DNA from: an uncultured delta proteobacterium
GTDB lineage: Bacteria > Desulfobacterota > BSN033 > UBA1163
Assembly: GCA_963827685.1 (NCBI GenBank)
Contig: CAWHBU010000002.1
Location: 640,001-704,000, forward strand
Direction: 5' to 3'
Length of the DNA: 64,000 nucleotides
Part shown: positions 1-64,000 of the stretch, piece after piece
Numbering within the stretch: position 1 is the first letter of the stretch
How the letters are laid out: the number at the start of each line of letters is the position of its first letter
The notes under the pieces: generated by a model
Databases searched by the model: none
What the model saw: the letters and a program-made list of their open reading frames with translations, nothing else
Told to the model about the DNA's origin: nothing
Made by a program: the position numbers and the translations under genes

Positions 1-254
1 CTCCTTCCCTAAGAGTTCTAAGAGAACGATTGGTCAATAGGGGGGTGGATTCTCTTGAGAGGGTCAAGTTTCGGTTGTCCAATGCCAGAGGAGATATAGA
101 AGAGGCCTATGGGTATCATTATGTGATCGTCAATGATAACATTGAGGATTCCGTTGAGAAATTAAAATCGATCATCATTGCAGAAAGGTGTCGGAGGGGT
201 AAGAATTTGATCCTTGAAGAAAATAAGAGAGAATGGGAGGAAAAGGATGGCTAG
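1..254 (+). CDS. gmk: Guanylate kinase, C-terminal part (5' end outside window)
   Basis: Frame reads [14 protein letters not shown]...[25 protein letters not shown], a typical Gmk C-terminus; directly upstream of rpoZ. Confidence 0.9.
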
Positions 255-477
255 AATAACTGTGCAGGATTGTCTGAGAAAGGTGGAAAGTCGGTTTGAG
301 CTGGTGATCTTGGCAGCCAGAAGGGCGAAGATGATCATGAAAGGTGCCAAGCCATTAGTCGATGCAGATAACCGGCCCATTGTAATGGCTCTTCGAGAGG
401 TGGCTGCAGGAAAGGTGAAGTTTAAACATCCCGAAGACAAGGAAAAAGGGAGTAAACTTTCTGACAATGACTCATGA
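247..477 (+). CDS. rpoZ: RNA polymerase omega subunit
   Basis: [34 protein letters not shown] signature; gmk-rpoZ synteny; ATG at 247. Confidence 0.95.
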
Positions 478-1646
478 AAAAAGGTTTCAGGGACATGAAA
501 GAGGCAGAGGACACTCAGGGAACCGGATTGATCGCGAACCCGGTTTATCATTACATGGTGATGACCGACCGAATAGAAGGGGAGAGGACAGAAAGGGATG
601 TGATCGACACCCCCTGGGTCCAACGCCTTCGGCGCATCTTCCAACTTCAAAGCGCTCGCTGGGTATTTCCCACGGCCGAACATACTCGTTTCCAACACTC
701 CCTTGGGACCATGTACGTCGCAGGGACTTTCTCTGAGCAGCTTTATCCCTCTCTCCTCAAGATTTTCAAAACAGAACTCCCCTCTTTTCCCTATTTAGAT
801 GAGGTCCTTCGCTTGGCTGGGCTCCTCCATGACACGGGACACGGCCCCTTTTGCCATTTCTTTGATGAGCATTATCTTTCTCGGTTCAACACCAATCATG
901 AGGAGATCGGTCAGCAGATCCTCCGAGAAAAAATGTCTTCCCTGTTAAGGGGAATTCGGCGAAGTCCACACGGTCCGTTCGAAAAAGCAGAAGTCCTTGA
1001 TCCGGAACAGATTGCCTTCCTGATTAAGAGGCCCCAAAAGAAGGAGGGGCGAAAACATCCAAAGTGGTTGAAGTTCCTCCAGCAACTCTTTCGAGGAATC
1101 TTTACCTTCGATAATATCGACTACGTGTTGCGAGATGCCTATATGACCGGTGTCTCCATCGGGCCAGTGGATTGGAGGCGACTCCTTTACTACACCTCTT
1201 TTTGCAAGGAGGGCCTGATTTTGGATAAAAGAGGCATGGATGCATTGGCCATGTTTCTCAATGCCCGTCTCTATCTTTATTCCAATGTTTATTATCATCG
1301 AACCACTCGTTCCATTGATCTTCAGTTGCAAGAAATATTTAAAGAGACGATGGAGATTCTCTGTCCGTTTCATCCTTTGAAGGAGATAGACCGATACCTC
1401 TCGCTGACCGATTGGTTTGTGATGGAAAAGGTATCGGAGTGGAAAGGGTCTTTGTCGCCTCGGGAAAGAAAACTGGGAGAAAAGTGGGCTGAGGTGCTTT
1501 CAAGGAAGTTGAAGTGGAGTAGCGTCTTTGAGGAGAAACTTACCCTCAAAGAGATGGAGATGGGACGACCGATCTTCTTAAAACCCGAAGAGGTGAAGCT
1601 GAAAATCAAGGCCTTTTTGTCGAAAGGGAATCTTGTCTTGGGTTAG
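474..1646 (+). CDS. HD-domain phosphohydrolase (dGTPase/SAMHD1-like), C-terminus possibly truncated
   Basis: [41 protein letters not shown] and VYYHRTTR motifs. Confidence 0.85.
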
Positions 1647-1748
1647 CGCGCGTGTTAAGATACTACTGACTGTTACGAACCATTCCTGGTTCATTTCCGG
1701 GTTTGGTAATCAGAAAAATTTAAGAGAAGAGAGAAAGAAATCGTGGGC

Positions 1749-3083
1749 ATGAGAGAGAACGGATATCAGAAACAAGCGATGGGGATTTACCAATTCATCA
1801 GTGAACACCTGTACTTTAACCGTCCAGACATGGAAATTAAAGGGCAGCGTTTTAATTCGGTGATCCTGCTGAGCCTTCTTACTGGGTTGAGAAAAGGAAA
1901 AGAATTGATCATTGGAGAACCAGGACTGGGGAAGACGACCTCCGCAGAGTATGTCTGTTCGCTCATCTACCAATTCCCATTGGGCGTGATTTGGGGGAGT
2001 GAGGTTTCAGGGCATCCGGAACAAACGGAGGAAAAAATTATTGGCAGACCGGATTTGGGCAAATTGAACCGAGGCGAGGAGGACGTGGTGTGGACCAATT
2101 TCTCCCAAATCCCAGTGAAAATTGTCGATGAGATCAACCGCCTTCCCGAAACCAAACAGAGTATGATCTTGGACGGGGTGGATCGGGGGAATTGGGAATA
2201 CCTTAACGAGATGATCATTAACGATGAATACTGTCTCTTTGCAACGGCCAATTATCAAGATGGAGGGACCAATACGATCATCGCTCCTCTGGTGGATCGA
2301 TTCGATGTCATGGTGGAATCGAGGTACCCCGGAGCCAATCTCTCTTTTCTCATTGGGAAGGAGAAACGAAAAGATCATATCCTGAGGCATCCCAAGTATG
2401 AAAAGGACCTTTATCTCGTTCTGAAATCTAAGATCGCTTATGAGAAGAAGATTCCTAAAATTGAAGAGGTTTGTAATGCCTATGGGGAATATCTTGATGA
2501 GGCATTAGAGGTCAAGTGCTTCCAGAGACAAGATCGTGATCGGATCCGTACAGAAATGGAAACTTTAGAGTTGGACCTCGATGCTAGTGCCTTTACTCGC
2601 ATGCTTCTCGCTGAATTGTCTTTCTGTGAACGGTATGGGCAGAAACGCGTTGTTGAAAACTGTGAAGAAGGTTGTCACTATACGGGGTATCTTTGCCACC
2701 AAATTAAAAACTGTGCCTCCAATCGACTCCCTTCCTCCATGAAGCAATATGCCCAGGGATTGGCATGGTTGTTGGAAGACTCGGAGATCGATATCGAACA
2801 TATCAAGGCAGTCGTCCCCTATACCTTGGCTCATCGGATCCAATGGAAAGATGAGATCCTTTCCCAGAAGGAGAGATCGAAAAGGGATGACCCCTTCCCC
2901 ATTTTTCTTGCAAAGGAAGCGGTGAAAGCGATTTCTCAGAGATACCGAGAGCAAAGCGAACATCTGAAAGATGCGCTGGCGGCCGGATCGAAGATCTTTC
3001 AAGGAGAGGATCTGGAGCCACTGGAAGGGGATCACCCCATTTATGTGGAAGTCAAAAAAGACATCGATGCTCGAAAGAGGTGA
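1749..3083 (+). CDS. MoxR-like AAA+ ATPase
   Basis: Walker A GEPGLGKTT, Walker B KIVDEINR, FATAN sensor, LVDRFD arginine finger, LAHRI lid; Cys cluster FCERY..C..GCHY..LC..NC. Confidence 0.85.
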   Translation: MRENGYQKQAMGIYQFISEHLYFNRPDMEIKGQRFNSVILLSLLTGLRKGKELIIGEPGLGKTTSAEYVCSLIYQFPLGVIWGSEVSGHPEQTEEKIIGRPDLGKLNRGEEDVVWTNFSQIPVKIVDEINRLPETKQSMILDGVDRGNWEYLNEMIINDEYCLFATANYQDGGTNTIIAPLVDRFDVMVESRYPGANLSFLIGKEKRKDHILRHPKYEKDLYLVLKSKIAYEKKIPKIEEVCNAYGEYLDEALEVKCFQRQDRDRIRTEMETLELDLDASAFTRMLLAELSFCERYGQKRVVENCEEGCHYTGYLCHQIKNCASNRLPSSMKQYAQGLAWLLEDSEIDIEHIKAVVPYTLAHRIQWKDEILSQKERSKRDDPFPIFLAKEAVKAISQRYREQSEHLKDALAAGSKIFQGEDLEPLEGDHPIYVEVKKDIDARKR

Positions 3084-3895
3084 GGCGAGAACATTTCTTC
3101 TATCCTGTTTTTGAGGAGTTAGATTTGAAGATGAAATCTTCCATGCCGCCTAAGAAGAGTTCGATCCCCCCCCCGGACAAAGAGAACTGGATCGCCAAGA
3201 ATCCCTTTGAAGAATTTGAGACTTTTGCCGCCTCTGCCCCTGACCTTCCCATGGATCAGATTGTCCAACTCACCGAGGCGGTCATGGATCAGATCCGGTG
3301 GGGATACGAGAAGCTTTTAGAAGAGGAAGCCAAGGAACTTGTCTGGATGGTCCAATACAATACAATCATCAAGGCCTATGAGGTGGCAGAGAAATATGTC
3401 AAGGAGATCGACTATGCCGCAGAGGATATCGAAGACTTCTGTTTTGCCTTAGAGAATACCCAAAGAATTCCGTATCTCATCCCCGGCCCAGCCGGGATCT
3501 ACATTTCTGCTTTGTGTAACTACACGAAGGAAGAAGAGATCTTCCTCAAACTTTCTGAATTGAAAACGGAGATCAATCTCATTGGATTTCGGCTGCCGAA
3601 AGGAAAACGACTGATGATCGAGGGAGACGCCGGTGACTTCACAGGCATTGGGCTTGAAGGTGGAGAATTGGTCATTGAGGGAAATGCAAAGAACTGGACA
3701 GGAGCAGGGATGAGAGGGGGAAAGATTTTAGTCAAGAAGAACATCGGCCTCCATACAGGTGAATGGATGATGGGAGGAGAGATCTATGTGGGAGGGAGAA
3801 TAAGGGGGCTGGGAAATATTGTCGACGGGAAGGTCTACGAGAGGGATAAACTCGTCTATCCTGGAAAGATGCGGTATCCCAATCTCTACTATTAA
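3080..3895 (+). CDS. Protein with C-terminal GXGXG beta-helix (FwdC/glutamate synthase C-terminal-like repeats)
   Basis: Repeats IEGDAGDFTGIGLEGGELVIEGNAKNWTGAGMRGGKILV..GEWMMGGEIYV; overlaps the AAA stop codon (GTGA). Confidence 0.7.
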   Translation: MRREHFFYPVFEELDLKMKSSMPPKKSSIPPPDKENWIAKNPFEEFETFAASAPDLPMDQIVQLTEAVMDQIRWGYEKLLEEEAKELVWMVQYNTIIKAYEVAEKYVKEIDYAAEDIEDFCFALENTQRIPYLIPGPAGIYISALCNYTKEEEIFLKLSELKTEINLIGFRLPKGKRLMIEGDAGDFTGIGLEGGELVIEGNAKNWTGAGMRGGKILVKKNIGLHTGEWMMGGEIYVGGRIRGLGNIVDGKVYERDKLVYPGKMRYPNLYY

Positions 3896-3934
3896 GAATG
3901 AAAAGAAGATTCAAGTGACCCTCAGCGATTAAGT

Positions 3935-5566
3935 ATGGAAGAGAAGAATTTACAATCGATCATTGAAGAGATTTGGCCCAAATTGAGGAAGAAGCATCTC
4001 TACCCTGAAATCCCTATACCCAAGGTTAGGGGAACCCCTGACCCGGAGCAGAGTGAGGCTGAAGAGGATGAAGGCGTTGGGTTGGAGATGAAACAGAAGC
4101 AGATGACCATCAATGGCGCTTTTGTTTCACAGATGAAAGACAAGATGTCGGAGAAAAGAGTCGTCGAGGCTCTTCTTGATCATGGGATTACTCATTACAC
4201 CTTCTGCCCATGGGACTTCCACACCCATCTCAGGCTTTATTCAGAGGCCAAGAAAGTGGTGGGTGATAAAGAATTGGCCAAACAGGTATCGAACCACTTT
4301 ATTGATGTCATTGCAGATACACATTGTGTGAAGAAGAGGTTTACGGAGATTCCAGAATTGCATCGAAACCTGAAGAAAGGGACCGTCGAAGAAGTCATCA
4401 CCTTCCTTTACCAAAAGATTTGGGGAATCGACTTGGGGATTTCCCCCTCCAGGTTGAGCGTGAAAGGACATGCAGATATTGTCCGGAGGCTTGCACGAAT
4501 TCCCTATCTGGATCGCTCAAGGTGGAGAGACAGTATCCAAAAGTTTGCCCGCTCTCTCAAACCCCTTCTCGTTGAAGAACAAAAACAACAAGGGGCCCAG
4601 GGAGGGAAAGGGGAACACAATCCTCAAGGGGATCACGATTTGAACCATTACTCCAACGAAGAGATCGATCAGGGTTTGAGAGATTATGCCAGAGAAGCCA
4701 TGGCTTTGTCCGAATTCAAAGATGTCGTGGAGGACTTTTCTGATGAACTCAAAGAGGCAGGTTATGGGACGGAAGGGGGGATGGGAAGAGGTCAAGGGAA
4801 TCCCATCGATGCAGACGTCCTTTTCTATATGAAGTTGGCAGAAAATTATTCGATCCCTCTGAGGAAATTCCCTTTGGAAGAAAAAGGCTCCCTCCATCCC
4901 TATTCTCATTGTCCCTGGGAGATTGGATCCCCTTTTCAAGATGTAGATATTTGGACTAGTTTTGGAAAGATCATGCCAGGCGTCACCCAGATTTGGACGA
5001 AAAGGGAAGGGAGGGGGAGAGGAAGAATTGGGAGTACTCCTGATTGCTTAATCGCCATCGATTCTTCAGGAAGTATGATCAATCCCCGGAAGAACCTCTC
5101 CTATGCTGTCCTGGGAGCAGCCTGTGCTACCAATGCTTATCTTCAAAATGATTCAAAGGTGGCCGTGTATAATTTCAGCGATGCCCCCATGGGGGGGAAG
5201 GATATTTTGAATTATACGGACCGGCGAGAGGACATCTATCGTGTCCTTTGCAAATATTTTGGTGGTGGTACGGCGTTGGATTTAGAGGATTTAATACCAT
5301 TGATCCGGGGAAGGAACGACTCGGATCTCTTCATCATTACCGATATGAAAATTACTAATCTCGAATCATTGATCGGATTTTTTGGACAGATTCAAAACCG
5401 GGTAACGGCCGTCCACATTGGAGATAACCCTTATGCAGCCCGATTTGAAAGGGCTGTTGAGAAGAGGAAAAATATCAGCATCTATACCGTGAAACGGAAA
5501 GAGGATATTCCTCACATTGTTCTCGGAAGGATCAAGGATTATTTCAATCCGACTTATATAAAGTAA
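3935..5566 (+). CDS. vWA-domain protein (likely MoxR partner)
   Basis: MIDAS IAIDSSGSM, GGGT and IITD; N-terminal DHGITH (degenerate HExxH-like). Confidence 0.8.
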   Translation: MEEKNLQSIIEEIWPKLRKKHLYPEIPIPKVRGTPDPEQSEAEEDEGVGLEMKQKQMTINGAFVSQMKDKMSEKRVVEALLDHGITHYTFCPWDFHTHLRLYSEAKKVVGDKELAKQVSNHFIDVIADTHCVKKRFTEIPELHRNLKKGTVEEVITFLYQKIWGIDLGISPSRLSVKGHADIVRRLARIPYLDRSRWRDSIQKFARSLKPLLVEEQKQQGAQGGKGEHNPQGDHDLNHYSNEEIDQGLRDYAREAMALSEFKDVVEDFSDELKEAGYGTEGGMGRGQGNPIDADVLFYMKLAENYSIPLRKFPLEEKGSLHPYSHCPWEIGSPFQDVDIWTSFGKIMPGVTQIWTKREGRGRGRIGSTPDCLIAIDSSGSMINPRKNLSYAVLGAACATNAYLQNDSKVAVYNFSDAPMGGKDILNYTDRREDIYRVLCKYFGGGTALDLEDLIPLIRGRNDSDLFIITDMKITNLESLIGFFGQIQNRVTAVHIGDNPYAARFERAVEKRKNISIYTVKRKEDIPHIVLGRIKDYFNPTYIK

Positions 5567-5676
5567 ATAATTCTTGACTCTTCTGCTTCAAATCCTGTAA
5601 TCTATTTCCAGATTATTTTTTCCATTAAGAAGAAGAACAGGGTGAATCCCATCGTACGGATCACAGGAGTCTATCC

Positions 5677-6348
5677 ATGGAACAAGAGATCTTAGAGGCA
5701 AGATACACCCATCAAGAGATTATCCAGAAATATAATTGGATTGCACCGATCTATGATTTGTTTGGAATTTTGATGGAGTCAAAAGCCCGTCAACGGGCGT
5801 TGGAGATCGCCGCGATTCAGAATGGAGAAAAGATTCTGGAAGTAGCCCTTGGAACCGGACTCAATTTTGTCGAAATATTGAAGAGGAATCCGAATGGATG
5901 GGTGGATGGAATTGATGTTTCCAAGAAGATGGTGGAGAAGGCAAGAAAAAGGATTTGTAAGACAGGGCAAAAGAATTATACCCTCTATCTCTGTGATTGT
6001 CGGCATCTTCCCTTCGATGACGAAACTTTTGATGTCATCACGACCCAATATCTCTTGGACATCCTCCCGGTTGAGGATTTCATTCCCATTCTTTTGGAGT
6101 TTAGAAGAGTTCTAAAGGATGGAGGCAGAATTGTTTTAGTCAACATGACAAAAGGGGAGAGATGGCTGAATCAAATATATGAAGGGATTTATAAACTAAA
6201 GCCTCCTCTCTTAGCTGGATGCAGAGGGGTTATGGCCCAGCCTTTTCTCGAAAAGATTGGATTCAATCAATTTCACAGGGAATTTGTATCCCAGCTTGGA
6301 TTTCCTTCAGAGGTGGTGCGAGGAATAAAGCAGGATGGGTTTGGCTAA
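5677..6348 (+). CDS. Class I SAM-dependent methyltransferase (UbiE/PmtA-like)
   Basis: ILEVALGTG motif I, GIDVSKKMV, LPFDDETFD, RRVLKDGG. Confidence 0.85.
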   Translation: MEQEILEARYTHQEIIQKYNWIAPIYDLFGILMESKARQRALEIAAIQNGEKILEVALGTGLNFVEILKRNPNGWVDGIDVSKKMVEKARKRICKTGQKNYTLYLCDCRHLPFDDETFDVITTQYLLDILPVEDFIPILLEFRRVLKDGGRIVLVNMTKGERWLNQIYEGIYKLKPPLLAGCRGVMAQPFLEKIGFNQFHREFVSQLGFPSEVVRGIKQDGFG

Positions 6349-6522
6349 GAATTATCGGTAACATATTTGAGATTTGTTAGAATTACATTGATTAAAGATT
6401 AGGCATTTTGCTAATGAAACCTAGAATAGGCCATCTTCCGGTTAATGATGAAGGTTTTCAACAGGGTATTCACAAAATATGTGGGAAACAAATCCAAGCC
6501 GTTAATTTTATATAATAAATTC

Positions 6523-6615
6523 AAAAGGGATCAGTTAGAGGAGGGCCATAACTGATCCCGACCAGTACATCAAATGGGGGTGAAACAAGGAGGTGATATG
6601 GTTTGATGTACTGGC
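6523..6615 (-). ncRNA. Candidate ~93-nt small RNA with two hairpins carrying CCUCC loops
   Basis: 13-bp stem (6562-6574/6602-6614) and 11-bp stem (6527-6537/6549-6559) followed by UUUU on the minus strand; TTGATT-17-TAGTAT promoter at 6651-6623. Confidence 0.55.
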
Positions 6616-6695
6616 TGAAATAATACTAATATATTATGTGAGGAAAATCAATAGTGAGAAAGTATTTGGCATGAGAATTGCTGGAGGATATGGTT

Positions 6696-7223
6696 ATGAA
6701 ACGAATTTCAGTTATTGTTTTGTTTGCCTTTTTCATTTCAGAAATCTCTTTCGCTGAGGTTTACAAATGGGTGGATGAAAAAGGAGCGGTCCACTTCACG
6801 GATGATATGACGCAAGTCCCGGAAAAATATCGACCTAAGGCTGAAGAAGTTGGCTCATCTGAAGAGAAGGAGGAAACAAAATCAGAAGGACAAATAACGC
6901 CCAAGGGAAAAGAGGAGACTTATAAGGATCAATCAGGGAGGGGAGAAGAGTATTGGAAGGGACGAGTGGAGGAATGGAGGAGAAAATTAGGAGAACAACA
7001 AGATAGATTGAAAACGTTGGAAGTTAAATACAATGAATTGACAATGAGGTTCAACGATTCAAAAAGCACGGCTGAGAGGGGAAATCTCCGGAAAGAAAGA
7101 GACCAGGTCAAGAATGAAATGGATCAATGTAAGATCCAAATTGAAGAAGCCAGGGATATGCTGGAAAAAAAGATTCCAGAAGAAGCGGAACTCTATAAAG
7201 CAAAGCCAGAATGGGTAAAATAG
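6696..7223 (+). CDS. DUF4124-family exported protein with coiled-coil C-terminus
   Basis: Signal peptide then EVYKWVDEKGAVHFTDD..VPEKYR. Confidence 0.8.
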   Translation: MKRISVIVLFAFFISEISFAEVYKWVDEKGAVHFTDDMTQVPEKYRPKAEEVGSSEEKEETKSEGQITPKGKEETYKDQSGRGEEYWKGRVEEWRRKLGEQQDRLKTLEVKYNELTMRFNDSKSTAERGNLRKERDQVKNEMDQCKIQIEEARDMLEKKIPEEAELYKAKPEWVK

Positions 7224-7389
7224 TGAAAATATTTCAGGGGCCTTAAAAAAAGTATCCATGCACAAAAATCGATTGAAAAACTGATAACTTTCTATTTTCA
7301 AAGAGAAATTCTCCTTGCCCCATTTTCAATATCCTTGATCGAATAATAAAAATATGACAATTTGTGAAGGGGTTAAGAAAACAATTGTA

Positions 7390-7406
7390 TTGGTATTGTT
7401 CTTGCT
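7390..7406 (+). promoter_or_regulatory. Putative sigma54 promoter upstream of PilZ gene
   Basis: TTGGTATTGTTCTTGCT: GG(7392-93)-N10-GC(7404-05), in AT-rich context. Confidence 0.45.
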
Positions 7407-7553
7407 TATAAATTAAATTTATAAATAATTATTGTATTATGATAGAATATTGACCAAAATCCAAGGCAAAAGTGAGCCTTATGATAGAGAGGGGAGAAAT
7501 GGCATTAAAAATGCGCACTTAGTCGAAAATGGTGCCGAAGAGTCTGATCAAAA

Positions 7554-7952
7554 ATGGACAAAATGAAGAATAATCAATTTATGTCCCAGAGCAAGATGGG
7601 TGTCCTCGCCATCGAAAAGAGGAAATACCCAAGGTTCAGCGTGGAACTGCCCCTCAATTATTCCCGTGCAGATGCGAAAGAAACATTTGGGGGGATGGTA
7701 GCGAATGCGAGCGAGGGGGGACTTCTCGTCTATCTGCCTGAAAGGATCGAGATAGGAGCTTTGTTGAAAATTGAGATATTATACGTGAGAGGTTTGGAAT
7801 TGGATACCATTAGAGCAGTGGCAAAAGTAGTTTGGTGTGATTTGGCTGCCAGGGAAAGCTGGGGCGAGCACCGATATGGATTGCAGTTTCAATATATTGA
7901 TGGAAAAGACTTTGGTCAGTTGACGAGTTTATTGAAAGAGGTGGGAAAATAG
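7554..7952 (+). CDS. PilZ-domain protein (c-di-GMP receptor)
   Basis: EKRKYPRF (RxxxR) and NASEGG (D/NxSxxG) motifs. Confidence 0.85.
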   Translation: MDKMKNNQFMSQSKMGVLAIEKRKYPRFSVELPLNYSRADAKETFGGMVANASEGGLLVYLPERIEIGALLKIEILYVRGLELDTIRAVAKVVWCDLAARESWGEHRYGLQFQYIDGKDFGQLTSLLKEVGK

Positions 7953-8176
7953 AACATTATGGAGGGAGGGAAAAACCTCTTTTTCGAAGTCATTGAGTTA
8001 GAAAAAAATATGTTGAACTATTTTAAGAAATTATTTAAAAATAAGGAGAAGAGCATGAATCCGCCCCGTTCGGGCATCGCTGAGAGGGGACCCTGAATTT
8101 TTCATCCTATGGAAGGTAACTAGAAATCTCCCTTGATATGGTTTAGGAAAAACCTGCTCGGCAGAAAAGGAACATC

Positions 8177-10198
8177 ATGGTTGCATTAAATCAGGAAGAA
8201 GGGAGATACAGAGTCCTCCTCATCGGTATCGGGAATAACACTGAAGAAGAAAAAAATTCCTTCTGTCGTAACATTTCTAAACAATACAGTATTTCCTCCG
8301 CTCTGTTAGAAAAGATCGTTGACCGTTGTCCTGTCATCCTCAAAAAAAATATTTCCTTAATAAAAGCCAAAATTCTTGCTAAGACCTTCAAGTCTTTCGG
8401 GGCAACGGTCTCTATAGAGGAAAGAAGAAATTTTCCACCCATCTCTCTTGAATTTCAGGAATTGGTCCCTCACCGTTTGGCCTTGGAATCCTCCTATCTC
8501 CGGAAGACACAAAGAGGAACATGGAGCGTCATAGGAAGGGCAAAAAATATATCTGATGAGACTTTGAATGACACCTGGGTGCTCACTCAACTTTTTGAAG
8601 ATCTTGAAGAGTTCGTTGCCTTTGAAGAAACTCCTCTCCCCATTAACCCTCTGCCTCCAGGAGAAACCTCTCCCTTTAGGGTAATCTTTGAAGGAGACTT
8701 TTCTATTAAAAGAATTTCCGTTGCCTTTAAGAATGCTTCGGGACAGCCCATTCCGGCAGTAGATGAAAGAAAAAAGAGGGAGTGGGTGGAGGTGGAGAGA
8801 GGAGAGGAAGGGTCTCTTTCTTCTCCCCGGATGTTAACAAAATTCAAAAAGAGGGCCCAGGCCGTTGATCTGACCAAACCTGCAGAAAAAGTAATCCTCA
8901 CAAAGGAGAAAGAAATCCAAGAAGAGACACCCCTCTTCATGGAGCAGGAAGTGGGGGTTCCCCTTGAAAAAGAAATAAGAGAAGAACAGGGAGGAGATGC
9001 CGAAAGAATCTCTGAGGATTCCCTTTCGGCAACCCTTGAACCTTTAGAAAAAGTCTTGGAGTCCTCCTTGAGTATGCTCGAAGAGAATAGCTACCCAGGA
9101 GGAGAGGAACCAGAGAAAGCCTTAGGACATGAAACCTTCGAGGAATCTGCTCGGCCTACGCCGGAAAAAACGGAAGAAAAGATAGATGAAGCGGCTTTGG
9201 GTGAGTTAGAGATACCCTCTGTTGAGGTGAAAGTGGCTGAAGAGTCATGCTTTGACGCTTCTGTATTTGAGGAACCTACGCAATTGCTGAAGGATATCTC
9301 TGGGCGTCCAGGAGAAGGAGAGGTTGAAGAAAAAGCGGAGGAGAGTGAAGGAGACGTAGTGAAAGAAGAAGGAGTGAGAGAAGAACCTGCAGAGAAAGAG
9401 GGGGGGGCTTCGTTCTCCTGGATGGAATATTTTAGAAAAGCAGTGGAAACTTATCATCAAAGACCCCATGATATTTTTTCGATATGGTTTGAGGAACGTC
9501 GAGGGGGAGGTGAATTTAGAAATTCCTTTCATGCTCTTTTGACCATATTCGTTCATTCCCGATTTGACCAAGGGAATGAGTCTATCAAAGCATTGGAAAA
9601 CACCCAAAAGGTATTCCGACTCATCGTTCAGCCGAATCTTGCACTTGATGAGATACCGTTTCTTGAAGGGACACGCTTTGCATCAGGAGAAGTTTGGAGA
9701 GATCTGTTTCATCGAGCACTCCCTAAGGTCCACCAGATTGGAAATGCTGTTCTTGAAAGAAATAAATGGAACGCATTTGATTTAGAACGGTTGATTCAGG
9801 TGATTCCTCATATGGACCATCGAAACAGCCGGAGGGCGACCCGATTAATCAACGAATTGATTGCGGATGTCGTGGAAGTGGGTTTTTCAGACACCCCCGT
9901 AACCATCGGAGAAGATCTCTACAGAGTTGCCTCTCGGTTAGGCGTTGTGGATCCCGATCTCGACTATTATCAAGGTGGAAATTCGACGGCAGATATCAAA
10001 ATTCAATCTTTTGCAAAAGCCGCTTTTCCTCAGAACCCTGTCAAGGTCGAGGAACCGATGGCCTGCATGGGGAGCGGAGAAGAGCGAGGAGGGCATTGTT
10101 TCCCTGTCCAACCATGGTGCGAGGGGTGCCTCTTCGAAGCCTTCTGCCCAAAGCTTCACGTTCTCTTTAAGCCATCAGAAAAAGGGATGAGAGAGTGA
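8177..10198 (+). CDS. Multidomain protein: L7/L12-CTD-like + FxLYD-like + acidic linker + degenerate endonuclease III-like domain with [4Fe-4S] motif
   Basis: PVILKKNIS..KAKILAKTFKSFGATVSIE; VIGRAKNISDE..LPPGETSPF; C-terminal C-x6-C-x2-C-x5-C (CFPVQPWCEGCLFEAFC). Confidence 0.6.
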   Translation: MVALNQEEGRYRVLLIGIGNNTEEEKNSFCRNISKQYSISSALLEKIVDRCPVILKKNISLIKAKILAKTFKSFGATVSIEERRNFPPISLEFQELVPHRLALESSYLRKTQRGTWSVIGRAKNISDETLNDTWVLTQLFEDLEEFVAFEETPLPINPLPPGETSPFRVIFEGDFSIKRISVAFKNASGQPIPAVDERKKREWVEVERGEEGSLSSPRMLTKFKKRAQAVDLTKPAEKVILTKEKEIQEETPLFMEQEVGVPLEKEIREEQGGDAERISEDSLSATLEPLEKVLESSLSMLEENSYPGGEEPEKALGHETFEESARPTPEKTEEKIDEAALGELEIPSVEVKVAEESCFDASVFEEPTQLLKDISGRPGEGEVEEKAEESEGDVVKEEGVREEPAEKEGGASFSWMEYFRKAVETYHQRPHDIFSIWFEERRGGGEFRNSFHALLTIFVHSRFDQGNESIKALENTQKVFRLIVQPNLALDEIPFLEGTRFASGEVWRDLFHRALPKVHQIGNAVLERNKWNAFDLERLIQVIPHMDHRNSRRATRLINELIADVVEVGFSDTPVTIGEDLYRVASRLGVVDPDLDYYQGGNSTADIKIQSFAKAAFPQNPVKVEEPMACMGSGEERGGHCFPVQPWCEGCLFEAFCPKLHVLFKPSEKGMRE

Positions 10199-10328
10199 TT
10201 TAAATATCCGCTTTGCTTCAGGCTTACATTTGAATTCCATCGAAGTATTGGAAGAGGTTTTTTGGGCGGATATCCATCTGGAAAAGCGCCGGCGGGATGG
10301 AGGTTAATGATTTCAGCTTGCTAAAGGA

Positions 10329-10556
10329 ATGAAGGAATTTTATAATGTTTCTCAAAGGAGTAGAGAGATGAGTGGGAAGAGTAGTTTTCCTTACCGCAAA
10401 TATGATCGAAAGCCCCATCCCCATATCGTCAAGCAAATTCTGGACGATAGCGAACTGATCGAGATGATGAAAGAAGTGCTTATCCAGGAGGGGAGGACCT
10501 GTCCCTTTTGTCATCGGAAATTGAAAGGGGAGTCTAAGGTAAAGGAAATCTGGTAA
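10329..10556 (+). CDS. Small hypothetical protein with CPFC motif
   Basis: ORF with AAAGGA RBS, followed by a terminator. Confidence 0.4.
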   Translation: MKEFYNVSQRSREMSGKSSFPYRKYDRKPHPHIVKQILDDSELIEMMKEVLIQEGRTCPFCHRKLKGESKVKEIW

Positions 10557-10568
10557 GAGGTGAAGATG

Positions 10569-10609
10569 AAAAGAGATGGTTCAGAATAGATAAGAACCAC
10601 CTCTTTTTT
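10569..10609. terminator. Probable bidirectional intrinsic terminator
   Basis: AAAAGAGATGGTTC...GAACCACCTCTTTTTT between convergent genes. Confidence 0.55.
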
Positions 10610-10670
10610 ATTTGACAAACAGGGCTAACCGACAAGTCCCCAAATAAGTTCCTTTGTCAGTTAGTGTGTC

Positions 10671-10979
10671 CTAAATACTTTCATCTGGGACTTCCCGCGT
10701 AAAGGAGAACTGGAAAGGTTGAACAATAAACATATTTGCCGCGTCGCCTACGCTTCCAGAGGGAAGAGTGAAAGGAAGTGCGGCGACAAAAATGGCGCTC
10801 CCTGCGATCCCTACAACAATTCCAAGTGGTCTAGCGACAAATAGATCCAAGACGCTCCATCCATGCGCGACAGGATCATCCTTCCTGAATTTGTCTCCAG
10901 CCCACCCTGGTGAACAAAGACCGCCCATGACCAATGAAAGAGTCAGCAGTAGCAAAAAAATCCTTTTGAATCCTTTCAT
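10671..10979 (-). CDS. Small exported/membrane hypothetical protein
   Basis: Signal peptide then DLFVARPLG..ALPFTLPSGS..P..F.FTR pattern; AGGAGG RBS. Confidence 0.7.
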   Translation of the reverse strand: MKGFKRIFLLLLTLSLVMGGLCSPGWAGDKFRKDDPVAHGWSVLDLFVARPLGIVVGIAGSAIFVAALPFTLPSGSVGDAANMFIVQPFQFSFTREVPDESI

Positions 10980-11667
10980 GAGAAGTTCCTCCTTTTTGAC
11001 TTATTTCAAATAAAACTTATCAAAATCAGATACAATTGTCAACCTCTTAACAAAACTAAGGTTTGGTGGTCATGGAACTTAATTTATTGAGGTATTTTCA
11101 TCATCAGGGAGGAGAATTCCCTAATTATGAATAATTTGATAAGCAGCAAATAAATTTTCATGAGATATAGATTGGCTATGATTGTTTCCTTTGTCAATTT
11201 TATCACCGGCTTATCATTACGGTGAACCGAAATCTCGGAAATTGAAGAATGCGGTCATCATATTGAAACCTGTGTATGACTGCTATAAAGAGTGCAATAA
11301 ATGAACGGGAAAATAGGTAGAAGGATTTCATTATAAGATTAAGATAATGAATCATAAGAGTTTTATTGTGCAATTTTTTTGCCAACCGAATGAATTAAAT
11401 CATACTGGTATAACTTATTGATATTAAAGGGTAAATAATTATTGTGATGACAGAGAATTCTTAGAAATAATGTTCAAAAGTGACAAAAAGCGATATTTGG
11501 ATAAAAATTGTTCTCTAACTTCCCATGAGACCATGCTTACGTGTTGTAATACCTGGAGAGACGCAAACAGGGAGGTTCGTGCAGTTCCTTAAAATACTTG
11601 ACAATTGAATCAAAAATCGTTATATCTTCTCAAAATTCAAGGGGATATATCGGTTTTCAATTAAACT

Positions 11668-12192
11668 ATGGAATGGACATTACTTCTCAACTCTACTTTT
11701 GAACCATTAAAAGTTGTAACCTGGAAAAAGGCGATCGTCATGATGACGCTTGAAAAAGTAGAGGTCATTGAGGAATATGATCGCATGATTCGAGGCGTCA
11801 GCCTTTCCTTACGGCTTCCCGCTGTGATTCGATTAAATCGTTTTATTAAAAGAAAAACTCCCATCGTCAAATTCTCCCGTCAGAATCTCTATGTAAGGGA
11901 TCGGGGAAAGTGTCAGTACTGTGGCACCCCTTTTGAGCACAAGGAATTGACCTATGACCATGTCATTCCGCGCTCCAAAGGTGGGCAAACGGAATGGACG
12001 AATGTGGTGACCTGCTGCACCGCCTGCAATCTCAAAAAGGGAGGGAGGACACCTGAAGAAGCAGGGATGTCGCTGATACGAAAACCGAGGGCACCCATCT
12101 GGATACCGCTACTGCCGATGAGCCTTGGGATCAAAGAGACCCCAGATCCCTGGAAGGATTATCTCTACCTCAATCTGGAGTTGGCTTCTTAA
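11668..12192 (+). CDS. HNH endonuclease (McrA-like)
   Basis: LLLNSTFEPL, RDRGKCQYCG..TYDHVIPRSKGG..WTNVVTCC..CNLKKG. Confidence 0.9.
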   Translation: MEWTLLLNSTFEPLKVVTWKKAIVMMTLEKVEVIEEYDRMIRGVSLSLRLPAVIRLNRFIKRKTPIVKFSRQNLYVRDRGKCQYCGTPFEHKELTYDHVIPRSKGGQTEWTNVVTCCTACNLKKGGRTPEEAGMSLIRKPRAPIWIPLLPMSLGIKETPDPWKDYLYLNLELAS

Positions 12193-12392
12193 CCCAGATG
12201 TGAGTTGAAAAGGGGGAGGATGATCCTGGGTAACTTTCATGGCCTGCGGGTGACGGACCCGTCATGGAGAATTTATTTAAATAGACTTCGACGATGAAGT
12301 CTGGGAAAGCGAAATGAGAAAGAAAGAAGGTCTTATCAAAGCTTCGGACAGAGATGAAAGGCGTGTAAGGGATTGCGAGGGGATGAAGAGAG

Positions 12393-12905
12393 ATGAAATA
12401 TCTTTGGGCTCCGTGGAGAATGGAGTATATTTTGGGAGAGAAAAAGAGAGGATGTTTCTTTTGCAAAAAACTTAAAGAGAAAAAGGACATAAAAAATCTT
12501 ATCCTCTATCAGGGTGAATATGCGTTTGTGGTCATGAATAAATATCCCTATAACAACGGTCACCTGATGGTCGTACCCAAACGCCATTGCCGCGATTTGG
12601 AGCAATTGGATAATAGAGAATTAAGAGAGCTTTTCGATTTATTAAAAGCCTCTGTACGGGTGCTGAAGGCAAGCTTCCATCCGCATGGATTCAATATTGG
12701 GATGAATATTGGGAAGATGGGAGGTGCTGGAGAAGACCATCTCCATCTCCATATTGTCCCACGATGGGCAGGAGATACCAATTTTATGCCAGTGATAGGG
12801 GAAACGAAGATCATCCCCGAATATTTGGAAAGAACTTATCAGAAACTTCACTCTGCCTTTACGGATCTATTGCGAAAAAAGAGAGTCCAGAAAGGAGAAC
12901 AATAA
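12393..12905 (+). CDS. HIT-family hydrolase / Ap4A phosphorylase
   Basis: LWAPWRMEY, CFFC, NKYPYNNGHLMV, HLHLHIVPRW. Confidence 0.92.
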   Translation: MKYLWAPWRMEYILGEKKRGCFFCKKLKEKKDIKNLILYQGEYAFVVMNKYPYNNGHLMVVPKRHCRDLEQLDNRELRELFDLLKASVRVLKASFHPHGFNIGMNIGKMGGAGEDHLHLHIVPRWAGDTNFMPVIGETKIIPEYLERTYQKLHSAFTDLLRKKRVQKGEQ

Positions 12906-12906
12906 A

Positions 12907-13245
12907 GTGAGATGGCTTAAGACATTACTTTGGATAGCGGCCTTTTGTTTGGCGGTCCCCTTTTTTGTTCAAAATCGAAGCGAGGTCACCCTTCATTTCG
13001 TTTTCCCTTGGGAGAATTATCAGTGGTTTGAAATTCCAGTAGTCCCTCTCCCTCTCTTCTTGGTCGTCCTTTGTTCTATCTTTTTGGGAATCTTAATCGG
13101 TGGGGTAGGTGACATTTATAGACGCTTTCAACTCAAAAAGATGCTTCGTCAAAACCAAAAAACGATTGAGAGATTGGAGAAAGAGATCCAATCTCTTCGG
13201 GGTCCTGGTTTGGATCAACCCTCCTATCTCAAGAAAGAGGATTAA
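12907..13245 (+). CDS. LapA-family (DUF1049) membrane protein
   Basis: TM-FFVQN..TM then coiled-coil tail. Confidence 0.75.
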   Translation: MRWLKTLLWIAAFCLAVPFFVQNRSEVTLHFVFPWENYQWFEIPVVPLPLFLVVLCSIFLGILIGGVGDIYRRFQLKKMLRQNQKTIERLEKEIQSLRGPGLDQPSYLKKED

Positions 13246-13369
13246 CCTTATGATCAACCTGGGGAAATTCGATAGCATCATGAGGAAGGACCCTCATGGA
13301 TGGGCTAAAAATTTTCTTGCATTTCAGAGTGAATTATAGTATATATTTTCTACACTAGTTGGTCTGCTG

Positions 13370-13400
13370 AAAAGGCGGGCTGTTTGCCCGCTTTTTTTTT
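13370..13400 (+). promoter_or_regulatory. rimP leader hairpin / terminator-like element
   Basis: AAAAGGCGGGC-TGTTT-GCCCGC-T9 just upstream of rimP. Confidence 0.6.
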
Positions 13401-13429
13401 AAAAAACGCATATTGCAAAGGCCAAAGAG

Positions 13430-13996
13430 ATGGTGGAAAGGGAGATTGTGGATCGGGTACGTGCAATGGCCGAGCCTATGCTTTTGGATGAAGGAATGGA
13501 ATTGATAGATGTTGAATACCGAAGAGAATCGAAAGGATGGGTCCTTCGCCTCACTCTGGACAAAGAAGGAGGGGTGACCCTTGACGATTGCACGCGAATT
13601 AGCCAGGAAGTCGGAAGGAGTTTAGACGTTGAGGATTTTATACAAGCCCCATACACGCTGGAGGTTTCCTCACCCGGTCTTACCCGCCCACTAAAAACCG
13701 AAAAAGACTTCATGAAATATCGGCAGCGTTTGATCAAAGTGAAGACCGTCGATCCCGTGGAGAATCGGCGGCAGTTTAAGGGAAGACTCTTGGGGCTCTC
13801 CGAGAGCCGGATAGAAATGGAAGTGGATGGGGGGATCTTCCAGATTCCTCTCTCTAATGTGGCGAAGGCCAACTTGGAAGTTGACTGGGACGCGCTCCGC
13901 AAGGAGCATCCTACAAAAAATGAGATACCATTTCCGGGAAGCTCTGTTGAGCCGCAGGGGCAGACGGAGGCTTCATTTTTAGAAAGGGAGAAATGA
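13430..13996 (+). CDS. rimP: Ribosome maturation factor RimP
   Basis: GVTLDDC..S..LD, YTLEVSSPGLTRPL. Confidence 0.95.
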   Translation: MVEREIVDRVRAMAEPMLLDEGMELIDVEYRRESKGWVLRLTLDKEGGVTLDDCTRISQEVGRSLDVEDFIQAPYTLEVSSPGLTRPLKTEKDFMKYRQRLIKVKTVDPVENRRQFKGRLLGLSESRIEMEVDGGIFQIPLSNVAKANLEVDWDALRKEHPTKNEIPFPGSSVEPQGQTEASFLEREK

Positions 13997-13999
13997 GTT

Positions 14000-15478
14000 A
14001 TGCCATCCAATCTCAATTATGTGATTGATCAAGTGGGAAAGGATAAAGGGATTGACCGGAAGGTGATCATCGAAGCCTTGGAACAAGCGGTACTGACGGC
14101 TTCGAGAAAGAAATATGGACACCAGGGGGAGATAGAAGTTCACTATAATGAGGAGGTTGGCGAAGTCGAGTTGTTCCAGTTCAAGCAGGTGGTGGAGGAA
14201 GTGACCAATCCATCGACGGAGATTTCTCTAAAGGAAGCAAAAGAATTGGACAACGAGGCCCAGATCGGGGACAGCTTGGGGGTGAAACTCAATACCGACT
14301 TCGGCCGAATCGGAGCCCAGACGGCGAAGCAGGTGATCATCCAGAGGGTACGAGACGCTGAAAGAGAAAACGTCTATAATGAATTTAAGGATCGAAAGGG
14401 AGATTTGGTCAGTGGAACCGTACAGAGGATGGAGAAGGGAAATGCTTATATTGGCATTGGAAGGGCCGAGGCCGTTCTTTTGTCGAAAGAACAAATTCCT
14501 GGGGAGAGCTATCGGCAAGGGGAGCGACTTCGGGCCTATATTCTTGATATCCAGAAAAACTCAAAGGGACCACAGATATTTCTTTCCAGGACCCATCCGG
14601 GTTTTTTGATCAAGTTGTTTGAGATGGAGGTGCCTGAGATCTCTGAGGGAGTGATCAAACTGATCAGTGCTGCGAGGGAACCGGGTGAGAGGGCAAAGAT
14701 CTCTGTCTATAGTTCCAACCGGGATGTGGACCCAGTGGGAGCCTGCGTAGGAATGAGAGGTTCTCGAGTCCAGAGCGTCGTTCAAGAGCTTCGAGGCGAA
14801 CGGATTGACATCATCCCTTGGTCTCAAGACCAAGCCAAATATGTATGTAATGCTTTGGCCCCGGCCAAAATCTCCAGGGTCTATATTGACGAGGAGAATC
14901 GTCATATGGAAGTGGTCGTAGCAGACGACCAACTCTCCCTCGCTATCGGGAAGAAAGGCCAGAATGTCCGATTAGGTTCTAAGCTGACGGGTTGGAAAAT
15001 CGACATTAAGAGCGAATCCAGAATGGAGAAGATCTCCAGTGAAATTTTGGAAAAGTTTAGGGACCTCCCTAATATCGGAGATGTGGCGAGCCGTATCCTT
15101 TATAACGAAGGTTTCCGATCGATCAAGGAGGTGGCCGAGGTCGACCCGGAAGAATTGGCAAAAGTTTTAGAGATTGAAAAAGAAAAGGCTGCAGAGATCG
15201 TCGAAAGGGCGGTTCAGATATCCCAAGGGAGAGAAGGGACAGGGGTTAGCCAGGAAACTCTTCCAACAACCGGGGATCCCGCCTCCGATCCGGTGGACAG
15301 GATGGAAGGAGTAGGAGAGAAGACAGCCCAACTATTAGAAGAGAATGGATTCAAAACCGTTCACAATATTTTGGAAACAAATATTGAAAAGCTTTCTACC
15401 ATTCCAGGGATCGGGATCAAGAAAGCTGAAAAATTGATCCAATCCGCAAAACATTATATCGAAGGAAAAAGGGTATGA
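14000..15478 (+). CDS. nusA: Transcription factor NusA with C-terminal HhH repeats
   Basis: [41 protein letters not shown]. Confidence 0.97.
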
Positions 15479-15729
15479 GCAAGAAAGGACATATCCCCAT
15501 TCGTACCTGTATTGGTTGTCGAAAAAAAAGGAAGAAGGAAGAGATGATTTGGTTGGCCCAACGTCCTGAGGGAGTGGTGGCGGTGAATGGGAAGAAGCCT
15601 CATCAGGGGCGAGGGCTTTATCTCTGTCCAGAGGATGGGTGTTTAAACATGGCAAAGAAAAAGAATAGAGGAGTTGGGTTTTTGGAAACGATGAATTTCC
15701 GAAATCCTGCGGCAGAAGGTTTTTTTTGA
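15475..15729 (+). CDS. ylxR: YlxR/RnpM family RNA-binding protein
   Basis: PIRTCIGCR..GRGLYLC; located between nusA and infB. Confidence 0.88.
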   Translation: MSKKGHIPIRTCIGCRKKRKKEEMIWLAQRPEGVVAVNGKKPHQGRGLYLCPEDGCLNMAKKKNRGVGFLETMNFRNPAAEGFF

Positions 15730-15744
15730 TACGGGAGGTAGGGA

Positions 15745-18333
15745 ATGACAAAAAGTAAAGTCCTCGATCTCGCACGGGAAGTCGGGATGGAGGATGATAA
15801 ACTGCTTCTGAAATTGAAACGGATGGGGGTGAAGGTAAAAGATAAAAAACTTTCCGAACCTGAAAAAAAGGTATCTCCATCTGATGAAAAGGTCATTGAA
15901 AGGGATTCCGAGAAAGAAATCGTTGAGAAGCGGGTCAAAGCCACCGTGATTCGGAGAAGAGCAAGAACCCTGGAAGTTAAAGTGGAGCCCCCACCTCCTC
16001 CATTAGCTGTCGTCGAGCCTGAGATTGTAAAAGGGAAGATTCCCAAGGTAAAAGAGGAAGAAGCCGGACTCGAGCTGAAGACTCCAGGGGAGGCAGCAGA
16101 GGAAAAAGAATTTAAAAAGGAGGAGAAACCTCCTACCAAACCAACACGAGGAAGGAAGGAAAAGGAAGCGTCCGAAGAGTCTGCGGTACCCGTTGAGGCA
16201 AAGGCTGAAGAAAAAAAGGTGATAGCTCCCAGACCCGTCGAGGCAGTGCATCCCCAGGTATTCCTTAAAGAGACACCCAAGGTCAAGAAGGAAGTTGAGG
16301 AACCTAAGCCGAAGGAAGCCCCTCTCAAAACAATAGAGGTAAAGCTGTTAGAAAAAGAAGAATTATTGGAGAAAGAAAGATTGGGGCCCTATGCAAAGAA
16401 AAAGGGTTTTGTAAAAAAGAGGAAGAGGATTGAGGAAAGGATGTTGGGGGAGGATGAGGTCGAAGGAGAAAGATTAGAAGCAAAAGGGGCGGAGGTCAGC
16501 TTCAGACCCTTCCGGCCTATGAAGAAGAAGGTGGTATTAAAGACGCCGAAGAAGACAGAGGTGACTGTCCCCAAACCCATTAAGAGAATCATTCGAATCG
16601 CTGAAGTCATCGCTGTCGGAGATCTTGCCAAGAGAATGGGTGTCAAGGGTGGGGAATTGATTAAGAAACTAATGGAGATGGGTGTGCTGGTGAATATCAA
16701 CCAGCTCATTGATGCGGATGTCGCTTCTCTCGTGGCGAGCGAGTTTGGCTATGAGGTGGAGAAAACCTCCTTAGAGCGTCAGGACTTACTGGAAAGAAAA
16801 GAGGATCTCGCCGAACAGTTGAAACCCAGACCACCCGTCGTCACGATCATGGGTCATGTGGACCACGGGAAGACCATGCTTTTGGATTCAATAAGGAAAA
16901 CAAATGTGATGGGAGGGGAAGCCGGAGGCATCACCCAGCACATCGGGGCCTATGATGTCGAGTTAGAGAATGGGCATGTGGTCTTCATTGATACTCCCGG
17001 TCACGAAGCCTTTACCGCCATGAGGGCAAGAGGAGCTCAGGTGACGGATGTGGTCGTTTTGGTGGTCGCTGCAGATGACGGCATGATGCCACAGACCAAG
17101 GAGGCGATCGACCATGCTCGAGCGGCTAAGGTCCCGATTGTGGTCGCCATTAACAAGATTGATAAACCAACCGCCAATCCGGAAAAGGTGAAGAAAGACC
17201 TATCGGAATATGGACTCGTTCCAGAGCAATGGGGCGGAACAACGCTTTTTTCTGAAGTATCGGCGAAGCAGAAGACAAGGATTAAAGAGTTGCTCGATAT
17301 CATCCTCCTTCAGGCAGAGATTTTAGAATTGAGGGCCAACCCGGATAAACCCGCCCGAGGGATCATTATCGAAGCAAAACTGGATAAAGGGAGAGGTCCG
17401 GTGGCTACCCTCCTGGTGCAAGAGGGAACGTTAAAAACAGGAGATGCCTTCCTCGCCGGTTCCCACTATGGCAGGGTCAGGGCCATGCTGAACGATAAAG
17501 GGAAGAAGATCGAAGAGGCGGGTCCCTCTACTCCCGTGGAGGTGGTGGGGTTCACCGATATTCCCGAGGCAGGAGAGACGTTCATCGTCGTTTCCGAAGA
17601 GAGGATGGCCAAACAGATCAGTCTTTACCGACAAGATAAGATTCGCGAAAAAGAACTTTCAAAGTTGAGCAAAGTCTCCTTAGAAGAGCTCTATGATAAA
17701 ATTAAGAAGGGGGAAGTCAAGGAACTGAATGTCATTATTAAGGCAGATGTCCAGGGATCTATCGAGGCAGTGAGAGAGGCACTGAAAAAACTCTCTACGG
17801 ATGCGGTGAAAGTCAATATCCTTCATGATGCGGTCGGCGGGATTACAGAGACCGACGTGAATTTAGCCTCGGCCTCCAATGCGATCATTATTGGGTTTAA
17901 TGTGAGGCCGGGTGCGAAAGCCCAGTCCCTATCAGAGGAGGAGCATGTCGATATCCGAATTTATTCTGTCATCTATGATGCGATCACCGATATTAAGAAT
18001 GCGTTGGAAGGATTACTTGAACCTACTTACAAGGAACATATCTTGGGAAGGGCACAGGTGATACAGGTTTTTACTATCCGTAAAGTGGGAACCGTGGCAG
18101 GCAGTCTCGTGACCGACGGAAAAGTGGTCAGGGGATCCCATGCGAGATTGCTGCGAGACAATGTCGTCGTGCATGATGGCCGGATTGTTTCACTCAGGCG
18201 ATTCAAAGACGATATGAAGGATTGTAGCCAAGGGCTCGAGTGCGGCATTGGCATCGAGAATTTTAATGATATTAAACTTGGGGATGTCATTGAGTCTTAT
18301 GAGGTTGAAGAAGTTCAAGCTCGGCTAACCTGA
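15745..18333 (+). CDS. infB: Translation initiation factor IF-2
   Basis: [36 protein letters not shown]. Confidence 0.98.
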
Positions 18334-18400
18334 GCTCCCGTCAGGTTTCTCCTCAAGAAGGCCAGGTTCTTTTAGAAGAGAAGGGGGGAGGGGGAGGGAG

Positions 18401-18688
18401 ATGGTGATCGGGATTTGCCAACTCGACCTTCGGATTCCGGAAAATCATTCTCTAAAAGGCAAGCGACATGTGCTCCGGAAATTAATCGATCAGGTAAGGC
18501 ATCGGTTTAATGTGGCCATTTCAGAAGTCGGGGATAATGATCTTTGGCAACGGGCGCAGATTGGTTTCTGTACGGTTGGAAATGATCGACGACATATCAA
18601 TTCGAGTCTGGATAAAGTGATCCACTTTATTGAGCAGATGAGCTTTATCGAGATGGTGCGTAGGGAAATTGAAATCATCACGGTATAA
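18401..18688 (+). CDS. DUF503 (YlxP) protein
   Basis: HSLKGKR..RFNVAISEV..D.WQR; located between infB and rbfA. Confidence 0.88.
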   Translation: MVIGICQLDLRIPENHSLKGKRHVLRKLIDQVRHRFNVAISEVGDNDLWQRAQIGFCTVGNDRRHINSSLDKVIHFIEQMSFIEMVRREIEIITV

Positions 18689-18705
18689 TTTCTTTAAAGG
18701 GTCGG

Positions 18706-19080
18706 ATGGAAGGGAAACGTTCGGAAAAAGTAGCGAATTTGATCCAAAAAGAGATCTCCCAAATGCTGGTGAAGTCGATCAAAGATCTTCGTATTGGTTT
18801 TGTCACCATCACCCGGGTGACTGTTTCCGAAGATTGTCGTTTTGCGAAAGTCTATTTTAGTGTAGCAGGGACCCTGGCGGAGAAGGAAAGCTCCATGAAG
18901 GGTTTGGATAGTGCCAAAGGATATGTTCGAAAGGAATTGGGTCGTCGGATCCGACTGAGATATACTCCTGAAATTATGTTTCAATTCGATCCTTCCATTG
19001 AATATGCAATTCATATGGAGGAGTTGATCCAAAGCATCCATCAGGAAGAGGAGCACAATGGGGAAGAAGAAGGAGATTGA
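18706..19080 (+). CDS. rbfA: Ribosome-binding factor A
   Basis: IKDLRIGFVTIT, LRYTPEIMFQFD. Confidence 0.95.
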   Translation: MEGKRSEKVANLIQKEISQMLVKSIKDLRIGFVTITRVTVSEDCRFAKVYFSVAGTLAEKESSMKGLDSAKGYVRKELGRRIRLRYTPEIMFQFDPSIEYAIHMEELIQSIHQEEEHNGEEEGD

Positions 19081-20062
19081 TGGTCTCCTCATCGTGGATA
19101 AACCTGAGGGGATTACCTCCCTCGATGTGGTCAGGGAGATCAAACGCCGATTGGGTGTGAAGAAGGCAGGCCATATCGGAACCCTCGATCCGTTTGCTAC
19201 AGGCGTTTTGCCTATCGTCCTCAACGAGGGAACCAAATTGGTTCCGTTCTTAGGGGAGGGGCCCAAAGAGTATGAAGTGACCCTCAAATTAGGGGAGGAG
19301 ACGACCACCGATGATTGGACCGGTCGGGTCGTCCTGAAACAGGAATGGGAGGGCATACAAGCTGAAAAGATTGAGGCTCTCATCCATACATTTCACGGAA
19401 AGATTCATCAGACCCCCCCCATGTTTTCGGCTATTAAAATACAAGGGAGACCCCTCTATCGATTGGCCAGAGAGGGGATCGAGGTCGAGCGTAAAGAGAG
19501 AGAAGTAGAAATTTACAAAATTCAGATGGAGGACATGGAACTGCCCCTCGTTCATTTCAAGGTCTCCTGCTCAAAAGGAACCTACATCCGCACCCTGGGA
19601 AGAGATATGGGGAGGAAGATAGGATGTGGGGCTCACCTTCTCTGTCTGAGAAGGATTCGGAGCGGTCCTTTCACGCTCGAACAAGCGATCTCCTGGGAGA
19701 AGTTAAAGGATCTCTCCATGCCCGATGCTCTTCACCCCTGGTTGATTTCTTTGAGTGCGGCCTTGCCCAGTTTTCCCGAGGTGATCGGGGACGAACAATT
19801 GGTGAAGAAGGTGCGTTTTGGAAAGAAGATGATGGTTCAGGATCTTTCGCCACAGACCCTTCCAGCCTTCGAAAAAGGGGAATGGCTCAAGATGTCCTCT
19901 CCTCAGGAGGGGTTGGTGGCCATTTTAAAATCAGAAGTGAACGGGGCAGATATTCCCTGGGCAAATCCGGAAGTAGTGGCCCTTCGCCCGTTAAGGGTAT
20001 TTCGACCCCAAGAAGGATATCCTACAGAAGATCAGGCTTCGTTTAAAGGGAGGATGGCATGA
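19058..20062 (+). CDS. truB: tRNA pseudouridine(55) synthase
   Basis: [34 protein letters not shown]. Confidence 0.96.
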
Positions 20063-20328
20063 CACTCGTTCAGGAGAAGAAAAAAGAGATTATCGAACAG
20101 TTTAAAAGCCACGAACGGGACACGGGTTCCCCGGAGGTTCAAATCGCTCTTCTCAGCGAAAGGATCCGATATCTGACGGAACACTTTAAAGTACACCAAC
20201 GAGATCATCACTCTCGCAGAGGTCTCCTCAAATTGGTTGGGCAGCGGAGGAGACTCCTCAACTATCTTAAAGAAAACAAAGTAGATCGATATCGAACGGT
20301 CATCGATAAGTTAGGTCTACGGAAGTAA
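20059..20328 (+). CDS. rpsO: 30S ribosomal protein S15
   Basis: [31 protein letters not shown]. Confidence 0.98.
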
Positions 20329-20368
20329 TGCCAGCATGTTCTAAATGAAAAGGAGCAAAGAAATTCGT

Positions 20369-22525
20369 ATGGGTCAGAAGCTACAGATCGATTTTGGAGG
20401 AAGGCCTTTTTCCATTGAAACCGGAAAGGTGGCGAAGCAGGCGAATGGTTCGGTCATGGTGCAGTACGGAGAGACGGTCGTCCTGGTGACGGCTGTGACA
20501 TCCGAAAAGAAGCGCGAAGGCCTCGATTTCATTCCCCTCACTGTGAATTATTTAGAAATGACTTATGCCGCAGGGAGGATCCCAGGAGGTTTTTTTAAGA
20601 GGGAAGGGAGGCCCAGTGATCGGGAAACCCTTATCTCCCGCTTTATTGATCGACCCCTAAGGCCCCTTTTCCCGAAAGGGTTTCAAAATGAGATCCAGAT
20701 CATCGCCACCGTCCTTTCTGCCGACCAGGATAATGATCCTTCCATCTTGGGAATGATTGGAGCCTCCAGCGCCCTGTCTCTCTCCGATATCCCCTTCGAT
20801 GGTCCCATTGCAGGAGCTAAAGTGGGTCGGATTGACGGAGAGTTCGTCCTTAACCCCACTCATGGAGAATTGGAACTGAGCGACATCGATCTCTTTGTGG
20901 CGGGGAGTGAGGAGGCAATCATTATGGTCGAAGGAAGTGCCAAGGAGGCCAAGGAGGAGGAGATCTTGGAGGCTATTTTATTCGGCCATCAATCCCTGAA
21001 ACCGGTGATTGCTCTTCAAAAACAGATGAAATCGGCTTTAGGAGTCACCCATCGGGAATTCGAACTCCAAAAACCAGAAGAAGCCCTTTACGAAAAAGTA
21101 AGCACCATCGCTCAAGAGAAACTCCAGGAGATCTTTCAACTCACAGAGAAAGGGAAAAGAAGAGAACGACTGGAGGAGATCCTTCAGTTGACCTTTCAAG
21201 AACTCGGGGCCGAAGACGAATCCTCACAAAAGATGGTGAAGATCGCTTTGGAAGAGACCTATCGTAAACTGGTCCGAAAATCAATTTTAGAAAAGAAACA
21301 GAGAATCGATGGGAGAAGGCTTTCAGAAATTCGTCCCATCTTCTGTGAAGTGGGCATCCTTCCCAGAACGCATGGCTCCGCTCTCTTCACACGTGGAGAA
21401 ACTCAGGTTTTGGCCGTGGTCACTTTTGGAACCTCTGAGGATGAGCAGAAAATTAATTCCTTGACTGGAGAGACCTATAAATCCTTCATGCTCCACTATA
21501 ACTTCCCTCCCTTCTGTACAGGAGAAGTTGCCCCATTGAGGTCGCCCAGCCGGAGAGAGATTGGACATGGGGCATTGGCCGAGAGGGCGATCCTGCCTGT
21601 CCTTCCCTCCAGTGAGCAATTCCCCTATACCATTCGAATTGTCTCCGAAGTATTGGAATCGAACGGATCCTCCTCCATGGCCACGGTATGTGGAGCAACC
21701 CTCTCGCTCATGGATGCAGGCGTTCCCATTAAGGCTCCCGTAGCTGGCATTGCCATGGGGTTAATCTTAGAAGATAGGGAGAGTGCCGTTCTCTCAGACA
21801 TTCTGGGCGATGAGGATCATTTGGGCGATATGGATTTCAAGGTGGCAGGTACTTCCGAAGGGGTCACAGCCATACAGATGGATATCAAAGTTCGGGGCAT
21901 CTCCAAAGAGATCATGAGAAAAGTTCTCGATCAGGCCAGAGAGGGCAGATTCCATATTCTGGATAAGATGAGGGAGACGATTTCCGAACCCCGCAAAGAT
22001 CTGTCACGGCATGCCCCCCGGATCGTCAGCCTCCAAGTCAAACAGGAGAAGATCAGAGATGTCATCGGTCCAGGAGGGAAGAACATTCGGGCCATTGTCG
22101 ATCAGACCGGTGTGAAGGTGGATGTGGAGGATTCGGGACTGGTGAAGCTGGCTTCTCCGAATTATGAGGCAATCGAAAAAGCCATCTATATGATCAAGAG
22201 GCTCACCCAAGAGGTCGAAGTAGGTGCTCTTTACACCGGTAAGGTATTACGGATTTTGGGTTTTGGTGCCATTGTAGAACTTTTTCCAGGGACCGACGGC
22301 CTCATCCATATCTCCCAGTTGGCAGAGGGCCATGTCAGGGAGGTCTCGGATGTTCTGAAGGAAGGGGATGAAGTCCTCGTAAAGGTGATCGATATCGATC
22401 CGCAGGGCCGCATTCGGTTGAGTCGTAAGGCAGCCATGAGGGAGACGCAGGCAAAGTGCAGGGGGCAAGGGGTAAAGAGGAAAAGAGGAGCTAAAGGAAT
22501 AAGAAGCAATGGAAGCAAAGATTAA
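20369..22525 (+). CDS. pnp: Polyribonucleotide nucleotidyltransferase
   Basis: RRE(I)[36 protein letters not shown] and S1 domains. Confidence 0.98.
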
Positions 22526-23849
22526 AAAAGTTCAAGATTCCTTGAATCAATCGCGGATTGAAAGCGGATCTGCGTATCAAAGGACTGTTCTCGCTAATGG
22601 ACTCCGAGTGATTACAGAAGAAATCCCTTATCTCAGGTCTGTCTCCATCGGAGTGTGGGTGGTCACTGGGTCGAGAGATGAACAACCTCATGAAAACGGA
22701 ATCTCCCATTTTATTGAACACCTTCTCTTCAAAGGGACAGAAAAGAGGACTGCTTTTGACATCGCCAAGGAGATTGACTCTGTGGGTGGGACTCTGAACG
22801 CCTTTACAGGCAGGGAGTACACCTGTTTTTATGCTAAGGTGATCGATAATAATTTACCCCTCGCCATCGATCTCCTCTCGGATATTTTTCTCCATTCCAT
22901 CATGGATGGTAAAGATGTTGAAAAGGAGAGGATGGTGATCCTCCAGGAGATCAAGATGGTGGAAGATACTCCTGACGACTATATCCACGATCTCTTCAAC
23001 CGGGTCTGTTGGGGAGACCATCCGTTGGGTTTCCCAATTTATGGATCTTCAGAACTTGTCCAATCATTCAAACGAGATCAACTTCACCAATTTTTTAGGG
23101 AGAACTATCCGCCCAATCGAATCATTGTCTGCGCTGCGGGGAATTTAAGACACCAGGAGGTAGTTGACCTGATCGACGAGACGTTCGGTCAGATTCCAAG
23201 GTCGGACAAGGCAAGGGGAAGGGTAAAACCCGATCCCATCTCCACGACCAATGTCTGGAAAAGAGATTTAGAGCAGGTTCACTTTTGCCTCGGTACCAAA
23301 GGGCTCCAATACAACCATTCCCTTCGGTTTGCCTCGTATGTCCTGAACACCATTCTGGGAGGTGGGATGAGTTCAAGACTTTTTCAAGAGATCCGCGAGA
23401 ATCGTGGTTTGGCTTATTCTGTTTATTCCTATCTTCCGACCTATATCGATACGGGACTGGTCGTTGTTTATGCGGGGACCAATGAGGGCTCTTTTCAGGA
23501 GGCCACCGAACTGGTTCTCAAAGAGTTCAACCGTCTTAAGAAGGAACCTTTGAAGAATGGGGAATTGGAAACCGCGAAAGAACAGTTGAAAGGAAATCTT
23601 CTCCTTAGCCTCGAGAGTTCCGATAATCTGATGACCCGTCTGGCAAAGAATGAAATTTATTTTAAGGCCTACCTTCCTGTGGGGATGATCCTCAAAGGGA
23701 TTGACGAGGTAAATGAAGAAACCGTTCAACATTTGGCCAACGATATCTTTGATGAGCGATTCTTCTGCTTGACCGTCTTAGGCCCGATGAATGGGAATGA
23801 TTTGGACAAGGTCGGACTGACGGGGAAACAAAAAATACATCCTGTTTGA
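22509..23849 (+). CDS. M16-family (pitrilysin) zinc peptidase
   Basis: [13 protein letters not shown] (HxxEH), [14 protein letters not shown]. Confidence 0.93.
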
Positions 23850-24304
23850 GGGTGGGTGCGAGTTTGAGAATTTATATCAAACGTTTGAGAAAAGATCCAA
23901 GCGTGCCCATGCCCCAATACATGACAGCAGGTGCCTCCGGAATGGACCTCTTCGCCTCTCTCGAAAAAGAAATCACTCTGGAACCCGGGGAGAGAAAAAT
24001 GATTCCCACTGGAATTGCCGTGGCGATCCCGGAGGGGTTCGAAGGCCAAGTCAGACCCCGCAGTGGATTGGCCATTCAGAAGGGGATTGGCATTGTTAAT
24101 GGACCGGGGACGATCGATTCCGATTATCGCGGGGAGATTAGCGTCGTCCTGATCAATTTTGGAAAGGAACCCTTTACCATTCGTAATGGAGAAAGAATCG
24201 CTCAAATGGTGATCTCCCAAGTTTTTCGAGCCACTTTGGAAGAAGTGGATGACCTCCCAGCGACCCACAGGCAAGGAGGGGGATTTGGTCACACAGGGAT
24301 CTAA
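23846..24304 (+). CDS. dut: dUTPase
   Basis: ASGMDL, RPRSGLA, GTIDSDYRGEI, RQGGGFGHTG. Confidence 0.96.
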   Translation: MRVGASLRIYIKRLRKDPSVPMPQYMTAGASGMDLFASLEKEITLEPGERKMIPTGIAVAIPEGFEGQVRPRSGLAIQKGIGIVNGPGTIDSDYRGEISVVLINFGKEPFTIRNGERIAQMVISQVFRATLEEVDDLPATHRQGGGFGHTGI

Positions 24305-24335
24305 AGAAGAGCTCAAGACAATTACTCTCTTCATC

Positions 24336-24370
24336 AAAGCAGAGGAAATAATCCCCTCTGCTTTTTATTT
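24336..24370 (+). terminator. Intrinsic terminator after dut
   Basis: AAAGCAGAGG-N9-CCTCTGCTTT-TTATTT. Confidence 0.7.
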
Positions 24371-24393
24371 AATAAAAACACATTAAGCGAAGG

Positions 24394-24555
24394 GTCATTG
24401 CGAGGAGCGAAGCGACGAAGCAATCTCATAGTTTCAAAGTTAAGATTGCCACGCCTGCGTGCCGAAACATTTATCTGCACAAAGCGTTTCGGTTGAGGAA
24501 CGCATTCCGGCGTGCAGGCACGCTCTCCCGCTAAGGCGGGATCGCTCGCAATGAC
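24394..24555. repeat. Palindromic REP/RPE-like element with a nested second palindrome
   Basis: Terminal IR GTCATTGCGAG...CTCGCAATGAC; internal GCCTGCGTGCCG...CGGCGTGCAGGC. Confidence 0.75.
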
Positions 24556-24613
24556 GATATAAGAGCATTTATTGAGTTTGCATTAGCTCCCCTTTCATGA
24601 TTAGGGAAGTATC

Positions 24614-25501
24614 ATGGAACCGTTACTGGATCAGTTTCTTCATTACCTCATCGTTGAAAAAGGCCTCTCCAAAAATACCATCGATGCCTACCGCCATGGT
24701 TTGACTCGATTCTTAGGTCATCTGAGGGAAAAAGGGGTTCAGGAGATCCAAGAAGTTGGCAAACTCCATATCAGGGGATTTCTACTGGCTCTGAGAAGGA
24801 AGAACCTTAACACAAAGAGCATCGTGAGAGATTTGGTTGCCATTCGTTCCTTTTTTCGATTTTTGATTCAAGAAGGCATTCTGGAGTCCAATCCTGCTGA
24901 GGAACTGGAATCACCCAAGGTGGCAAAAACGCTTCCGGAAATTTTGACATTGAAGGAGATCGAGCAAATTTTGGAACAACCTAATGTTCACACTCCACTT
25001 GGAATAAGAGACCGGGCGATGTTGGAAATGCTATACGCCACAGGAATGAGGGTTTCCGAACTGACTCAGCTTCCGATTCATCAGGTTAACCTGGAAGGGG
25101 GATACGTCCTCCTCTACGGAAAGGGTTCAAAAGAAAGAATCGTTCCGCTCGGAAGCGAAGCGATGAAGTGGGTTACCATCTATTTAAAGACAGCCCGCGG
25201 AATCCTTTCGAAGGGGAAAGAGAACCTATCCCTTTTTATCAACCGCTCGGGGAAGGGGATGAGCCGACAGCGGTTCTGGAAAAGTCTTAAAAATCATGCG
25301 CGAAGAGCGGGTCTGCGTAAAAGGATCACCCCGCACCTTGTTCGTCACTCTTTTGCCAGCCATCTTTTAGAAAGAGGGGCGGATCTTCGTTCTGTCCAGA
25401 TGATGCTTGGCCATGTGGATATCTCCACCACCCAGATCTATACCCATGTGACTGGAGAGAGATTGAAGAAGGTTCATAAACAGTACCACCCGAGAGGGTA
25501 A
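24614..25501 (+). CDS. xerD: Site-specific tyrosine recombinase XerD
   Basis: RDRAMLEMLYATGMRVSEL, HLVRHSFASHLL, LGHVDISTTQIYTHV, HPRG end. Confidence 0.93.
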   Translation: MEPLLDQFLHYLIVEKGLSKNTIDAYRHGLTRFLGHLREKGVQEIQEVGKLHIRGFLLALRRKNLNTKSIVRDLVAIRSFFRFLIQEGILESNPAEELESPKVAKTLPEILTLKEIEQILEQPNVHTPLGIRDRAMLEMLYATGMRVSELTQLPIHQVNLEGGYVLLYGKGSKERIVPLGSEAMKWVTIYLKTARGILSKGKENLSLFINRSGKGMSRQRFWKSLKNHARRAGLRKRITPHLVRHSFASHLLERGADLRSVQMMLGHVDISTTQIYTHVTGERLKKVHKQYHPRG

Positions 25502-25514
25502 AAATTATCAGTTA

Positions 25515-25585
25515 AGAGTTTAGAGTTCGGAGTTTAGAATTAAGAATTAAATTCTTTAAACTCATAATTCATAACTCATAACTCT
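25515..25585. repeat. Inverted arrays of degenerate heptamer repeats
   Basis: AGAGTTT/AGAGTTC/GGAGTTT/AGAATTA facing AAACTCA/TAATTCA/TAACTCA/TAACTCT. Confidence 0.6.
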
Positions 25586-25600
25586 TAATTCAATGTCATT

Positions 25601-28243
25601 ATGGAAGTGATCACCACCCATATTAATGCGGATTTTGATTCTTTGGCCTCCATGCTGGCCGCTAAAAAGCTCTATCCCAATGCCGTCTTGGTCTTTCCTG
25701 GCTCTCAAGAGAGAAGCCTTCGTGATTTTTTCATCCATTCCACCCTCTATGCCTTTGAGGTGGAGCGGGTCAAAAATATTGATCTTGAGGAAGTGAAACG
25801 ACTCATTTTGGTTGACACTCGTCAGATCAGTCGAATCGGAAAGTTTTCAGAGGTTCTATCCAAACCCGGTTTAGACATTCACATCTATGATCATCATCCT
25901 CCTTCTTCGGAGGATCTCCATGGGTCCCTGGAGGTTCTCTCAGAGGTAGGCGCAACGGTGACACTCCTTCTCGATATCCTTCAAAAAAAGGGAATCGAGA
26001 TCACCCCTGACGAGGCGACTGTGATGATGTTGGGGATTTATGAAGATACAGGGAACTTGACCTTTCCTTCAACCAAAGAGGACGATTTCAAAGCGGCTGG
26101 GTACCTGGCCCGAAAGGGGGCGAATCTCAGCGTCCTATCGAATGTGATCATCAAGGAACTCACCGCAGAGCAAATCTTTTTGTTGAATGATCTGATCCAA
26201 TCCGCTACGCGATATAGCTTTCACGGGATCGATGTCGTCATTGCTCAGGCTTCTGTGGATCGGTATGTGGGGGATATTGCCGTACTGGTCCATAAATTGA
26301 AAGATATGGAAAATCTGGATGTGCTCTTTGTGCTGGTCAGGATGGAAGACCGAATTTACTTGATCGGGAGGAGTCGCCTGGAAGAGGTGAACGTTTCAGA
26401 AATCGCCAGCGAATTTGGAGGGGGAGGGCATCCCACCGCAGCCTCTGCAACAGTCAAGGGGATGCCCCTTGTAGAGGCCCATGATCGATTGATCAAAACA
26501 TTAAGAGAGATGGTGAGGCCCAAAAAGGTGGCAAGGGATACGATGGTCTATCCTGTTAAGAGTATTGAACCGGAACGAACCCTGAAAGAAGCTGGAGAGA
26601 TATTGACCCGGTATAATCTGAACGTCCTTCCTGTCTTTCAGGACGAAAAAGTGATTGGCTTGATTTCAAAACAAGTCGTGGAAAAGGCTGTGTATCATGG
26701 CCTAAAAAGTTCCTTGGTGAAGGAATATATGACGACGGAGTTTTCGGTCGTCTCCCCAGATACGCCTTTTTTTCGAGTCCAGGCGCTCATCATCGGACAG
26801 AACCAGAGCCTCCTGCCTGTCATTGAAAAAGATCGATTGGTGGGAACCATTTCTGCAGGGGACGTCATGCGGATTCTTCAAGAGGAGATGATGAAGTCGG
26901 AAAAGGGGGTTTCTGTTTTTGAGAGCCAGCCCCTTTATACCCGGAAAAAGATGATCTCCAAATTGATGAGAGAACGTTTCCCTGAGCGAATCTACAACCT
27001 GCTGATAGAATTTGGAAGGGTAGGGGATGCGTTGGGATATTCCGTCTTTGGCGTCGGGGGGTTTGTCAGAGACCTGTTGTTGAGGGTAGAAAACTTCGAT
27101 GTGGATATTGTGGTGGAGGGAGATGGGATTCGCCTGGCTGAGGAATTCGAAAAAAAGTTCCCCTGCCGGATTCGAACGCATAAAAAATTTGGGACGGCGA
27201 TCATCCTCTTCCCCGATGGGTTGAAAGTCGATGTGGCTACCGCTCGCTGGGAGTTCTACGATTCTCCGGCAGCCCTGCCTACCGTGGAAAAGGCTTCCAT
27301 CAAGACGGACCTCTATCGGAGGGACTTTACCGTCAACACCCTGGCCATTCAACTCAATCCAAAGGCGTTTGGCGAGCTGATCGATTTTTTTGGAGGGGTA
27401 AGAGATGTCAAAGAAAAAGTGATCAGGGTCCTTCACAATCTCTCTTTTGTCGAAGATCCCACCCGAGTCTTTCGGGCGATCCGTTTTGAGCAACGTTTTG
27501 GATTCCAAATCGGAAAACATACCCAGAATCTGATGAAGAATGCGGTGAAAGTAGGGTTTTTAGAACGTCTCTCAGGGGGACGGATTCTCTCCGAGCTCAT
27601 CCTCATCCTTCAGGAGGAAGCCCCTCTCTCCGTCCTGAAACGGATGAGAGATTTTAATCTCTTTCATTTCCTCCACCCCAGCCTTAAATTCGATGAGCAA
27701 GCCGAGGTTCTTTTTGAACAGATCCATCATGTCATCTCCTGGTTCGACCTGCTTTTCCTGCAGAAGCAATATGAGCGTTGGCTCATCTATTTTTATGGAC
27801 TCACCGATTTCTTAAAAGAAGGAGAGAGGGAAGCGCTTTGTCAAAGATTGGCCATGAATGAAAAGCTTAGAAAGAGGGTGCTGGAAGGGAAACTTCAGGC
27901 GGACCAGGCTCTTCTCCAAATCTTCTCTTGGGTCAGCACAGACCGAAGACCGAAACGGTCAGAGATTTATGACATCCTTGATCCCCTTTCTACTGAATCA
28001 AAACTCTTTATGATGGCCAAGACGACCCAGGTACCGACCCGCCGTTATATCTCCCTGTATTTCACACAGCTGAAAGATACAAAACCGCTCTTGAAAGGAA
28101 GGGATTTGATTCAAATGGGAATGAAATCAGGTCCTTCGATTAAAAGAGCCCTAACGAGTTTGCTCAAAGCCAGATTGGACGAGCAGGTGACTACCCGACA
28201 AGATGAGATGGAGTATATCTCGAAGGCCCAAGGAATGGAATAA
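25601..28243 (+). CDS. DHH-DHHA1-CBS-fused class II tRNA nucleotidyltransferase (probably A-adding)
   Basis: TTHINADFD, DHH, GGGGH, two CBS domains, VGGFVRDLLL..DVDIVV, DLYRRDFTVN, EDPTRVFRA. Confidence 0.88.
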   Translation: MEVITTHINADFDSLASMLAAKKLYPNAVLVFPGSQERSLRDFFIHSTLYAFEVERVKNIDLEEVKRLILVDTRQISRIGKFSEVLSKPGLDIHIYDHHPPSSEDLHGSLEVLSEVGATVTLLLDILQKKGIEITPDEATVMMLGIYEDTGNLTFPSTKEDDFKAAGYLARKGANLSVLSNVIIKELTAEQIFLLNDLIQSATRYSFHGIDVVIAQASVDRYVGDIAVLVHKLKDMENLDVLFVLVRMEDRIYLIGRSRLEEVNVSEIASEFGGGGHPTAASATVKGMPLVEAHDRLIKTLREMVRPKKVARDTMVYPVKSIEPERTLKEAGEILTRYNLNVLPVFQDEKVIGLISKQVVEKAVYHGLKSSLVKEYMTTEFSVVSPDTPFFRVQALIIGQNQSLLPVIEKDRLVGTISAGDVMRILQEEMMKSEKGVSVFESQPLYTRKKMISKLMRERFPERIYNLLIEFGRVGDALGYSVFGVGGFVRDLLLRVENFDVDIVVEGDGIRLAEEFEKKFPCRIRTHKKFGTAIILFPDGLKVDVATARWEFYDSPAALPTVEKASIKTDLYRRDFTVNTLAIQLNPKAFGELIDFFGGVRDVKEKVIRVLHNLSFVEDPTRVFRAIRFEQRFGFQIGKHTQNLMKNAVKVGFLERLSGGRILSELILILQEEAPLSVLKRMRDFNLFHFLHPSLKFDEQAEVLFEQIHHVISWFDLLFLQKQYERWLIYFYGLTDFLKEGEREALCQRLAMNEKLRKRVLEGKLQADQALLQIFSWVSTDRRPKRSEIYDILDPLSTESKLFMMAKTTQVPTRRYISLYFTQLKDTKPLLKGRDLIQMGMKSGPSIKRALTSLLKARLDEQVTTRQDEMEYISKAQGME

Positions 28244-28983
28244 TGGTTGGAGACGATTTACGTTCAGAGGAAAAACACGCCTATACCTTCCGATTGGAGG
28301 GGTTTGAAGGGCCGCTTGACCTGTTGCTCCATCTTATTCAGAAGAACGAATTGGATATCTTCAATATTCCCATCGCCCTCATCACCGAACAGTATTTAGA
28401 ATATCTCCAATTGATGAAGGTACTCAACTTGGATATCGCTGGGGAGTACCTGTTGATGGCTTCCACTCTCCTTCATATCAAATCGAAGATGTTGCTCCCC
28501 AAATCTTCAGAGGGAGAAGAAGAGGAGGAAGAAGATCCAAGGGCAGAACTGGTCCGAAGGCTTTTGGAGTATCAGAAATATAAACAGGCCGCACTTGATT
28601 TGGAGAAAAGGCCCTTATTGGACCGGGACGTCTTCATCCGGTTGGTGGCGGCAGAGCCTGAAGAGAAACCGGAGGAAGAAAGAATTGAGGTGAATCTTTT
28701 TGAACTCTTCGAGGCTTTTCGGAAAGTTCTAGAGAGGGTTAAATCAGAGACTGTCCATGAAGTCATCTTAGAACAACTCAGCGTTGAGGATAAAATTCAA
28801 GAAATCGTGACCCTTCTTGAAAAGGAAAATCGAAGCGTGGCGTTTCATCGCCTTTTTCCTGAACAGGCTTCCAGGAGAGTCGTTGTGATCACTTTGTTGG
28901 CCATACTCGAACTGGTTAAGATGAAACGCATTCGCATCTTCCAGCTGGCTCCCTTCGAGACGATTCGAATATCACCGCTTTGA
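28243..28983 (+). CDS. scpA: Segregation and condensation protein A
   Basis: FEGPLDLLLHLI, EDPRAELVRRLLEY, LAILELVK. Confidence 0.93.
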   Translation: MVGDDLRSEEKHAYTFRLEGFEGPLDLLLHLIQKNELDIFNIPIALITEQYLEYLQLMKVLNLDIAGEYLLMASTLLHIKSKMLLPKSSEGEEEEEEDPRAELVRRLLEYQKYKQAALDLEKRPLLDRDVFIRLVAAEPEEKPEEERIEVNLFELFEAFRKVLERVKSETVHEVILEQLSVEDKIQEIVTLLEKENRSVAFHRLFPEQASRRVVVITLLAILELVKMKRIRIFQLAPFETIRISPL

Positions 28984-29068
28984 ACAGGGTCTACGATGGA
29001 TGGATTAAAAGGCAGGTTTCGTGTATGATAGAGGGCAGGAAAGGCAGAACTACTGGCTGTGCGCATGG

Positions 29069-29105
29069 CGCCTGCCTGCAAGAAGCGTTTCGGCGAAGGC
29101 AGGCT
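29069..29105. repeat. REP-like hairpin
   Basis: GCCTGCCT...AGGCAGGC palindrome, related to the elements at ~24452, ~30790 and ~36452. Confidence 0.55.
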
Positions 29106-29140
29106 AAGCGCTTAGTGTCTTTTTAAATAGGGAGGGATCC

Positions 29141-30025
29141 ATGAAACAGAAACGAATCTTCATCGGGTTGGGTGTGATCGTAGCACTTCTCATTTTCTTT
29201 TTTGGCATTCTTTTCCTTGTTGGACGCTATGCCGGGGGGAGGTCCAGCCGACTTGCCTTTGGAGATAAGATTGCCATTGTGGAGATTAAGGGAGTGATCA
29301 GCCAGTCTTCTGGAATCATTGAAGAGCTCCAGCAGTATCTTGAGGATGAAGGGGTCAAGGCCATCATCCTCAGGATCGATTCTCCAGGTGGGGGTGTAGG
29401 CCCGGCGCAAGAGATCTACCGGGAGGTGATGAAGATCAAGTCAAAGAAAAAAGTGGTTACCTCCATGGGGTCTGTGGCGGCGTCTGGGGGCTATTACGTC
29501 GCATGCGCCTCTGATCTCATCGTTGCAAATCCTGGGACGATTACCGGTTCGATCGGGGTGATCATGCAATTCTCAAATTTTGAAGAGCTTCTTAAAAAAA
29601 TTGGAATCAAGGGAGTGGTGCTCAAAAGCGGGGAGCATAAAGATATCGGATCCCCTTTCCGCGAGATGACCCCGGAGGAGAAAAAAATCATGCAGGAAGT
29701 GCTTGACAATGTCCACCAACAATTCATTCAGGCCGTGGCGGATGGTAGAAAAATGGACCGATCTAAAGTCGTTGAGATCGCAGATGGTCGAATCCTAACA
29801 GGGGAGCAGGCTAAGAATTTGGGGTTGGTTGACCGAATGGGGAATCTTCAGGATACGATCGATATTGCTGCCAATATGGTAGGAATAGTGGGGAAGCCGA
29901 ACGTCCTCTATCCTAAAAAGAGGCTTTCGATCTGGGAACTTTTGATGAGAGATATGGCTTCTGCGATCATCGACGTATTGAATGAGAAGGGATATGAATT
30001 GAACTCTCCCTTACAGGTTAAATAG
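29141..30025 (+). CDS. sppA: Signal peptide peptidase SppA (36K type)
   Basis: LRIDSPGG, AASGGYY, TGSIGVI. Confidence 0.93.
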   Translation: MKQKRIFIGLGVIVALLIFFFGILFLVGRYAGGRSSRLAFGDKIAIVEIKGVISQSSGIIEELQQYLEDEGVKAIILRIDSPGGGVGPAQEIYREVMKIKSKKKVVTSMGSVAASGGYYVACASDLIVANPGTITGSIGVIMQFSNFEELLKKIGIKGVVLKSGEHKDIGSPFREMTPEEKKIMQEVLDNVHQQFIQAVADGRKMDRSKVVEIADGRILTGEQAKNLGLVDRMGNLQDTIDIAANMVGIVGKPNVLYPKKRLSIWELLMRDMASAIIDVLNEKGYELNSPLQVK

Positions 30026-30034
30026 AACCATTAC

Positions 30035-30703
30035 CTAAGCTATTAATTCGGCGATCTTTTTCATATCCTCCCAGACCTCTCTCTTTCGTTCAGGATTCCT
30101 CAACAGAAAGGCGGGGTGATAGGTGGGAATCACCTTGATTCCCTCGAGATCGAAAAGCTTCCCCCGGAGGGCCGTAATCTTAGTATCGGTTTTGAGTAGC
30201 GTCTGAGCGGAAAAAGTCCCAAGGGCGCAGATGATTTTTGGCTGAATCACACGGATCTGTTTCATCAGAAAGGGATTACAGCTTTGGATCTCATCTGGCT
30301 CCGGATTCCGATTCTGCGGCGGTCGGCATTTAATGATGTTAGCGATGTAAACCTCTTCTCTTGAAAGGTTGATAGATTGAAGGATCTTCGTCAGCAGTTG
30401 GCCAGCCTTCCCTACGAAAGGTCTTCCTTGAACATCTTCATCGTACCCGGGGCCTTCCCCGATGAACATCAAGCTTGACTTTTCGTTTCCTTCTCCAAAC
30501 ACAATTGTCCTTCTTGTTTGGTGAAGTTTGCACCTCTGACAATCTCCTAACTCTTTTCGCACCTCCGCCAGAGTCGGGATTTCCGAGCGAGACGTTTTTT
30601 TAGAGTTACCCTCTGAAGTGGGTAGGGAGGAAATACCCATTCCTTTAAGATATTCGAGATAGGATTTGAGATCCGTAATCATCTCACCCATTTTTTCATC
30701 CAT
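30035..30703 (-). CDS. Family 4 uracil-DNA glycosylase
   Basis: CQRCKL, GEGPG..ED..GRPFVG.AG, KCRPPQNR, TYHPAFLLRNP. Confidence 0.93.
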   Translation of the reverse strand: MDEKMGEMITDLKSYLEYLKGMGISSLPTSEGNSKKTSRSEIPTLAEVRKELGDCQRCKLHQTRRTIVFGEGNEKSSLMFIGEGPGYDEDVQGRPFVGKAGQLLTKILQSINLSREEVYIANIIKCRPPQNRNPEPDEIQSCNPFLMKQIRVIQPKIICALGTFSAQTLLKTDTKITALRGKLFDLEGIKVIPTYHPAFLLRNPERKREVWEDMKKIAELIA

Positions 30704-30770
30704 GAAACGTCTCTTCTCAAATAAAATTCAAATAGCTTTTTTCACTGCCCTTGTCAAGCGTTTCAACCCT

Positions 30771-30940
30771 TTGACCCTCCTCCTTTGGCGCCTGCCGGAA
30801 GGCAGAAGGGGGATTTGGGAGAATTTCGTTATATCCCCTTGGCATCCCAGTCCGAAGCCAGGCTGAGGCAGGGGTTGACCCTGAAAGGCGCATTCCTCCT
30901 TGTCTAAATGGCAAGTGTTTGGTGCCGTCGAGGGGGTCAA
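30771..30940. repeat. Composite REP/MITE-like intergenic element
   Basis: Imperfect terminal IR TTGACCC(T)CCTC..GGCGCC / GGTGCC..GAGGGGGTCAA; internal CCTGCC..GGCAG and AAGGGGGATTT motifs. Confidence 0.45.
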
Positions 30941-31391
30941 GATTTTGTGTTAAAATCTTGGATACCTAAAGGGGGGGAGTATGGGCTGAAATTTCCAAAA
31001 TTTGATTGGGTTTAAAAAAAGATTAAGATAACCTCTTATCAACAAAGACAAAGATATTGACACTTGTCACAGCAATTCAGACACTGGACTTCAGACATTA
31101 TACTATACTGAACACTGAACTTTTAATCGTAAGGCGTTGGTCGTAAGGCGTAAGGGGTAACTCCTAACGACTGGCGAGTTGCGGTCGGTACGACCGTCCG
31201 TACCGCGGCACTTTCACGGGAAAAAGTCTGAGGTCTATAGTCTTACTGTCTGAATCACAGATACTTGTCATAGATTTTGCAATAAAATATATATTATGGT
31301 ATATATAGCTTGAATTTTTATCGAGTTTCAATTGATAAGTATTTGTTATGTTTGAGAAATTTATAACCTTAAGAAGTCGGTGGGCTTTGAA

Positions 31392-33098
31392 ATGAAGTCG
31401 AAGTATTCTCCGTTCGTTTCTTTTTTGATTGAGCGAGGAGTGGTTCAAAACGAAGATATAGAGAAGGCCTCCTCAAATGAGCCATCAGATAATGCCCCCA
31501 TTGAAGAGCGCCTCCTCGCTTCAGGTCTCCTCACGGAAGATGTGTTTCGTTCCTGTGCTGAAGAATTTTTTGGGGTTCCTTTCGCCACTCCTGGCGATTG
31601 GCCGCAAGAACCCGTTCTCGTCAATAATCTATCTGTTCAATTCATGAAAGAATCGAGATTCATCCCGGCTCGTTTGGAGGACAAGAAATTGACCGTCCTG
31701 ATGAACAATCCGTTGGATTTTTATACCATTGATGCCATACGTCTGGCGACAGGCTACGATGTCCGAGTGCTCTACGGGAAAGAAGAAGGTATCCACTGGG
31801 CCATTGAGCAATACTACGGCTCGGGCGTGACCTCCATGGAGAAAATTATTGAGGACATCGATGGCATACCGGAGTACCACGTGGAGGAAGAAGAGAACGT
31901 CGATCATCTTCGAGATATGGCCTCTGAGGGGCCAGTGATCCGTCTGGTCAACCTTATTATCACGAGGGCGATTGAATTGAGGGCCAGTGACATTCATTTT
32001 GAGCCTTTTGAGGATCAGTTCAGAGTTCGGTATCGAATTGACGGGGTACTCCATGACGTGGAATCGCCTCCGAAGCGACTTCAAGCCGCGATCGTTTCGC
32101 GTGTGAAAATTATGGCCAAATTGAATATCGCAGAAAGGCGGCTTCCTCAGGACGGACGAATCATGCTCCGTGTAAAAGGAAAGGAAATTGATTTTCGGGT
32201 CTCTTCGGTTCCGACCATCTATGGTGAAAGCATTGTTTTAAGAATTTTGGACAAGAGCAGTATCGTCCTCGATATTGAGAGATTGGGTTTTCCGGGGGAT
32301 ACCTTGATCGGATTCAATGATCTCATCCAAAGGCCCCACGGGATCATTCTGGTGACTGGCCCTACGGGGAGCGGAAAGACGACGACCCTTTACTGCGCGT
32401 TGGGAAAGATCAACTCCCCTGAAAAGAAGATCATCACGGTGGAAGATCCGGTAGAGTATCAGCTGAAAGGGATCAATCAGATTCAGGTAAAGCCAACTAT
32501 CGGACTCACTTTTTCCAATACCTTACGATCCATCGTCCGGCAAGACCCGGATGTCATTCTCATCGGTGAAATTCGGGATGCGGAGACCGCTGAAATTGCC
32601 ATTCACTCTGCATTGACCGGCCACTTAGTGCTGAGCACTCTGCATACGAATGATGCTCCGAGTGCCATCACGCGGCTCGTGGACATGGGAATGGAAGACT
32701 TTCTTCTCTCCTCCACCATCATCGGAATATTGGCACAGCGCTTGGTTCGCGTCGCCTGCCCTCATTGTCGCGAACCCTATTCTCCTTCCCCGGAAATAAG
32801 GAGAGAAATGAAACTGGACGGTTTCAATCTTGCCGATTTGAATTTTTTTGAGGTGAAGGGATGCGAGCATTGTTCTCAGACAGGATACTGGGGCCGTTCG
32901 GGAATTTTTGAATTTCTTAGAGTAACGGATGATATCCAAAAACTCATTCTGGGGAAGAAGGATTCTAATATCATCAAAGAAGCATCTCGCAAAAATGGGA
33001 TGAGGACCTTGAGGGAAGACGGTTGGTTGAAGGTCAAGCAGGGGATGACGACCGTTTCCGAGGTGTTGAGGGTGACCCAGGAAGAGGAAGTGATTTAA
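31392..33098 (+). CDS. gspE: Type II secretion ATPase GspE
   Basis: ASDIHFEP, TGPTGSGKTTTLY, EDPVE, RQDPD, tetracysteine motif. Confidence 0.95.
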   Translation: MKSKYSPFVSFLIERGVVQNEDIEKASSNEPSDNAPIEERLLASGLLTEDVFRSCAEEFFGVPFATPGDWPQEPVLVNNLSVQFMKESRFIPARLEDKKLTVLMNNPLDFYTIDAIRLATGYDVRVLYGKEEGIHWAIEQYYGSGVTSMEKIIEDIDGIPEYHVEEEENVDHLRDMASEGPVIRLVNLIITRAIELRASDIHFEPFEDQFRVRYRIDGVLHDVESPPKRLQAAIVSRVKIMAKLNIAERRLPQDGRIMLRVKGKEIDFRVSSVPTIYGESIVLRILDKSSIVLDIERLGFPGDTLIGFNDLIQRPHGIILVTGPTGSGKTTTLYCALGKINSPEKKIITVEDPVEYQLKGINQIQVKPTIGLTFSNTLRSIVRQDPDVILIGEIRDAETAEIAIHSALTGHLVLSTLHTNDAPSAITRLVDMGMEDFLLSSTIIGILAQRLVRVACPHCREPYSPSPEIRREMKLDGFNLADLNFFEVKGCEHCSQTGYWGRSGIFEFLRVTDDIQKLILGKKDSNIIKEASRKNGMRTLREDGWLKVKQGMTTVSEVLRVTQEEEVI

Positions 33099-33105
33099 GC
33101 AAACC

Positions 33106-34320
33106 ATGCCAGCGTATCTTTACAAAGCCACGACCCTGACCGGACAGACTGTTGAGGGTTTGATGGATGGCAAGGATGAAGAAACCATCATCCAGGGCCT
33201 TCACCAGCTCGGTTATATTCCCATCCGTATCACCTCGGTTCAAGAGAAAGGGGCGAGACTTCGCCTGTCTTCTATTTTACCAAAACGGGTAGGCGTTAAG
33301 GATCTACTCCTCTTCACCCAGGAGCTTTCCACGCTAATTTCATCAGGGTTACCTATTGACCGAAGTCTTAACATCCTAGGGAAGCTCACAGAGAATGAGA
33401 AATTGCGGGAAACGGCGAAGGACGTATTAAAGGGGATCGAAGGGGGAAACTCTTTTGCAGAGGCATTGGGCAACCATCCTAAGATCTTCTCAAAACTCTA
33501 TGTCAATATGGTCAAGGCCGGAGAATCGGGGGGCTTCTTGGAAACCATCTTGTCACGGCTTGCGCAATATCTTCAAAGTACAAAAGAAATCAGAGATTAC
33601 CTGGTCTCTGTCATGATTTATCCACTCATTCTGATATTTGTCAGCGGAATTACCATTGCTATTTTGATGATCTTTGTCATGCCGAGTTTCACGAAGATCT
33701 TTTCGGATACGGGTCAATCCCTTCCTTTACCGACCCAGATCATAATGTCGATCAGCTATGCTCTAAGGGGTTATTGGTGGATAGGCTTAGGGATTATTGT
33801 GGCAATATATTTCGGGCTACGGGCGTATAGGCAGGACGAGGAGAGGCGGGTGAGGTGGGATGGGTTCAAATTGAGATGGGTTGCCATAGGAGATCTCATT
33901 AAGAAAACTGAGGTAGCTCGGTTTTCGAGAACATTGGGGACTCTGATCCAGAGTGGCGTTTCGATATTGCCGGCCCTCAATCTGGTGAAAGAAATCTCCC
34001 AAAATCGGGTCATTTCAAGATCCATCGCCCATGTCCATGATCGCTTGAGAGAGGGGAAGGCCATTTCCCAATCCTTAGAGGAGGTAGAGGTTTTTCCTCC
34101 GTTAGCTGTTCACATGATCGGCGTGGGGGAAGAAACCGGGAAGCTTGACGAGATGTTGATCAAGGTCGCTGAAACCTACGAGGAGAATGTTCGAAATACC
34201 GTGAAACGGATTGTCTCCTTGCTGGAGCCCCTGATCATTGTGGTATTAGGGGGGGTAGTAGGATTCATTGTGATATCGATACTGATGGCTATCTTTAGTC
34301 TTAATGAAATTCCTTTTTAA
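33106..34320 (+). CDS. gspF: Type II secretion platform protein GspF
   Basis: YVNMVKAGESGG, GEETGKLDEML, LLEP. Confidence 0.93.
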   Translation: MPAYLYKATTLTGQTVEGLMDGKDEETIIQGLHQLGYIPIRITSVQEKGARLRLSSILPKRVGVKDLLLFTQELSTLISSGLPIDRSLNILGKLTENEKLRETAKDVLKGIEGGNSFAEALGNHPKIFSKLYVNMVKAGESGGFLETILSRLAQYLQSTKEIRDYLVSVMIYPLILIFVSGITIAILMIFVMPSFTKIFSDTGQSLPLPTQIIMSISYALRGYWWIGLGIIVAIYFGLRAYRQDEERRVRWDGFKLRWVAIGDLIKKTEVARFSRTLGTLIQSGVSILPALNLVKEISQNRVISRSIAHVHDRLREGKAISQSLEEVEVFPPLAVHMIGVGEETGKLDEMLIKVAETYEENVRNTVKRIVSLLEPLIIVVLGGVVGFIVISILMAIFSLNEIPF

Positions 34321-34336
34321 CCCGAAAGGAGGAGAG

Positions 34337-34774
34337 ATGAAAATAAGGAATAAGCCAGGAGAACGAGGGTTTACCCTGGTTGAAATCATGATCGTGGTGA
34401 TCATTATTGGATTGATGGCTGCTTGGGTTGCCCCCAAATTATTTGGGAAACTGAGCACGGCGAAACTGGGTGCAGCCAAGCACCAGATTGAGCTTTTTGG
34501 TACTGCTCTTGATGCCTTTCGGCTCGATACAGGGAGATATCCGACCACCGAAGAGGGACTCAAAGCTCTAAGGGAAAAGCCATCTGGAGTTGAGAACTGG
34601 AGCGGACCCTATCTCCCCAAGGAAATTCCGCTTGACCCGTGGAAAAGACCCTATATTTATAAATCACCGGGTGATCATGGTGATTACGATCTCATCTCGT
34701 ATGGTCTCGACGGAGTAGAGGGAGGAGAGGGAGAGAATCAGGATGTTGTCAGTTGGAGAGATATTGTTAAATGA
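34337..34774 (+). CDS. gspG: Major pseudopilin GspG
   Basis: RGFTLVEIM, GRYPTTEEGL, W.GPYL, DPWKRPY.Y. Confidence 0.95.
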   Translation: MKIRNKPGERGFTLVEIMIVVIIIGLMAAWVAPKLFGKLSTAKLGAAKHQIELFGTALDAFRLDTGRYPTTEEGLKALREKPSGVENWSGPYLPKEIPLDPWKRPYIYKSPGDHGDYDLISYGLDGVEGGEGENQDVVSWRDIVK

Positions 34775-35265
34775 AAAACAAAGGCTTTTCATTAATTGAG
34801 CTACTGATCGTTTTGTCTATTTTGACCCTTTCCATCTCATTAGCGGTTTCATCCTTGGCCGGAATCCTAAAAACGGTCGAGTTGAAATCAACGGCCAAGA
34901 AGGTGTCGGGGATTCTTCGATATTGCCGCAGCGAGGCCGTCAACAAAGGGCAGATCTATCAGATTGTTTTCGATTCGGATTTGAGGGAGGTCAGGGTCCA
35001 AAAGATAGAATCCTCTGAGGGAAAGGAAGAGAATGAAAAAAAAGGGGAGATGACCTTTAAGAAGATTTTTCCTCTTCCCAAGGGGATTCGTATGAAAGAG
35101 GTGAATATCGCCTCTCCACAGTACTCTTCGGATTACCCGACGATCGAATTCTATCCGAACGGAGGGTCGAATGGGGGATCATTCCTCTTGAACAGTGAGG
35201 AGCGGGGAGGCTACCGAATCAAGATCCATTTTCTTACAGGCATGGTGGTAATTGAAAAGGCATAG
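34771..35265 (+). CDS. gspH: Minor pseudopilin GspH
   Basis: KGFSLIELL, IEFYPNGGSNGG; operon order. Confidence 0.85.
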   Translation: MKNKGFSLIELLIVLSILTLSISLAVSSLAGILKTVELKSTAKKVSGILRYCRSEAVNKGQIYQIVFDSDLREVRVQKIESSEGKEENEKKGEMTFKKIFPLPKGIRMKEVNIASPQYSSDYPTIEFYPNGGSNGGSFLLNSEERGGYRIKIHFLTGMVVIEKA

Positions 35266-35680
35266 GGTAACATACAGAACAGGGTTTACCTTAATCGAGG
35301 TAGTGGTTGCCATCGCCATCTTATCGGTGGGGCTGACGGTGATCATTGAACTTTTTGCAGGTGGACTTCGTCTGGCCAGGGTTTCCGAGGAGTATACAAA
35401 GGCTGTAAATTATGCTCGTATTAAAATGGAAGAAATAGCCGTAAAACCGAAAATGGAGGAAGGAAGTGCGGAGGGAGAGTTCGATGAGACGTTTCGCTGG
35501 CAGGTCGGAGTGAAGAAAGTCGATGTCCTTCCGATAGAAAAAAAACCAGACTTTGAAGTCCCGGTCGAACTTTTCCAAATTCAGGTCAAGGTGACTTGGA
35601 AATCGGGTTCTAAGGAAAGGTCTACCTCTGTCGAGACTTATAAAACGATCCGAGTGGAAAAGGATGAGAAAAAAAGCTAA
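35252..35680 (+). CDS. gspI: Minor pseudopilin GspI
   Basis: GFTLIEVVVAIAIL; operon order. Confidence 0.8.
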   Translation: MKRHRVTYRTGFTLIEVVVAIAILSVGLTVIIELFAGGLRLARVSEEYTKAVNYARIKMEEIAVKPKMEEGSAEGEFDETFRWQVGVKKVDVLPIEKKPDFEVPVELFQIQVKVTWKSGSKERSTSVETYKTIRVEKDEKKS

Positions 35681-36404
35681 AGCCTTTGATCCTTCAGTAG
35701 CCCCAGGATTCACTCTGATTGAGGTGTTGGTCACGCTAACCATTCTCGGGTTTATCCTTTTGATCATTTCCGGAGCCTTTCGTCTGGGGCTCTCCGCCTG
35801 GAACAGAGGAGAATCCATCAAAGAAGACTATCAGAAGGTACGGATTATCTCCCAGTTGATCTCCCGGCAGATCAAATCGGCCGTTCCTTACAAGATCAAG
35901 ACCCAGAAGGCAGAAGGAGATTATCTTGCCTTTGAGGGAAAGGCCCATTCTTTAAAATTCGTGTCGGCATTTCCGATGAAGGCGAAACAGACCGGAGGAT
36001 TCGTTTACGCGGTTTATGAGTTTAAGGAGAGAGGGGAAGAGGAAGGTCGATTGATTCTTTATGAGCAGAGGGTCCTCAACAAGGATTTTTTTGCGGACGA
36101 TTTCAAGGAGGATCAGGGCATTTCGATATTGGAAGGAGTCTCAAATGTCCATTTTGAATTCTATCAGGAAGGGGATCCAGCGCAGAACAAACCTGAAGAA
36201 TGGCTGGAGGAGTGGAACGCGAAAGATGAGAAAGAGCTTCCGAAGGCCTTAAGGATGATTATTACACTGAAGAACGGAAAGGCTGCCGGAGAGGAGTTTC
36301 CCATCACGATCCAGGCGTCCCTTCCGGCGTATCGATTTGAGCAGGTCTTAACCACTCCCCTGAGAGTTCGTAGAAGCATTCTACAGGGATTGCCTCAGAG
36401 ATAA
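35664..36404 (+). CDS. gspJ: Minor pseudopilin GspJ
   Basis: GFTLIEVLV, W.EEW..LPKAL. Confidence 0.82.
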   Translation: MRKKAKAFDPSVAPGFTLIEVLVTLTILGFILLIISGAFRLGLSAWNRGESIKEDYQKVRIISQLISRQIKSAVPYKIKTQKAEGDYLAFEGKAHSLKFVSAFPMKAKQTGGFVYAVYEFKERGEEEGRLILYEQRVLNKDFFADDFKEDQGISILEGVSNVHFEFYQEGDPAQNKPEEWLEEWNAKDEKELPKALRMIITLKNGKAAGEEFPITIQASLPAYRFEQVLTTPLRVRRSILQGLPQR

Positions 36405-36412
36405 GGAAATTA

Positions 36413-37513
36413 ATGAAAGTTCAAGGTTCAAAGTTTGAAATAAAGAGTTTCCGCCTGGGCCGATGCCTCGGCGGGCAGGCCCGCCTACGTCGATACTTCA
36501 GCGGGCAAGCAAGAGGCGTTGCCTTGGTGATGGTGCTCTGGGTGTTGGCGGTCCTCTCCGTGATTGTCTTAGAATTCTGTTTTGCTATGAGGACAGAGGT
36601 CAATATTACGAATAATTATAAAGAGGAGTTACAACTCTATGCGATGGCTGAAGGAGGTGTTCAGCGTGCCGTTACTGAGTTGATCTACATAAACGATCCA
36701 AGGATTCACCAAATGAGGACGGCCATGAAGCTTGAAAAGGTTCCTCCAGAGAAGATGGAGTGGGTGACGGACGGAAGGCTTTACCCCCTCCCTTTTGACC
36801 AGGGAGTGTGTGAGGTCAGAGTGATGAGTGAGGCGGGCAAGATCAATATCAATACGGTTTCTGAGATGACGCTTCGGAAGATCATAGGAAATTTGGGCTT
36901 GGAGGGAGAAGAAAGGGATATTGTCGTGGATTCGATTCTGGATTGGAGGGACACGAATGATTTCCACCGAATCAATGGGGCAAAAAATGACTACTATCAA
37001 TCCCTCAAAGAGCCCTATTATTGTAAGAACGGCAATCTGGACTCCATTGAAGAACTCCTGCTCGTTCGTGGGGTGACTCCTGATCTGTTTTACGGAAGAA
37101 AGATGATCAAGAAGGAAGGAGAAGGGAACGAGGAGGAACGGGTCGGATTGAAAGATATATTCTCCATATACGCCGCGGGAGAGCAGATTGATATCAACAG
37201 TGCGACTCCGGTCGCATTGAGATTTGTTTTAGGGATTCCCGAAGCAGTCGCCCGGCAAATTGTCAAGGCCCGGGAAGAGAAAAGATTTGAACAGCAACAG
37301 GATCTCCTCCAAAGGGTGCCTGAAATTTCTCCCTTTATGGGAGGGATTGCGAACCTCATCAGCTTCGGTTCAGCGATACCCTATTATACGATCGAATCGA
37401 AGGCAAGGAAAAAGGAGGGAGAATCAAACCGAGGCATCAAAGTGATTGTTAAAATAGACTCGGCAGACAAGAAAAAGCATAAAATCATTCAATGGGTGGA
37501 TGCACTTCTTTAA
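36413..37513 (+). CDS. gspK: Minor pseudopilin GspK
   Basis: RGVALVMVLW (no E5), EAGKININ, DSILDWRD, EELLLVRG. Confidence 0.9.
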   Translation: MKVQGSKFEIKSFRLGRCLGGQARLRRYFSGQARGVALVMVLWVLAVLSVIVLEFCFAMRTEVNITNNYKEELQLYAMAEGGVQRAVTELIYINDPRIHQMRTAMKLEKVPPEKMEWVTDGRLYPLPFDQGVCEVRVMSEAGKININTVSEMTLRKIIGNLGLEGEERDIVVDSILDWRDTNDFHRINGAKNDYYQSLKEPYYCKNGNLDSIEELLLVRGVTPDLFYGRKMIKKEGEGNEEERVGLKDIFSIYAAGEQIDINSATPVALRFVLGIPEAVARQIVKAREEKRFEQQQDLLQRVPEISPFMGGIANLISFGSAIPYYTIESKARKKEGESNRGIKVIVKIDSADKKKHKIIQWVDALL

Positions 37514-37553
37514 GGATTCTCGTTGAGATTCACAAAGGAAACAGGTAAGATCG

Positions 37554-38996
37554 TTGAAGCAAAACATCATGGATAAGATCATTTCCGATTTAAGTCTTGG
37601 GATTGAGTTTAAACCGAACCATCTCATTCTCACGCTTCTGAGGAAGTCCTTCCGGAAGATTACGCTCGCGGATTCTGAGATCCATTCACTTCCGTCCGAG
37701 GGTCAGAAGGAAGAGCGGGAGGTACAGATTCTCAACCTCATTAACAAGTTTATCTCTAAACACCGTCTCCATAAGGAGAAGACCTCCATCTCCGTGCCGA
37801 GAGAAAAATCGGTCGTTCGGTTTATTAACCTCCCCATTGCCACCAAAGAAAATCTGAGAAAGGTGATCGAATACGAGGTTCCAAAATATACCCCCTTTGA
37901 AAGGGAGGAAGTCTATTTTGACTGTCAGATCCTCAAGGAGGAAAAAGACTGGCTGCACCTCTATGCCGTTTTCATCAAAAAGACTGAAGTAGATCCCTAT
38001 TTATCTTTGTTAAAGAAGATCGGGATTGACCCGATTTCAATCCAGATCTCGTCTGTAGGAGCCCTTAATCTTTTCTATTATCATGAAGGAGCGAAGGAGG
38101 ATGAAATATCGGTTTTGCTTGATGTGACGGAATCGTTCTTTGAGATGGATCTGATCCAGGGAAAGGAGTGGCAGGAAAGTTTTTATCTCCCCTTATCGGG
38201 GGAAAAGGGAGAATCGAGAATATGGAAGGCCTTTGAGCGATCTGTGGTGAAGCAGGATTCCTTTTCAAAATCGACGTTCTTCGTTCACGGATTAGACACG
38301 GATGAAAACCTTCTGAATGCCGTCAGGGAGAACGATCGGATCAAAGGTGTTTTTCTGCCTCCGTTGCATCGAACCGAAGCCGAAAGAGAAGGGCTTCCTG
38401 CTCTTCATAAAATTTATGGCGCCATCGGCCTCCCTTTAAAGGGGCTGATTAAGACTCAGGTGGATTTAAACCTCCTCCCCTTCGAGATGCGGAGAAAGGT
38501 AAGGGAGTTCGGGAGACCTCTCTCCATCTTGTTAACGTTCGTTGCCTTATTCCTCGCTTTGACCTGGGGAGCGGGCGTTTACTATCGGTACAGCAGAGAA
38601 TTGAACACGCTCAACGCCGAGATCAAAAAGAGAAAGCCTGAAGTCGAGGCTGTCGAAAAACTGCAGAAGCAGAAGGAGGAATTGGGGAAGGAGATCTCTG
38701 AGCTCCTGAAGGTCAGGTCGGAAGAAACGAGTACGATAGAGATAATGAGGGAATTGACCCAGATCTTACCCAATACGGTCTGGATCTGGAGCTTTAAATA
38801 TAACGGGAAAGAGATTGAGATCAGCGGATTTGCAGATTCTGCCTCGGATTTGATCCCCCTGTTGGACAAGTCTCCTCTCTTTGAAAATGTTGAATTTCTG
38901 GCTCCTGTAACGAAGGAGAGACAGATGAGGCCGGATGGGGATAAAGAAAAAGAGAGGTTTAGAATCAAGGCAAAGATAGAGGGCAGGAGAGCATGA
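37554..38996 (+). CDS. gspL: GspL/PilM-PilN-like assembly protein
   Basis: Actin-like cytoplasmic region, NLLP motif, one TM, PilN-like C-terminus. Confidence 0.75.
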   Translation: MKQNIMDKIISDLSLGIEFKPNHLILTLLRKSFRKITLADSEIHSLPSEGQKEEREVQILNLINKFISKHRLHKEKTSISVPREKSVVRFINLPIATKENLRKVIEYEVPKYTPFEREEVYFDCQILKEEKDWLHLYAVFIKKTEVDPYLSLLKKIGIDPISIQISSVGALNLFYYHEGAKEDEISVLLDVTESFFEMDLIQGKEWQESFYLPLSGEKGESRIWKAFERSVVKQDSFSKSTFFVHGLDTDENLLNAVRENDRIKGVFLPPLHRTEAEREGLPALHKIYGAIGLPLKGLIKTQVDLNLLPFEMRRKVREFGRPLSILLTFVALFLALTWGAGVYYRYSRELNTLNAEIKKRKPEVEAVEKLQKQKEELGKEISELLKVRSEETSTIEIMRELTQILPNTVWIWSFKYNGKEIEISGFADSASDLIPLLDKSPLFENVEFLAPVTKERQMRPDGDKEKERFRIKAKIEGRRA

Positions 38997-39619
38997 TCTT
39001 GAAGCAGCTATCCTTCTTAAAAAGAATTAACCTTAAAAGAATTAACCTACCTCAGAAAAAGGCGCTCTGGGCGGTTATTGCGGCGGCAGTAGCCATTTTG
39101 ATCTATTTCCTTGGAATCCTTCCTATCGTGGACGCGAAAAGGAAGACAGCGGAGGAGATCGTTCAGAAAAGGAAGCTCCTCTCAAGATATGAGGACTATT
39201 TGAAGAATCGCAAGACCATTGAAGAGGAACTGGATCGCACTCTCAAAGTCCATGGGACGGTTCAACAGAGGCTCCTTCCCGGGGAGACCCCTCAACTGGG
39301 TGCGGCCAATCTTCAGGAGATTGTGAAAAAGCTCTCGGAGAAGAACGGCATTGCGATCAGGAGTTTTAGAATCCTTGAACCGAAAGAGATGCATGTCTAC
39401 CGGAGGATCTCTCTCCATATCGAATTCAACCCGATCAACAGCATGCTGAGCCTGGGCCAATGGATTTATGATATTGAAAACAACGAAAAAGAATTGGGGA
39501 TCTCAGAGATCGATCTTCTGGTGTTCAACCCGAGGATGCCGAACAACATCCAGGGAAGCCTGGTTATCTCCGGCGTGATGAAAGCGGTCAAGGCCAAAGA
39601 GAAAGGGAAGGAAGGATAA
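38993..39619 (+). CDS. gspM: GspM/PilO-like protein
   Basis: N-terminal TM, coiled coil, GAANLQEIVK; operon order. Confidence 0.75.
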   Translation: MILKQLSFLKRINLKRINLPQKKALWAVIAAAVAILIYFLGILPIVDAKRKTAEEIVQKRKLLSRYEDYLKNRKTIEEELDRTLKVHGTVQQRLLPGETPQLGAANLQEIVKKLSEKNGIAIRSFRILEPKEMHVYRRISLHIEFNPINSMLSLGQWIYDIENNEKELGISEIDLLVFNPRMPNNIQGSLVISGVMKAVKAKEKGKEG

Positions 39620-40497
39620 TGTCATTCAAGTATGGGATGATATGTATCGTTCTCTTCATTATTATTCTCTTCCTCGCTATCAAGAGTTACAATGCGCTGA
39701 CCCACCCTCTGGAGATGATCCCTGATAAGGGAGCAGCTAAGAAATCGGAGATGAGAAAAGAGAATTTCGCAGCGATGGGGGTCGTAAAAGAGTCCATGTC
39801 CATGGTATCCTATCATTCGATCGCTGAGAAGAATATTTTTAGCCCGGATAGAAAAGATTTCCCAGTGACAGGTCCTGGGTCTGCGATGCAGCCTGTAGCG
39901 CGACCTCAGGTCATTTTATACGGAGTGACCATTGCCGGGGATTACCAATCCGCCTCGGTGGTCAATCCTGGAAGGTCCCTCAAAAAGGGGGAGAGGGACT
40001 TGATGACTCTAAAATTGGGGGAACGCATTGGGGAGTATAAATTGGCAAAAATATTATCTGACCGGATTACTCTGGAAACGGAGGGGGATAGTTTTGAAGT
40101 TTTTCTCTATGATCCCAAGTCGCCGAAGAAAAGAGAGAGTGGGCCTCCGGGGGCCCCTTCTTCTGCATCCACTCCAACGGCTACATCAAGACCTTTTGTT
40201 CGCACAGAGGCAGCCGAAGGGTCGAAAGAATCGGCGCAGCGGAAGACTTTGCCTTCGCAGATTCCTATGCCCGTGATGCCACCTCCTAATCCTTCACAAA
40301 TTCCTTGGCCTATTTCCACACCTGCCCAAATCCCTTGGCCTGCTCCCACACCAGACCAAATCCCTGTCCCTATGGTACCAACCCCAATAACACCGTCGTT
40401 TACTCCCACACCTGTAACTTTAGCCCCTGGAATGGGCCAGCCGGTTCCTTTACCATCAACGGCTCCGACACAGCCGCCATCTCAGGAAGGAAAGTGA
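39619..40497 (+). CDS. GspC-like protein, paralog 1, Pro-rich tail
   Basis: TM, IAEKNIFSPDR, LYGVTIAG, GERIGEYKLAKI..DRI; tail with 10-aa PxQIPWP repeats. Confidence 0.65.
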   Translation: MSFKYGMICIVLFIIILFLAIKSYNALTHPLEMIPDKGAAKKSEMRKENFAAMGVVKESMSMVSYHSIAEKNIFSPDRKDFPVTGPGSAMQPVARPQVILYGVTIAGDYQSASVVNPGRSLKKGERDLMTLKLGERIGEYKLAKILSDRITLETEGDSFEVFLYDPKSPKKRESGPPGAPSSASTPTATSRPFVRTEAAEGSKESAQRKTLPSQIPMPVMPPPNPSQIPWPISTPAQIPWPAPTPDQIPVPMVPTPITPSFTPTPVTLAPGMGQPVPLPSTAPTQPPSQEGK

Positions 40498-40567
40498 AGA
40501 AAGCAGTTATCAATAGATGCGATCGATGAGAATTTATGGGAGAGGAGCTTAGTCGAAAAAGGGAAAA

Positions 40568-41368
40568 TTGATGTCTGGAAAATATTTTATTTTGAGTCTT
40601 CTGCTCGTCTTCATCATTTTATTGCTTTTTCTGAAAAATTATGAGATATGGACGTATCCTGTGGAGTGGGCATCCGAAAAGGAAGGGGCGAGGAAATTGG
40701 AGAAGAGACCGGAGTCACCTTCAATGCTAGTAGGCCAGAAGAATCCAACTCCTATCCAATCTTATATTTCGATTTCTGAGAAGAATATCTTTAGCCCCGA
40801 GAGGAAGGAATTCCCCATTTTTGGGGTTGACGGAAAAAAGCCTATCGTACGGCCTCAAATTGTCTTGTATGGAGTGACTATCGCAGGGGATTATAAAGCT
40901 GCCTCCATTGTGAATCCAGGCAGGTCCCTCACAAAAGGGGAGAGGGAGTTGATGACCGTAAAAGTAGGCGATCGAGTAGGGGAGTATAAGCTAACAAAAA
41001 TTTCATCTGACCGAATTACTTTGGAAGCAGCGGGCGATAGTTTTGAAGTTTTTCTTTATGATCCCAAAATACCCAAAAGAAGGACGGATGTCAAAACAGA
41101 GAACAGACCTGCGACGGTGACGAGCACTCAACCAGGCCCTGTTCCTCTGGGCGCTGGAGTAGCTCCATCCACTGCATCACCAGGGGGTTTTGTGCCTGCC
41201 TTACCGCCAACATCCATAGAGGGATCAAAGCCCACTACCCCTGGCGAGCAAGCGGCGACGCCTCCACCGACCGGCCCGGCTACAACCTTTCCTTCGGCGG
41301 GAATGAGAAGGGGAAGAACGCCGATTTATACACCATCAACTCCAACACAAGGTACGGGGGAAAATTGA
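40568..41368 (+). CDS. GspC-like protein, paralog 2
   Basis: Core nearly identical to the preceding gene (EKNIFSPER..RPQIVLYGVTIAGDY..GDSFEVFLYDPK). Confidence 0.65.
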   Translation: MMSGKYFILSLLLVFIILLLFLKNYEIWTYPVEWASEKEGARKLEKRPESPSMLVGQKNPTPIQSYISISEKNIFSPERKEFPIFGVDGKKPIVRPQIVLYGVTIAGDYKAASIVNPGRSLTKGERELMTVKVGDRVGEYKLTKISSDRITLEAAGDSFEVFLYDPKIPKRRTDVKTENRPATVTSTQPGPVPLGAGVAPSTASPGGFVPALPPTSIEGSKPTTPGEQAATPPPTGPATTFPSAGMRRGRTPIYTPSTPTQGTGEN

Positions 41369-41388
41369 AGAGAGGGGATCATCACCAT

Positions 41389-44013
41389 ATGAGAAAAGAG
41401 GCACGTTTTTGGATGAAAATTTTTCTTTTTTGCCTGGCATTTGGAATTGTGAGTAGTCTAGGAATGAAAACAGGATTGAGGGCAGAACCCGGCCGAGAGT
41501 TTTTTGAAGGGTCTGTCGACCCTTCGACCCCCTGGCCCGAACAGGGCTTACCTGCGACCCGAGCGGCTCGCCTGAGCTCGCCGAAGTCTCAGGCCGAGGG
41601 GATCAGGGTTGATAAGGCGACTTCCATTTTTGATGTGGTAGCCCAGGCTTCACCCTCTCAGCCTTCAGCTCCGACTCCCACTCCATCTCAACCTCCGACG
41701 GCATCGCAGTCTCCGACCCCAAGTCCAGTTCAACCTGCGGAGGTCCCGACACCAAAACCTGTTCCTCCTCTTCAGCCTCAACCCTTACCTGCTCCTTCGC
41801 CGCCAACTCCGGTCGCTGTCCCCACTCCTCCCGGTCCACCGCCATCTCCAAGAAAACGCTTTGTGCCTCGACCGTCGACTTCGCCAACACCACAGCCTTC
41901 AACCTCAGCCACGCGGCCCCCCTCCGGTCCCATTCAGCCTCAGCCCTCTCTGCCAACCACAGGCCCAGGGACAGCTATAGCCGTAGCGCCTTCTACCTCT
42001 CAGGGGGCTCCGCCTTCTCCGCCGGCAACACAAGTTCCTCCTCAGGCAGGCTCGGGGGTGGTCTTCAATTTTGACAATGCCGATCTCTATGAGGTGATTC
42101 GGGTGATGTCAGAGATCATGAAAATTAATTATATTGTGGATCCTAAGGTTAGGGGAGCCGTCAATATCCATACATCAGGCCAAATTTCAGCCGGGGACGT
42201 CTTCCCCATCTTCCAATCGATTTTAAGATTGAACGGAGCCACAGCCGTCAGGAGAGACGGTGTTTATGAAATCGTTCCTTTGGGTGACGCAAAGAAGCTT
42301 CCCATTCCTCCCTCGGTTACTCGAGAGCAGAAAAAACCGCCATCCGACGAGAGATATACGATTCAAATCATTGTGCTGAAATATATTCCGGTGTCAGAGG
42401 TTTCAAAAATGATTAAACCCTTTCTCTCAGATGGGGCGGATATTGTGGAACACCCTCCCAATAACATCCTCATCATTGGCGACCTCGCCTCAAATGTGAA
42501 AAAATGCGTGGATATCATCAACCTGTTCGATGTCGATATTTTCGCCGACTTAAGAGTTAGAATCTATCCCATTCTCAATGCCGATGTGAATGAGGTCGCC
42601 AAGGAGATGGAGCGGATCTTTACTTCCTTCGAGGTTTCCACAAAATCGGGGAGAGGAGTTGGCATTACCTTCACACCCATCCTTCGAATCAACTCACTTT
42701 TGGTTGTAAGTTCCATTCCCAATATTTTTGAGAAGGTAGAGGGGTGGCTTAAGGAACTGGACAGAATACCAGGAGAAGGGTCGAAGTTAAGCGTCTTTGT
42801 TTACTATGTTCAGAATGCGAAGGCCAAAGACCTGGCTGACGTCCTGAAAGAAGTATTTGTAAAGGCGAAAGAAAAGAAGGGAGAAAAAGCGGCAGCACCT
42901 GCGGAAACAACTCCCAGGGGGGTGAAGCCAGCTCCAACTCCTACCGCTCCTGCGGCTCCTGGGAAGGAAGAGGCAGGGGGCATTCCAGAAGGAGAGATCG
43001 GAATTGTGGTTGATGAACCCACCAACTCGCTGATCATTAAAGCATTTCATAGGGATTATAGAGCGATCCTCGAGACGATTAAGAAGCTTGATATCTACCC
43101 AAAGCAGGTGCTAATTGAGGTCCTTTTAGCTGAAGTCACCCTCGATGAGGAAAACAAATTCGGCATCGAATGGGCCAAGCTCGTGTCGAGTCATTCAAGG
43201 GGAGAGGGTCAAGGGGCTGTATTTCAGAGCCAGCCACCTTCTCAAAGCACCACTGATACTTCTGGAAATACTTCTACGACCTTTCTTAATCCTTTCAATG
43301 CTACCCTTGTTAGCGCTGGCCTCCGGTACGCCATTGTGGAGTTCGGCGGGAGACTATCCGCAGCAATCGACTTGGCGGCGTCACAAGACCGACTGAAAGT
43401 AATTTCTTCACCCCACATCATTGCCTCGAACAATAAGGAGGCAAAAATTCAAGTCGGATCGTCCCAGCCCATTCTCACCAGTACTTATACAACGCCGGGA
43501 GTGACGAGTGCCACGGGTTCGGGCGTGGTCGAGGGAACAATTGAGTATAAAGATATCGGCATTATTCTCTCCCTGACGCCTCGCATCAGCGACGGAGGAC
43601 TAGTGAGTCTGGAGATCAACATTGAGGATAGCACCGTAAATACTTCCGCCATCCCCCTTGGCAATCTTACAAATGTCCCTGTTTTTGGAAAGAAGACTGC
43701 TAAGACCATTCTCTCAGTCATGGAGGGACAGACCATTATCCTCGGGGGATTGATTTCAGAGCAGAAGGAAAAGATAACATCGGGTATTCCTCTGTTGAGC
43801 AAAATTCCCTTAATAGGCGGTATCTTTGGGTTTCAGGACTACAAGAAGAAGAGGGATGAGTTGATCCTGCTAATGACCCCTCACATTATTAGCAATCAAT
43901 CTACATCCGATGCTGTCACAAGAGAGTTCAAGGACAAGGTGGAAAGCATGAAGAAGCAGTTGGAAGAAAAGGAGAAAAAAGAGAAAGAGAGAAAGGAGAA
44001 GAGAGAGAAATAA
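41389..44013 (+). CDS. gspD: Type II secretion secretin GspD with long Pro-rich N-terminal region
   Basis: FNFDNADL N0 domain, QVLIEVLLAEV, IEYKDIGI.L..TPRI, SGIPLLSKIPLIG..F. Confidence 0.93.
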   Translation: MRKEARFWMKIFLFCLAFGIVSSLGMKTGLRAEPGREFFEGSVDPSTPWPEQGLPATRAARLSSPKSQAEGIRVDKATSIFDVVAQASPSQPSAPTPTPSQPPTASQSPTPSPVQPAEVPTPKPVPPLQPQPLPAPSPPTPVAVPTPPGPPPSPRKRFVPRPSTSPTPQPSTSATRPPSGPIQPQPSLPTTGPGTAIAVAPSTSQGAPPSPPATQVPPQAGSGVVFNFDNADLYEVIRVMSEIMKINYIVDPKVRGAVNIHTSGQISAGDVFPIFQSILRLNGATAVRRDGVYEIVPLGDAKKLPIPPSVTREQKKPPSDERYTIQIIVLKYIPVSEVSKMIKPFLSDGADIVEHPPNNILIIGDLASNVKKCVDIINLFDVDIFADLRVRIYPILNADVNEVAKEMERIFTSFEVSTKSGRGVGITFTPILRINSLLVVSSIPNIFEKVEGWLKELDRIPGEGSKLSVFVYYVQNAKAKDLADVLKEVFVKAKEKKGEKAAAPAETTPRGVKPAPTPTAPAAPGKEEAGGIPEGEIGIVVDEPTNSLIIKAFHRDYRAILETIKKLDIYPKQVLIEVLLAEVTLDEENKFGIEWAKLVSSHSRGEGQGAVFQSQPPSQSTTDTSGNTSTTFLNPFNATLVSAGLRYAIVEFGGRLSAAIDLAASQDRLKVISSPHIIASNNKEAKIQVGSSQPILTSTYTTPGVTSATGSGVVEGTIEYKDIGIILSLTPRISDGGLVSLEINIEDSTVNTSAIPLGNLTNVPVFGKKTAKTILSVMEGQTIILGGLISEQKEKITSGIPLLSKIPLIGGIFGFQDYKKKRDELILLMTPHIISNQSTSDAVTREFKDKVESMKKQLEEKEKKEKERKEKREK

Positions 44014-44110
44014 AGCCAATCTTTGTTGATCCTGCAGGGCTGTTGGTTTGATATTCGTTTAGATTCCAAGTTGTAAAGGTTCCGTATTGACAGCCTCAGA
44101 TCGCTGCCTT

Positions 44111-44404
44111 CTAAAAAGATGATGATGTAACCGTCATAATGGTACATTCTTCACCATCTATAATAATCTTGTCCGAGTCACACACGTAACTTTTACTGAG
44201 GAGAATGCGTGACGAGGGATTGATTGTGCAATCGGGGATGTTGAGGCTTCCTAAAGGTCTTGATCCTCGATAGAAAACAATATTGTGGGTGTCCTCCGCA
44301 AACCAATCAGTGAAACCGACCAGGCTCACGCAGTCTGCCAAGGCCAGCTTTGGAGAGAGTAAAAACATTGCAAAGCTTAGTAGAACAACTATCTTGTTTC
44401 CCAT
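44111..44404 (-). CDS. Small secreted protein with four Cys
   Basis: Signal peptide ending ALA-DC; GGAGG RBS. Confidence 0.65.
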   Translation of the reverse strand: MGNKIVVLLSFAMFLLSPKLALADCVSLVGFTDWFAEDTHNIVFYRGSRPLGSLNIPDCTINPSSRILLSKSYVCDSDKIIIDGEECTIMTVTSSSF

Positions 44405-44539
44405 TTTTTTACCTCCGACTTATCCCTCTTCCACGTCCGCCTCTTTGCTTCATCGTATACTAATTGACTGCCCAATTTTTAAATCTATTAGATGAGTGCG
44501 TTAATGTCAATCAAAATTTGAAGATGGTAGGACTGACCA

Positions 44540-44568
44540 TTGACGAAAATATAACAGGCTTGTATAGT
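44540..44568 (+). promoter_or_regulatory. Sigma70 promoter of tRNA-Arg
   Basis: TTGACG-17-TATAGT, 10 nt before the tRNA. Confidence 0.75.
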
Positions 44569-44578
44569 TACAGACAAT

Positions 44579-44652
44579 GCCCCTGTAGCTCAGGTGGATA
44601 GAGCAACGGATTCCTAATCCGTGTGCCGCGTGTTCGAGTCACGCCAGGGGCG
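44579..44652 (+). tRNA. tRNA-Arg (anticodon CCT), CCA not encoded
   Basis: Acceptor stem GCCCCTG/CAGGGGC, anticodon arm ACGGA-TTCCTAA-TCCGT, T-loop GTTCGAGTC. Confidence 0.95.
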
Positions 44653-44835
44653 CTCACTCTATCAAAGTTTTGCTGGCATCATCCACTTTTACTAATTCCG
44701 AGTTTAGCTTTTTGTCCCCCAGCTGTCCCCCGATTTCAGAGAAAGGTATAAATTAAAGCGCCAATTCGACAGGAATTTAAATCTTAGAGACAGTCTAAGA
44801 ATAATGTCGCTCTGCGGACACGGAGGCTCGAATCT

Positions 44836-45069
44836 ATGGACCTAAAGACAACTCTCCAGCGGATGAAGGAGCTTCTCAAACTCATGGACGAATACCTGGC
44901 CAGCCGAGGCTTGGAGAAAACGATTCCCCCACCCCGGTATGTCACATTCGACCGGTCGGTTGCGTCGCTCCTCCAGGGATGGGTCCCCCTCCCCTCCAAG
45001 ATGTTCCAGCTGGCTCAAAAAATTTTAGCCTTACCAGATTTCTTCGGCTCAAAATACCCTGGAATGTAA
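44836..45069 (+). CDS. Small hypothetical protein
   Basis: ORF with GGAGG upstream; no recognised motif. Confidence 0.35.
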   Translation: MDLKTTLQRMKELLKLMDEYLASRGLEKTIPPPRYVTFDRSVASLLQGWVPLPSKMFQLAQKILALPDFFGSKYPGM

Positions 45070-45310
45070 GAGTTAGGAGATATGCTTCGAATATGGGTGT
45101 GGGGGGGGACGGCAAGACCCATCATTGGTATTGTTATTTTACCCTTTTGAGGGGTTAAAAAGGGAACGATGGACACCTATAGGGACACCCGGTTTTAGAC
45201 CATCGAAGCTGCGATGACTCGCACATACTTCCCAAATTGTCGGCATTTTAAAACTTACACTCGGTCCCTCAAGAGTGAATCAGGGGAACCCGTGCAGAAA
45301 CCTTCCCTGC

Positions 45311-46147
45311 CTAATTAAGTCTTCCGGCAAGCATTTCCTGGGCCAGATTAAATGCCCTTGCCTTAACAAAATAGCCGTCGCCAAACCAAACAGACTCAAG
45401 ACGCTTTTCCGGCATCCGTCCGGTCTCACGCTGATCAATAAATTCAGTAACGCCATTATATGCAGCCCATAACGTGCCTTTTGCTCTTCCAGTCGTGTTA
45501 CCTTTGCCAGCTTCAAAAAAATAACTGGCCCAAAGTCGGTTCTCCCGGCATCGTTGCAGAGAGTTTTGAAAACGAGGGCTGTCATGGTCTCCCCCATCCC
45601 GAGGTTCAGGAAAGACTGCTGTCAGATATTTAACCAATTCGGGTCTATCGATGCTTTTTTTCACCATGGCTTGAAAATTATCCGCCAGTTCGTCAAATCG
45701 CCGATTTACGATTCCCAACAGTTGCTCAGCCTGCCGCAAACGTTCCTTAAGATTCGAAAAGTGCGCTACCCTAACGGTCGGTCCCCGACTCAATGCCATA
45801 GTTAGCGTATTTTGGCACACGACCCGAATCGGAGTGAATTTGATCTGGACACTGCTTTTCCCATCGTGACTGTTGCTGAGTAAAAGAAACTTTTCGGCGA
45901 TGTCATCATCGACAACCTCTATTCCCTCCGGCATTTTGGCAAGAATCCAAATCCGCTCACCTTTTCCGAGAGCTCCGGCTGTGTGATATATAGCAGCTCC
46001 CTTCCCCACAATATCGTCGAAGAATTTAAAGGCTTCGGTGTTCTGTAGCGGCGTATAGCCACTTCCAACGATGCCAAATACAGGACAATCCGCCTTGTCC
46101 TGTTTGTCCCCTCGGACAATGGCGTAATTGTCTTTCATGGGTAACAA
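45311..46147 (-). CDS. DUF932/DUF945 phage/plasmid protein, probably 5'-truncated
   Basis: YTPLQN.EAF.FFD, TAGAL..G.RIWIL, LSNSHDG, TPIRVVCQNTL, GTLWAAYNGVTE; the usual N-terminal WH.LG segment is not seen. Confidence 0.8.
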   Translation of the reverse strand: MLPMKDNYAIVRGDKQDKADCPVFGIVGSGYTPLQNTEAFKFFDDIVGKGAAIYHTAGALGKGERIWILAKMPEGIEVVDDDIAEKFLLLSNSHDGKSSVQIKFTPIRVVCQNTLTMALSRGPTVRVAHFSNLKERLRQAEQLLGIVNRRFDELADNFQAMVKKSIDRPELVKYLTAVFPEPRDGGDHDSPRFQNSLQRCRENRLWASYFFEAGKGNTTGRAKGTLWAAYNGVTEFIDQRETGRMPEKRLESVWFGDGYFVKARAFNLAQEMLAGRLN

Positions 46148-46278
46148 TCGTTTACCTTGGTCCCTTTCTTGAAGAATGGAATGATTAGCAGAATCAAGCT
46201 AATAACAACGAAAGTAAGACTAAGGACACCGTATAGTTTCTTCATATATGGCTAACGTCGAGGATTACGAGTTGAAAG

Positions 46279-46335
46279 AGATAACGCGGCCATCAGCGAG
46301 AGCCCCTGGCAATCGGCTGCACGGCGTTGTTCGTC
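46279..46335 (-). other. attC site (57 bp) after the PLD-nuclease gene
   Basis: Minus strand GACGAAC-AAC-GCCGTGCAGCCGA...TCGCTGATGGC-CGC-GTTATCT. Confidence 0.7.
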
Positions 46336-46342
46336 GTTCCTA

Positions 46343-47548
46343 TCAGTAGAAGATTGCATCAAGGAATGCTGCACGTCGCCTCCAAATAGCAGCTTGTTCC
46401 TCGTCAGTCGGTTGGTTTGAGTTGAACCAAGGAGACGAATGGATCAGTTTAATCAGTTGCAGATATCCTTCTACCCCCTCAAATCGGTTTTGTGGGACAT
46501 CGAGGGTTCGGGACAGATTCTGCCTAACAGAGACGGCTGCAACGGTACAGTAAAGGTCAGGGCGAACAAGACAGAGAAGGCGGCCCCAGACCTTCATAGT
46601 AGGCCCCAACGAAATTAGGCGATCAAGATGAGATGTCAGTTGTAACCACGGAATAGGGGGATTAAGCTCAGCCACAGCGTTTATGGCCTGAACTATATTT
46701 CCCCACTGCTTAGGCGTTCCATTTGCCAAGAGTTTACGAAACTGACCAGACGCGGCGACGTCCCCGAGCCAGCCATAGTGCTTGATACCACCGATAATCC
46801 GCCGCTTCTCGATGTCCTGAAAGTATTGGGTCGTCCATGGTATTGGGATCTCTCGCGACGCAGCATCAAGCACGTCGTGGTAGCCTTGGCCATTCCGTTC
46901 ACGCTGCTTCAACCCCGCAAGCACTTTCTGGTAATAGATGTCCCAATCCGCATGTTCGAGCCAGCTGGCGCTGGAAATTTCTTCCTCAGCTCCTGGCGGT
47001 GTGTGTATTCCATGCTTCCGTTGGTTCTGTAAGATAGCTTGGTAACGCTTACGGTAACCATTGAGCCACGGTTTTGTGGGTTTAAAGGAGAACTCCGGTG
47101 TGTGCCACTTGGCAAGAGTCTCCCTTAGCGAAACTATATCTTGGGGCGTCTCTGCGGATGAATTTTCTTCGATAAAGCAGTTGATTTCCCAGTTCGTGTA
47201 GAATCCTCCATAGGTCAGATTGGAGCTGCCAATGAAGAGGGCATAGCGGTGCTGGTCACGAAAGAGGTAGACTTTCGGATGAAACAGACCAGCATCGTCC
47301 TTGAAAATGCGAATATCGACACCGATATCGAGAAACCATTCAATGGCGTCCGGGTGTGTATGGTCGAAAGCGATGCCTACAGTCGCCTTAACGGTCCCGC
47401 TAAAACCTTCAAGAAATTTGTATGGGAGCGTCTGTTTTGGATTCCCGCACCAGGCTACTGCAATCGTCAATTCCTTGTATTCTCGGCAACATCGGGCAAA
47501 CTCTTTAGCTAAGGAGTTTGCTGAGTCGAGGACGCATGATTTAGGCAT
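46343..47548 (-). CDS. Phospholipase D-family (NgoFVII/BfiI-like) nuclease, putative defence protein
   Basis: FHPKVYLF..ALFIGSSNLTYGG..N.E single HKD domain followed by an unknown C-terminal domain. Confidence 0.75.
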   Translation of the reverse strand: MPKSCVLDSANSLAKEFARCCREYKELTIAVAWCGNPKQTLPYKFLEGFSGTVKATVGIAFDHTHPDAIEWFLDIGVDIRIFKDDAGLFHPKVYLFRDQHRYALFIGSSNLTYGGFYTNWEINCFIEENSSAETPQDIVSLRETLAKWHTPEFSFKPTKPWLNGYRKRYQAILQNQRKHGIHTPPGAEEEISSASWLEHADWDIYYQKVLAGLKQRERNGQGYHDVLDAASREIPIPWTTQYFQDIEKRRIIGGIKHYGWLGDVAASGQFRKLLANGTPKQWGNIVQAINAVAELNPPIPWLQLTSHLDRLISLGPTMKVWGRLLCLVRPDLYCTVAAVSVRQNLSRTLDVPQNRFEGVEGYLQLIKLIHSSPWFNSNQPTDEEQAAIWRRRAAFLDAIFY

Positions 47549-47581
47549 ATCATTCTTCCTCCGACGCTCTATTAGTATACG

Positions 47582-47653
47582 GAATACTTATTTGTCCTGA
47601 ATTTCGACTTCTACCATATCACAACCGATAGAGAGGTTCAACCGTAAGTATTT
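47582..47653 (-). promoter_or_regulatory. Repeat A copy 1: promoter/attI-like platform
   Basis: TTGAAC-17-TATGGT; homologous to 52171-52244. Confidence 0.65.
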
Positions 47654-47706
47654 CAGGGGTGTACTAAATCAGGAATGGGGTGTCAATGGGAATTGAGAGG
47701 GGGGAC

Positions 47707-47768
47707 CTTAATTGGATTGGAGAGATGAAGATATTTGGAGAGAGCTTAAATTGAGGAGTTTGCTTACA
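47707..47768 (-). repeat. Repeat B copy 1 (module start GTAAGCA-N6-TCAA)
   Basis: Homologous to 49703-49764. Confidence 0.75.
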
Positions 47769-47803
47769 AGTCACCGCTGACAACCATGTCGAGTAGATGA
47801 AAA

Positions 47804-48325
47804 CTATGGGTTGAAAGCGATGATATCTGGCTCAGACTTATTGACGCAATTCCAGACTCGAATTCCTTCCATTTCGGCAGCTTTTGCTAACCGTCCATCA
47901 CCCGTAATTAAGATTGGCTTAGAGTCGCTTTCAAATCTGGAGAAGTAATTTTTTTTTACTGAAACAATCTGAAATGCGTCTGAAACATCAATCGACTTAT
48001 CGTATTTTTTTATGAGATTTTCTACTTCGGTAAAAACCATCCTGTCTTTGATTTCTATGTCCTCTATTTCAATCATGTCACCCGCTGCCCAGGCTAAAAG
48101 CTGGTCACATGCGTAAAAATATTCTTCGTCAGATATTACTTTTTGATTGAAGTACTTTACTTTTAGCACTCCGAGAGCTTCCGCAAAACACAAGCTCGTC
48201 ATACAATAAAAATTTGACTCTTGCTCTTTGTTGAAATATGCCCTGAGAGTATCGCTTCCCTTTTCATCTATAAAGAGCTTCACGATTGCTGACGCATCCA
48301 AATAATGAATTCGAATCAGTTCCAT
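47804..48325 (-). CDS. PIN-domain (VapC-like) ribonuclease
   Basis: YLDASAIVKLF..E.GS, E.LGVL, DVSDAFQI, LITGD.RLA.AA..EG. Confidence 0.85.
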   Translation of the reverse strand: MELIRIHYLDASAIVKLFIDEKGSDTLRAYFNKEQESNFYCMTSLCFAEALGVLKVKYFNQKVISDEEYFYACDQLLAWAAGDMIEIEDIEIKDRMVFTEVENLIKKYDKSIDVSDAFQIVSVKKNYFSRFESDSKPILITGDGRLAKAAEMEGIRVWNCVNKSEPDIIAFNP

Positions 48326-48438
48326 AGGTGGCCTGCCGCTCTTCAGGTAGTGAATCGTTGGCTAAGGAATTGCGAAGAGCTAAAGAAGAGAGCAGATTCG
48401 CCGCTCACTACTTCAACCGTTCCCATTTTCGACCTGTC

Positions 48439-48840
48439 TTAAACCGCCTTTTCCTTATCAGCCCCATGCCCAAGATGTTTTGAAAGTGGCTCTTTGCATT
48501 CATGTACTACTCTCCCGGTTTCGGGGTCCGTAACGACTTCATGGTAAAGGTCGTTTTTGCGGTCAATGATGCGGCGGAGATTCATCCATTTACCCCACTC
48601 CCGATAAAGGTCATCACCGGAAACCTGCTCGATGAATGGCTTTCCGCCTCCGGAGTGGCGGCCTTTCGTGCCAAGTTTCTCCCTGAACGTACCCGTATCG
48701 AGAATTGTCACATGATGAATGCTCCGTGTCACCGACCCACACGAAGGGCAGGGATTAGTTTCTTCTACCGGGCAACTCGTGTTTTCTTCGAGTGCAAGGC
48801 CACAATTACCACAGAAAACAGAAGGATAATGTGCTGGCAT
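48439..48840 (-). CDS. Zn-ribbon hypothetical protein
   Basis: CGNCG..CPSCGS, C-terminal HECKEPLSKHLGHG; ATG at 48840 with GAGG RBS. Confidence 0.65.
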   Translation of the reverse strand: MPAHYPSVFCGNCGLALEENTSCPVEETNPCPSCGSVTRSIHHVTILDTGTFREKLGTKGRHSGGGKPFIEQVSGDDLYREWGKWMNLRRIIDRKNDLYHEVVTDPETGRVVHECKEPLSKHLGHGADKEKAV

Positions 48841-48879
48841 TATTGTTCCTCGGACGCTACCATTTTCAAACTGATTCTT

Positions 48880-48942
48880 TGTGGCTGTAATATACACTTT
48901 TCCCGAGTTTTTGGGAAGCGAAAGTTTTAGGAAGAACTCAAT
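48880..48942 (-). repeat. Repeat C copy 1 (TG-TATATT promoter block)
   Basis: Homologous to 49618-49680 and 50705-50767; each copy is directly upstream of a gene. Confidence 0.75.
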
Positions 48943-48959
48943 ATCCCATCCCTGACTTA

Positions 48960-49026
48960 AGAGGACCGCCAAAGAGGATCGGAGGAGGACTGGAGTGGTT
49001 GCCTCTAAATTCCAGCCTTAAACATT
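48960..49026. repeat. Repeat D copy 1
   Basis: 62/67 identical to 50862-50928 by manual alignment. Confidence 0.85.
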
Positions 49027-49100
49027 GAGTCGAATTGGGCAATAGCAATTTTTTGGAGTTTGAGGGGGATACCTACAATGATTCGGCAGCCCCTCTTTTT

Positions 49101-49616
49101 TCAGGGCTTCCGTTCTTTCTCAGGTAGCTTGCGGTAATCCCAAATGTCAATAACCGTGTTGATTTCGAGGAGAAGCACCATTATTCCTGGAACCACCCAC
49201 GACACCCCCGGAGTCCTCTGGAGTTCCTCGCTCTTGCCAATATAAAAGCAGATAAAGAAGAATAGCGCATAGAAAGCAAACACAAAAAGGGCGGAAATGA
49301 TGTTCAGGAGCCATGTTTCATCGGGATACGCCTTTTGATAGTCAATCCCCCAGAATCCGGCAATGGCTCCAGCGGATAGGAGGGCAAGGATCTCGAGGAC
49401 CGCGCGGTAGTCTCCGTTTGGAATCGCAGGACCATTTGCGAGGCGCTGAAATCCTAAAAAAGCAACCCCGTTGGCGATGAGAGACAGACCAAGGCAAATC
49501 CAGAAGCTCCAGTCCCGAAATTGATATTTCCTTGGGAGGTAAACGCTCCTGAGAAAAAGCGTTGACACCCAAGAGAGGAACAGGCCGATTATGGCAAATA
49601 TCATTCCGTTGTCCAT
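49101..49616 (-). CDS. Membrane protein, ~5 TM helices
   Basis: Hydrophobic segments; ATG 49616 lies 10 nt after the repeat C -10 box. Confidence 0.65.
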   Translation of the reverse strand: MDNGMIFAIIGLFLSWVSTLFLRSVYLPRKYQFRDWSFWICLGLSLIANGVAFLGFQRLANGPAIPNGDYRAVLEILALLSAGAIAGFWGIDYQKAYPDETWLLNIISALFVFAFYALFFFICFYIGKSEELQRTPGVSWVVPGIMVLLLEINTVIDIWDYRKLPEKERKP

Positions 49617-49617
49617 T

Positions 49618-49764
49618 TGTGGTTGTAATATACACCTTTTTCTAAAATTAGGGAATAGAAAGTTTCGGGAAGGACTCAATTTGTGTCGAGATTAGAAGAG
49701 GGCTTAATCGGATGGGAGAGATGAGGATATCACGAGAGCGCCTAAGTTGAGGAGCTTACCTACA
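49618..49764 (-). repeat. Module leader: repeat B copy 2 (GTAGGTA-N6-TCAA) + repeat C copy 2
   Basis: Manual alignment with 47707-47768 and 48880-48942. Confidence 0.75.
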
Positions 49765-49813
49765 CCTGCTCAGCTCGACATGGGACACGGAGTTGAAAAT
49801 TACTGAACCCTAT

Positions 49814-50647
49814 TTATGGGAGTGAGATACCCAAGAATGTCAGAGCCTGTTTTAGCGTTTCATATGCCGGTTTCATACTTGCTACAGTTTGGATAGAAAT
49901 CCCGATCGCAGACAGCATGCTTCGTAGTTTTGTAATATTTGGGTTCGGCCTCTTCAATTCTTCGCGGCCTTCGTCAACAAGTTCAATGATTTCTCCTTTG
50001 GGATGTGGCATCGTCACATCTAAACGGGATAACTCCACGCCGATTTCTTCGAGTACTTTAATCAGTTGTTCACGAACTTGGGTGTCGATACTCTGAGTTA
50101 CATTAGCAATTGAACTATCACCCGTCTGAATAGCTCCGACTGGAGAATAAATATTGAAAACTGTTGAAGCCGCCTCCTTTTTCTTCATTTCGACTTTCTT
50201 CTTTAAAGAATGCACGAACAGATCTATTTCCGTGCCAACTTTGGCTAAGGCAGCTCTCCTGGCGGAGTCAAGCTGGGGTTGAAACTGCGTAAACAAATCC
50301 GTTCCCCTGATAAGTTGCGCAGTTTCTCGTACCAGGTCATTTAAGGTTCCCATGGGCAAATGACGGTCTACCACCACTTTCAAGTCGCCCGCAAGGTTAT
50401 CATAATAGGATAACCCAGCTGTACTAAGAAACCGAAACAATGTTTGCCACACAAGCTGAGCCCTGATTTTAATAGCGACAGCACATAAATCAGCTACACG
50501 GTTGACGACCACACTTGAATACAGCATGTCTCGGGCACCCATCTCTGCCTTTATTCGCTCGACCTCTTTATGCAAGTTTTCATATTGCTCATTGATTTCG
50601 AGCTGTATCCTCTCTTGAGCAATCTTTAGAACTTGTTCGTCTAACAT
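49814..50647 (-). CDS. Hypothetical helical protein
   Basis: 277-aa ORF with AAGGAG RBS; VGAIQTGDSS..NV linker and helical C-terminal domain. Confidence 0.7.
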   Translation of the reverse strand: MLDEQVLKIAQERIQLEINEQYENLHKEVERIKAEMGARDMLYSSVVVNRVADLCAVAIKIRAQLVWQTLFRFLSTAGLSYYDNLAGDLKVVVDRHLPMGTLNDLVRETAQLIRGTDLFTQFQPQLDSARRAALAKVGTEIDLFVHSLKKKVEMKKKEAASTVFNIYSPVGAIQTGDSSIANVTQSIDTQVREQLIKVLEEIGVELSRLDVTMPHPKGEIIELVDEGREELKRPNPNITKLRSMLSAIGISIQTVASMKPAYETLKQALTFLGISLP

Positions 50648-50704
50648 ATCATACTCCTTTTTTACGTCGATGCCTAAGGATAATAGAACCGTCAGTCATC
50701 AATT

Positions 50705-51002
50705 ACAGATTGCAATATACATCTTTTTCAAACTTTTAGGAAGTGAACGTTTCAGGCAGAGCCAAATTCCCCCCCCATCCCTGGCTATTAATCAAGTATT
50801 TTAATAGGCGTCAAGCCGTGTACACGCCAAAAACGGTCTATGGGGGTAGCTGGTCAGGACGAGAGGACCACCAAAGAGGATCGAAGGAGGACTGGAGTGG
50901 TTGCCTCTAAATTCCGGCAGTAAACATTTAGAGGGGGATGGGGGGAAGAAAGACGCCAAATTTGCCAATCGGAGCTTCATAGACTTTGTCGGTCACACCT
51001 AC
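50705..51002 (-). repeat. Module leader: GTAGGTG-N6-ACAA + repeat D copy 2 + repeat C copy 3
   Basis: Core 50986-51002; D 50862-50928; C 50705-50767. Confidence 0.7.
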
Positions 51003-51055
51003 GACTTATTATTGGGGGCTATATTCAAGAATCGAGGGTTAGGGGTTGAAAGTGA

Positions 51056-51139
51056 GCATAACGCTCGCAATAACCTGCCGGCAAGAGACGGACACGAAGC
51101 GGCCAGCTATCGACGGTCAGTTTGATTGCGCTGTTGGCA
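51056..51139 (-). other. attC site (84 bp)
   Basis: Minus strand TGCCAAC-A-GCGCAATCAAACTGACCG...CGGCAGGTTATTGCGAGC-GTTATGC. Confidence 0.85.
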
Positions 51140-51142
51140 ACC

Positions 51143-51487
51143 TCATGTTTTCTCAGGGACCCCCGGGATCCCCCACCACAGACACCTTGGACAGACAACG
51201 TAGAGTGTTCTCTTCAATAACTCCTCATCGATATTCCTTCCAATCTTGATTAGTCCTTCCTTTTCAGCAGCCAAAATCGGTATTCCCTTCAACCTAAAGT
51301 TTACACCACTAAGGGAACAACTGGGGCAATCGCCTGCGTCCGTGAATTTCTCCTCCATTATGCGGAGCCAAGCTACCAATTGAGTTTCCACGAGCCCGTC
51401 CAAATCCACGCGATTGATCCTTGCATATTCCCGGAGTTTATTGACATCCTCCGCGGTTAACCGGGTGAGCGTCAATTTCATTTCCAT
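51143..51487 (-). CDS. Integron cassette gene: small protein with CPSC/CPRC Zn finger
   Basis: AAGGAG RBS right after attC; stop codon 3 nt before the next attC. Confidence 0.7.
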   Translation of the reverse strand: MEMKLTLTRLTAEDVNKLREYARINRVDLDGLVETQLVAWLRIMEEKFTDAGDCPSCSLSGVNFRLKGIPILAAEKEGLIKIGRNIDEELLKRTLYVVCPRCLWWGIPGVPEKT

Positions 51488-51505
51488 TTCTCATTCTCCT
51501 TTCTC

Positions 51506-51599
51506 TGCCACGATCAGCTCACCGATGACGGCCCTCAATGGTTGTCGAATCTGCAACTGACGTAGCGGGGCCGTCATTCGGTGCAGCGCCTGGTTCGGC
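51506..51599 (-). other. attC site (94 bp) with degenerate R' (GTGGCA)
   Basis: Minus strand GCCGAAC-CAGGCGCTGCACCGAATGACGGCCC...GGGCCGTCATCGGTGAGCTGATC-GTGGCA. Confidence 0.8.
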
Positions 51600-52151
51600 T
51601 TCCTTCTTCTTTGGGTTTTCTAAAATCGGAGAAAGCAGAGCGTGCACGACGACATCGTTGTACCAGGAGCACACACTTCGACAAAGCGTGATCTCAGAGT
51701 CGGAAATTAGAAATTCATCCAGCCGCTTTGGGTGGGTCACGCGGTTTCGCACTTCTATTGCGTGCAGAAAATCATTCCATGGTTTTGTTCCGACCTGCAG
51801 GTCCACGGATCCCGAGAACACTCGGTTCACGATTTTGTGGGTGAACCTCAGATTTTCTGGCAGGCGCAGGAACTTATCTGACTTACGTATATCTCCATTG
51901 GCCTTGAGGTCATAAGACACATCCCGAAGAAGGCTGTACTCACCGGTGGAGAAGAGTGGGCGCTTACTCTCCTTTGCCGCCTGCAACACCACTTGCTTTA
52001 GAATCCACACTGAACCTTCAAAGAAGGCAAATAGACTGCGTACGTATGCCCGGCGCGCAAACTGTGAATCATTGGCGTCAAGGTACTCTTCGGCGCTTCT
52101 GACGTCGTCGAGGAGGGCAATGATGGGTTTTGTAATGTCACCGATCTTCAT
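51519..52151 (-). CDS. Integron cassette gene: HEPN-like protein
   Basis: RNRVTH (Rx4H) motif; SQFARRAYVRSLFAFFEG helix; reads into attC (AEPGAAPNDGPAT). Confidence 0.7.
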   Translation of the reverse strand: MKIGDITKPIIALLDDVRSAEEYLDANDSQFARRAYVRSLFAFFEGSVWILKQVVLQAAKESKRPLFSTGEYSLLRDVSYDLKANGDIRKSDKFLRLPENLRFTHKIVNRVFSGSVDLQVGTKPWNDFLHAIEVRNRVTHPKRLDEFLISDSEITLCRSVCSWYNDVVVHALLSPILENPKKKEAEPGAAPNDGPATSVADSTTIEGRHR

Positions 52152-52156
52152 TTTCA

Positions 52157-52244
52157 GCCGAACAATAGACGAAATATCTTTTTTGTCCTAAGTTTCCATT
52201 TTTACCGTATCACAACGGATAGAGAGTTTCAAGCGTAAGTATTT
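52157..52244 (-). promoter_or_regulatory. Repeat A copy 2: promoter + attI-like junction
   Basis: TTGAAA-17-TACGGT, then GTTCGGC core (52163-52157) complementary to the cassette's GCCGAAC. Confidence 0.7.
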
Positions 52245-52297
52245 GTGAAGAAAAGAGATTTATTTTTGCTCTTTTCGTATTTGCTTTGTAATAACAC

Positions 52298-52318
52298 GTT
52301 ATACGAAATTCGTATAAC
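52298..52318. repeat. Perfect palindrome GTTATACGAA-A-TTCGTATAAC
   Basis: 10-bp arms seen directly, ~200 bp downstream of the recombinase. Confidence 0.8.
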
Positions 52319-52522
52319 ATGGGTTTATTGTCAGTCTGTATTCCCTGTTGATTTCGGATTGAAATCTGCACTACTCAGATTAAACGGTTAGATAACGAGG
52401 GAGTACTCCTTGCGAAGGATCTCGGACCACGGACTCCTTCCGCCTCGGACCTTTAGCTCTGGACACCCAATAATTTCAACCTCACCGGATTAAAAGATGA
52501 GCTACCTCCAATAGAGACGTTG

Positions 52523-53119
52523 TCAAACTCCAAACTGAAGGCTCTCTATCGCCTCCACCTTCCGGTCATCCGTGCTGTGTAGATACGCCTCTGTGGTCCG
52601 GATATGGGAATGGCCCATTAGGGCCTGGACGGTTTTGAGGTCGTTCCCCTTGTCAAGAATGGTTGTGGCGAAGGTATGACGCATCACGTGCGGATGAATC
52701 CGCTTCTGAATCAGGGCCTTCTTCGACACTGACTTGATGAGGCAGTCAACAGCCTTGGGAGTCAGGCCCTTTTCCTCGTAGGGACCATGTTTCCGGAGGG
52801 TGTTGAAAAGGGGATGTCCCGGATCTGCCCCGTTCCCGGTAGCCTTGTGATAGTCCTTTATGGCGAGGAGGGTCTCGGTCTTCAGGGGGATACGCCGGAA
52901 TCTCTTCCCCTTGCCGATAACATCAATAACAGCCTGGTTCCGGTAGGTCTTAAGATCCTCGACCTTCAGGCTACAAATTTCGGCCTTTCTTAATCCGGTG
53001 GTGAGTAGAGTGAGCAGAATGGCGTAATCACGTTTGCCTTGGAGGGTCCTTCGATCAGGGACCCGGAGAATGGCCTGGGCTTCTTCCTCGGTGAGAAATT
53101 CTGTCTCTTTCTTTTTCAT
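52523..53119 (-). CDS. Tyrosine recombinase, catalytic domain only (198 aa)
   Basis: TGLRKAE, GKGKR, HVMRH, LMGH, EAY; no N-terminal core-binding domain or IntI insertion; AGGAGG RBS. Confidence 0.9.
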   Translation of the reverse strand: MKKKETEFLTEEEAQAILRVPDRRTLQGKRDYAILLTLLTTGLRKAEICSLKVEDLKTYRNQAVIDVIGKGKRFRRIPLKTETLLAIKDYHKATGNGADPGHPLFNTLRKHGPYEEKGLTPKAVDCLIKSVSKKALIQKRIHPHVMRHTFATTILDKGNDLKTVQALMGHSHIRTTEAYLHSTDDRKVEAIESLQFGV

Positions 53120-53240
53120 GGTTCAACCTCCTTCCTGGTTGAATGATCCGAGCTTTGATGGTAGATTTACTTCGAGTGGGCATCATCCCGTTCCTTCCAG
53201 CCGTGAGATGCAACTCATGGCTTTTGGGATGAAGGCTCAC

Positions 53241-53405
53241 TCACTTCTTTTTTCCCTCCTTTTTCATGTTTTTTCTTTCTTTCCTGTCCAAATATTCATC
53301 GATTGCCCGGCGAATAATCTCGGCAACCGATAGCCCTGTTTTATTGGACAATGCCTGAAGTCTTGTGATCTCTGCTTCAGTAAGATGGTAATTTACCCGC
53401 TTCAT
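53241..53405 (-). CDS. Ribbon-helix-helix (CopG-like) DNA-binding protein
   Basis: MKRVNYHL..L..LS.KTGLSVAEIIRRAIDEYL. Confidence 0.85.
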   Translation of the reverse strand: MKRVNYHLTEAEITRLQALSNKTGLSVAEIIRRAIDEYLDRKERKNMKKEGKKK

Positions 53406-53414
53406 AGTCTGTAT

Positions 53415-53442
53415 ATTATACATACATAAATAGGATTGTCAA
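53415..53442 (-). promoter_or_regulatory. Consensus sigma70 promoter of the RHH-recombinase unit
   Basis: TTGACA-16-TATAAT, 9 nt before ATG 53405. Confidence 0.75.
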
Positions 53443-53555
53443 GAAAATTCTTTTCCAATCGATTTGTCACTATTGCAGATGGAGCTCTCGGCCACTACGC
53501 CAGCTTTCTACTCTACTGTTATCATCTTCCCACCCCAAGCTACTCCGGTGGCCAG

Positions 53556-53660
53556 ATTTGGGTAATATTTCTGTACCTTTTGTTACCCAAATGGTGATCG
53601 AATGAGCGATAATCAAAGGGGTTTTTGGACATCAAACCTCCCATGATTTGGGTAACAAAA
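53556..53660. repeat. Three ATTTGGGTAA boxes including a 15-bp perfect inverted repeat
   Basis: 53556-53565; TTTTGTTACCCAAAT 53578-53592 / ATTTGGGTAACAAAA 53646-53660. Confidence 0.8.
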
Positions 53661-54123
53661 AATCACTTAAAGAAAAAGGAGTGGCCTCCTGTACCCCCCT
53701 CTCCTAATCCATTACCCTTTGTTTCCCTGCCTTGTCCTCCCCTACCTACCCTTCATTCGGTTGGATAGGGTGAGAGAGTTCGTTAAAGGGAGTTCCCTTT
53801 GAACAGTTCTTCCTGGAAGCAGCAACGGAAAGCTTTATTCAATTGTGCGAATTTCAACTTGTAATTCTTTATTGGATAACCACTTCCATCTTCATTCTTA
53901 ATCTGGTTCACCAAAAATTGTAAGAACGGTTTAGTGCCCTTCCTTAAATTCACACAATAAGTGGAAAGCGAAAAATTCTTTCCGTTGAATGTGAAAAATC
54001 TTTCAATTTTGAACAAAATCCGTTCTTGAATGGAGCAAGCCTGGCATTCTACGCCCTAATCGAAATTCAAATTAATTCTTAGATATAAGATAGTTATGGG
54101 GTTGAAACCTACAAATTTACTTC

Positions 54124-54140
54124 TTGGCATATATTTCGCA
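54124..54140 (+). promoter_or_regulatory. Putative sigma54 promoter
   Basis: TTGGCATATATTTCGCA: GG(54126-27)-N10-GC(54138-39). Confidence 0.5.
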
Positions 54141-54187
54141 GTCAAATTGATTAAAACTTAGAAAAAAGGAGACAATTTAGGGGTTTA

Positions 54188-54361
54188 ATGGACGAGGACG
54201 TGGTTTTAACAACCCAAGAAGCCATCGAATATTTAAGAATCTCCAAACCCACCTTTCTGAAATATATCCGCCTTGGAAGAATCAATGCCGTTAAAGCGGG
54301 AAACGGCTGGAGAATCCACAAAGCCGAATTACATCGATTTCTAAAGCTAGGGGAGAAGTAA
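54188..54361 (+). CDS. Excisionase-like HTH_17 DNA-binding protein (57 aa; not in ORF track)
   Basis: MDEDVVLTTQEAIEYLRISKPTFLKYIRLGRINAVKAGNGWRIHKAELHRFL. Confidence 0.8.
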   Translation: MDEDVVLTTQEAIEYLRISKPTFLKYIRLGRINAVKAGNGWRIHKAELHRFLKLGEK

Positions 54362-54395
54362 CAAGGCCAATGCCTATTGATCGGAGTAAATTAAG

Positions 54396-57300
54396 ATGAG
54401 AGCTCAAAGCAAGACAAAGGGGCAACCTATGAAAGAATTAAACAAACCACGCCAACGAATCATTGAGCAGGATCGATTGGAAGATAGGAGAAAACAGGCA
54501 GAAGAGGCGTTGCGGGAGAGTGAGAATTACTATAGAACACTACTCGAAAACTTACCACAAAAAATATTTCTAAAAGATGAGAATTCAGTCTATTTATCCT
54601 GCAATGAAAACTACTCTCGGGATCTAAAAATCAGGCCCGATGAAATCACGGGGAAGATAGACTATGATTTTTATCCCAAGGAATTGGCCAAAAAATACCG
54701 GGCAGACGATAAAAGAATTATGGAGTCTGGAAAAACAGAAGATATCGAAGAGAGATATATCCAGGATGGAAAGGAGGTGATTGTCCATACAGTCAAAACG
54801 CCGATCAAAGATGAGAAAGGCAAAATCGTTTGTATATTAGGTATTTTCTGGGATATCACGGAACGCAAACATGCGGACGATGAATTGAAGAAATACCGTG
54901 AGCGCCTTGAGGAGCTGGTAGAAGAACGTACAGCTGAACTGAGAAATGCTAATGAACAGCTTCAACGAGAAATCAACGAACGCATGCGTACGGAGGAAGT
55001 GCTGCGAGAATACCAAAGAGCTGTTGAAGGTTCACAAGATATCATCGCTGTTGTCGATCAAAACTACAACTACCTACTTGTAAACAATGCCTTCCTCAAA
55101 TATCGAGGCATGGACAGAGAGCAGGTTATAGGGCGATCAGTTGCTGGAGTATTGGGTAAAGATTTTTTTGAGAGGGTTGTTAGGAAGCACTTAGATACCT
55201 GTCTTCAAGGTGAAGTTGTCCATTATGAGATGAATTACACGTATCCTAAGTTCGGTGAAAGGGATTTGCTGGTGTCGTATTTTCCTATCGAAGGTCCCGA
55301 TGGTGTCAATAGAGTAGCGAGTGTCATAAGCGACATCACCGAGCGTAAACGGACGGAGGATGCGTTGCGTGAAGGCGAGAAGAGATACCGCGCTCTTTTC
55401 GAGGGGTCTAGAGATGCGATCTATGTCACCGCTCGGGAGGGAGAGATCGTCGATGCCAACCCATCTATGGTAGATCTTTTCGGATATTGCAGGGAAGAGA
55501 TAATCGGCCTCAACGCCCGGAGGATGTATGTTGACCCCGAGGATCGGAGAAAGTTTCAGCAGCAGATAGAGCGGGAGGGATTTGTTAGAGATTATGAGAT
55601 AAAGTTACGCAAGAAAGACGGAATACAGATGGAGTGCCTGCTTACTGCGACTGTGCGGCGGGCCGATGCCGGTACCATTGTCGGATACCAGGGCATCATT
55701 CGTGACGTTACCGAGCTCAAGCAAATTGTGAATGAGCTACAGACCGAGAAACAAAGATTTCAAACTCTATCAGAGAATGCTCCGTTCGGGATGGTGATGA
55801 TTGATAAAGATGGCACCTTCAGATACATGAACCCTAAGTTTAGAGAATTATTCGGTTATGATTTAAATGATGTTCCTGATGGAAGAACCTGGTTTAGAAA
55901 AGCATACCCTGACCCAACCTACAGACATAATGTTATCTCCACCTGGGTTAATGACTTAGACAGTTCCAACCGAGGAGAAAAAAGGCCGAGGACTTTTACA
56001 GTGACCTGCAAAGACGGAACGGAAAAGATCATCAATTTTACTCCTGTGCAATTGGAGACAGGCGAAAATTTGATGGCTTGTGAGGACATCACTGAGCGAA
56101 AGCGAGCGGAGGAGGCACTCCGAGAAAGCGAAGAGAAATATAGAAGTATTCTTGAAAACATCCAGGACGGTTATATCGAGGTTGACCTTGCTGGTAATTT
56201 TACCTTCGTTAATGGTGTGGTCTGCAGACGTCTCGGATATTCCAGAGAGGAATTGATTGGAATGAACAACCGGCAGTATACAGATGAAACAACCGCTAAG
56301 AAAGCGTATCAGCTCTACAACAGAGTCTACAGAACAGGGGAACCAGTTAGGAACTTTGAGGAGGAAGTTATCAGAAAAGACGGGACTAGATGGATTTACG
56401 AACTTTCGGTATCTCTTATAAGGAACCCAGAAGGGAAACCGATTGGATTCCGAGGTATTTCTCGAGACATTACCGAGCGCAAACGTGCGGAGAAAGAAAT
56501 GGCAGCCCTTCAAGAACAGCTTCGGGAGTCTCAGAAGATGGAAGCCATTGGTCGCTTAGCGGGTGGCATTGCCCATGATTTCAATAATCTCCTTACCGTC
56601 ATCAAGGGCTACAGCCAACTCTCCCTTATGGAACTCAAAGAAGGTGATCCCTTGAGGGGAAACATCGAGGAGATCCAAAAAGGCTCCCAACGGGCGGCGG
56701 ATCTTACACGTCAGCTTCTGGCCTTCAGCCGGCGTCAGGTGATGGAGATGAAGGTACTTGATCTGAACACTCTTTTGAGAGATTTGGACAAGATGCTCCG
56801 CCGAATTATCGGTGAGGACATCGAATTGACCACTCTTTTGGCTAATGATCTGGGAAGGGTCAAGATCGACCCAGGGCAGATTGAACAGGTGATCATGAAT
56901 CTTGCAGTCAATGCGAAGGATGCGATGCCCTCCGGAGGGAAACTTACCATTGAGACGACCAATGCGGAGTTGGATGAATCCTATGCTCGTAATCATGCGG
57001 ATGTGAAACCTGGTCGCTATGTCATGTTCTCAGTGAGTGACACAGGGTTGGGGATGACTCCGGAAGTCAGGGAACGCCTCTTTGAGCCATTCTTTACAAC
57101 GAAGCAAAAGGGCAGAGGGACCGGATTAGGTCTCTCCACGGTCTATGGGATTGTGAAGCAGAGCGGAGGGAACATCTGGGTATATAGCGAACCCGGTCAT
57201 GGGACGACGTTTAAGATTTACCTTTCGAGGGTCGATGAGCCCTTGGAGCAATTGAGAGAGAAGACGACGAGGGAGGAACTTCTTCGTGGGAGTGAAACGG

Positions 57301-57656
57301 TTTTGGTGGTGGAGGATGAAGAGAAAGTTCGTAAGCTGACTGTGGAAATTCTTGGGAGGCAAGGGTACAGCGTTTTAGACGCGTCTCAAGGAGATGATGC
57401 TTTGGCTATTTCTGAGAAGCACAAGGGTCCGATTCATCTAATCTTGGTCGATGTTGTTATGCCTGGGATAAGCGGTACTGAGTTAACCAAACGCCTAGCG
57501 TTCCTTCGTCCAGAGACAAAGATACTCTATATGTCGGGCTACACAGACAATGCTATAGTTCATCATGGGGTCCTGGAGAAAGGAGTGAATTACATCCAGA
57601 AACCTTTTACGATAGACGAGCTAACTCGAAAGGTGAGGGAAGCGCTGGATAAATAA
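54396..57656 (+). CDS. Multi-PAS hybrid sensor histidine kinase (CckA-like)
   Basis: Five PAS/PAC units ending D(I/V)TE, GGIAHDFNNLL, NLAVNAKDAM, GTGLGL, C-terminal receiver. Confidence 0.95.
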   Translation: MRAQSKTKGQPMKELNKPRQRIIEQDRLEDRRKQAEEALRESENYYRTLLENLPQKIFLKDENSVYLSCNENYSRDLKIRPDEITGKIDYDFYPKELAKKYRADDKRIMESGKTEDIEERYIQDGKEVIVHTVKTPIKDEKGKIVCILGIFWDITERKHADDELKKYRERLEELVEERTAELRNANEQLQREINERMRTEEVLREYQRAVEGSQDIIAVVDQNYNYLLVNNAFLKYRGMDREQVIGRSVAGVLGKDFFERVVRKHLDTCLQGEVVHYEMNYTYPKFGERDLLVSYFPIEGPDGVNRVASVISDITERKRTEDALREGEKRYRALFEGSRDAIYVTAREGEIVDANPSMVDLFGYCREEIIGLNARRMYVDPEDRRKFQQQIEREGFVRDYEIKLRKKDGIQMECLLTATVRRADAGTIVGYQGIIRDVTELKQIVNELQTEKQRFQTLSENAPFGMVMIDKDGTFRYMNPKFRELFGYDLNDVPDGRTWFRKAYPDPTYRHNVISTWVNDLDSSNRGEKRPRTFTVTCKDGTEKIINFTPVQLETGENLMACEDITERKRAEEALRESEEKYRSILENIQDGYIEVDLAGNFTFVNGVVCRRLGYSREELIGMNNRQYTDETTAKKAYQLYNRVYRTGEPVRNFEEEVIRKDGTRWIYELSVSLIRNPEGKPIGFRGISRDITERKRAEKEMAALQEQLRESQKMEAIGRLAGGIAHDFNNLLTVIKGYSQLSLMELKEGDPLRGNIEEIQKGSQRAADLTRQLLAFSRRQVMEMKVLDLNTLLRDLDKMLRRIIGEDIELTTLLANDLGRVKIDPGQIEQVIMNLAVNAKDAMPSGGKLTIETTNAELDESYARNHADVKPGRYVMFSVSDTGLGMTPEVRERLFEPFFTTKQKGRGTGLGLSTVYGIVKQSGGNIWVYSEPGHGTTFKIYLSRVDEPLEQLREKTTREELLRGSETVLVVEDEEKVRKLTVEILGRQGYSVLDASQGDDALAISEKHKGPIHLILVDVVMPGISGTELTKRLAFLRPETKILYMSGYTDNAIVHHGVLEKGVNYIQKPFTIDELTRKVREALDK

Positions 57657-57665
57657 TATTGCAGA

Positions 57666-58598
57666 TTGAAAGAATTAAAGGCGATAAAAGAAGAATTATC
57701 GAATTTGAAGATGTTAGATAGCTTAAATATGAAACCCTTCCATTATAAAGTTCTTGTGGTGGATGATGAGGAACCAGTGAAGAGATTAATTGTGACTTTA
57801 TTATCTCAAAAGGGACATCAATGTATAGCCGCAGGTAGCGGTCTTGAGGCCCTGGAAAAAATTGAGAAAAACAAATTTGATGCTGTAGTCGCTGACATTG
57901 TCATGCCTGAAATGGACGGGCTTACCCTAACGAGAGAACTTTCAAAACATGATCAAAGCCCCCCTGTGATGATCATGACAGGGCATGCGGATGAATATTC
58001 AGCAGAAGATGCTATTGCTCTGGGGGCACGAGAATTTATTAACAAACCATTCTCGATTGCAGAATTTATTATCCGATTTTATAAAATGATGCATGACCAC
58101 AGAGGAGAGGAGGCGTTGCTGGCTCTATCCCTCACGGATGAACTTACAGGTTTGTATAATCGGCGAAGATTCTTTGTTTTGACAGACCAGTGTTTAAAGG
58201 TAGCCGTTCGGACAAAGAAAAGGCCGTTGCTCCTTTTCATCGATATGGATAACTTAAAATGGATTAACGACCACTACGGACATAATGAAGGAGACCAAGC
58301 ACTAATAGGCCTTGCCGATATCCTGAAACAGACCTTTCGTGAGTCTGATATTATTGCTCGGATTGGAGGAGATGAATTTGTAGTTCTATTGGAATCCACT
58401 GATGAGAACAGTGAGACAACGATAACTCGCTTGCATGAAAATGTGAGAGATTATAACGCCCAGAGGTCCAAATATACACTATCGATTAGCTTGGGAACTG
58501 CTCAATTTGATCCTGAATACCCTATTTCGATAGATGAACTCCTTTCTAAGGCGGACGCCTTGATGTATGCCCAGAAACGGAGAAGGTGGAGGGGTTAA
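57666..58598 (+). CDS. Response regulator diguanylate cyclase (REC-GGDEF)
   Basis: VLVVDD..DIVMPEMDG; RESD I-site; GGDEF. Confidence 0.93.
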   Translation: MKELKAIKEELSNLKMLDSLNMKPFHYKVLVVDDEEPVKRLIVTLLSQKGHQCIAAGSGLEALEKIEKNKFDAVVADIVMPEMDGLTLTRELSKHDQSPPVMIMTGHADEYSAEDAIALGAREFINKPFSIAEFIIRFYKMMHDHRGEEALLALSLTDELTGLYNRRRFFVLTDQCLKVAVRTKKRPLLLFIDMDNLKWINDHYGHNEGDQALIGLADILKQTFRESDIIARIGGDEFVVLLESTDENSETTITRLHENVRDYNAQRSKYTLSISLGTAQFDPEYPISIDELLSKADALMYAQKRRRWRG

Positions 58599-58800
58599 CA
58601 AATCGGAGAATTTATCGGAAACTCCAGGGGATCAGAGTAAAGGGATGGCCGATTTAATATTAAAATTAGCGAAGGGAATTCTTCAAAGAAACCATGGGAT
58701 GATGGTGGAAACCCACGGGAAAAGATCGGAGACTCTCATTGCTCTGAGATTCCCCATTGCGAGAAGAAAAGTAGGCTATTATGAACCGATTGCCCTATGA
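58567..58800 (+). pseudogene. Probable remnant of a histidine-kinase-like ATPase C-terminus
   Basis: DLILKLAKGILQRNHG...LRFP resembles the end of a HATPase domain; no N-terminal part. Confidence 0.35.
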
Positions 58801-58849
58801 AATAAGATGCAAATTTAGTAATAGAAAAACCTGAGGGCACAAGGAAACA

Positions 58850-59269
58850 TTGGAAGGATCATTTAACAAAAGAGAGAGAAGAAGCTATCCCAGGTTTATT
58901 GTTGATTTGCCTCTTGAATATCGGGATATGGATGGATCGTGTTTGCGTGGAGGGGTTCTTGTCAATGCAAGCGAGGGAGGCTTTCTTATCGAAGCAGTCA
59001 GAGACATCTCTGTTGGTACGGAATTAAATATTACTGTCCTGTTCCCAAAGGGGTTTGAATTGGCTAACTTCAAAGTGGTGGCGAAGATTGTGCGGAAGGA
59101 ACCTTATTGGAAAGAAGACTTGAAAGGAAACCAGTATTGGGAGGGATATCGGTATGGATTAGAATTGATCCAGATATTGGATGAGGATCGTTGGAAACTA
59201 AACCTCCTTCTTGGTGGCCGATTTGGATCTGAGGAGATTTCCCCCAGTCTACGCAGTCAGCATTATTAG
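58850..59269 (+). CDS. PilZ-domain protein
   Basis: ERRSYPRF, NASEGG; paralog of 7554-7952. Confidence 0.85.
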   Translation: MEGSFNKRERRSYPRFIVDLPLEYRDMDGSCLRGGVLVNASEGGFLIEAVRDISVGTELNITVLFPKGFELANFKVVAKIVRKEPYWKEDLKGNQYWEGYRYGLELIQILDEDRWKLNLLLGGRFGSEEISPSLRSQHY

Positions 59270-59283
59270 GAGTTTGGGTGCAG

Positions 59284-59427
59284 ATGGAAAAGGTTAAAGT
59301 TGTTGTGCAATTTAGCGATGGTAAGTTAATCAAGGGTTTTACTCAAGATTTTTTTCCGAATAAGGAACGTTTTCATCTTATTCCAGCTAATAACCCCCCT
59401 GGCGGGGCGAACAGGCAAGAAGGATAA
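59284..59427 (+). pseudogene. Truncated DUF6982-like gene (47 codons)
   Basis: MEKVKVVVQFSDGKLIKGFTQDFFPNKERFHL then breaks off; AGGAG RBS. Confidence 0.5.
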
Positions 59428-59637
59428 TCCAGACTCTTGATGGATGTTGTGGGGGAACAAAAAGCGTTGAGATCAAGAAGGCAATCCAGGAGTGGGGACA
59501 AAAGGTTGGAAAAATGTGAACCTCCGTGCTTTAGGAAAGGTATTCTTGATTCAATTTTTCTTCGCTGCTAAGTTCACCACATGCTCGCTTTCAATCGGAA
59601 ATCTTCACTTCTCAAAACAACTCTATCCACACTCTTT

Positions 59638-59726
59638 GTAGGTGAAGGTTTCAAATTCGGCTTGTGACCGGCGGGATTTGGAAAAAAGAGGACTTCTTCC
59701 TGTAATCTTGTTTTTCGATTTCTGCC
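59638..59726 (+). repeat. Repeat E copy 1 (starts GTAGGTG-N6-TCAA)
   Basis: Homologous to 63097-63186 (CTTGTGAC.GGCG.GA.TT.G..A.A...TTCTTCCTG). Confidence 0.75.
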
Positions 59727-60100
59727 CTTCTATGCAACATTACAAAGGGAAATCAGCAATATGAGGTAAATTATGGACGGAATTTTCCCCTTGATTTTCC
59801 ATGCACATGAGAGTATGTTGTATTTATAGTATTTCCCACCTGGCCCTAATTAACTTTACAACTTAACCTCTAACCTTCTTGGGTGCCGTATGAAGAGGAG
59901 ATTCCAGAAGGTGCCCCTATTTCGGTTCCAAAGGGATTCTTATGCCCCTTGGAGCCTTTTTAATTTTTAGATTCTTTTAATGTGTTAGGGGTCCTCCTAT
60001 TAACTCTACTCACAAATTGTGCCCTGACAATCGGGATTAAAAAAAAGGGAGGGGACTTCCGTTTTATCGGGGTTGATCGAATGAAAGGAGGTCGGTGCAA

Positions 60101-60808
60101 ATGAGGGAATTAAGCAAGTTGGACAGGACCTATAATTTCATCCTGAGACGTATGACGGAGACTGGCCAAGCGCCTTTTTATACGGAAATTGCCGCTGAGT
60201 TGAGGGTTTCCGTGGAAGAAGGTCGTAAAGCCCTCCATGATCTCTTTGGAGCGGGAATTCCTGGTTGGCTATTTCCGAATACAGACCTTATCGCTTCTTT
60301 TGCCCCCTTCAACAATCTTCCCAACCAGTACCGGATCACCGTCGAAGGGCAACAGAAGTGGTTTGGTCAGTGAGGGTTTGAGTCGCTGGCGGTCAGCTGG
60401 CTCTTCAAAAGAAAAACAGTGCGGATCGATGCTCCATGTCTTGATTGCGGATCACCCATCCGGGTGGAGATGAAAGATGGTATAATTAAAAATACTGAGC
60501 CCAAAGGGCTGATAGGATACACGTCTGTACCTTTTAAGGAATGGTTCAAAGACCTTCCTTATAGCTGAAGTACCATGAATCTCTTCCGGTCGGAAGAGCA
60601 CATTCGTAATTGGAGCGGTTTCAAATCGGGTACTGAAGAAGGGATCGTTGAATTGTCGGCCGTGGCTAAACTTTTTTCGATTGATGGTTTTAAGAGGCGT
60701 TTGGACCCGGATTATGTTTCCAATTATCAGAAGTATTTAAAGGAATTCATCTCTGCCCTTGGAGAGATGGGGAAAATCCGCCCATTCTGGTCACCGCCGG
60801 GTCCGTAA
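60101..60808 (+). CDS. MerB (organomercurial lyase)-like selenoprotein, 235 aa, two Sec
   Basis: In-frame TGA at 60371 (WFGQ-U-GFESL) and 60566 (PYS-U-STMNLFRSEEH); AAGGAGGT RBS; SECIS-like hairpins after both TGAs. Confidence 0.85.
60377..60409 (+). promoter_or_regulatory. SECIS-like hairpin 1
   Basis: GAG-TC-GCTG-[GCGGT]-CAGC-T-GG-CTC; GGTC begins 17 nt after the UGA. Confidence 0.65.
60575..60607 (+). promoter_or_regulatory. SECIS-like hairpin 2
   Basis: ATGAAT-CTCTTCC-[GGTC]-GGAAGAG-CAC-ATTCGT; GGTC begins 19 nt after the UGA. Confidence 0.75.
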
Positions 60809-60838
60809 CGGTGCGTGATTAGTTTTTACTTAATTACT

Positions 60839-60871
60839 GGCGGGGTCAGAAATGGCCCTGCCTCCCTTTTT
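60839..60871 (+). terminator. Intrinsic terminator after the merB-like gene
   Basis: GGCGGGGTCA-GAAA-TGGCCCTGCC then TCCCTTTTT. Confidence 0.6.
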
Positions 60872-61032
60872 GGCTTATGCTTGCTTTCTATTGGTAATCG
60901 TCAGCCTTGAAGATTATCTTGGACCGAAGAGTAGGTAGGTGCTATACGTAACAAAAAGGTGATTGAAAGTTAAGCTTATCAGGTTCATCATCTATCTGTA
61001 TTTCCTATTGATTCAAAGGAAAGGAGATAGAG

Positions 61033-62196
61033 ATGGACCAGAGGGCTATAGAATATTGCAGCGTCATTCCAACGAATGAATCCCTGACGGAATTTAGAAG
61101 TATTGATCGACGGGAGGGGATTCACCCATCCATTTTTTTATCCAAGGCCCATAGAAGAAAATCAGAGAGGCCGTGTTGTCCTGAGCTCGAGGCGAAGGCA
61201 AGAGCGTTTCAATGGGCACTGAATCGGGTTGCAGGCTGGGGCTTGCCGGGAAAAGAGCACGTTGAGGGCTATTTGCGGGACATGTGTAGGCGGGGTCTCA
61301 GGCCAAAAACGTACTTCAGTAACCTGACCGCAATCTATATTTTTCTCACTCTTATTAGAGGTTCCGGAAAGACCCGTTTGGAGGAGATCACCAAGGATGA
61401 TCTGGAGGTTTTTATTGAACATGAGCAGGATCGGGGGTTAATGATATCGACGGTGCGAACAAGGCTTCACTGTGTCAATGCTTTTTTAGGCTATCTGATT
61501 GAAGCAGGTGCGATTCGTAGTAATGTTCTGGCAAGAAGAATTCGTCTGAGGAAGCCCGAGACCTTACCGAGGGCCATAGATCCGGACGATGTGAAAGCAT
61601 TACTTTCTGTTATCAACAATCCCAGAGACCGGGCCATGGTGATGGTGCTTTTACGGACGGGGATGAGAATCGGTGAATTGCTGAGTACCAGGATGCAGGA
61701 TCTTCACCTCAAGGATCGAAGAGTGGATATCTACGAGGGGGAAAAGAACCGCATCGGAAGAGTGGTTTACCTCAGTGAAGATGCCATGCAGGCTTTGAAA
61801 GCCTGGATCAAGGTGAAGGATTCTCATAAAGTATATCTCTTTTATGCGACGGGCAAGAACGCCATGTCCTATACGACCGCACACCTCATGTTCAAAGGCT
61901 ACCTGACGAAAGCCGGTCTTGCCCATAAGGGGTATTGCCTCCATGCCCTACGACATACGTTTGCCAGTGAGCTTTTAAATGCCGGTATGCGCCTCGAATG
62001 CCTCCAACCGCTGATGGGGCATACCTCTGTGGATGTGACGCGGCGCTATGCGCGGCTCACGGATAAGACCAGAGAGCAAGAGTACTTCAGAGCCATGACG
62101 ATTATAGAAAGGGGGGAGCTGAATGGATCTTACCGACTCGATCATCAGGTACAGGCGTTTCTTGAAGAGAAGGAACGTCTCACCGAATACCGTTAA
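61033..62196 (+). CDS. Tyrosine recombinase A
   Basis: SAM-like N-terminal domain, RTGMRIGE, GEKN, HALRH, LMGH, RRY. Confidence 0.92.
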   Translation: MDQRAIEYCSVIPTNESLTEFRSIDRREGIHPSIFLSKAHRRKSERPCCPELEAKARAFQWALNRVAGWGLPGKEHVEGYLRDMCRRGLRPKTYFSNLTAIYIFLTLIRGSGKTRLEEITKDDLEVFIEHEQDRGLMISTVRTRLHCVNAFLGYLIEAGAIRSNVLARRIRLRKPETLPRAIDPDDVKALLSVINNPRDRAMVMVLLRTGMRIGELLSTRMQDLHLKDRRVDIYEGEKNRIGRVVYLSEDAMQALKAWIKVKDSHKVYLFYATGKNAMSYTTAHLMFKGYLTKAGLAHKGYCLHALRHTFASELLNAGMRLECLQPLMGHTSVDVTRRYARLTDKTREQEYFRAMTIIERGELNGSYRLDHQVQAFLEEKERLTEYR

Positions 62197-63016
62197 GCAC
62201 TATTTAAACAGTCTGAAGCACTTTGTTCTCTGGCTGGATGAGCCGATCGAAAAGGTCACCTACAGAAAGGTTGACGAGTATATGGATGACCTGCTTGGAA
62301 AACGGCTAAAACCTAAGACCGTCAACTGTTATCTCAACAGCATCTGTCAGTTTTACCACTACCTCTGCGAAGAAGAGGGACTCCGGATCGTCAACCCTGT
62401 GAAGAAGCCAAATATCATGAAGCTTCCCAGAGGGCTTCCCAAACATCTGAGAGACGAGCACATAGAGATCCTCTTCAAGCATCTGAAAGGGCGAAGGGAT
62501 CAGGCCATCTTCACGCTCATGCTCCGATGCGGATTACGGGTAGAAGAAGTGGCTCACCTTTCCCTCAGCAATATTGATCTGAAACGCAGAATGCTGCTCA
62601 TCCAGGATGGCAAGGGTGCGAAGGATCGGATTGTCTATCTCAGCAACGATGCCCTTCATGCTCTCCTGGAATATCTAAGGGTGCGACCCGCAAATAAAGT
62701 AAGAAAGGTTTTTCTTGTAGAGAAAGGGCCTCTCAGCGGGCAACCTTTATCCATTCGCGGCATCCAGAAACGGATGGAATATTATGCCCGCAAAACAAAC
62801 TTGAGAATCTCCTGCCACCATCTTCGCCATACGATGGCAACGCAGATGTTGAATGCGGATGCGGACCTCTCTACCATCCAGGATCTTTTGGGGCATAACT
62901 CTATCAGGACGACCCAACGCTACTGCCGGGTATCAAACCTCAAAGTACAGAGAGATTACTACAAAGCCATGGAGGTGATCATGCAACGAACGGCTGGCAA
63001 CCCAAATAATCCTTGA
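62123..63016 (+). CDS. Tyrosine recombinase B (XerD-like)
   Basis: SPNTVKHY, RCGLRVEE, GKGAKDR, HHLRH, LLGH, QRY; overlaps recombinase A by 74 nt. Confidence 0.92.
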   Translation: MDLTDSIIRYRRFLKRRNVSPNTVKHYLNSLKHFVLWLDEPIEKVTYRKVDEYMDDLLGKRLKPKTVNCYLNSICQFYHYLCEEEGLRIVNPVKKPNIMKLPRGLPKHLRDEHIEILFKHLKGRRDQAIFTLMLRCGLRVEEVAHLSLSNIDLKRRMLLIQDGKGAKDRIVYLSNDALHALLEYLRVRPANKVRKVFLVEKGPLSGQPLSIRGIQKRMEYYARKTNLRISCHHLRHTMATQMLNADADLSTIQDLLGHNSIRTTQRYCRVSNLKVQRDYYKAMEVIMQRTAGNPNNP

Positions 63017-63096
63017 CATGAGAAAGAAATTATGAAAACTTAAACACTACGCAACATCATAATATCAATAGTAAATACGGATTATGTTACGTATAG

Positions 63097-63186
63097 GTAG
63101 GTGAAAGTTTCAAGCTGGACTTGTGACTGGCGAGACTTAGGAAGAATGTGGATTTCTTCCTGAAAGAGTGATTTTCAAATCTCGCC
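63097..63186 (+). repeat. Repeat E copy 2
   Basis: Homologous to 59638-59726. Confidence 0.75.
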
Positions 63187-63269
63187 ACAAAATAGAATCT
63201 TTCAAGCAGTAATCGATACGAATGGAACATAATGGAGGTATGTGGTGTTTCTCATCCTCATAAATTGAT

Positions 63270-63875
63270 CTACTTTCTTATCAGCAGCCATAATCCCCCT
63301 TCAGAGACGATTTCCACTTTTCCCTTCACATTGCTCATCGAGATACCTTGCCATAACTGATCTTCATTTACTTCGATCTTACCGATCTTGAGGTTAAGAT
63401 CCCGTGATCTCTTTCCGATTTTCTTAATCACAGTCTCAGGGGTGAACTTCCCGAACCCTCCACCAATAAACGCCATTCCATTCTTCCTCAGAATCCCAAA
63501 GATCGCTGAAAAGTTGACCTCAAACAAAGAAGGAAAGAAAAAGGCTCCTCGAAAGATGGCCAGATCAATTCTATTTTCGTCTACCCCGCTCAAGGAAGGA
63601 TCTGATTCAATGACCTCGATTTTGTCCTCAGCTTTCTGTTTCCTTGCTTCTTCACGGAAAAAATCGCCCATTCCTGGCGGAAAGGTTGCGATCAAAAAAG
63701 AGCGGCCTATCCCTTGTCTTAGCAAGGCAAAGATTGAACCACAAAAGGGACCTATTTCCAGAATATTTCCGTCTTGACGACCGTAGAGCTCATGGATGTG
63801 TCGTGCTAAATATGGATAAACCGGATCCCAGAGGCGATCAATCTCTTTAATAAGATCTAAATTTACAGATGTCAT
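63270..63875 (-). CDS. Class I SAM-methyltransferase-like protein (degenerate motif I)
   Basis: ILEIGPFCG, IDLAIFRGAFFF, ILRKNG.AFIGGGFG. Confidence 0.65.
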   Translation of the reverse strand: MTSVNLDLIKEIDRLWDPVYPYLARHIHELYGRQDGNILEIGPFCGSIFALLRQGIGRSFLIATFPPGMGDFFREEARKQKAEDKIEVIESDPSLSGVDENRIDLAIFRGAFFFPSLFEVNFSAIFGILRKNGMAFIGGGFGKFTPETVIKKIGKRSRDLNLKIGKIEVNEDQLWQGISMSNVKGKVEIVSEGGLWLLIRK

Positions 63876-64000
63876 AAGATACCCCTTTTAGGTCCCCTAG
63901 TCACATCCTTTCTCTGTTTTGCTCTTAAAAACTTTCTTCGTTGTATTATAGAGAAGGCTCGGTGATCAGCCGAAGTACAGCCTGTTCTAATCGCTCCTGG

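Follow-up and report, generated by a model that had tools for sequence, protein, structure and literature searches.

The window, by which the whole 64,000-nt stretch analysed here is meant, forms part of a 5.23-Mb genome and carries an accessory island with a tRNA-Arg gene at its edge (Table 1). On the minus strand lie a PLD gene and a Zn-ribbon/PIN pair, each behind a promoter block of a different family, as well as a small element with a tyrosine recombinase. The plus strand holds a MerB-like gene, which is readable only with two in-frame TGA codons, and an IS-like twin tyrosine-recombinase element (TRE). Scattered between these genes are copies of a 68-nt repeat. The copy at 47761..47828 overlaps the stop codon of the PIN gene, and the one at 50996..51065 is 86% identical to C6:134951-135014. 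After the hairpin of the PLD gene come the initial ~23 nt of the repeat together with a GTTAGCC box, and here nhmmer returns a partial repeat match (C2:686254-686278, E 6.6). Blocks similar to block C are also found at about 49600-49680 and 50715-50760, and a second P2 copy lies at 52166-52244; the P2 type further precedes an FMN-reductase gene in loci L197-L199. For block U4, 12 of 14 congeners have matches to query positions 1-240 among the matches listed. The small recombinase element has one end exactly at the word CTTCCTG (53809-53815, plus strand), and its paralogues stand at C6 (89%) and C4 (82%).

Table 1. Features of the window, with position, strand and the evidence for each.
Feature	Position	Strand	Evidence
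tRNA-Arg(CCT), edge of accessory island	44579..44653	+	ARAGORN; Rfam 64.6 bits
attC-like imperfect hairpin after PLD gene	46250..46340	-	by eye
P2 promoter block (TTGAAC-17-TATGGT) before PLD gene	47570..47660	-	84% self-match
68-nt repeat, degenerate core GTAAGCA (47761-47767)	47761..47828	-	nhmmer E 5.8e-10; alignment A2
Block C family promoter (TTCTTCCT...GTGTATATT) before Zn-ribbon/PIN pair	48886..48936	-	sequence reading; block C alignment
Motif copy GTAGGTA-N6-TCAA, no 68-nt repeat on left	49060..49076	-	no nhmmer match, E below 10
68-nt repeat with 5' truncation, core GTAGGTA	49757..49826	-	nhmmer E 3.7e-9, model positions 12-72
Full 68-nt repeat, core GTAGGTG	50996..51065	-	nhmmer E 4.6e-9; alignment
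attC-like hairpin ending GTTATGC, directly before repeat	51066..51140	-	by eye
Exact motif copies	49076, 49763, 51002	-	pattern search, window
Small recombinase element	52403..53815	-	Pfam, NCBIfam; breakpoint comparison with G004:C141 and C6
Genes of small element: RHH; 198-aa Xer-like tyrosine recombinase	53241-53423; 52523-53119	-	Pfam, NCBIfam
68-nt repeat, core GTAGGTG (59638-59644), unoccupied site	59575..59644	+	nhmmer E 1.2e-8; alignment
Exact motif copies	59638, 63097	+	pattern search, window
Unit A: GTAGGTG left, CTTCCTG (59704-59710) right	59645..59710	+	BLAST blocks start/stop at both cores
U4 promoter/leader block, high-copy in genus	59711..59960	+	matches to query positions 1-240
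MerB-like cargo gene between two sites	60095..60808	+	translation TGA=U; Pfam MerB 61.8 bits
attL: 68-nt repeat copy ending in GTAGGTAGGTG	60871..60941	+	nhmmer E 3.5e-6; alignment
TRE, IS-like	60942..63096	+	three copies 99.6-100% identical; junctions; Pfam; NCBIfam Xer-like
TRE recombinase genes (387 aa; 297 aa), overlapping	61033-62196; 62123-63016	+	Phage_integrase (Pfam)
attR: core GTAGGTG + second unit A copy ending TTTCTTCCTG	63097..63162	+	motif search, self-match, junctions

A first-pass annotation of this DNA had singled out the motif GTAGGTR-N6-WCAA as the boundary of promoter-plus-gene modules. Its presence and rarity are borne out, as GTAGGTRNNNNNNWCAA matches exactly five times in the window against 0.04 expected from shuffles, and none of 100 shuffles reached five. 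The whole genome has 16 exact matches, for an expectation of ~3 obtained by scaling up the window shuffle value, and 5 of the 16 fall inside one 14-kb stretch of the window. The sixth, degenerate copy (GTAAGCA-AACTCC-TCAA at 47767, minus strand) is also present. All copies had been called intergenic; all six indeed lie outside ORFs of at least 50 aa or overlap only an ORF's last codons. Counted from the stop codon or attC-like hairpin that precedes it, the motif begins after ~24 to 63 nt by sequence reading; for the four island copies, 25-55 nt had been given earlier. The pattern TTCTTCCT-N35-39-ATTACA, said to link the two regions, recurs at 48936 (minus) and 59694 (plus) with 0.01 expected, and GTAGGTG flanks the TRE at 60935-60941 and 63097-63103, as noted. 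The motif is, as was anticipated, concentrated in accessory, co-oriented gene arrays, directly before promoter blocks. The window copies are not independent of one another: a single, longer repeat family accounts for five of the six, the exception being the one at 49076, which is without the 68-nt part.

The motif is the 3' end of this intergenic repeat of ~68 nt, which has 48 copies in the genome (nhmmer, E below 0.01), 46 of them intergenic. The gene upstream is co-oriented with the repeat in 39 of 46 cases and the gene downstream in 29; the association is closer with the 3' end of the gene before the repeat than with the gene after it. The order observed is the terminator-like or attC-like hairpin of the upstream gene, the repeat, and then a promoter block drawn from a small, interchangeable set. 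With model R1, the repeat was found in every one of the 14 congeners, at 9-93 copies per genome; of the other genera of the family, 5 of 10 have it, and of the genomes outside the family, 1 of 16. A conserved hairpin or arm covariation was not found in the repeat: RNAalifold gave no consensus structure for 41 copies, and the arm complementarity of 5.14, compared with ~5.03 expected from shuffles and a measured shuffle mean of 4.89, was reached by 244 of 2000 shuffles. In the 46 unique repeat copies whose core is exact, the left arm is gAnTGAAGACTT and the conserved right side is nAAnCnnCAA. The N6-WCAA right side is not general, being found in only 7 of these 46. GTAGGTR-N6-WCAA appears from these alignments to be the centre and right arm of a roughly dyad-symmetric site, gAnTGAAGACTT-GTAGGTG-nAAnCnnCAA, whose dyad on the chromosome is weak.

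The TRE is 2.16 kb long, with the ends CTATACGTAAC... and ...GTTACGTATAG; besides the two recombinase genes it has no other sense-strand ORF of at least 50 aa, only short antisense ORFs inside those genes. All three copies in the genome sit at the core and adjoin a repeat copy on the left. Their right end is in each case GGTAGGTG, and the core in the left flank is GGTAGGTG in two and AGTAGTG in one. When related MAGs are included, GTAGGTG, GTAGATG, AAGGTG and AGTAGTG occur as left-flank variants, while the right end stays GGTAGGTG. In the related MAG loci of this clade, the R1 repeat ends at the left end of the TRE in 6 of 16, and the repeat is recognisable by eye in 13 of 16. In other clades both the left flank and the right end show a different word of 7-8 bp; junction comparison gave CAAATAC, CTTCCTG, CATACTT and TCTAACTG. 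CTTCCTG, the core of a sister clade, also marks these intergenic units as their second landmark. Cargo is absent from 39 of 41 TRE loci, and the length is 2.05-2.48 kb in 39 of 41. Every recombinase examined is Xer-like, and those of the window score 72-104 bits against the integron integrase model TIGR02249 (cut-off 265 bits). Comparison of the junctions supports the core as a true tyrosine-recombinase crossover or coupling sequence.

GTAGGTG (7-8 bp) is probably the core at which this compact element of 2.16 kb crosses over or couples, and the element's joined ends would present an 11-bp arm, GTAGGTG and an 11-bp inverted arm, a dif-like layout. In the copies compared, the TRE always has the core at its right end, and the left flank has the version of the target. 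If the core has this role, the motif is to be understood as a multi-copy attachment site, or 'landing pad', a reading also backed by the IS110-family and IS3-family elements that nest in the repeat. We favour, as probable, the reading in which the repeat closes in such a site, used by the TRE, with promoter blocks to the right. Recombination at the cores may sometimes swap the sequence to the right of a site, and such swaps could add to the mosaic of promoter-plus-gene modules. Certain points tell against the attachment-site reading. The exact GTAGGTR is kept in only 28 of 48 repeat copies, and the arms of the chromosomal site (TGAAGACTT) are unlike those of the TRE (TACGTATAG), because of which the dyad may be bound by something else, e.g., a regulator. 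Of 13 ends of homologous segments compared between species, 5 fall on the opposite edge of the repeat and 2 continue across it; the remaining 6 coincide with the core and speak for the reading.

The first-pass annotation went further and proposed that self-promoted cassettes were stacked by tyrosine recombination at this core. In such a model, promoter-plus-gene modules between direct repeats of the core would be excised as circles and re-inserted at another core. The enzymes, acting in trans, would be the Xer-like recombinases of the TRE or of the small RHH-recombinase element, in a chromosomal, non-integron system. This now seems unlikely, even though part of it stood up. Arrays of unrelated, self-promoted genes do exist. 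In G002:C17:265-310 kb, at least 25 co-oriented, unrelated single genes (esterase, nitroreductase, MFS transporter, beta-lactamase-fold protein and methyltransferase among them) are found, with 27 block-C matches; in front of most of these genes stands a separate copy of a ~215-nt promoter/leader block, which starts at a GTAGGTG-like word. Similar arrays are present in G000, G009, G010 and G012. Genes are exchanged between them: single genes common to the arrays of different species are 88-97% identical, where core genes reach 74-79%, and their neighbours differ from array to array. The 6 segment ends at the core, which include those of PagL and Memo, also favour modules, as does the MerB module of the window, bracketed by two copies of the core plus unit A. 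In a comparison of G000 with G005 and G009, the breakpoint falls at GTAGGTG: to its left, unique sequence is ~97% identical, and to its right the sequences are unrelated; between the window, G004 and C6 it falls at CTTCCTG. Segment ends that coincide with the edge of a repeat present in both genomes are, however, not proof of site-specific exchange, because homologous exchange within the repeat would give the same ends.

The claim that the core marks the cassette boundary did not hold for genes common to several species, whose junctions lie mostly at the RBS or just past the stop codon. Read base by base, junctions fall at the RBS, at the stop codon or within the promoter block. The FMN-reductase gene, for instance, is common to all six examined loci only from its RBS to ~10-25 nt past its stop, and stands behind three different promoter types; the junctions of the HxlR, geneX, geneY and cupin genes are also elsewhere than at the core. 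Among the segments and genes compared between species, no module was bounded core-to-core in two contexts. Most units of the G002 array have only a degenerate repeat, the TRE mostly travels without cargo, and many repeat-adjacent genes look like ordinary metabolism (AFOR, radical SAM, Memo/AMMECR1), all of which weighs against the cassette model. Among metagenome contigs, no clean joint of the kind left by excision or circle formation was found. The island itself is not comparable across genomes, since its 277-aa cargo was found in none of 54 other genomes of the order and the window from 46150 to 52000 has no match in five congeners beyond short repeat blocks. The motif is real, but its role as a cassette boundary of movable genes is only partly supported; the core is neither the sole junction nor demonstrably the main one in the module mosaic. 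It is doubtful, though conceivable, that Syntrophales carry a non-integron chromosomal cassette system, with self-promoted single-gene modules stacked in arrays of tens of kb. If true, modules would be exchanged between species by Xer-like recombinase pairs at GTAGGTG and CTTCCTG cores that form part of a modular intergenic unit; the enzymes would come from the compact two-recombinase IS-like elements, as the autonomous members of the system.

Somewhat less likely still is a repeat that has no recombination role of its own and acts in cis as a terminator-side spacer, dyad operator and promoter. Such a unit, in effect a reused or 'mobile' promoter region, would spread by duplication, gene conversion or homologous exchange, and mobile elements would exploit it as a target that is abundant and harmless. 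The position of the core ~50-65 nt, and of CTTCCTG ~10 nt, upstream of the -35 box in several promoter classes is consistent with this, and so is the mismatch between the dyad and the TRE arms. Three unrelated types of mobile element use the repeat: besides the TRE, an IS110-family element nests in it in 2 copies, directly after GTAG, and an IS3-family element in 15 copies, most at the GTAATC box of the repeat. The same gene behind different promoter blocks across species also fits a pattern described as 'promoter reuse' (PMC3575422). On the other hand, the core forms a sharp end to the repeat, and from that very point the sequences to the right differ widely. In 17 of 46 copies the gene downstream is convergent, an unusual arrangement if the element is linked to promoters, and no regulator came to light.

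Integron-derived arrays, i.e., attC clusters without an integrase in which the hairpins before the repeat are attC sites and the 68-nt repeat is the conserved 5' end of promoter cassettes moved by IntI, are very improbable. In their favour, ~6 of 48 repeat copies, judged by eye, start at a GTTRRRY-like box closing an attC-like hairpin (two such hairpins lie in the window, at 51140-51066 and 46340-46250; the former, C2:446154 and C6:134892-134950 are examples); against them, a conserved plain terminator hairpin with a T-run precedes the largest group (~14 of 48, by our own reading), and other modules end in plain terminators or nothing. Rfam gave no attC match in the window. Of 15 genomes of the genus, 4 do have integrases above the curated cut-off, and the best match in G000 is a truncated one, a 141-aa fragment (C3:782919-783275, 191 bits, below the cut-off); but the window has no IntI, and in the 62.6 kb that surround intI loci in six genomes (G000, G001, G006, G010, G011 and G013) R1 finds no repeat copy. 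Further, each module has, by sequence reading, its own -35/-10 block and not the common promoter from which the mostly promoterless cassettes of an integron are expressed.

Among known systems, two-tyrosine-recombinase elements are described in PMC10214605 as combining one ordinary and one longer recombinase, with terminal inverted repeats that may or may not be perfect, a strong specificity for the target, no target duplication and, at one end, a short word carried from the donor, the other flank retaining that of the target; the same source defines SEs by an intA-tfp-intB operon plus srap. The TRE is like the Tn554 family in its two adjacent recombinase genes, which overlap and of which one encodes a longer protein, in its terminal inverted repeats and, as far as static copies tell, in site-specific insertion, a carried right-end word and no target duplication. 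It differs from Tn554 and SEs in having two recombinase genes only, without a TnpC/Srap-like or Tfp-like gene and without the SE operon, and no TnpB-type recombinase of >600 aa. Both of its proteins are Xer-like, its carried word has 7-8 bp, not 6 bp, and its hosts are Syntrophales, Desulfobacterales and other environmental MAGs.

The dif modules (pdif of Acinetobacter plasmids; IMEX) likewise have short Xer-type sites, made of an 11-bp arm, a centre and an 11-bp arm, between modules of accessory genes; such modules are shuffled between replicons, and dedicated IS elements target their sites (PMC10132070, PMC13141974, PMC6449649). Their layout is 11-6-11, with XerC and XerD arms recognised by the XerCD of the host, whereas joined TRE ends would be 11-7-11. 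The sites described here are chromosomal, directly repeated, built around a 7-bp centre and placed inside a 68-nt repeat next to promoters, and the TRE, the one element that is shown to use such a site, supplies both recombinases itself. Discrete two-sided modules are expected of dif systems; here no shared gene or segment is core-bounded on both sides. With dif modules and Tn554/SE-type elements as close analogues, the integron analogue that the earlier annotation did not recognise as described has forerunners. Integron attC arrays themselves share co-oriented unrelated genes, a conserved 3'-side element and tyrosine recombination, and differ in IntI, which is absent at the arrays here, in the conserved hairpin, which the repeat does not show, and in the promoter, of which each module here has its own.

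The repeat also resembles REP/BIME/REPIN sequences. It is a short, lineage-specific, high-copy intergenic sequence after genes, is a nest for several IS families and breaks assemblies; REP sequences and pdif sites are used as mobile-element targets in a similar manner (PMC10132070). Unlike these, it has no palindromic hairpin consensus, ends in a recombinase core and is linked to promoter blocks. Highly similar promoter regions before unrelated genes are known as promoter reuse (PMC3575422), and block C, P2, U4 and others conform to this pattern; the blocks here differ in being tied to an upstream repeat with recombinase cores, in arrays of tens of kb.

The motif GTAGGTR-N6-WCAA marks a multi-copy attachment site that closes a genus-specific intergenic repeat of 68 nt, and the site is used by TRE, an IS-like element with two Xer-like tyrosine recombinases. 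It sits at a seam, with the repeat on one side and interchangeable promoter blocks on the other. Five exact matches to GTAGGTRNNNNNNWCAA are present in the window, all at the positions reported in the first-pass annotation, while dinucleotide-preserving shuffles expect 0.04; a sixth, degenerate copy is present at 47767. The same annotation had linked the 48936 and 59694 regions through TTCTTCCT-N37-ATTACA, and this link is real, as is the bracketing of the twin-recombinase element by GTAGGTG at 60935-60941 and 63097-63103. A genome-wide scan returned 16 exact matches in 5.23 Mb, and five of these fall within 14 kb of window sequence. The right side, N6-WCAA, does not generalize, as it holds for only 7 of the 46 unique copies of the repeat whose core is exact.

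In their sequence context, the genome-wide matches share a conserved box, CTTTCAAyC..GTAATC, some 55 nt before the motif. Nine copies of the repeat were used for a profile, which finds 48 copies in the genome holding the window (G000; congeners are numbered from G001, C denotes contigs and L extracted loci), with E below 0.01 taken as a copy. The consensus starts with TTATGC, passes through CTTTCAAnCCGTAATCnTCAA and about 22 nt of variable sequence, and ends in TGAAGACTT-GTAGGTG. On a rough ORF map, 46 of the 48 copies are intergenic, and the upstream gene is co-oriented with the repeat in 39/46 cases and the downstream gene in 29/46. A hairpin is usual upstream of the repeat: by the author's count, it is terminator-like and conserved, with a T-run, in about 14 of the 48 copies, and attC-like and imperfect, with a GTTRRRY-like box abutting the repeat, in about six. 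With R1, a sequence-only covariance model of the repeat, matches were obtained in all 14 congeners (9-93 copies each, often at contig ends), in five of ten other genera of the family and in one of 16 genomes beyond it. At the tRNA-Arg locus of G010, the same as that of the window, no repeat copy was found within 20 kb.

A structure of the repeat as RNA or single-stranded DNA was rejected, as RNAalifold found no consensus for either strand and individual folds differ from one another. A hairpin across the core was likewise rejected; arm complementarity is 5.14 against a shuffle mean of 4.89, and 244 of 2000 shuffles reach the observed value. Rfam at gathering score found only a tRNA in the window. 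Among the 46 unique copies with an exact core, 22 from G000 and 24 from relatives, the left arm gAnTGAAGACTT and a weaker right arm, nAAnCnnCAA, form an imperfect dyad. These arms show no co-variation and no conserved fold, and the core site is therefore not an attC-like hairpin. They are also unlike the arms of TRE itself. The dyad may be a recombinase site or an operator.

Positions of the mobile and promoter units in the window
Feature	Position	Strand	Remarks
RHH gene and 198-aa tyrosine recombinase unit, ~1.4 kb	52403-53815	-	recombinase with catalytic domain only
Unit A	59645-59710		GTAGGTG to CTTCCTG, then block U4
TRE, window copy	60942-63096		three copies in G000, 99.6-100% identity

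TRE begins with CTATACGTAAC and ends with GTTACGTATAG, which are perfect 11-bp inverted repeats. In G000, GTAGGTG always follows the right end, the left flank is GGTAGGTG in two copies and AGTAGTG in one, and the 68-nt repeat abuts the element in 3/3 copies. The window copy interrupts a complete site, and an unoccupied paralogue of that site lies at 59575-59710. When joined, the ends are predicted to give an 11-bp arm, a 7-bp centre and an 11-bp arm, and this 11-7-11 layout resembles dif. Both TRE proteins, as well as the 198-aa recombinase (52523-53119), are Xer-like ‘simple’ tyrosine recombinases that score below every equivalog cut-off.

A scan of species-representative genomes recovered 80 TRE loci from many environmental lineages. 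In the closest clade (16 loci), the repeat ends at the left end of TRE in six loci by R1 and in 13 by eye; the right end is nearly always GGTAGGTG, and the left flank carries the variant of the target (GTAGATG, AAGGTG or GAGGATG). In other clades, another word is found alike in the left flank and at the right end, such as CAAATAC, CTTCCTG, CATACTT or TCTAACTG, among others. Each of the closest clades has its own core of 7-8 bp, with cores resolved for a minority of the more distant loci. In L069 (CAZINZ010000061.1, ~1275-1388), a sister TRE with the CAAATAC core lies about 55 nt downstream of a repeat ending in GTAGGTG; several cores may therefore share one intergenic unit. With both ends found, 39 of 41 loci measure 2.05-2.48 kb and are therefore without cargo. 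The idea of a cargo-bearing TRE was set aside, as only two loci are longer. These relatives, L081 and L088, span 3.0 and 4.0 kb between their ends, and a passenger gene is possible in them.

According to PMC10214605, Tn554 and the SEs also have two recombinases and target specificity, and carry a short word from the donor flank. TRE shares this behaviour but lacks their accessory genes. Among the papers listed in literature searches, those on dif modules, Tn554/SE/RIT/GInt elements and promoter reuse come nearest, and none describes the TRE family or the 68-nt repeat.

Other mobile elements enter the same repeat. An IS110-family element is inserted directly after its GTAG in two identical copies (G000 C6:135019-136212 and C3 near 917046). 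An IS3-family element of 1.24 kb, with 15 copies in G000 above 99% identical (e.g. C3:472235-473476 and C1:57947-59188) and with 3-bp duplications, has the GATTnC..GTAATC box of the repeat as its preferred target in most copies. One repeat copy on C1 contains the IS3-family element and TRE together. A long left-flank match ending at the core (C3:473474 versus C3:479698) was considered as a breakpoint and rejected; an IS3-family copy lies inside the repeat, and the match is therefore not an independent breakpoint.

The small RHH-recombinase unit is present as three copies plus a fragment (in the window, and at G000 C6:132129-133550 and C4:172564-173288). One of its ends falls exactly at CTTCCTG, and the C6 copy has imperfect terminal inverted repeats. 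The unit seems to be common, judging from its high contig depth in three metagenomes of wetland and sediment. Upstream of the RHH gene (window ~53580-53660), TTACCCAAAT occurs three times, two direct and one inverted, and may be a candidate operator or recombinase binding site. A perfect 21-bp palindrome, GTTATAC-GAAATTC-GTATAAC (52298-52318), separates the small recombinase from the promoter that follows. Its role as a general site was rejected: the full palindrome is unique in the genome, and the right half alone is found again, where an attC-like hairpin begins (C6:134892).

A small number of block families start abruptly on the right of the core, all with promoter-like -35/-10 pairs. Besides unit A and U4, these include B, P2 and C. 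Block C is a unit of about 215 nt, with TTGACC-17-TATATT and a conserved leader of about 110 nt, present in 20 copies in G000. In several promoter blocks, the CTTCCTG core known from a sister TRE clade is found about 10 nt upstream of the -35. A riboswitch in the block C leader was rejected on a consensus fold of -1.86 kcal/mol with one of ten pairs compensatory, and an Rfam E-value scan of one copy gave chance-level matches only.

The first-pass annotation had proposed that cargo genes, among them those of the island (the accessory genes at about 46-52 kb of the window), were stacked as cassettes by recombination at the core. Arrays of the kind this would build do exist. In G002 (C17:265000-310000, L186-L188), about 46 kb hold 25 or more single genes that are co-oriented and functionally unrelated, most of them preceded by a block C copy of their own (27 block-C matches). 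Like arrays are found in G000 (C2:13-39 kb and C8:38-65 kb), G009, G010 and G012. Single genes are common to arrays of different species at 88-97% identity with differing neighbours, while core genes (secretin, a radical-SAM gene) are 74-79% identical between species. Some junctions fall on the core. G000 is about 97% identical to G005:C163 and to G009:C56 across the upstream gene and the repeat, and similarity is lost at, or 9 nt after, GTAGGTG. At CTTCCTG (53809-53815), the window matches G004:C141 on the right (95-98%) and not on the left, and the C6 paralogue on the left (89%) and not on the right, so that the junction of all three is CTTCCTG.

The comparison of breakpoints supports the proposal only in part. 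Thirteen inter-species homology segments touch the repeat. Six of them stop no more than 10 nt from the 3' edge of the core; the other seven do not, five ending at the repeat's 5' edge and two continuing into the promoter block. Homologous exchange inside a shared repeat would also leave ends at its edge. The presence of repeat copies next to ordinary metabolic genes likewise speaks against cassettes. Many junctions also lie elsewhere. Homology of the FMN-reductase gene extends only from the RBS to a point some 10-25 nt beyond the stop codon in 6/6 loci, with three promoter types upstream, and for HxlR, geneX, geneY and a cupin-HTH gene, too, the junctions do not coincide with the core. A large part of the shuffling uses other junctions than the core, and cassette stacking by recombination at the seam is no more than possible. 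For the island itself (46150-52000), only short repeat blocks were found among the matches listed against five congeners; its 277-aa cargo protein, the sole one searched, is present in 0/54 other genomes of the order. No clean excision or circle joint emerged from the Logan contigs of runs X1, X3, X4 and X5, where the joints between repeated blocks were all short and of low depth.

The array system is not an integron. Integron integrases score above cut-off in four of the 15 genomes of the genus (G013:C87, G013:C108, G001:C49, G011:C108 and G006:C149), and G000 keeps a truncated one (C3:782919-783275, 141 aa, 191 bits). Over 62.6 kb around the intI loci, R1 found 0 repeat copies, and a search beside the intI of G013 yielded no repeat family. 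There are attC-like hairpins next to a few repeat copies, and integron cassettes may feed the same arrays.

One outcome of the motif is a compact IS-like family built on two Xer-like tyrosine recombinases with clade-specific short cores. Another is a genus-wide repeat that serves three unrelated kinds of mobile elements as a common landing pad, and a third is the long arrays of unrelated genes with individual promoters, with exchange of members among species. Were this exchange driven by recombination at the core, it would constitute a second, integron-independent route to chromosomal cassette arrays, and TRE-type elements would offer programmable site-specific integration at a short core defined by clade. 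Otherwise, the repeat would still be an example of a harmless intergenic sequence steering insertions away from genes.

Above the Rfam gathering score, arrays outside the window contain only two c-di-GMP-I riboswitches, at L175:5989-6063 (-), which is G000 C2:1086989-1087063, and at L174:5259-5336 (-), which is C8:49259-49336; one of them precedes a dienelactone-hydrolase gene. CACTTGTGGATAAyTAATTTGCG opens successive modules in one array (G000 C2:12150-13362; G009:C256:7400-7436) and may, judging from its placement, be a further candidate operator or junction. In the window, three short ORFs at 60095-60808 (+) can be read as one 237-aa homologue of MerB (alkylmercury lyase), with two in-frame TGA codons as selenocysteine. 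The Pfam MerB match (61.8 bits) spans both positions, U93 and U158, which look like the two catalytic cysteines of MerB.

What the first reader, a model, noticed from the sequence alone, without database searches (positions are those of the whole stretch)
60101..60808. Hidden MerB-like organometal lyase with both catalytic cysteines replaced by selenocysteine
Seen: ORFs 60095-60373 and 60575-60808 are in the same frame, and the 64 codons between the two TGAs are open. Reading through TGA 60371 and TGA 60566 gives one 235-aa protein with an RBS and a terminator. Known: MerB uses Cys96, Asp99 and Cys159 (LYAW-C-AL-D-TL; F-C-CHVHFFAS). The UGAs fall at these positions (WFGQ-U-GF-E-SL; YS-U-STMNLFRS), 65 residues apart versus 63 in MerB. 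Asp99 is Glu here, and the Cys117 region is a CLDC motif. A MerB-related selenoprotein (SaoL) has been described in clostridial sao operons, but I see no sao or mer genes here. Inference: a stand-alone di-selenol lyase for methylmercury or other organometals, carried in a mobile module and broken up by standard gene callers.
Basis: partly seen in the sequence, partly recalled or inferred. Interest (0 to 1): 0.92.

Follow-up and report, generated by a model that had tools for sequence, protein, structure and literature searches.

The report
Two-selenocysteine MerB-like lyase gene
This is a real gene for a relative of the methylmercury-cleaving enzyme MerB in which both metal-binding cysteines are selenocysteines, and it belongs to a large family in sediment bacteria that ordinary gene finders cut into three pieces.

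Summary
Window 60101-60808 (+) is one 235-codon frame with in-frame TGA at 60371 and 60566, an AGGAGG ribosome-binding site and a terminator.

It matches Pfam MerB and folds like MerB. The two TGAs sit at MerB Cys96 and Cys159, Glu94 sits at Asp99, and CLDC sits at Cys117.

The genome has selA, selB, selD and tRNA-Sec. In 175 distinct relatives, 156 carry TGA at both columns, 17 have Cys then TGA, and 1 has Cys at both. None has TGG.

Each TGA is followed 11-12 nt later by a conserved GGUC-loop hairpin with compensatory changes. Hairpin 1 decays where site 1 is Cys.

The protein is neither SaoL nor canonical MerB: it scores below both NCBIfam cut-offs. It belongs to a distinct family found mainly in Desulfobacterota, and my searches found no description of it. 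A second two-Sec MerB clade also turned up.

Neighbouring genes are not conserved. The "mobile module" reading is wrong: the two integrase genes form a separate 2.17-kb, three-copy element that starts after the terminator.

Carbon-metal lyase activity, with methylmercury the likeliest substrate, is inferred and not shown.

The parts
60086..60091 (+). Shine-Dalgarno-like AGGAGG, 9 nt before the ATG
   Evidence: Read directly from the sequence.
60101..60808 (+). Coding sequence of the 235-aa MerB-family selenoprotein (P0001), TAA stop included
   Evidence: Translation with TGA=U. Pfam MerB 61.8 bits. MerB fold. Coding periodicity in all three segments.
60371..60373 (+). UGA 1 = Sec91, the column of MerB Cys96
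   Evidence: Profile alignment to PDB MerB chains. TGA here in 157 of 175 distinct relatives and TGC/TGT in the other 18.
60380..60382 (+). GAG = Glu94, the column of MerB Asp99 (the proton donor in MerB)
   Evidence: GAA/GAG in 111 of 112 loci hits. E in 115 and D in 5 of 120 database proteins.
60385..60401 (+). SECIS-like hairpin 1: 6-bp stem GCUGGC/GCUGGC (with G-U pairs), loop GGUCA, starting 11 nt after UGA 1
   Evidence: 99.7% of 888 cells paired in 148 sequences. GC<->CG compensatory change in 13 sequences. Slid controls pair in 13-59% of cells. 154 of 157 have 6/6 pairs when site 1 is TGA, against 2 of 18 when it is Cys.
60437..60448 (+). CLDC motif (Cys113, Cys116). Cys113 is the column of MerB Cys117.
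   Evidence: C113, L114, D115, C116 and G117 are invariant in A1. TGT/TGC vary synonymously at both codons.
60566..60568 (+). UGA 2 = Sec156, the column of MerB Cys159
   Evidence: TGA here in 173 of 175 distinct relatives.
60581..60598 (+). SECIS-like hairpin 2: 7-bp stem CUCUUCC/GGAAGAG, loop GGUC, starting 12 nt after UGA 2
   Evidence: Loop GGUC in 168 of 173 sequences. 145 have 7/7 and 26 have 6/7 pairs. CG<->UA compensatory changes at two pairs, 143/11 and 111/16. Single-sequence fold z = -2.45.
60839..60872 (+). Intrinsic-terminator-like hairpin with T run, 31 nt after the stop codon

Best explanation
Window 60101-60808 encodes one cytoplasmic 235-aa protein of the MerB (organomercurial lyase) fold.

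How it is made: both UGA codons are read as selenocysteine by SelB and tRNA-Sec. Each is directed by its own small hairpin 11-12 nt downstream inside the coding sequence.

The active site: Sec91 and Sec156 occupy the positions of the two mercury-binding cysteines of MerB (Cys96, Cys159). Glu94 occupies the position of the proton-donating Asp99.

Most likely mechanism (inferred): the two selenolates capture the metal atom of an organometal compound, most likely methylmercury. Glu94 protonates the carbon, releasing the hydrocarbon and leaving the metal bound between the two selenium atoms. The metal is then passed to thiols or sulfide, since there is no MerA.

The gene is a stand-alone, chromosomal member of a large, previously unannotated family found mainly in Desulfobacterota.

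What is shown: the single reading frame, family and fold membership, the column equivalences, the recoding signals, the Sec machinery and the Sec/Cys interchange. What is inferred: catalysis, substrate and product hand-off.

My odds: real two-Sec MerB-fold selenoprotein about 0.93; carbon-metal lyase about 0.6; methylmercury as the physiological substrate about 0.35-0.4.
For: Family and fold:
- Pfam MerB scores 61.8 bits against a cut-off of 27.
- The AF2 model has pLDDT 94.6 and pTM 0.89.
- The Foldseek top 11 PDB hits are all MerB or MerB2, with E from 6e-10 to 1.4e-6 and target-normalised TM-scores of 0.58-0.71.
- In the profile-to-PDB alignment, the consensus 'WfaqCgfE' aligns with MerB 'YAWCALD' and 'yaCstmnlfrS' with 'F-CSHVHFFAS'.

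Sec machinery in the same genome:
- selA scores 629.9 bits, selB 357 bits, and selD 384 bits (itself with 1 TGA). tRNA-Sec(tca) is present.
- TGA is otherwise an ordinary stop. It ends 785 of 2106 ORFs of 300 aa or more.

Conservation of the TGAs:
- 109 of 112 hits in genome loci are TGA/TGA.
- 63 TGA/TGA and 17 TGY/TGA were found among 82 metagenome hits.
- 44 of the 55 places found in 401 genomes of the phylum carry 2 TGA.
- On a tree of 130 rows, Cys/Sec forms arise at least 3-4 times and Cys/Cys forms 4 times inside the Sec/Sec clade.

Recoding hairpins. Third codon positions inside hairpin 1 are 0.73-1.00 conserved, against 0.34-0.68 outside it.

Translation beyond each TGA: coding periodicity holds in all three segments, and E94, L96, C113-G117 and P119 are invariant between the TGAs.

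Precedent from papers:
- SaoL is a MerB-like selenoprotein with Sec at the Cys159 column (bioRxiv 10.1101/2022.07.06.499078, passages and section 34 read).
- Selenoamino acids demethylate MeHg chemically, and one MerB-carrying obligate anaerobe degrades MeHg (review PMC10114901, passages).

The genome also carries hgcA/hgcB.
Against: - No activity, selenium incorporation or expression was measured.
- There is no conserved partner gene. The commonest neighbour family occurs in only 9 of 107 loci (acyl-CoA dehydrogenase), and none is a mer or ars gene.
- No merR- or merT-like gene was found in any of the loci searched. ACR3 was found in 2.
- No MerA scores over the cut-off in this genome, which is 94.5% complete. 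MerB without MerA yields Hg(II). A paper that I know only by its title, in the reference list of PMC12484752, reports that this lowers resistance in a laboratory host.
- The acid residue is Glu, not Asp, and there is no Cys160 equivalent.
- Scores against NCBI's MerB equivalog models are far below their cut-offs: 21.4 against 193 and 17 against 200.
- Co-occurrence with hgcA is only modest and is not corrected for kinship. By my hand count, 19 of 38 carrier genomes have hgcA against 101 of 363 others.
- A metal held by two selenolates would be hard to release, so turnover is uncertain.
- Rfam has no matching SECIS family.
- Hairpin 1 folded alone is no better than shuffled sequence, z = -0.38.
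Confidence: 0.6

Rival explanations
1. It is the same selenoenzyme and the same chemistry, but the physiological substrate is another organometal or organometalloid, such as methylated or aromatic arsenicals, organotin, organolead or organoantimony. The freed ion is then pumped out.
For: The paralog in the same genome (G000:C3, 66% identical, also 2 TGA) lies directly after an ACR3 arsenite efflux gene, which scores 466 bits on TIGR00832 against a cut-off of 282.8. It also follows a thioredoxin-domain gene on the same strand. The SaoL authors argue that Sec at the metal site may change the substrate range of MerB-like proteins. No mer genes accompany the family.
Against: ACR3 lies near a family member in only 2 loci (L001, L102) of all the loci searched. 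No MerB relative is known to cleave C-As bonds (my knowledge, from no call). The window copy has no transporter beside it.
Confidence: 0.15
2. It is a non-catalytic, very high-affinity binder or chaperone for soft metal ions such as Hg(II), Cd, Cu(I) or As(III), or for methylmercury. It would serve sequestration or hand-over, for example to or from HgcAB, using two selenolates plus the CxxC pair.
For: There are four invariant soft-ligand residues: U91, U156, C113 and C116. MerB keeps Hg(II) bound after catalysis, and a D99S variant binds copper (review PMC10114901, passage). Carriers show a modest excess of hgcA. Product release from two selenolates should be slow (inference).
Against: The carboxylate at the proton-donor column is kept. 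E occurs in 115 and D in 5 of 120 database proteins, and GAA/GAG in 111 of 112 loci. A mere binder would not need it. Cys113 aligns with MerB Cys117, which the review calls buried and structural, so the CxxC may not reach the site. Selenocysteine is costly for a stoichiometric binder (inference).
Confidence: 0.12
3. The MerB fold has been re-used as a redox enzyme. Sec91 and Sec156 would cycle between selenols and a diselenide or selenenyl-sulfide, resolved by the CLDC pair, acting on a non-metal substrate.
For: Most bacterial selenoproteins are redox enzymes in which Sec replaces a redox-active Cys (review PMC13188914, abstract and passages). The second Cys of the CxxC is specific to this family, to clade B (CAHC) and to part of the distant acidobacterial clade, and is absent from canonical MerB.
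Against: No MerB-fold protein is known as a redox enzyme (my knowledge). No thioredoxin or reductase gene is a conserved neighbour.
Confidence: 0.08
4. It is not a selenoprotein. It could be a decayed MerB pseudogene, three separate small genes, or a gene read with TGA as Trp.
For: Standard gene calling gives three ORFs of 92, 49 and 77 aa. 51 of 120 database relatives are written with W at both columns.
Against: The same two TGAs are kept in 156 of 175 distinct relatives down to about 45% identity, with no other in-frame stops. Cys, never TGG, replaces them. Conserved hairpins follow each TGA, and hairpin 1 is lost when the codon is Cys. Full Sec machinery is present. TGA is a common true stop in this genome.
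Confidence: 0.03

Closest known systems
MerB, organomercurial lyase of mer operons (plasmid R831b; PDB 3F0O, 3F0P, 1S6L)
   Same: Same Pfam family and same fold. The metal-ligand and acid columns coincide, and Cys117 is kept. There is a winged-helix-like N-terminal part followed by the catalytic core.
   Different: Sec replaces both Cys96 and Cys159, and Glu replaces Asp99. There is no Cys160, and there is an extra Cys116 (CxxC). Identity is about 19%. Scores are far below NCBI's MerB cut-offs. There is no mer operon and no MerA.
SaoL (NCBIfam NF040728), the MerB-like selenoprotein of the SAO locus of Clostridioides difficile and other anaerobes (Haft and Gwadz, bioRxiv 2022)
   Same: It is a MerB-like selenoprotein of strict anaerobes with Sec at the Cys159 column, and it was truncated in databases at the UGA.
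   Different: SaoL has one Sec in a CU dipeptide and keeps Cys and Asp at the other two columns. It also marks a conserved nine-gene locus. Here there are two Sec residues, in Q-U-G and S-U-S contexts, with Glu at the acid column and no conserved locus. The score is 35.8 bits against a cut-off of 140.
MerB2 of Bacillus megaterium (PDB 5C17)
   Same: It is the best sequence match among solved structures, E 1.7e-10.
   Different: MerB2 has Cys at both ligand columns and Ser at the acid column. It has much reduced activity (review PMC10114901, passage).
Second two-Sec MerB-like clade found here ('clade B'), and the roughly 300-aa Cys-Glu-Cys cousins in the same phylum
   Same: Clade B also has TGA at both ligand columns (17 of 17 loci) and a CxxC at the Cys117 column. 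The cousins share the WYGE-C-AVE motif with Glu at the acid column, and they are the sister group on the tree.
   Different: Clade B keeps Asp (U-A-V-D), is only distantly related (long branch), and has a MarR gene upstream in 6 of the 9 loci examined. The cousins have Cys at both columns and a longer C-terminus.

Membership tests
MerB family (Pfam PF03243) and fold | Domain match above the gathering score | tested here: met
   61.8 bits against 27, residues 72-188. The six-frame genome search scores 45.3 bits with 2 TGA inside the match.
MerB family (Pfam PF03243) and fold | MerB three-dimensional fold | tested here: met
   The AF2 model has pLDDT 94.6. The top 11 Foldseek PDB hits are all MerB or MerB2, with probability 1.00. 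This is a predicted model, not a solved structure.
Canonical organomercurial lyase MerB (NCBIfam NF033555, NF009710; EC 4.99.1.2) | Catalytic residues Cys96, Asp99 and Cys159 | tested here: not met
   The columns are occupied by Sec, Glu and Sec. These are chemically analogous but not the defining residues.
Canonical organomercurial lyase MerB (NCBIfam NF033555, NF009710; EC 4.99.1.2) | Score above the curated equivalog cut-off | tested here: not met
   21.4 against 193 and 17 against 200.
Canonical organomercurial lyase MerB (NCBIfam NF033555, NF009710; EC 4.99.1.2) | mer operon context (merR, merT/P, merA) | tested here: not met
   No MerA scores over the cut-off in G000. No merR- or merT-like gene lies near any family member. 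The neighbours are unrelated housekeeping genes.
Canonical organomercurial lyase MerB (NCBIfam NF033555, NF009710; EC 4.99.1.2) | Protonolysis of the C-Hg bond | not testable with these tools
   This needs an enzyme assay.
SaoL (NF040728) | Score above the cut-off of 140 bits | tested here: not met
   35.8 bits, covering only residues 66-136.
SaoL (NF040728) | CU dipeptide at the Cys159 column, with Cys and Asp at the other two | tested here: not met
   The sequence is Y-S-U-S-T, with U and E at the other columns.
SaoL (NF040728) | Conserved nine-gene SAO neighbourhood | tested here: not met
   No neighbour family occurs in more than 9 of 107 loci. SaoC was not found in G000, but that search's control rang nowhere, so it is weak evidence. 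The other Sao models were not searched.
Bacterial selenoprotein | In-frame UGA conserved among homologs, with Cys in some homologs at the same column | tested here: met
Bacterial selenoprotein | SECIS hairpin just downstream of each UGA | tested here: met
   The likeness to the E. coli fdhF element (GGUC-type loop, 11-nt spacer, 17-nt minimal hairpin) is recalled, from no call. There is no Rfam match.
Bacterial selenoprotein | selA, selB, selD and tRNA-Sec in the genome | tested here: met
   selA was also found in 4 of 5 other carrier genomes checked; the fifth is 90% complete.
Bacterial selenoprotein | Selenium actually incorporated | not testable with these tools
   This needs 75Se labelling or mass spectrometry.

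The most novel reading that the evidence does not exclude
This family, together with the second two-Sec clade, is the long-sought mer-operon-independent methylmercury-degrading enzyme of anoxic sediments. It would be a di-selenol MerB that captures methylmercury at natural trace levels, out of thiol and sulfide complexes, in sulfate-reducing and syntrophic Desulfobacterota. Many of these bacteria also make methylmercury with HgcAB. Surveys have missed it because gene callers split the gene at the UGAs, and screens require Cys96, Asp99 and Cys159.
Probability: 0.25. Interest if true: 0.9.

Novelty: new variant of a known kind. Interest (0 to 1): 0.72.

Why it matters
Selenoprotein biology:
- A protein with two selenocysteines as the paired ligands of one catalytic metal site is rare. 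Each Sec here has its own in-frame recoding hairpin within 235 codons.
- A 2026 review counts 119 prokaryotic selenoprotein families or subfamilies, most with a single Sec. Its only MerB-like entry is SaoL, with one Sec (PMC13188914, passages).

Mercury biogeochemistry:
- In the 401 Desulfobacterota genomes sampled, 66 of the 88 MerB-family places carry two in-frame TGAs.
- A typical survey pipeline runs Prodigal and then screens for Cys96, Cys159 and Asp99 (PMC12484752, methods passage). Such a pipeline would discard these genes.
- Estimates of demethylation potential in anoxic habitats may therefore be biased.
- The review PMC10114901 (passages) says that anaerobic demethylation mechanisms remain obscure. 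[quoted passage not shown]

Testability: natural Cys/Cys and Cys/Sec versions exist, so the chemistry can be tested directly.

Tried and rejected
- **Gene neighbourhood.** I clustered 827 neighbour ORFs from 107 loci. The best families were acyl-CoA dehydrogenase (9 loci), amidase (8), a ferredoxin-domain protein (7), an AMP-binding enzyme (7) and ComEC (6). There is no functional theme. My ORF caller treats TGA as a stop, so selenoprotein neighbours would be fragmented.
- **ACR3, MerR and MerT-like queries against all family loci.** Only ACR3 hit, in L001 and L102.
- **Rfam scan of 60050-60900.** No SECIS family matched. One sub-threshold Moco-riboswitch hit (20.1 against 36 bits) lies on the terminator and is taken as chance.
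- **Single-sequence folding.** Hairpin 1 is no better than shuffles, z = -0.38. Hairpin 2 gives z = -2.45. The case rests on comparison across relatives.
- **hgcA co-occurrence.** 19 of 38 carriers have hgcA against 101 of 363 non-carriers, at E <= 1e-50. This is my hand count. The excess is modest, the genomes are related to one another, and no phylogenetic correction was made, so it is not used as support.
- **Public reads.** No run held half of the sampled words. In one metatranscriptome (X18), contigs of relatives 80-95% alike bridge UGA 1 (record 10) and UGA 2 (record 12). Contigs in an RNA library do not prove transcription.
- **W/W database proteins.** Of the 120 proteins, only P0027 (Cys/Cys) matched one of my loci at 99% or more.
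- **Model coordinates.** They are not available to scripts, so distances among U91, U156, C113 and C116 were not measured.
- **Mobile-module reading.** Rejected.
- **Code 4 (TGA = Trp).** Rejected.
- **Literature.** Five full-text searches found no description of a two-Sec MerB-like protein. The BSepDB paper (PMC13326102) has no occurrence of MerB, mercur- or SaoL in its main text. The library lacks most subscription journals. I saw only the bioRxiv version of Haft and Gwadz (passages and section 34).
Full report
**1.
- Window 60095-60373 and 60575-60808 lie in one frame.
- TGA codons lie at 60371-60373 and 60566-60568, and the 64 codons between them are open.
- From ATG 60101 to TAA 60806-60808 the frame gives 235 residues, with U at 91 and 156.
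- AGGAGG lies 9 nt before the ATG.
- A terminator-like hairpin with a T run follows at 60839-60872.

**2. What the product is.**
- The read-through protein matches Pfam MerB at 61.8 bits against a cut-off of 27, over residues 72-188.
- A profile of 21 family members finds MerB2 (5C17, E 1.7e-10) and MerB (3F2G, 1S6L and others, E about 1e-5) among solved structures.
- The printed alignments put the first U on MerB Cys96, Glu94 on Asp99, the first Cys of CLDC on Cys117, and the second U on Cys159.
- An AlphaFold2 model built on that alignment has mean pLDDT 94.6 and pTM 0.89.
- Its 11 best Foldseek matches in the PDB are all MerB or MerB2, with E from 6e-10 to 1.4e-6. The next hit has E 0.26.
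- Against NCBI's curated models it scores 35.8 bits on SaoL (cut-off 140) and 21.4 and 17 bits on the two MerB models (cut-offs 193 and 200).
- It is therefore a MerB-fold protein that belongs to neither named subfamily.

**3. Is UGA read as selenocysteine?**

The genome (5.23 Mb, 14 contigs, 94.5% complete) has the full machinery:
- selA at 629.9 bits;
- selB at 357 bits;
- selD at 384 bits, itself with one in-frame TGA;
- a tRNA-Sec with anticodon tca.

TGA is otherwise a normal stop. It ends 785 of 2106 ORFs of 300 aa or more, so code 4 is excluded.

A second copy in the same genome (C3, 66% identical) has TGA at the same two columns.

Counts across relatives:
- In 112 tblastn hits in loci from species-representative genomes, the two columns read TGA/TGA in 109, TGC/TGA in 1, TGC/TGC in 1 and TGA/GTA in 1. 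The last also has a TAA and is probably decayed. 107 of the genes are distinct.
- In 82 hits on metagenome contigs there were 63 TGA/TGA and 17 TGY/TGA, and 2 did not cover the columns.
- After removing duplicates there are 175 distinct sequences: 156 Sec/Sec, 17 Cys/Sec, 1 Cys/Cys and 1 odd.
- TGG never occurs at either column.
- The Glu94 codon (GAA/GAG) and the two Cys codons (TGT/TGC) vary synonymously.
- In 152 distinct sequences with the same spacing, all three segments show the same coding periodicity, and in-frame TAA/TAG average 0.01 per sequence.

**4. Recoding signals.**

Hairpin 1:
- Eleven nucleotides after UGA 1 lies a 17-nt hairpin (60385-60401; stem GCUGGC/GCUGGC, loop GGUCA).
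- In 148 distinct sequences, 99.7% of 888 cells pair. Thirteen sequences carry a GC-to-CG double change at the basal pair.
- Sliding the 3' arm by 1-3 columns lowers pairing to 13-59%.

Hairpin 2:
- Twelve nucleotides after UGA 2 lies an 18-nt hairpin (60581-60598; CUCUUCC-GGUC-GGAAGAG).
- The loop is GGUC in 168 of 173 sequences. 145 have 7/7 and 26 have 6/7 pairs.
- Two pairs switch CG to UA, 143/11 and 111/16.

The most telling control is internal. When site 1 is TGA, 154 of 157 sequences have all six pairs of hairpin 1. When site 1 is Cys, only 2 of 18 do, and the loop is no longer conserved. Those Cys forms fall mostly in one subclade and differ in amino acids there too, so the 18 are not independent events.

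The spacing and the GGUC-type loop resemble the E. coli fdhF element as I recall it. That comparison comes from no call.

Rfam has no matching family. Hairpin 1 folded alone is unremarkable.

**5. Sec and Cys interchange.**
- I built a maximum-likelihood tree of 130 rows. From 185 rows I dropped Sec/Sec rows that were 85% or more identical to a kept one. I also left out hits under 200 aligned residues, hits with stops, and the two unpublished loci.
- The family forms one group (SH-aLRT 91). It is sister to a roughly 300-aa Cys-Glu-Cys group.
- Cys/Sec forms need at least 3-4 changes, and the four Cys/Cys forms need 4, all nested among Sec/Sec forms.
- This is the usual signature of a functional Sec codon.

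**6. How public data hold the family.**
- Of the 120 best database proteins, 62 have Cys at site 1 and no residue at site 2. 58 of these end exactly at residue 155, before UGA 2.
- 51 are written with W at both sites, 4 are Cys/Cys and 3 are other forms.
- All the W/W proteins come from contigs of about 1-2.7 kb. I read them as code-4 gene calls, but could not fetch their DNA.
- Among the 150 best cluster representatives, by my hand count about 30 end exactly at residue 90 and 15 begin at residue 159-160.
- One NCBI record names a 155-aa piece 'organomercurial lyase'.

**7. Distribution.**
The 80 kept are titled mostly as Desulfobacterota or 'delta proteobacterium' MAGs, including Desulfobacterales, Syntrophales and Desulfarculales. 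There are single Acidobacteriota, Hyphomicrobiales, Abyssobacteria and Poribacteria MAGs.
- In 401 sampled genomes of the window's phylum, 45 matched at E <= 1e-10. Of the 55 places found, 44 carry two TGAs.

**8. Context.**
- The window copy follows a PAS histidine kinase, a response-regulator diguanylate cyclase and a PilZ gene. It precedes two tyrosine-recombinase genes.
- Those two genes are a 2172-bp element (60934-63105) with copies on contigs C4 and C1, at 100% and 99.8% identity. The element starts after the terminator.
- The MerB-like gene is therefore not its cargo.
- Across 107 loci no neighbour family is shared by more than 9.
- There is no MerA over the cut-off in the genome. No merR- or merT-like gene lies near any member, and ACR3 lies near two.
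- The gene is a stand-alone gene.

**9. Mechanism.**

Shown:
- the fold;
- the three catalytic columns occupied by Sec, Glu and Sec;
- their strict conservation.

Inferred by analogy with MerB: the two selenolates bind the metal of R-Hg+, and Glu94 protonates the leaving carbon. MerB's mechanism is summarised in the review PMC10114901 (passage).

Selenolates are stronger and faster ligands for mercury than thiolates (my knowledge). [quoted passage not shown] A di-selenol site would suit capture of trace methylmercury in sulfidic habitats, but it makes product release harder.

Cys113 probably has the buried structural role of Cys117. The role of Cys116 is open.

The genome carries hgcA with the N-terminal CU motif, plus hgcB, though hgcA is interrupted by an IS200-like transposase gene.

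Carriers of the family have hgcA somewhat more often than non-carriers, 19 of 38 against 101 of 363. This is my hand count, uncorrected for kinship. It is too weak to count as support.

**10. Comparison and novelty.**
- The known MerB-like selenoprotein is SaoL. It has one Sec in a CU dipeptide and sits in a nine-gene locus.
- The 2026 review of prokaryotic selenoproteins lists only SaoL under MerB-like, with one Sec.
- NCBIfam release 20 has no model that claims this protein.
- Five full-text searches found no description of a two-Sec MerB relative.
- Subscription journals and supplements were out of reach.
- I therefore rate it a new variant of a known kind.

**11. The wider picture seen in passing.**
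- Of 88 Pfam-MerB places in the 401 genomes, 66 carry two TGAs, 10 carry one and 12 carry none.
- Twenty-two of the two-TGA places were not hit by this protein.
- I fetched 17 of them. All 17 have TGA at both ligand columns. Sixteen keep Asp, and a CxxC sits at the Cys117 column in the translations I read.
- This second clade often follows a MarR gene, in 6 of the 9 loci examined.
- One-TGA forms include SaoL-like CU proteins and a MerB with U at the Cys159 column inside a mer-type operon.
- A distant Cys-Asp-Sec clade occurs in Acidobacteriota. Two of its loci come from unpublished genomes, and nothing rests on them.

Noticed in passing
Loci L255, L259-L274 (for example L262 2701-3435 +): There is a second, distantly related MerB-like clade with TGA at both ligand columns (motifs LYAA-U-AVD and AF-U-KESVFFRSEE, CAHC at the Cys117 column, about 245 aa). 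All 17 fetched loci are TGA/TGA, and 16 keep Asp at the acid column. A MarR-family gene lies directly upstream on the same strand in 6 of the 9 loci examined.
   Followed up: partly
Window 60934-63105: A 2172-bp element carrying two overlapping tyrosine-recombinase genes is present in three near-identical copies in the genome. The other two are at C4:734774-736945 and C1:55738-57905.
   Followed up: yes
L228 (G000:C4:641500-646000) 1283-3480: hgcA has a Cys-Sec (CU) motif in its N-terminal extension. It is interrupted by an IS200-like transposase gene (2212-2679). The rest of hgcA (2812-3120) and hgcB (3133-3480) follow. The same transposase gene lies near the paralog (L277 10188-10652).
   Followed up: partly
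L277 (G000:C3:1227000-1238139) 6184-10125: The paralog of the finding (8443-9150, two TGAs) sits between an ACR3 arsenite efflux gene (7244-8335, preceded by a thioredoxin-domain gene) and a DUF169 gene, all on one strand. DUF169 follows the gene in 4 loci and ACR3 lies near it in 2.
   Followed up: partly
L230 (G380:C9:69822-73190): A MerB close to the canonical motif (YAMCALD) has a single TGA at the Cys159 column (SL-U-RTMVFL). It is flanked by a MerR-like and a MerT-like reading frame. This looks like a mer-type operon with a selenocysteine MerB. L234 and L236 are similar.
   Followed up: no
Loci L129-L144, L146, L147 (Acidobacteriota genomes): A distant MerB-like clade (24-32% identical) has Cys, Asp and then one TGA at the Cys159 column. 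It was found in 19 of 301 sampled genomes. Two of these genomes are unpublished, and their loci (L128, L145) are left out of this list.
   Followed up: no
Window 60838-60873: A sub-threshold Rfam hit to the Moco riboswitch (20.1 against 36 bits) coincides with the terminator hairpin. It is probably chance.
   Followed up: no

Follow-up and report, generated by a model that had tools for sequence, protein, structure and literature searches.

Few transposable elements rely on tyrosine recombinases only (Tn554, SEs, GInts, and RITs), and those few are poorly understood; none of them is as small or as cleanly bounded as the element described here. Tn554 is not known to have inverted repeats at its ends, and it takes bases of the junction with it. 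Insertion into intergenic repeats is known from the REP/BIME-targeting insertion sequences, which use DDE or DEDD transposases. For the Tn554 family, a 2025 abstract reports that the left att is 7 bp long and that the right one is "brought in" via a circular intermediate (PMC12486829), and the available text of Van Houdt et al. (2012) lists actinobacterial Tn554-like tnpAB pairs without TnpC (PMC3414803). The SEs (strand-biased circularizing integrative elements), as described in the accessible part of their report, contain the four core genes intA, tfp, intB, and srap as well as cargo; their median length is 15.7 kb, and Gammaproteobacteria are the only hosts in which they were found. After their insertion, the 6 bp at the end near intA are those of the target, and the spacer of the circle lies beside the end far from intA (PMC10214605).

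The window analyzed here is a 64,000-nucleotide stretch of a contig from an uncultured delta proteobacterium. Inspection of the sequence at 60935-63103 revealed two overlapping genes, A and B, enclosed by two terminal arms, each of which is bordered on its outer side by the 7-mer GTAGGTG (Table 1). The two arms are exact 12-bp reverse complements of each other, and inside the element A and B are the only sense-strand ORFs of at least 50 amino acids. The interior, arms included, is 2155 bp long, so that a circle containing one 7-mer would be 2162 bp, the length that an earlier note on this DNA had calculated. The arm-like copy which that note had placed at about 63048 is also present, and only its TAAC core is kept at this position among 21 aligned family members. 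Internal to the arms, two subterminal boxes of 19 nt are 89% complementary to each other. The promoter consensus scan returned 3 sites versus 4.0 expected by chance and is therefore no evidence by itself; TTGAC..CAT(C/T)AT is kept in most of the 21 aligned left ends of the family.

Table 1. Positions of the element's features and of its target in the window, with the basis of each assignment.
Feature	Position	Strand	Basis
Terminator-like hairpin of upstream MerB-like gene	60839-60862	+	10-pair stem, then T run
Target "left module" TTTCTATTGGTAATC...	60884-60934	+	Dispersed family member; 7-mer 51 nt after motif start
Left 7-mer GTAGGTG (attL overlap region)	60935-60941	+	Sequence; target origin suggested by A-side variation between copies
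Left terminal arm CTATACGTAACA	60942-60953	+	Family-conserved; changes matched in right arm
Promoter-like TTGAAA-17-CATCAT 5' of gene A	60963-60991	+	Consensus scan, not above regional chance
Left subterminal box ATCTGTATTTCCTATTGAT	60994-61012	+	Inverted repeat of right box; conserved in family alignment
Gene A, 387-aa Xer-like tyrosine recombinase, ~75-aa N-terminal extension	61033-62196	+	PF00589
Gene B, 297-aa Xer-like tyrosine recombinase	62123-63016	+	PF00589; overlap with A 74 nt
Arm-like internal CTACGCAACA	63047-63056	+	Sequence; family alignment
Right subterminal box ATCAATAGTAAATACGGAT	63064-63082	+	Pairs with left box; family alignment
Right terminal arm TGTTACGTATAG	63085-63096	+	Sequence; genome 12-mer count
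Right 7-mer GTAGGTG (attR overlap region)	63097-63103	+	Putative element-borne copy
Target "right module" downstream of insertion	63104-63176	+	Repeat comparison
Unoccupied paralogous target repeat (left module, GTAGGTG at 59638-59644, right module)	59588-59716	+	

The host genome contains three copies of the element (two 100% identical, one with 3 internal differences), which lie in three different, unique flanks on contigs C4, C2, and C1, of 0.43-1.28 Mb. The identity between the copies stops exactly outside the 7-mers. Because the three copies share the same exact ends and diverge immediately beyond them, the boundaries are far beyond chance. Consistently, the exact 12-mer arm occurs 7 times in the 5.23-Mb genome, as three element pairs and one solo arm at C3:65282. 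Judged from its sequence, the locus is an intact element that was mobile until recently and has two tyrosine recombinase genes only. The minimal twin tyrosine-recombinase element claimed in the earlier note is thus upheld as a discrete, multi-copy unit with exact shared ends and no cargo.

In the profile search, A and B each matched PF00589 (E 6e-36). The catalytic residues of A are R212/K238/H304/R307/H330/Y339, which are invariant in 9/9 aligned homologues, and those of B, from alignment to 4a8e, are R139/K167/H232/R235/H258/Y267. Both enzymes accordingly have the full R-K-HxxR-H-Y set that had been read from the sequence at the outset and, with a PF00589 domain and R-K-HxxR-H/W-Y, fall within the tyrosine recombinase superfamily. 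The NCBIfam scores of both remained below every Xer or integron cut-off: for A, 149 bits against the XerA cut-off of 220 and 136 against the XerC cut-off of 335; for B, 201 bits against XerC and 192 against XerA; and, for the integron integrase model TIGR02249 (cut-off 265), 72 bits for A and 104 for B, which places neither among the integron integrases. The nearest solved structures are XerA and XerD. Since only tyrosine recombinases are encoded and the 7-mer is constant within a subfamily, a classical insertion sequence, with a DDE, DEDD, HUH, or serine transposase and a variable target duplication, was rejected. BIM elements were likewise set aside, as they pair one recombinase with an unrelated protein, unlike the A-B pair.

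Relatives with 50-94% protein identity were found in MAGs of Syntrophales, Smithella, Desulfobacterota, and Nitrospirota. Homologues of A were detected in 8 of 40 related genomes and in none of the other 32. A scan of contigs found 261 relatives, from which 80 loci were kept, and 70 of the 74 loci with room for B have it 3' of A. Some relatives are longer (2.3-3.0 kb) and have extra small ORFs, 0/6 of which matched Pfam when tested. The 12-bp arms are nearly unchanged across the family, and where one arm has changed, its partner shows the matching change. Identical 7-mers, of 11 types in all, flank 38 of the 48 elements with both arms, which bears out the proposal that other copies should share these ends. 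On nearly identical arms, the sequence of the 7-mer is subfamily-specific, and both orientations relative to the genes occur (GTAGGTG/CACCTAC, GTAGATG/CATCTAC, and CTTCCTG/CAGGAAG); in G010, all four copies have the same arms and CACCTAC on both sides. The family is widespread and apparently undescribed. A literature search that covered text of PMC3414803 and PMC10214605, the supplementary tables of which might list related pairs, found no description of an IS-sized two-recombinase family, and a search for the exact arm 12-mers matched only unrelated mouse-genetics papers.

The two 7-mers do not vary alike. In the multi-copy genomes with variation (n = 4), the B-side 7-mer is constant and the A-side 7-mer variable, and the reverse case occurs in none. 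The sets are the host genome (G000), L065/L068, L072-L075/L108, and L115/L118, with the variant on the A side in 5/5 variant copies. In the host genome, the copy on C1 has AGTAGTG at attL and GTAGGTG at attR. This asymmetry suggests that the element carries a 7-mer along. In addition, L126 and L127 share a left 7-mer CTTCCTG and a right 7-mer GTGGCTG, which fits a brought-in right 7-mer and adds no independent support.

The insertion point in the host genome is a dispersed intergenic repeat, running from terminator to promoter and ending in GTAGGTG. The hairpin upstream of the element is part of this repeat, as similar hairpins lie 5' of many of its copies. In the host genome, 30 of 280 GTAGGTG sites stand behind a TTTCnAnnnGnAATC motif, and among 59 relaxed hits, 33 have the 7-mer at a fixed distance of 49 nt from the motif. 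The consensus of the target flanks is TT-7mer-wAAT, with A at +2 in 40/49 and T at -2 in 36/49. The target flanks have no general similarity to the arms (3.8 vs 3.3 matches of 12), and arm mimicry by the target was rejected as a general explanation. Single target sites with an 11/12 arm match were seen in L057 and at C3:1194432 of the host genome. No Rfam match near any gathering score was obtained for 58500-64000, and no tRNA gene was found near the insertion region, which means that no known RNA gene serves as the target. With RNAalifold, the target repeats gave no consensus structure, and a stem seen by eye was left unsupported.

Comparison with other species indicated how the site looked before insertion. 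In the related species G006, the sequence orthologous to the left flank of the window copy (82% over ~850 nt) ends in one GTAGGTG without the element. In G010 and G004, the orthologous right flank of copy C is preceded by the repeat and one GTAGGTG, again without the element. Thus, as judged from unoccupied sites of other species and not of the same strain, the insertion sites hold one 7-mer before insertion and two after it. This agrees with the earlier note, which had described the ends as a perfect 12-bp inverted repeat plus a 7-mer and had likened the right flank to the unoccupied repeat at 59638; from 63097, that flank matches 59638-59687 at 78% over 50 nt and 77.5% over 80 nt.

Part of the window is present in 20 of 24 sequencing runs, four of which (X1, X2, X3, and X6) were examined, all as Logan assembled contigs. 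The contigs of these four runs break at the element ends, and neither the circle junction nor a precise-excision allele was present in them. Record 10 of X2 is a contig of 2168 nt that corresponds to 60936-63103, with a depth of 62.7 vs ~7-10 in the flanks. The only joint across the element, from 60863 to 63156, occurs in one contig (side 21, depth 4) and is too weak for use. In contigs of other metagenomes, the same element stands beside other flanks, at loose contig ends. A search of metagenome contigs for the 12-N7-12 pattern gave 3 stretches. In L133, which carries a related element, the order is element, arm, ACAGGAA, arm, and element start; this junction could come from a head-to-tail tandem instead of a circle. 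The 12-7-12 junction had 0 matches in viral contigs for two arm variants, and among 401 genomes of the phylum the site occurs in one, as a solo site without the genes. The logic of a 12-7-12 site, as first put forward, is therefore consistent with its recurrence across a large family and with the joined site in L133.

We propose, with a probability of roughly 0.8, that 60942-63096 together with one 7-mer is an autonomous, IS-sized, site-specific transposable element that encodes only A and B and moves as follows. A and B together would recombine attL with attR, giving a circle with an arm-7-arm junction, and this junction would recombine with a chromosomal site whose 7-bp overlap matches and lies between ..TT and AAT... 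With palindromic arms, the orientation would depend on the asymmetric 7-mer, whose sequence may largely set the address. After insertion, the A-proximal 7-mer would be the target's own and the B-proximal one that brought by the element; such an arrangement would imply productive strand exchange at one overlap edge only, in a strand-biased reaction like that of SEs or Tn554, possibly copy-out. In this genus, the preferred target would be the GTAGGTG core of the dispersed repeat, and since this repeat sits between a terminator hairpin and a promoter, insertions would avoid genes.

The same element might instead move by a classical cut-and-paste reaction, like that of lambda or an ICE, in which both strand pairs are exchanged and the empty site is restored, with neither copy-out nor strand bias. 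Exchange of both pairs is the norm for tyrosine recombinases, and unoccupied sites with one 7-mer do exist, whereas the identical 7-mers flanking most elements are predicted by either model. However, mismatched overlaps followed by replication should put the variant on either side equally, and all variants lay on the A side; moreover, three near-identical copies in one genome suggest copy gain. We therefore consider cut-and-paste doubtful. An invertible DNA switch, with A and B turning round the DNA that the arms enclose, would account for the perfection of the inverted arms and for the occurrence of both 7-mer orientations in the family, but the segment contains recombinase genes only, the 7-mers are in direct orientation, favoring excision, and the copies lie in different flanks with no inverted allele in the contigs of the four runs, which makes a switch highly improbable. 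The chance that the genes are XerC and XerD in their housekeeping role at dif, or that the assembly has duplicated the locus, is negligible: although their best family matches are Xer models and their closest structures Xer proteins, the scores fall under all Xer cut-offs, other Xer-like genes are present in the same genome (C5:208287 and C2:664638), homologues are multi-copy in many genomes, and the three copies with unique flanks on long contigs do not form a single dif locus.

A different role is conceivable for the repeats, namely, that they are cassette junctions at which the enzymes, as a host-exploited or trans-acting module, shuffle single-gene cassettes as integrons do, their own transposition being secondary. 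Arrays do exist in which co-oriented repeats separate single genes that are unrelated to one another (PagL-like, dienelactone hydrolase, FMN reductase, and a restriction-modification pair), and these array genes are 89-93% conserved in related species in other contexts, with the PagL match stopping at the 7-mer. Furthermore, the repeat or the 7-mer is the point at which synteny among G000, G010, G004, and G006 is lost. Homologous recombination can also create breaks at repeats, though, and the repeat holds a terminator and a strong promoter, so that shared regulation could explain its conservation. The repeats far outnumber the elements, most of the related genomes have no A homologue, and no cassette circle was seen. 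Such a module is thus quite improbable as the main function. Also improbable, if slightly less so, is a broader view in which the 7-mer would be a portable address, the arms binding the recombinases and the overlap alone picking the site, with the repeats acting as cassette junctions for non-IntI, integron-like shuffling in trans; if this were true, the family would consist of natural integrases that could be retargeted by changing seven bases. Transposition of the element itself, by strand-biased exchange, remains the reading that we prefer.

With no more than two enzymes, two 12-bp arms, and one 7-bp overlap, the family is a minimal system in which to ask why two recombinases are used, by what mechanism a strand-biased or copy-out reaction proceeds, and whether new targets can be specified via the overlap. 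It is common in MAGs of Syntrophales, Smithella, and other anaerobes, with copies on 2-3-kb contigs, and it is relevant to assembly and annotation, as A and B genes are at present labelled XerC or XerD.

Among the known systems, the SEs share with this element two catalytic tyrosine recombinases and few selected targets, short terminal inverted repeats around a spacer (6 bp in SEs, 7 bp here), and a recombinase-proximal spacer derived from the target with the distal spacer carried in, for which the evidence here is comparative only (PMC10214605, available text). Conversely, the present element is 2.16 kb long, with two genes, no cargo, perfect 12-bp arms, and hosts in Desulfobacterota and Nitrospirota; tfp and srap, essential in SEs according to the same portion of that source, have no counterpart here, and the element has no room for them.

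Like members of the Tn554 family, the element has two adjacent, co-oriented tyrosine recombinase genes, inserts site-specifically, and occurs as identical copies in one genome, but it has perfect inverted arms, no TnpC or other third gene, and no resistance cargo. Its proteins have 387 and 297 aa, versus 611-828 and ~350 aa in the actinobacterial pairs covered by the available text of PMC3414803. Compared with the Tn554-like actinobacterial pair of pREL1, A and B both match the short protein best (29% for A and 32% for B, with 24% for B to the long protein), a generic level of similarity, and the best match in a plasmid search had 29% identity. The earlier note had singled out the presence of only two recombinases and the lack of cargo; the gene content stands as described, and it is less unprecedented than was supposed, given the tnpAB pairs without TnpC listed in the part of PMC3414803 cited above.

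The recombinase-in-trio (RIT) elements, as far as the accessible portions of two reports describe them (PMC3414803; PMC8138268), are likewise compact and cargo-poor, with overlapping tyrosine recombinase genes, inverted repeats, and multiple copies in some genomes, but they encode three recombinases (ritA, ritB, and ritC) in ~3.5 kb and have poorly defined ends. Here, two recombinases are encoded, found as a pair in nearly all family loci, and the ends and core are exactly defined. The element also resembles REP/BIME-targeting insertion sequences in that a dispersed intergenic repeat is the target and genes are avoided, and differs from them in using two tyrosine recombinases and overlap homology. 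Finally, as in Cre/loxP and Xer/dif, the joined site would have two inverted, recombinase-binding arms that enclose an asymmetric overlap of 6-8 bp, which determines directionality, and A and B are themselves Xer-like. Whereas those systems do not transpose and serve in dimer resolution at one fixed locus, the site here is split between the ends of a mobile element, and its overlap varies by subfamily.

The twin recombinase genes that the earlier note had placed within inverted arms bounded by GTAGGTG were confirmed in the window sequence (60935-63103). The two 12-bp arms are exact reverse complements of each other and are separated by 2131 bp.

Features of the two-recombinase element and of the unoccupied target repeat in the window
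Feature	Position	Strand	Basis
Unoccupied target repeat	59588-59716		
Left 7-mer GTAGGTG	60935-60941	+	sequence
Left arm CTATACGTAACA	60942-60953	+	sequence
Gene A	61033-62196	+	open reading frame, 387 aa
Gene B	62123-63016	+	open reading frame, 297 aa; overlaps A
Right arm TGTTACGTATAG	63085-63096	+	sequence
Right 7-mer GTAGGTG	63097-63103	+	sequence

A and B each carry a phage-integrase catalytic domain (PF00589, E about 6e-36), to which B adds a SAM-like N-terminal domain. Their best NCBIfam matches are the XerA, XerC, and XerD models, all well below the curated cut-offs, and the closest solved structures are archaeal XerA/XerC-like proteins (4a8e, 5hxy) and XerD (1a0p). The R-K-HxxR-H-Y set claimed for both enzymes was present when A was aligned to its homologues (R212, K238, H304, R307, H330, and Y339, unchanged in all nine) and B to 4a8e (R139, K167, H232, R235, H258, and Y267). 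Other Xer-like genes exist elsewhere in the host genome, where no second type of twin-recombinase module was found.

In an alignment of 21 family members, a left box, CATCTATCTGT.TTTC.TATTGAT, is strongly conserved, and its inverted partner adjoining the right arm, ATATCAATAG..AAA, is conserved as well and was also recovered by a repeat search. The arm-like copy noted at ~63048 is present in the window; family-wide, just its TAAC core is kept. These conserved subterminal features are candidate accessory binding sites. The TTGAC..(17)..CAT(C/T)AT sequence upstream of A, conserved in the same alignment, is promoter-like; a consensus scan also found it, not above chance there.

The element is present three times in the host assembly (5.23 Mb, 14 contigs): the window copy, an identical one at C4:734775-736943, and one on the other strand at C1:55738-57902, which has three internal differences and an A-side AGTAGTG in place of GTAGGTG. 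The three lie in unrelated flanks, and their similarity ends directly beyond the 7-mers. Apart from the six element ends and one solo place, this genome has no exact copy of the arm 12-mer. Outside the C1 copy, about 34 nt from its A-side end, lies a repeat of at least 1.16 kb (L136 query 3400-4565), probably a DDE insertion sequence, with at least 14 copies genome-wide at 99-100% identity.

Unoccupied sites were found in relatives. G006, a congeneric genome, matches the left flank of the window copy, from a MerB-like gene onward, at 82% identity over about 850 nt; this flank leads to a single GTAGGTG followed by different DNA. The right flank of the C1 copy is orthologous in genomes G010 and G004 (81% over 600 nt), where a repeat copy and one GTAGGTG precede it. 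No element is present at any of these sites, and the 7-mer was therefore present once before insertion and twice after it. These sites are alleles of other species, not products of excision. In addition, contig loose ends in sequencing runs of other studies place the same element beside different flanks, among them the C1 flanks and three or more additional right flanks, which supports its mobility; those contigs showed no circle and no clean empty site.

The MerB-like (alkylmercury lyase) gene itself (60095-60808, + strand) is interrupted in frame by TGA codons at 60371-60373 and 60566-60568. With TGA translated as U, it gives one 237-aa protein whose PF03243 match (E 8e-17) spans both positions, and the product may contain two selenocysteines; the TGAs seem to coincide with the catalytic cysteine positions of MerB. 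Paralogues and orthologues occur at host C3:1235453, in G006, and in others.

A search of 40 related genomes, 14 of them in the same genus, gave A homologues (49-56% identity) in 8, of which 6 are congeneric; a B homologue usually comes next. G010 carries four copies that share these arms, but each is flanked at either end by CACCTAC, which is GTAGGTG reverse-complemented; CTTGCCA, CAGGAAG, and other 7-mers were seen in further related genomes. The best 120 relatives of A in a collection of 5.8 billion proteins are 70-94% identical, 373-388 aa long, and, where named by their source, labelled XerD or "tyrosine-type recombinase"; their contigs are mostly 1.2-5 kb, the mark of an assembly-breaking repeat. 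A scan of species-representative genomes yielded 261 stretches encoding relatives, of which 80 were kept. Most of these come from MAGs of Smithella, Syntrophales, or "delta proteobacterium"; some belong to Thermodesulfovibrionales/Nitrospirota, and Dehalococcoidales and Gammaproteobacteria appear as labels once each. Of the 74 loci with room for B, 70 have it on the same strand as A and no more than 200 nt downstream. Both arms were seen in 57 of the 80 loci under loose criteria, and in 48 when the arms had to be 1950-2600 bp apart and the 7-mers readable (strict criteria). A change in either arm has its counterpart in the other, as in CTGTACGTAACA with TGTTACGTACAG and GTATACGTAACA with TGTTACGTATAC. 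The two 7-mers are identical in 38 of the 48 strict elements and fall into 11 types (CTTCCTG 14, GTAGGTG 9, CAAATAC 3, CACCTAC 3, and others). A given 7-mer is found in both orientations relative to the genes, as would follow from symmetric arms and a 7-mer that alone is directional.

A 7-mer that is constant within a subfamily and single in empty sites is the overlap (crossover) signature of tyrosine recombination rather than a staggered-cut duplication. The left and right 7-mers differ in the remaining 10 strict elements, and the informative cases are genomes holding several copies of one element. For the host, the right 7-mer is GTAGGTG in all three copies, whereas the left ones are GTAGGTG, GTAGGTG, and AGTAGTG. 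For loci L065 and L068, the right is GTAGGTG in both and the left GAGGATG and GAAGGTG; for L072, L074, L075, and L108, the right is CTTCCTG, with TTTCCTG on the left of L075; and for L115 and L118, the right is CTGCTCT, with CTACTCT on the left of L115. In all four multi-copy genomes, variation is confined to the A-side 7-mer, the B-side one being constant, and the reverse was not seen in them. L126 and L127, both with left CTTCCTG and right GTGGCTG, are compatible with this pattern, not informative. Variant left 7-mers always keep their last two or three bases. We infer that the carried 7-mer would go to the B side and the target's own would remain on the A side, with productive exchange at one edge of the overlap.

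A related element on L133, a 2246-nt metagenome contig, reads flank, ACAGGAA, element, TGTTACGTATAG, ACAGGAA, CTATACGTAACA, and the element's first 26 nt again. This junction, either of a circle or of a head-to-tail tandem, is thin evidence for a joined form. Solo arm-7-arm sites, with element-end-like sequence on both sides and no recombinase genes within about 1.5 kb, were also observed on two metagenome contigs (L131 1090-1120, between ordinary genes for a GGDEF-EAL and a beta-propeller protein, and L132 1911-1941) and in G356:C238 (L149 1501-1531). Their spacers are CACCTGC and GTAAATA; they could be relics, miniature derivatives, or decoy sites.

Over 49 elements of all 7-mer types, the target reads ..TT(w) - 7-mer - (w)AAT.., with T at -2 in 36, A at +2 in 40, and T at +4 in 33. 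This short palindromic frame does not resemble the arms, matching them at 3.8 of 12 positions versus 3.3 in the control. Arm-like target sites without an element were observed at host C3:1194432 (- strand) and L057 3251-3281, where the arm is matched at 11 of the 12 nt that follow the 7-mer (CTATACGTAACC, CTATAAGTAACA); these may be scars or natural half-sites.

In the host genus, the 7-mer stands at the end of a dispersed repeat. The host has 280 GTAGGTG sites, 30 of which have TTTCnAnnnGnAATC 25-70 nt upstream; the spacing from motif to 7-mer is exactly 49 nt in 33 of 59 relaxed hits. At the start of the repeat there is often a hairpin resembling a terminator (GGCAGGGTCA..CCTGCC, then a T run); past the 7-mer, the repeat continues as one of several right modules, one type of which contains a TTGACC-17-TATATT promoter. 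The repeat matched no Rfam family and no tRNA, and gave no consensus RNA structure. The window and C4 copies are inserted in such repeats, the C1 site is one in G010 and G004, and three of the four G010 copies, judged by eye, also lie in them with the repeat inverted, as CACCTAC predicts.

The repeats also form co-oriented arrays between unrelated single genes. In the C8 array of the host (C8:39500-59400), these encode a PagL-like protein, two dienelactone hydrolases, an FMN reductase, and a MjaI-type restriction-modification pair, interspersed with DDE insertion sequences; further arrays lie at host C2:13-40 kb and, with at least 18 right-module copies, at G002:C17:265-306 kb in another genome. 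The intergenic unit of about 300 nt comprises the terminator hairpin, a TTTC motif, a GTAGGTG or GTAGATG core, and the TTGACC-17-TATATT promoter. Taken singly, the array genes have counterparts with 89-93% conservation in related species, but with different neighbours; the PagL match stops at the 7-mer, and interspecies synteny breaks at the repeat. This arrangement looks like cassette organisation. The twin recombinases may have caused it, as may homologous recombination between the repeats or another recombinase.

Two further observations concern the host genome. A second dispersed repeat of about 110-155 nt, rich in GC hairpins (CCCGCC..GGCGGG), unrelated to the GTAGGTG repeat and present in many copies, directly follows the FMN-reductase gene (minus strand, about 9860-10020 of the C8 stretch). 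At C3:782919-783275 (- strand), a 141-aa open frame (L150) matches the integron-integrase model TIGR02249 over its C-terminal 119 positions alone, scoring 191 bits where the cut-off is 265, and may be a truncated IntI-like gene.

Overall, the proposed mobile two-recombinase element with a 12-7-12 site is supported by the three copies, the unoccupied sites, and the family-wide anatomy. The window element is an intact, recently active member of a family of minimal two-tyrosine-recombinase transposable elements, whose recombination site is 12-7-12 and whose 7-bp address is inherited; a circle, a need for both enzymes, and a strand bias are what we infer beyond this. A literature search of article texts found no published description of such a family, which is widespread and apparently undescribed.

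By analogy, the element would work like integrative elements of the strand-biased circularizing kind (SEs) and Tn554-type transposons while belonging to neither. In SEs, as described in PMC10214605, the spacer of the circle is placed beside the intA-distal end and the 6 bp of the target are kept intA-proximal, the same pattern as that of the A- and B-side 7-mers; SEs need intA, tfp, intB, and srap and have Gammaproteobacterial hosts. The carried 7-mer likewise resembles the "brought-in" att of the Tn554-type transposon described in the abstract of PMC12486829. Tn554, however, has TnpC, whereas the element has two recombinases, and the actinobacterial Tn554 relatives without TnpC have a 611-828-aa partner, according to PMC3414803. 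A and B are only 24-32% identical to the pREL1 pair, and both are most like its short protein. Recombinase-in-trio (RIT) elements have three recombinases and BIM elements one, in contrast to the two found here.
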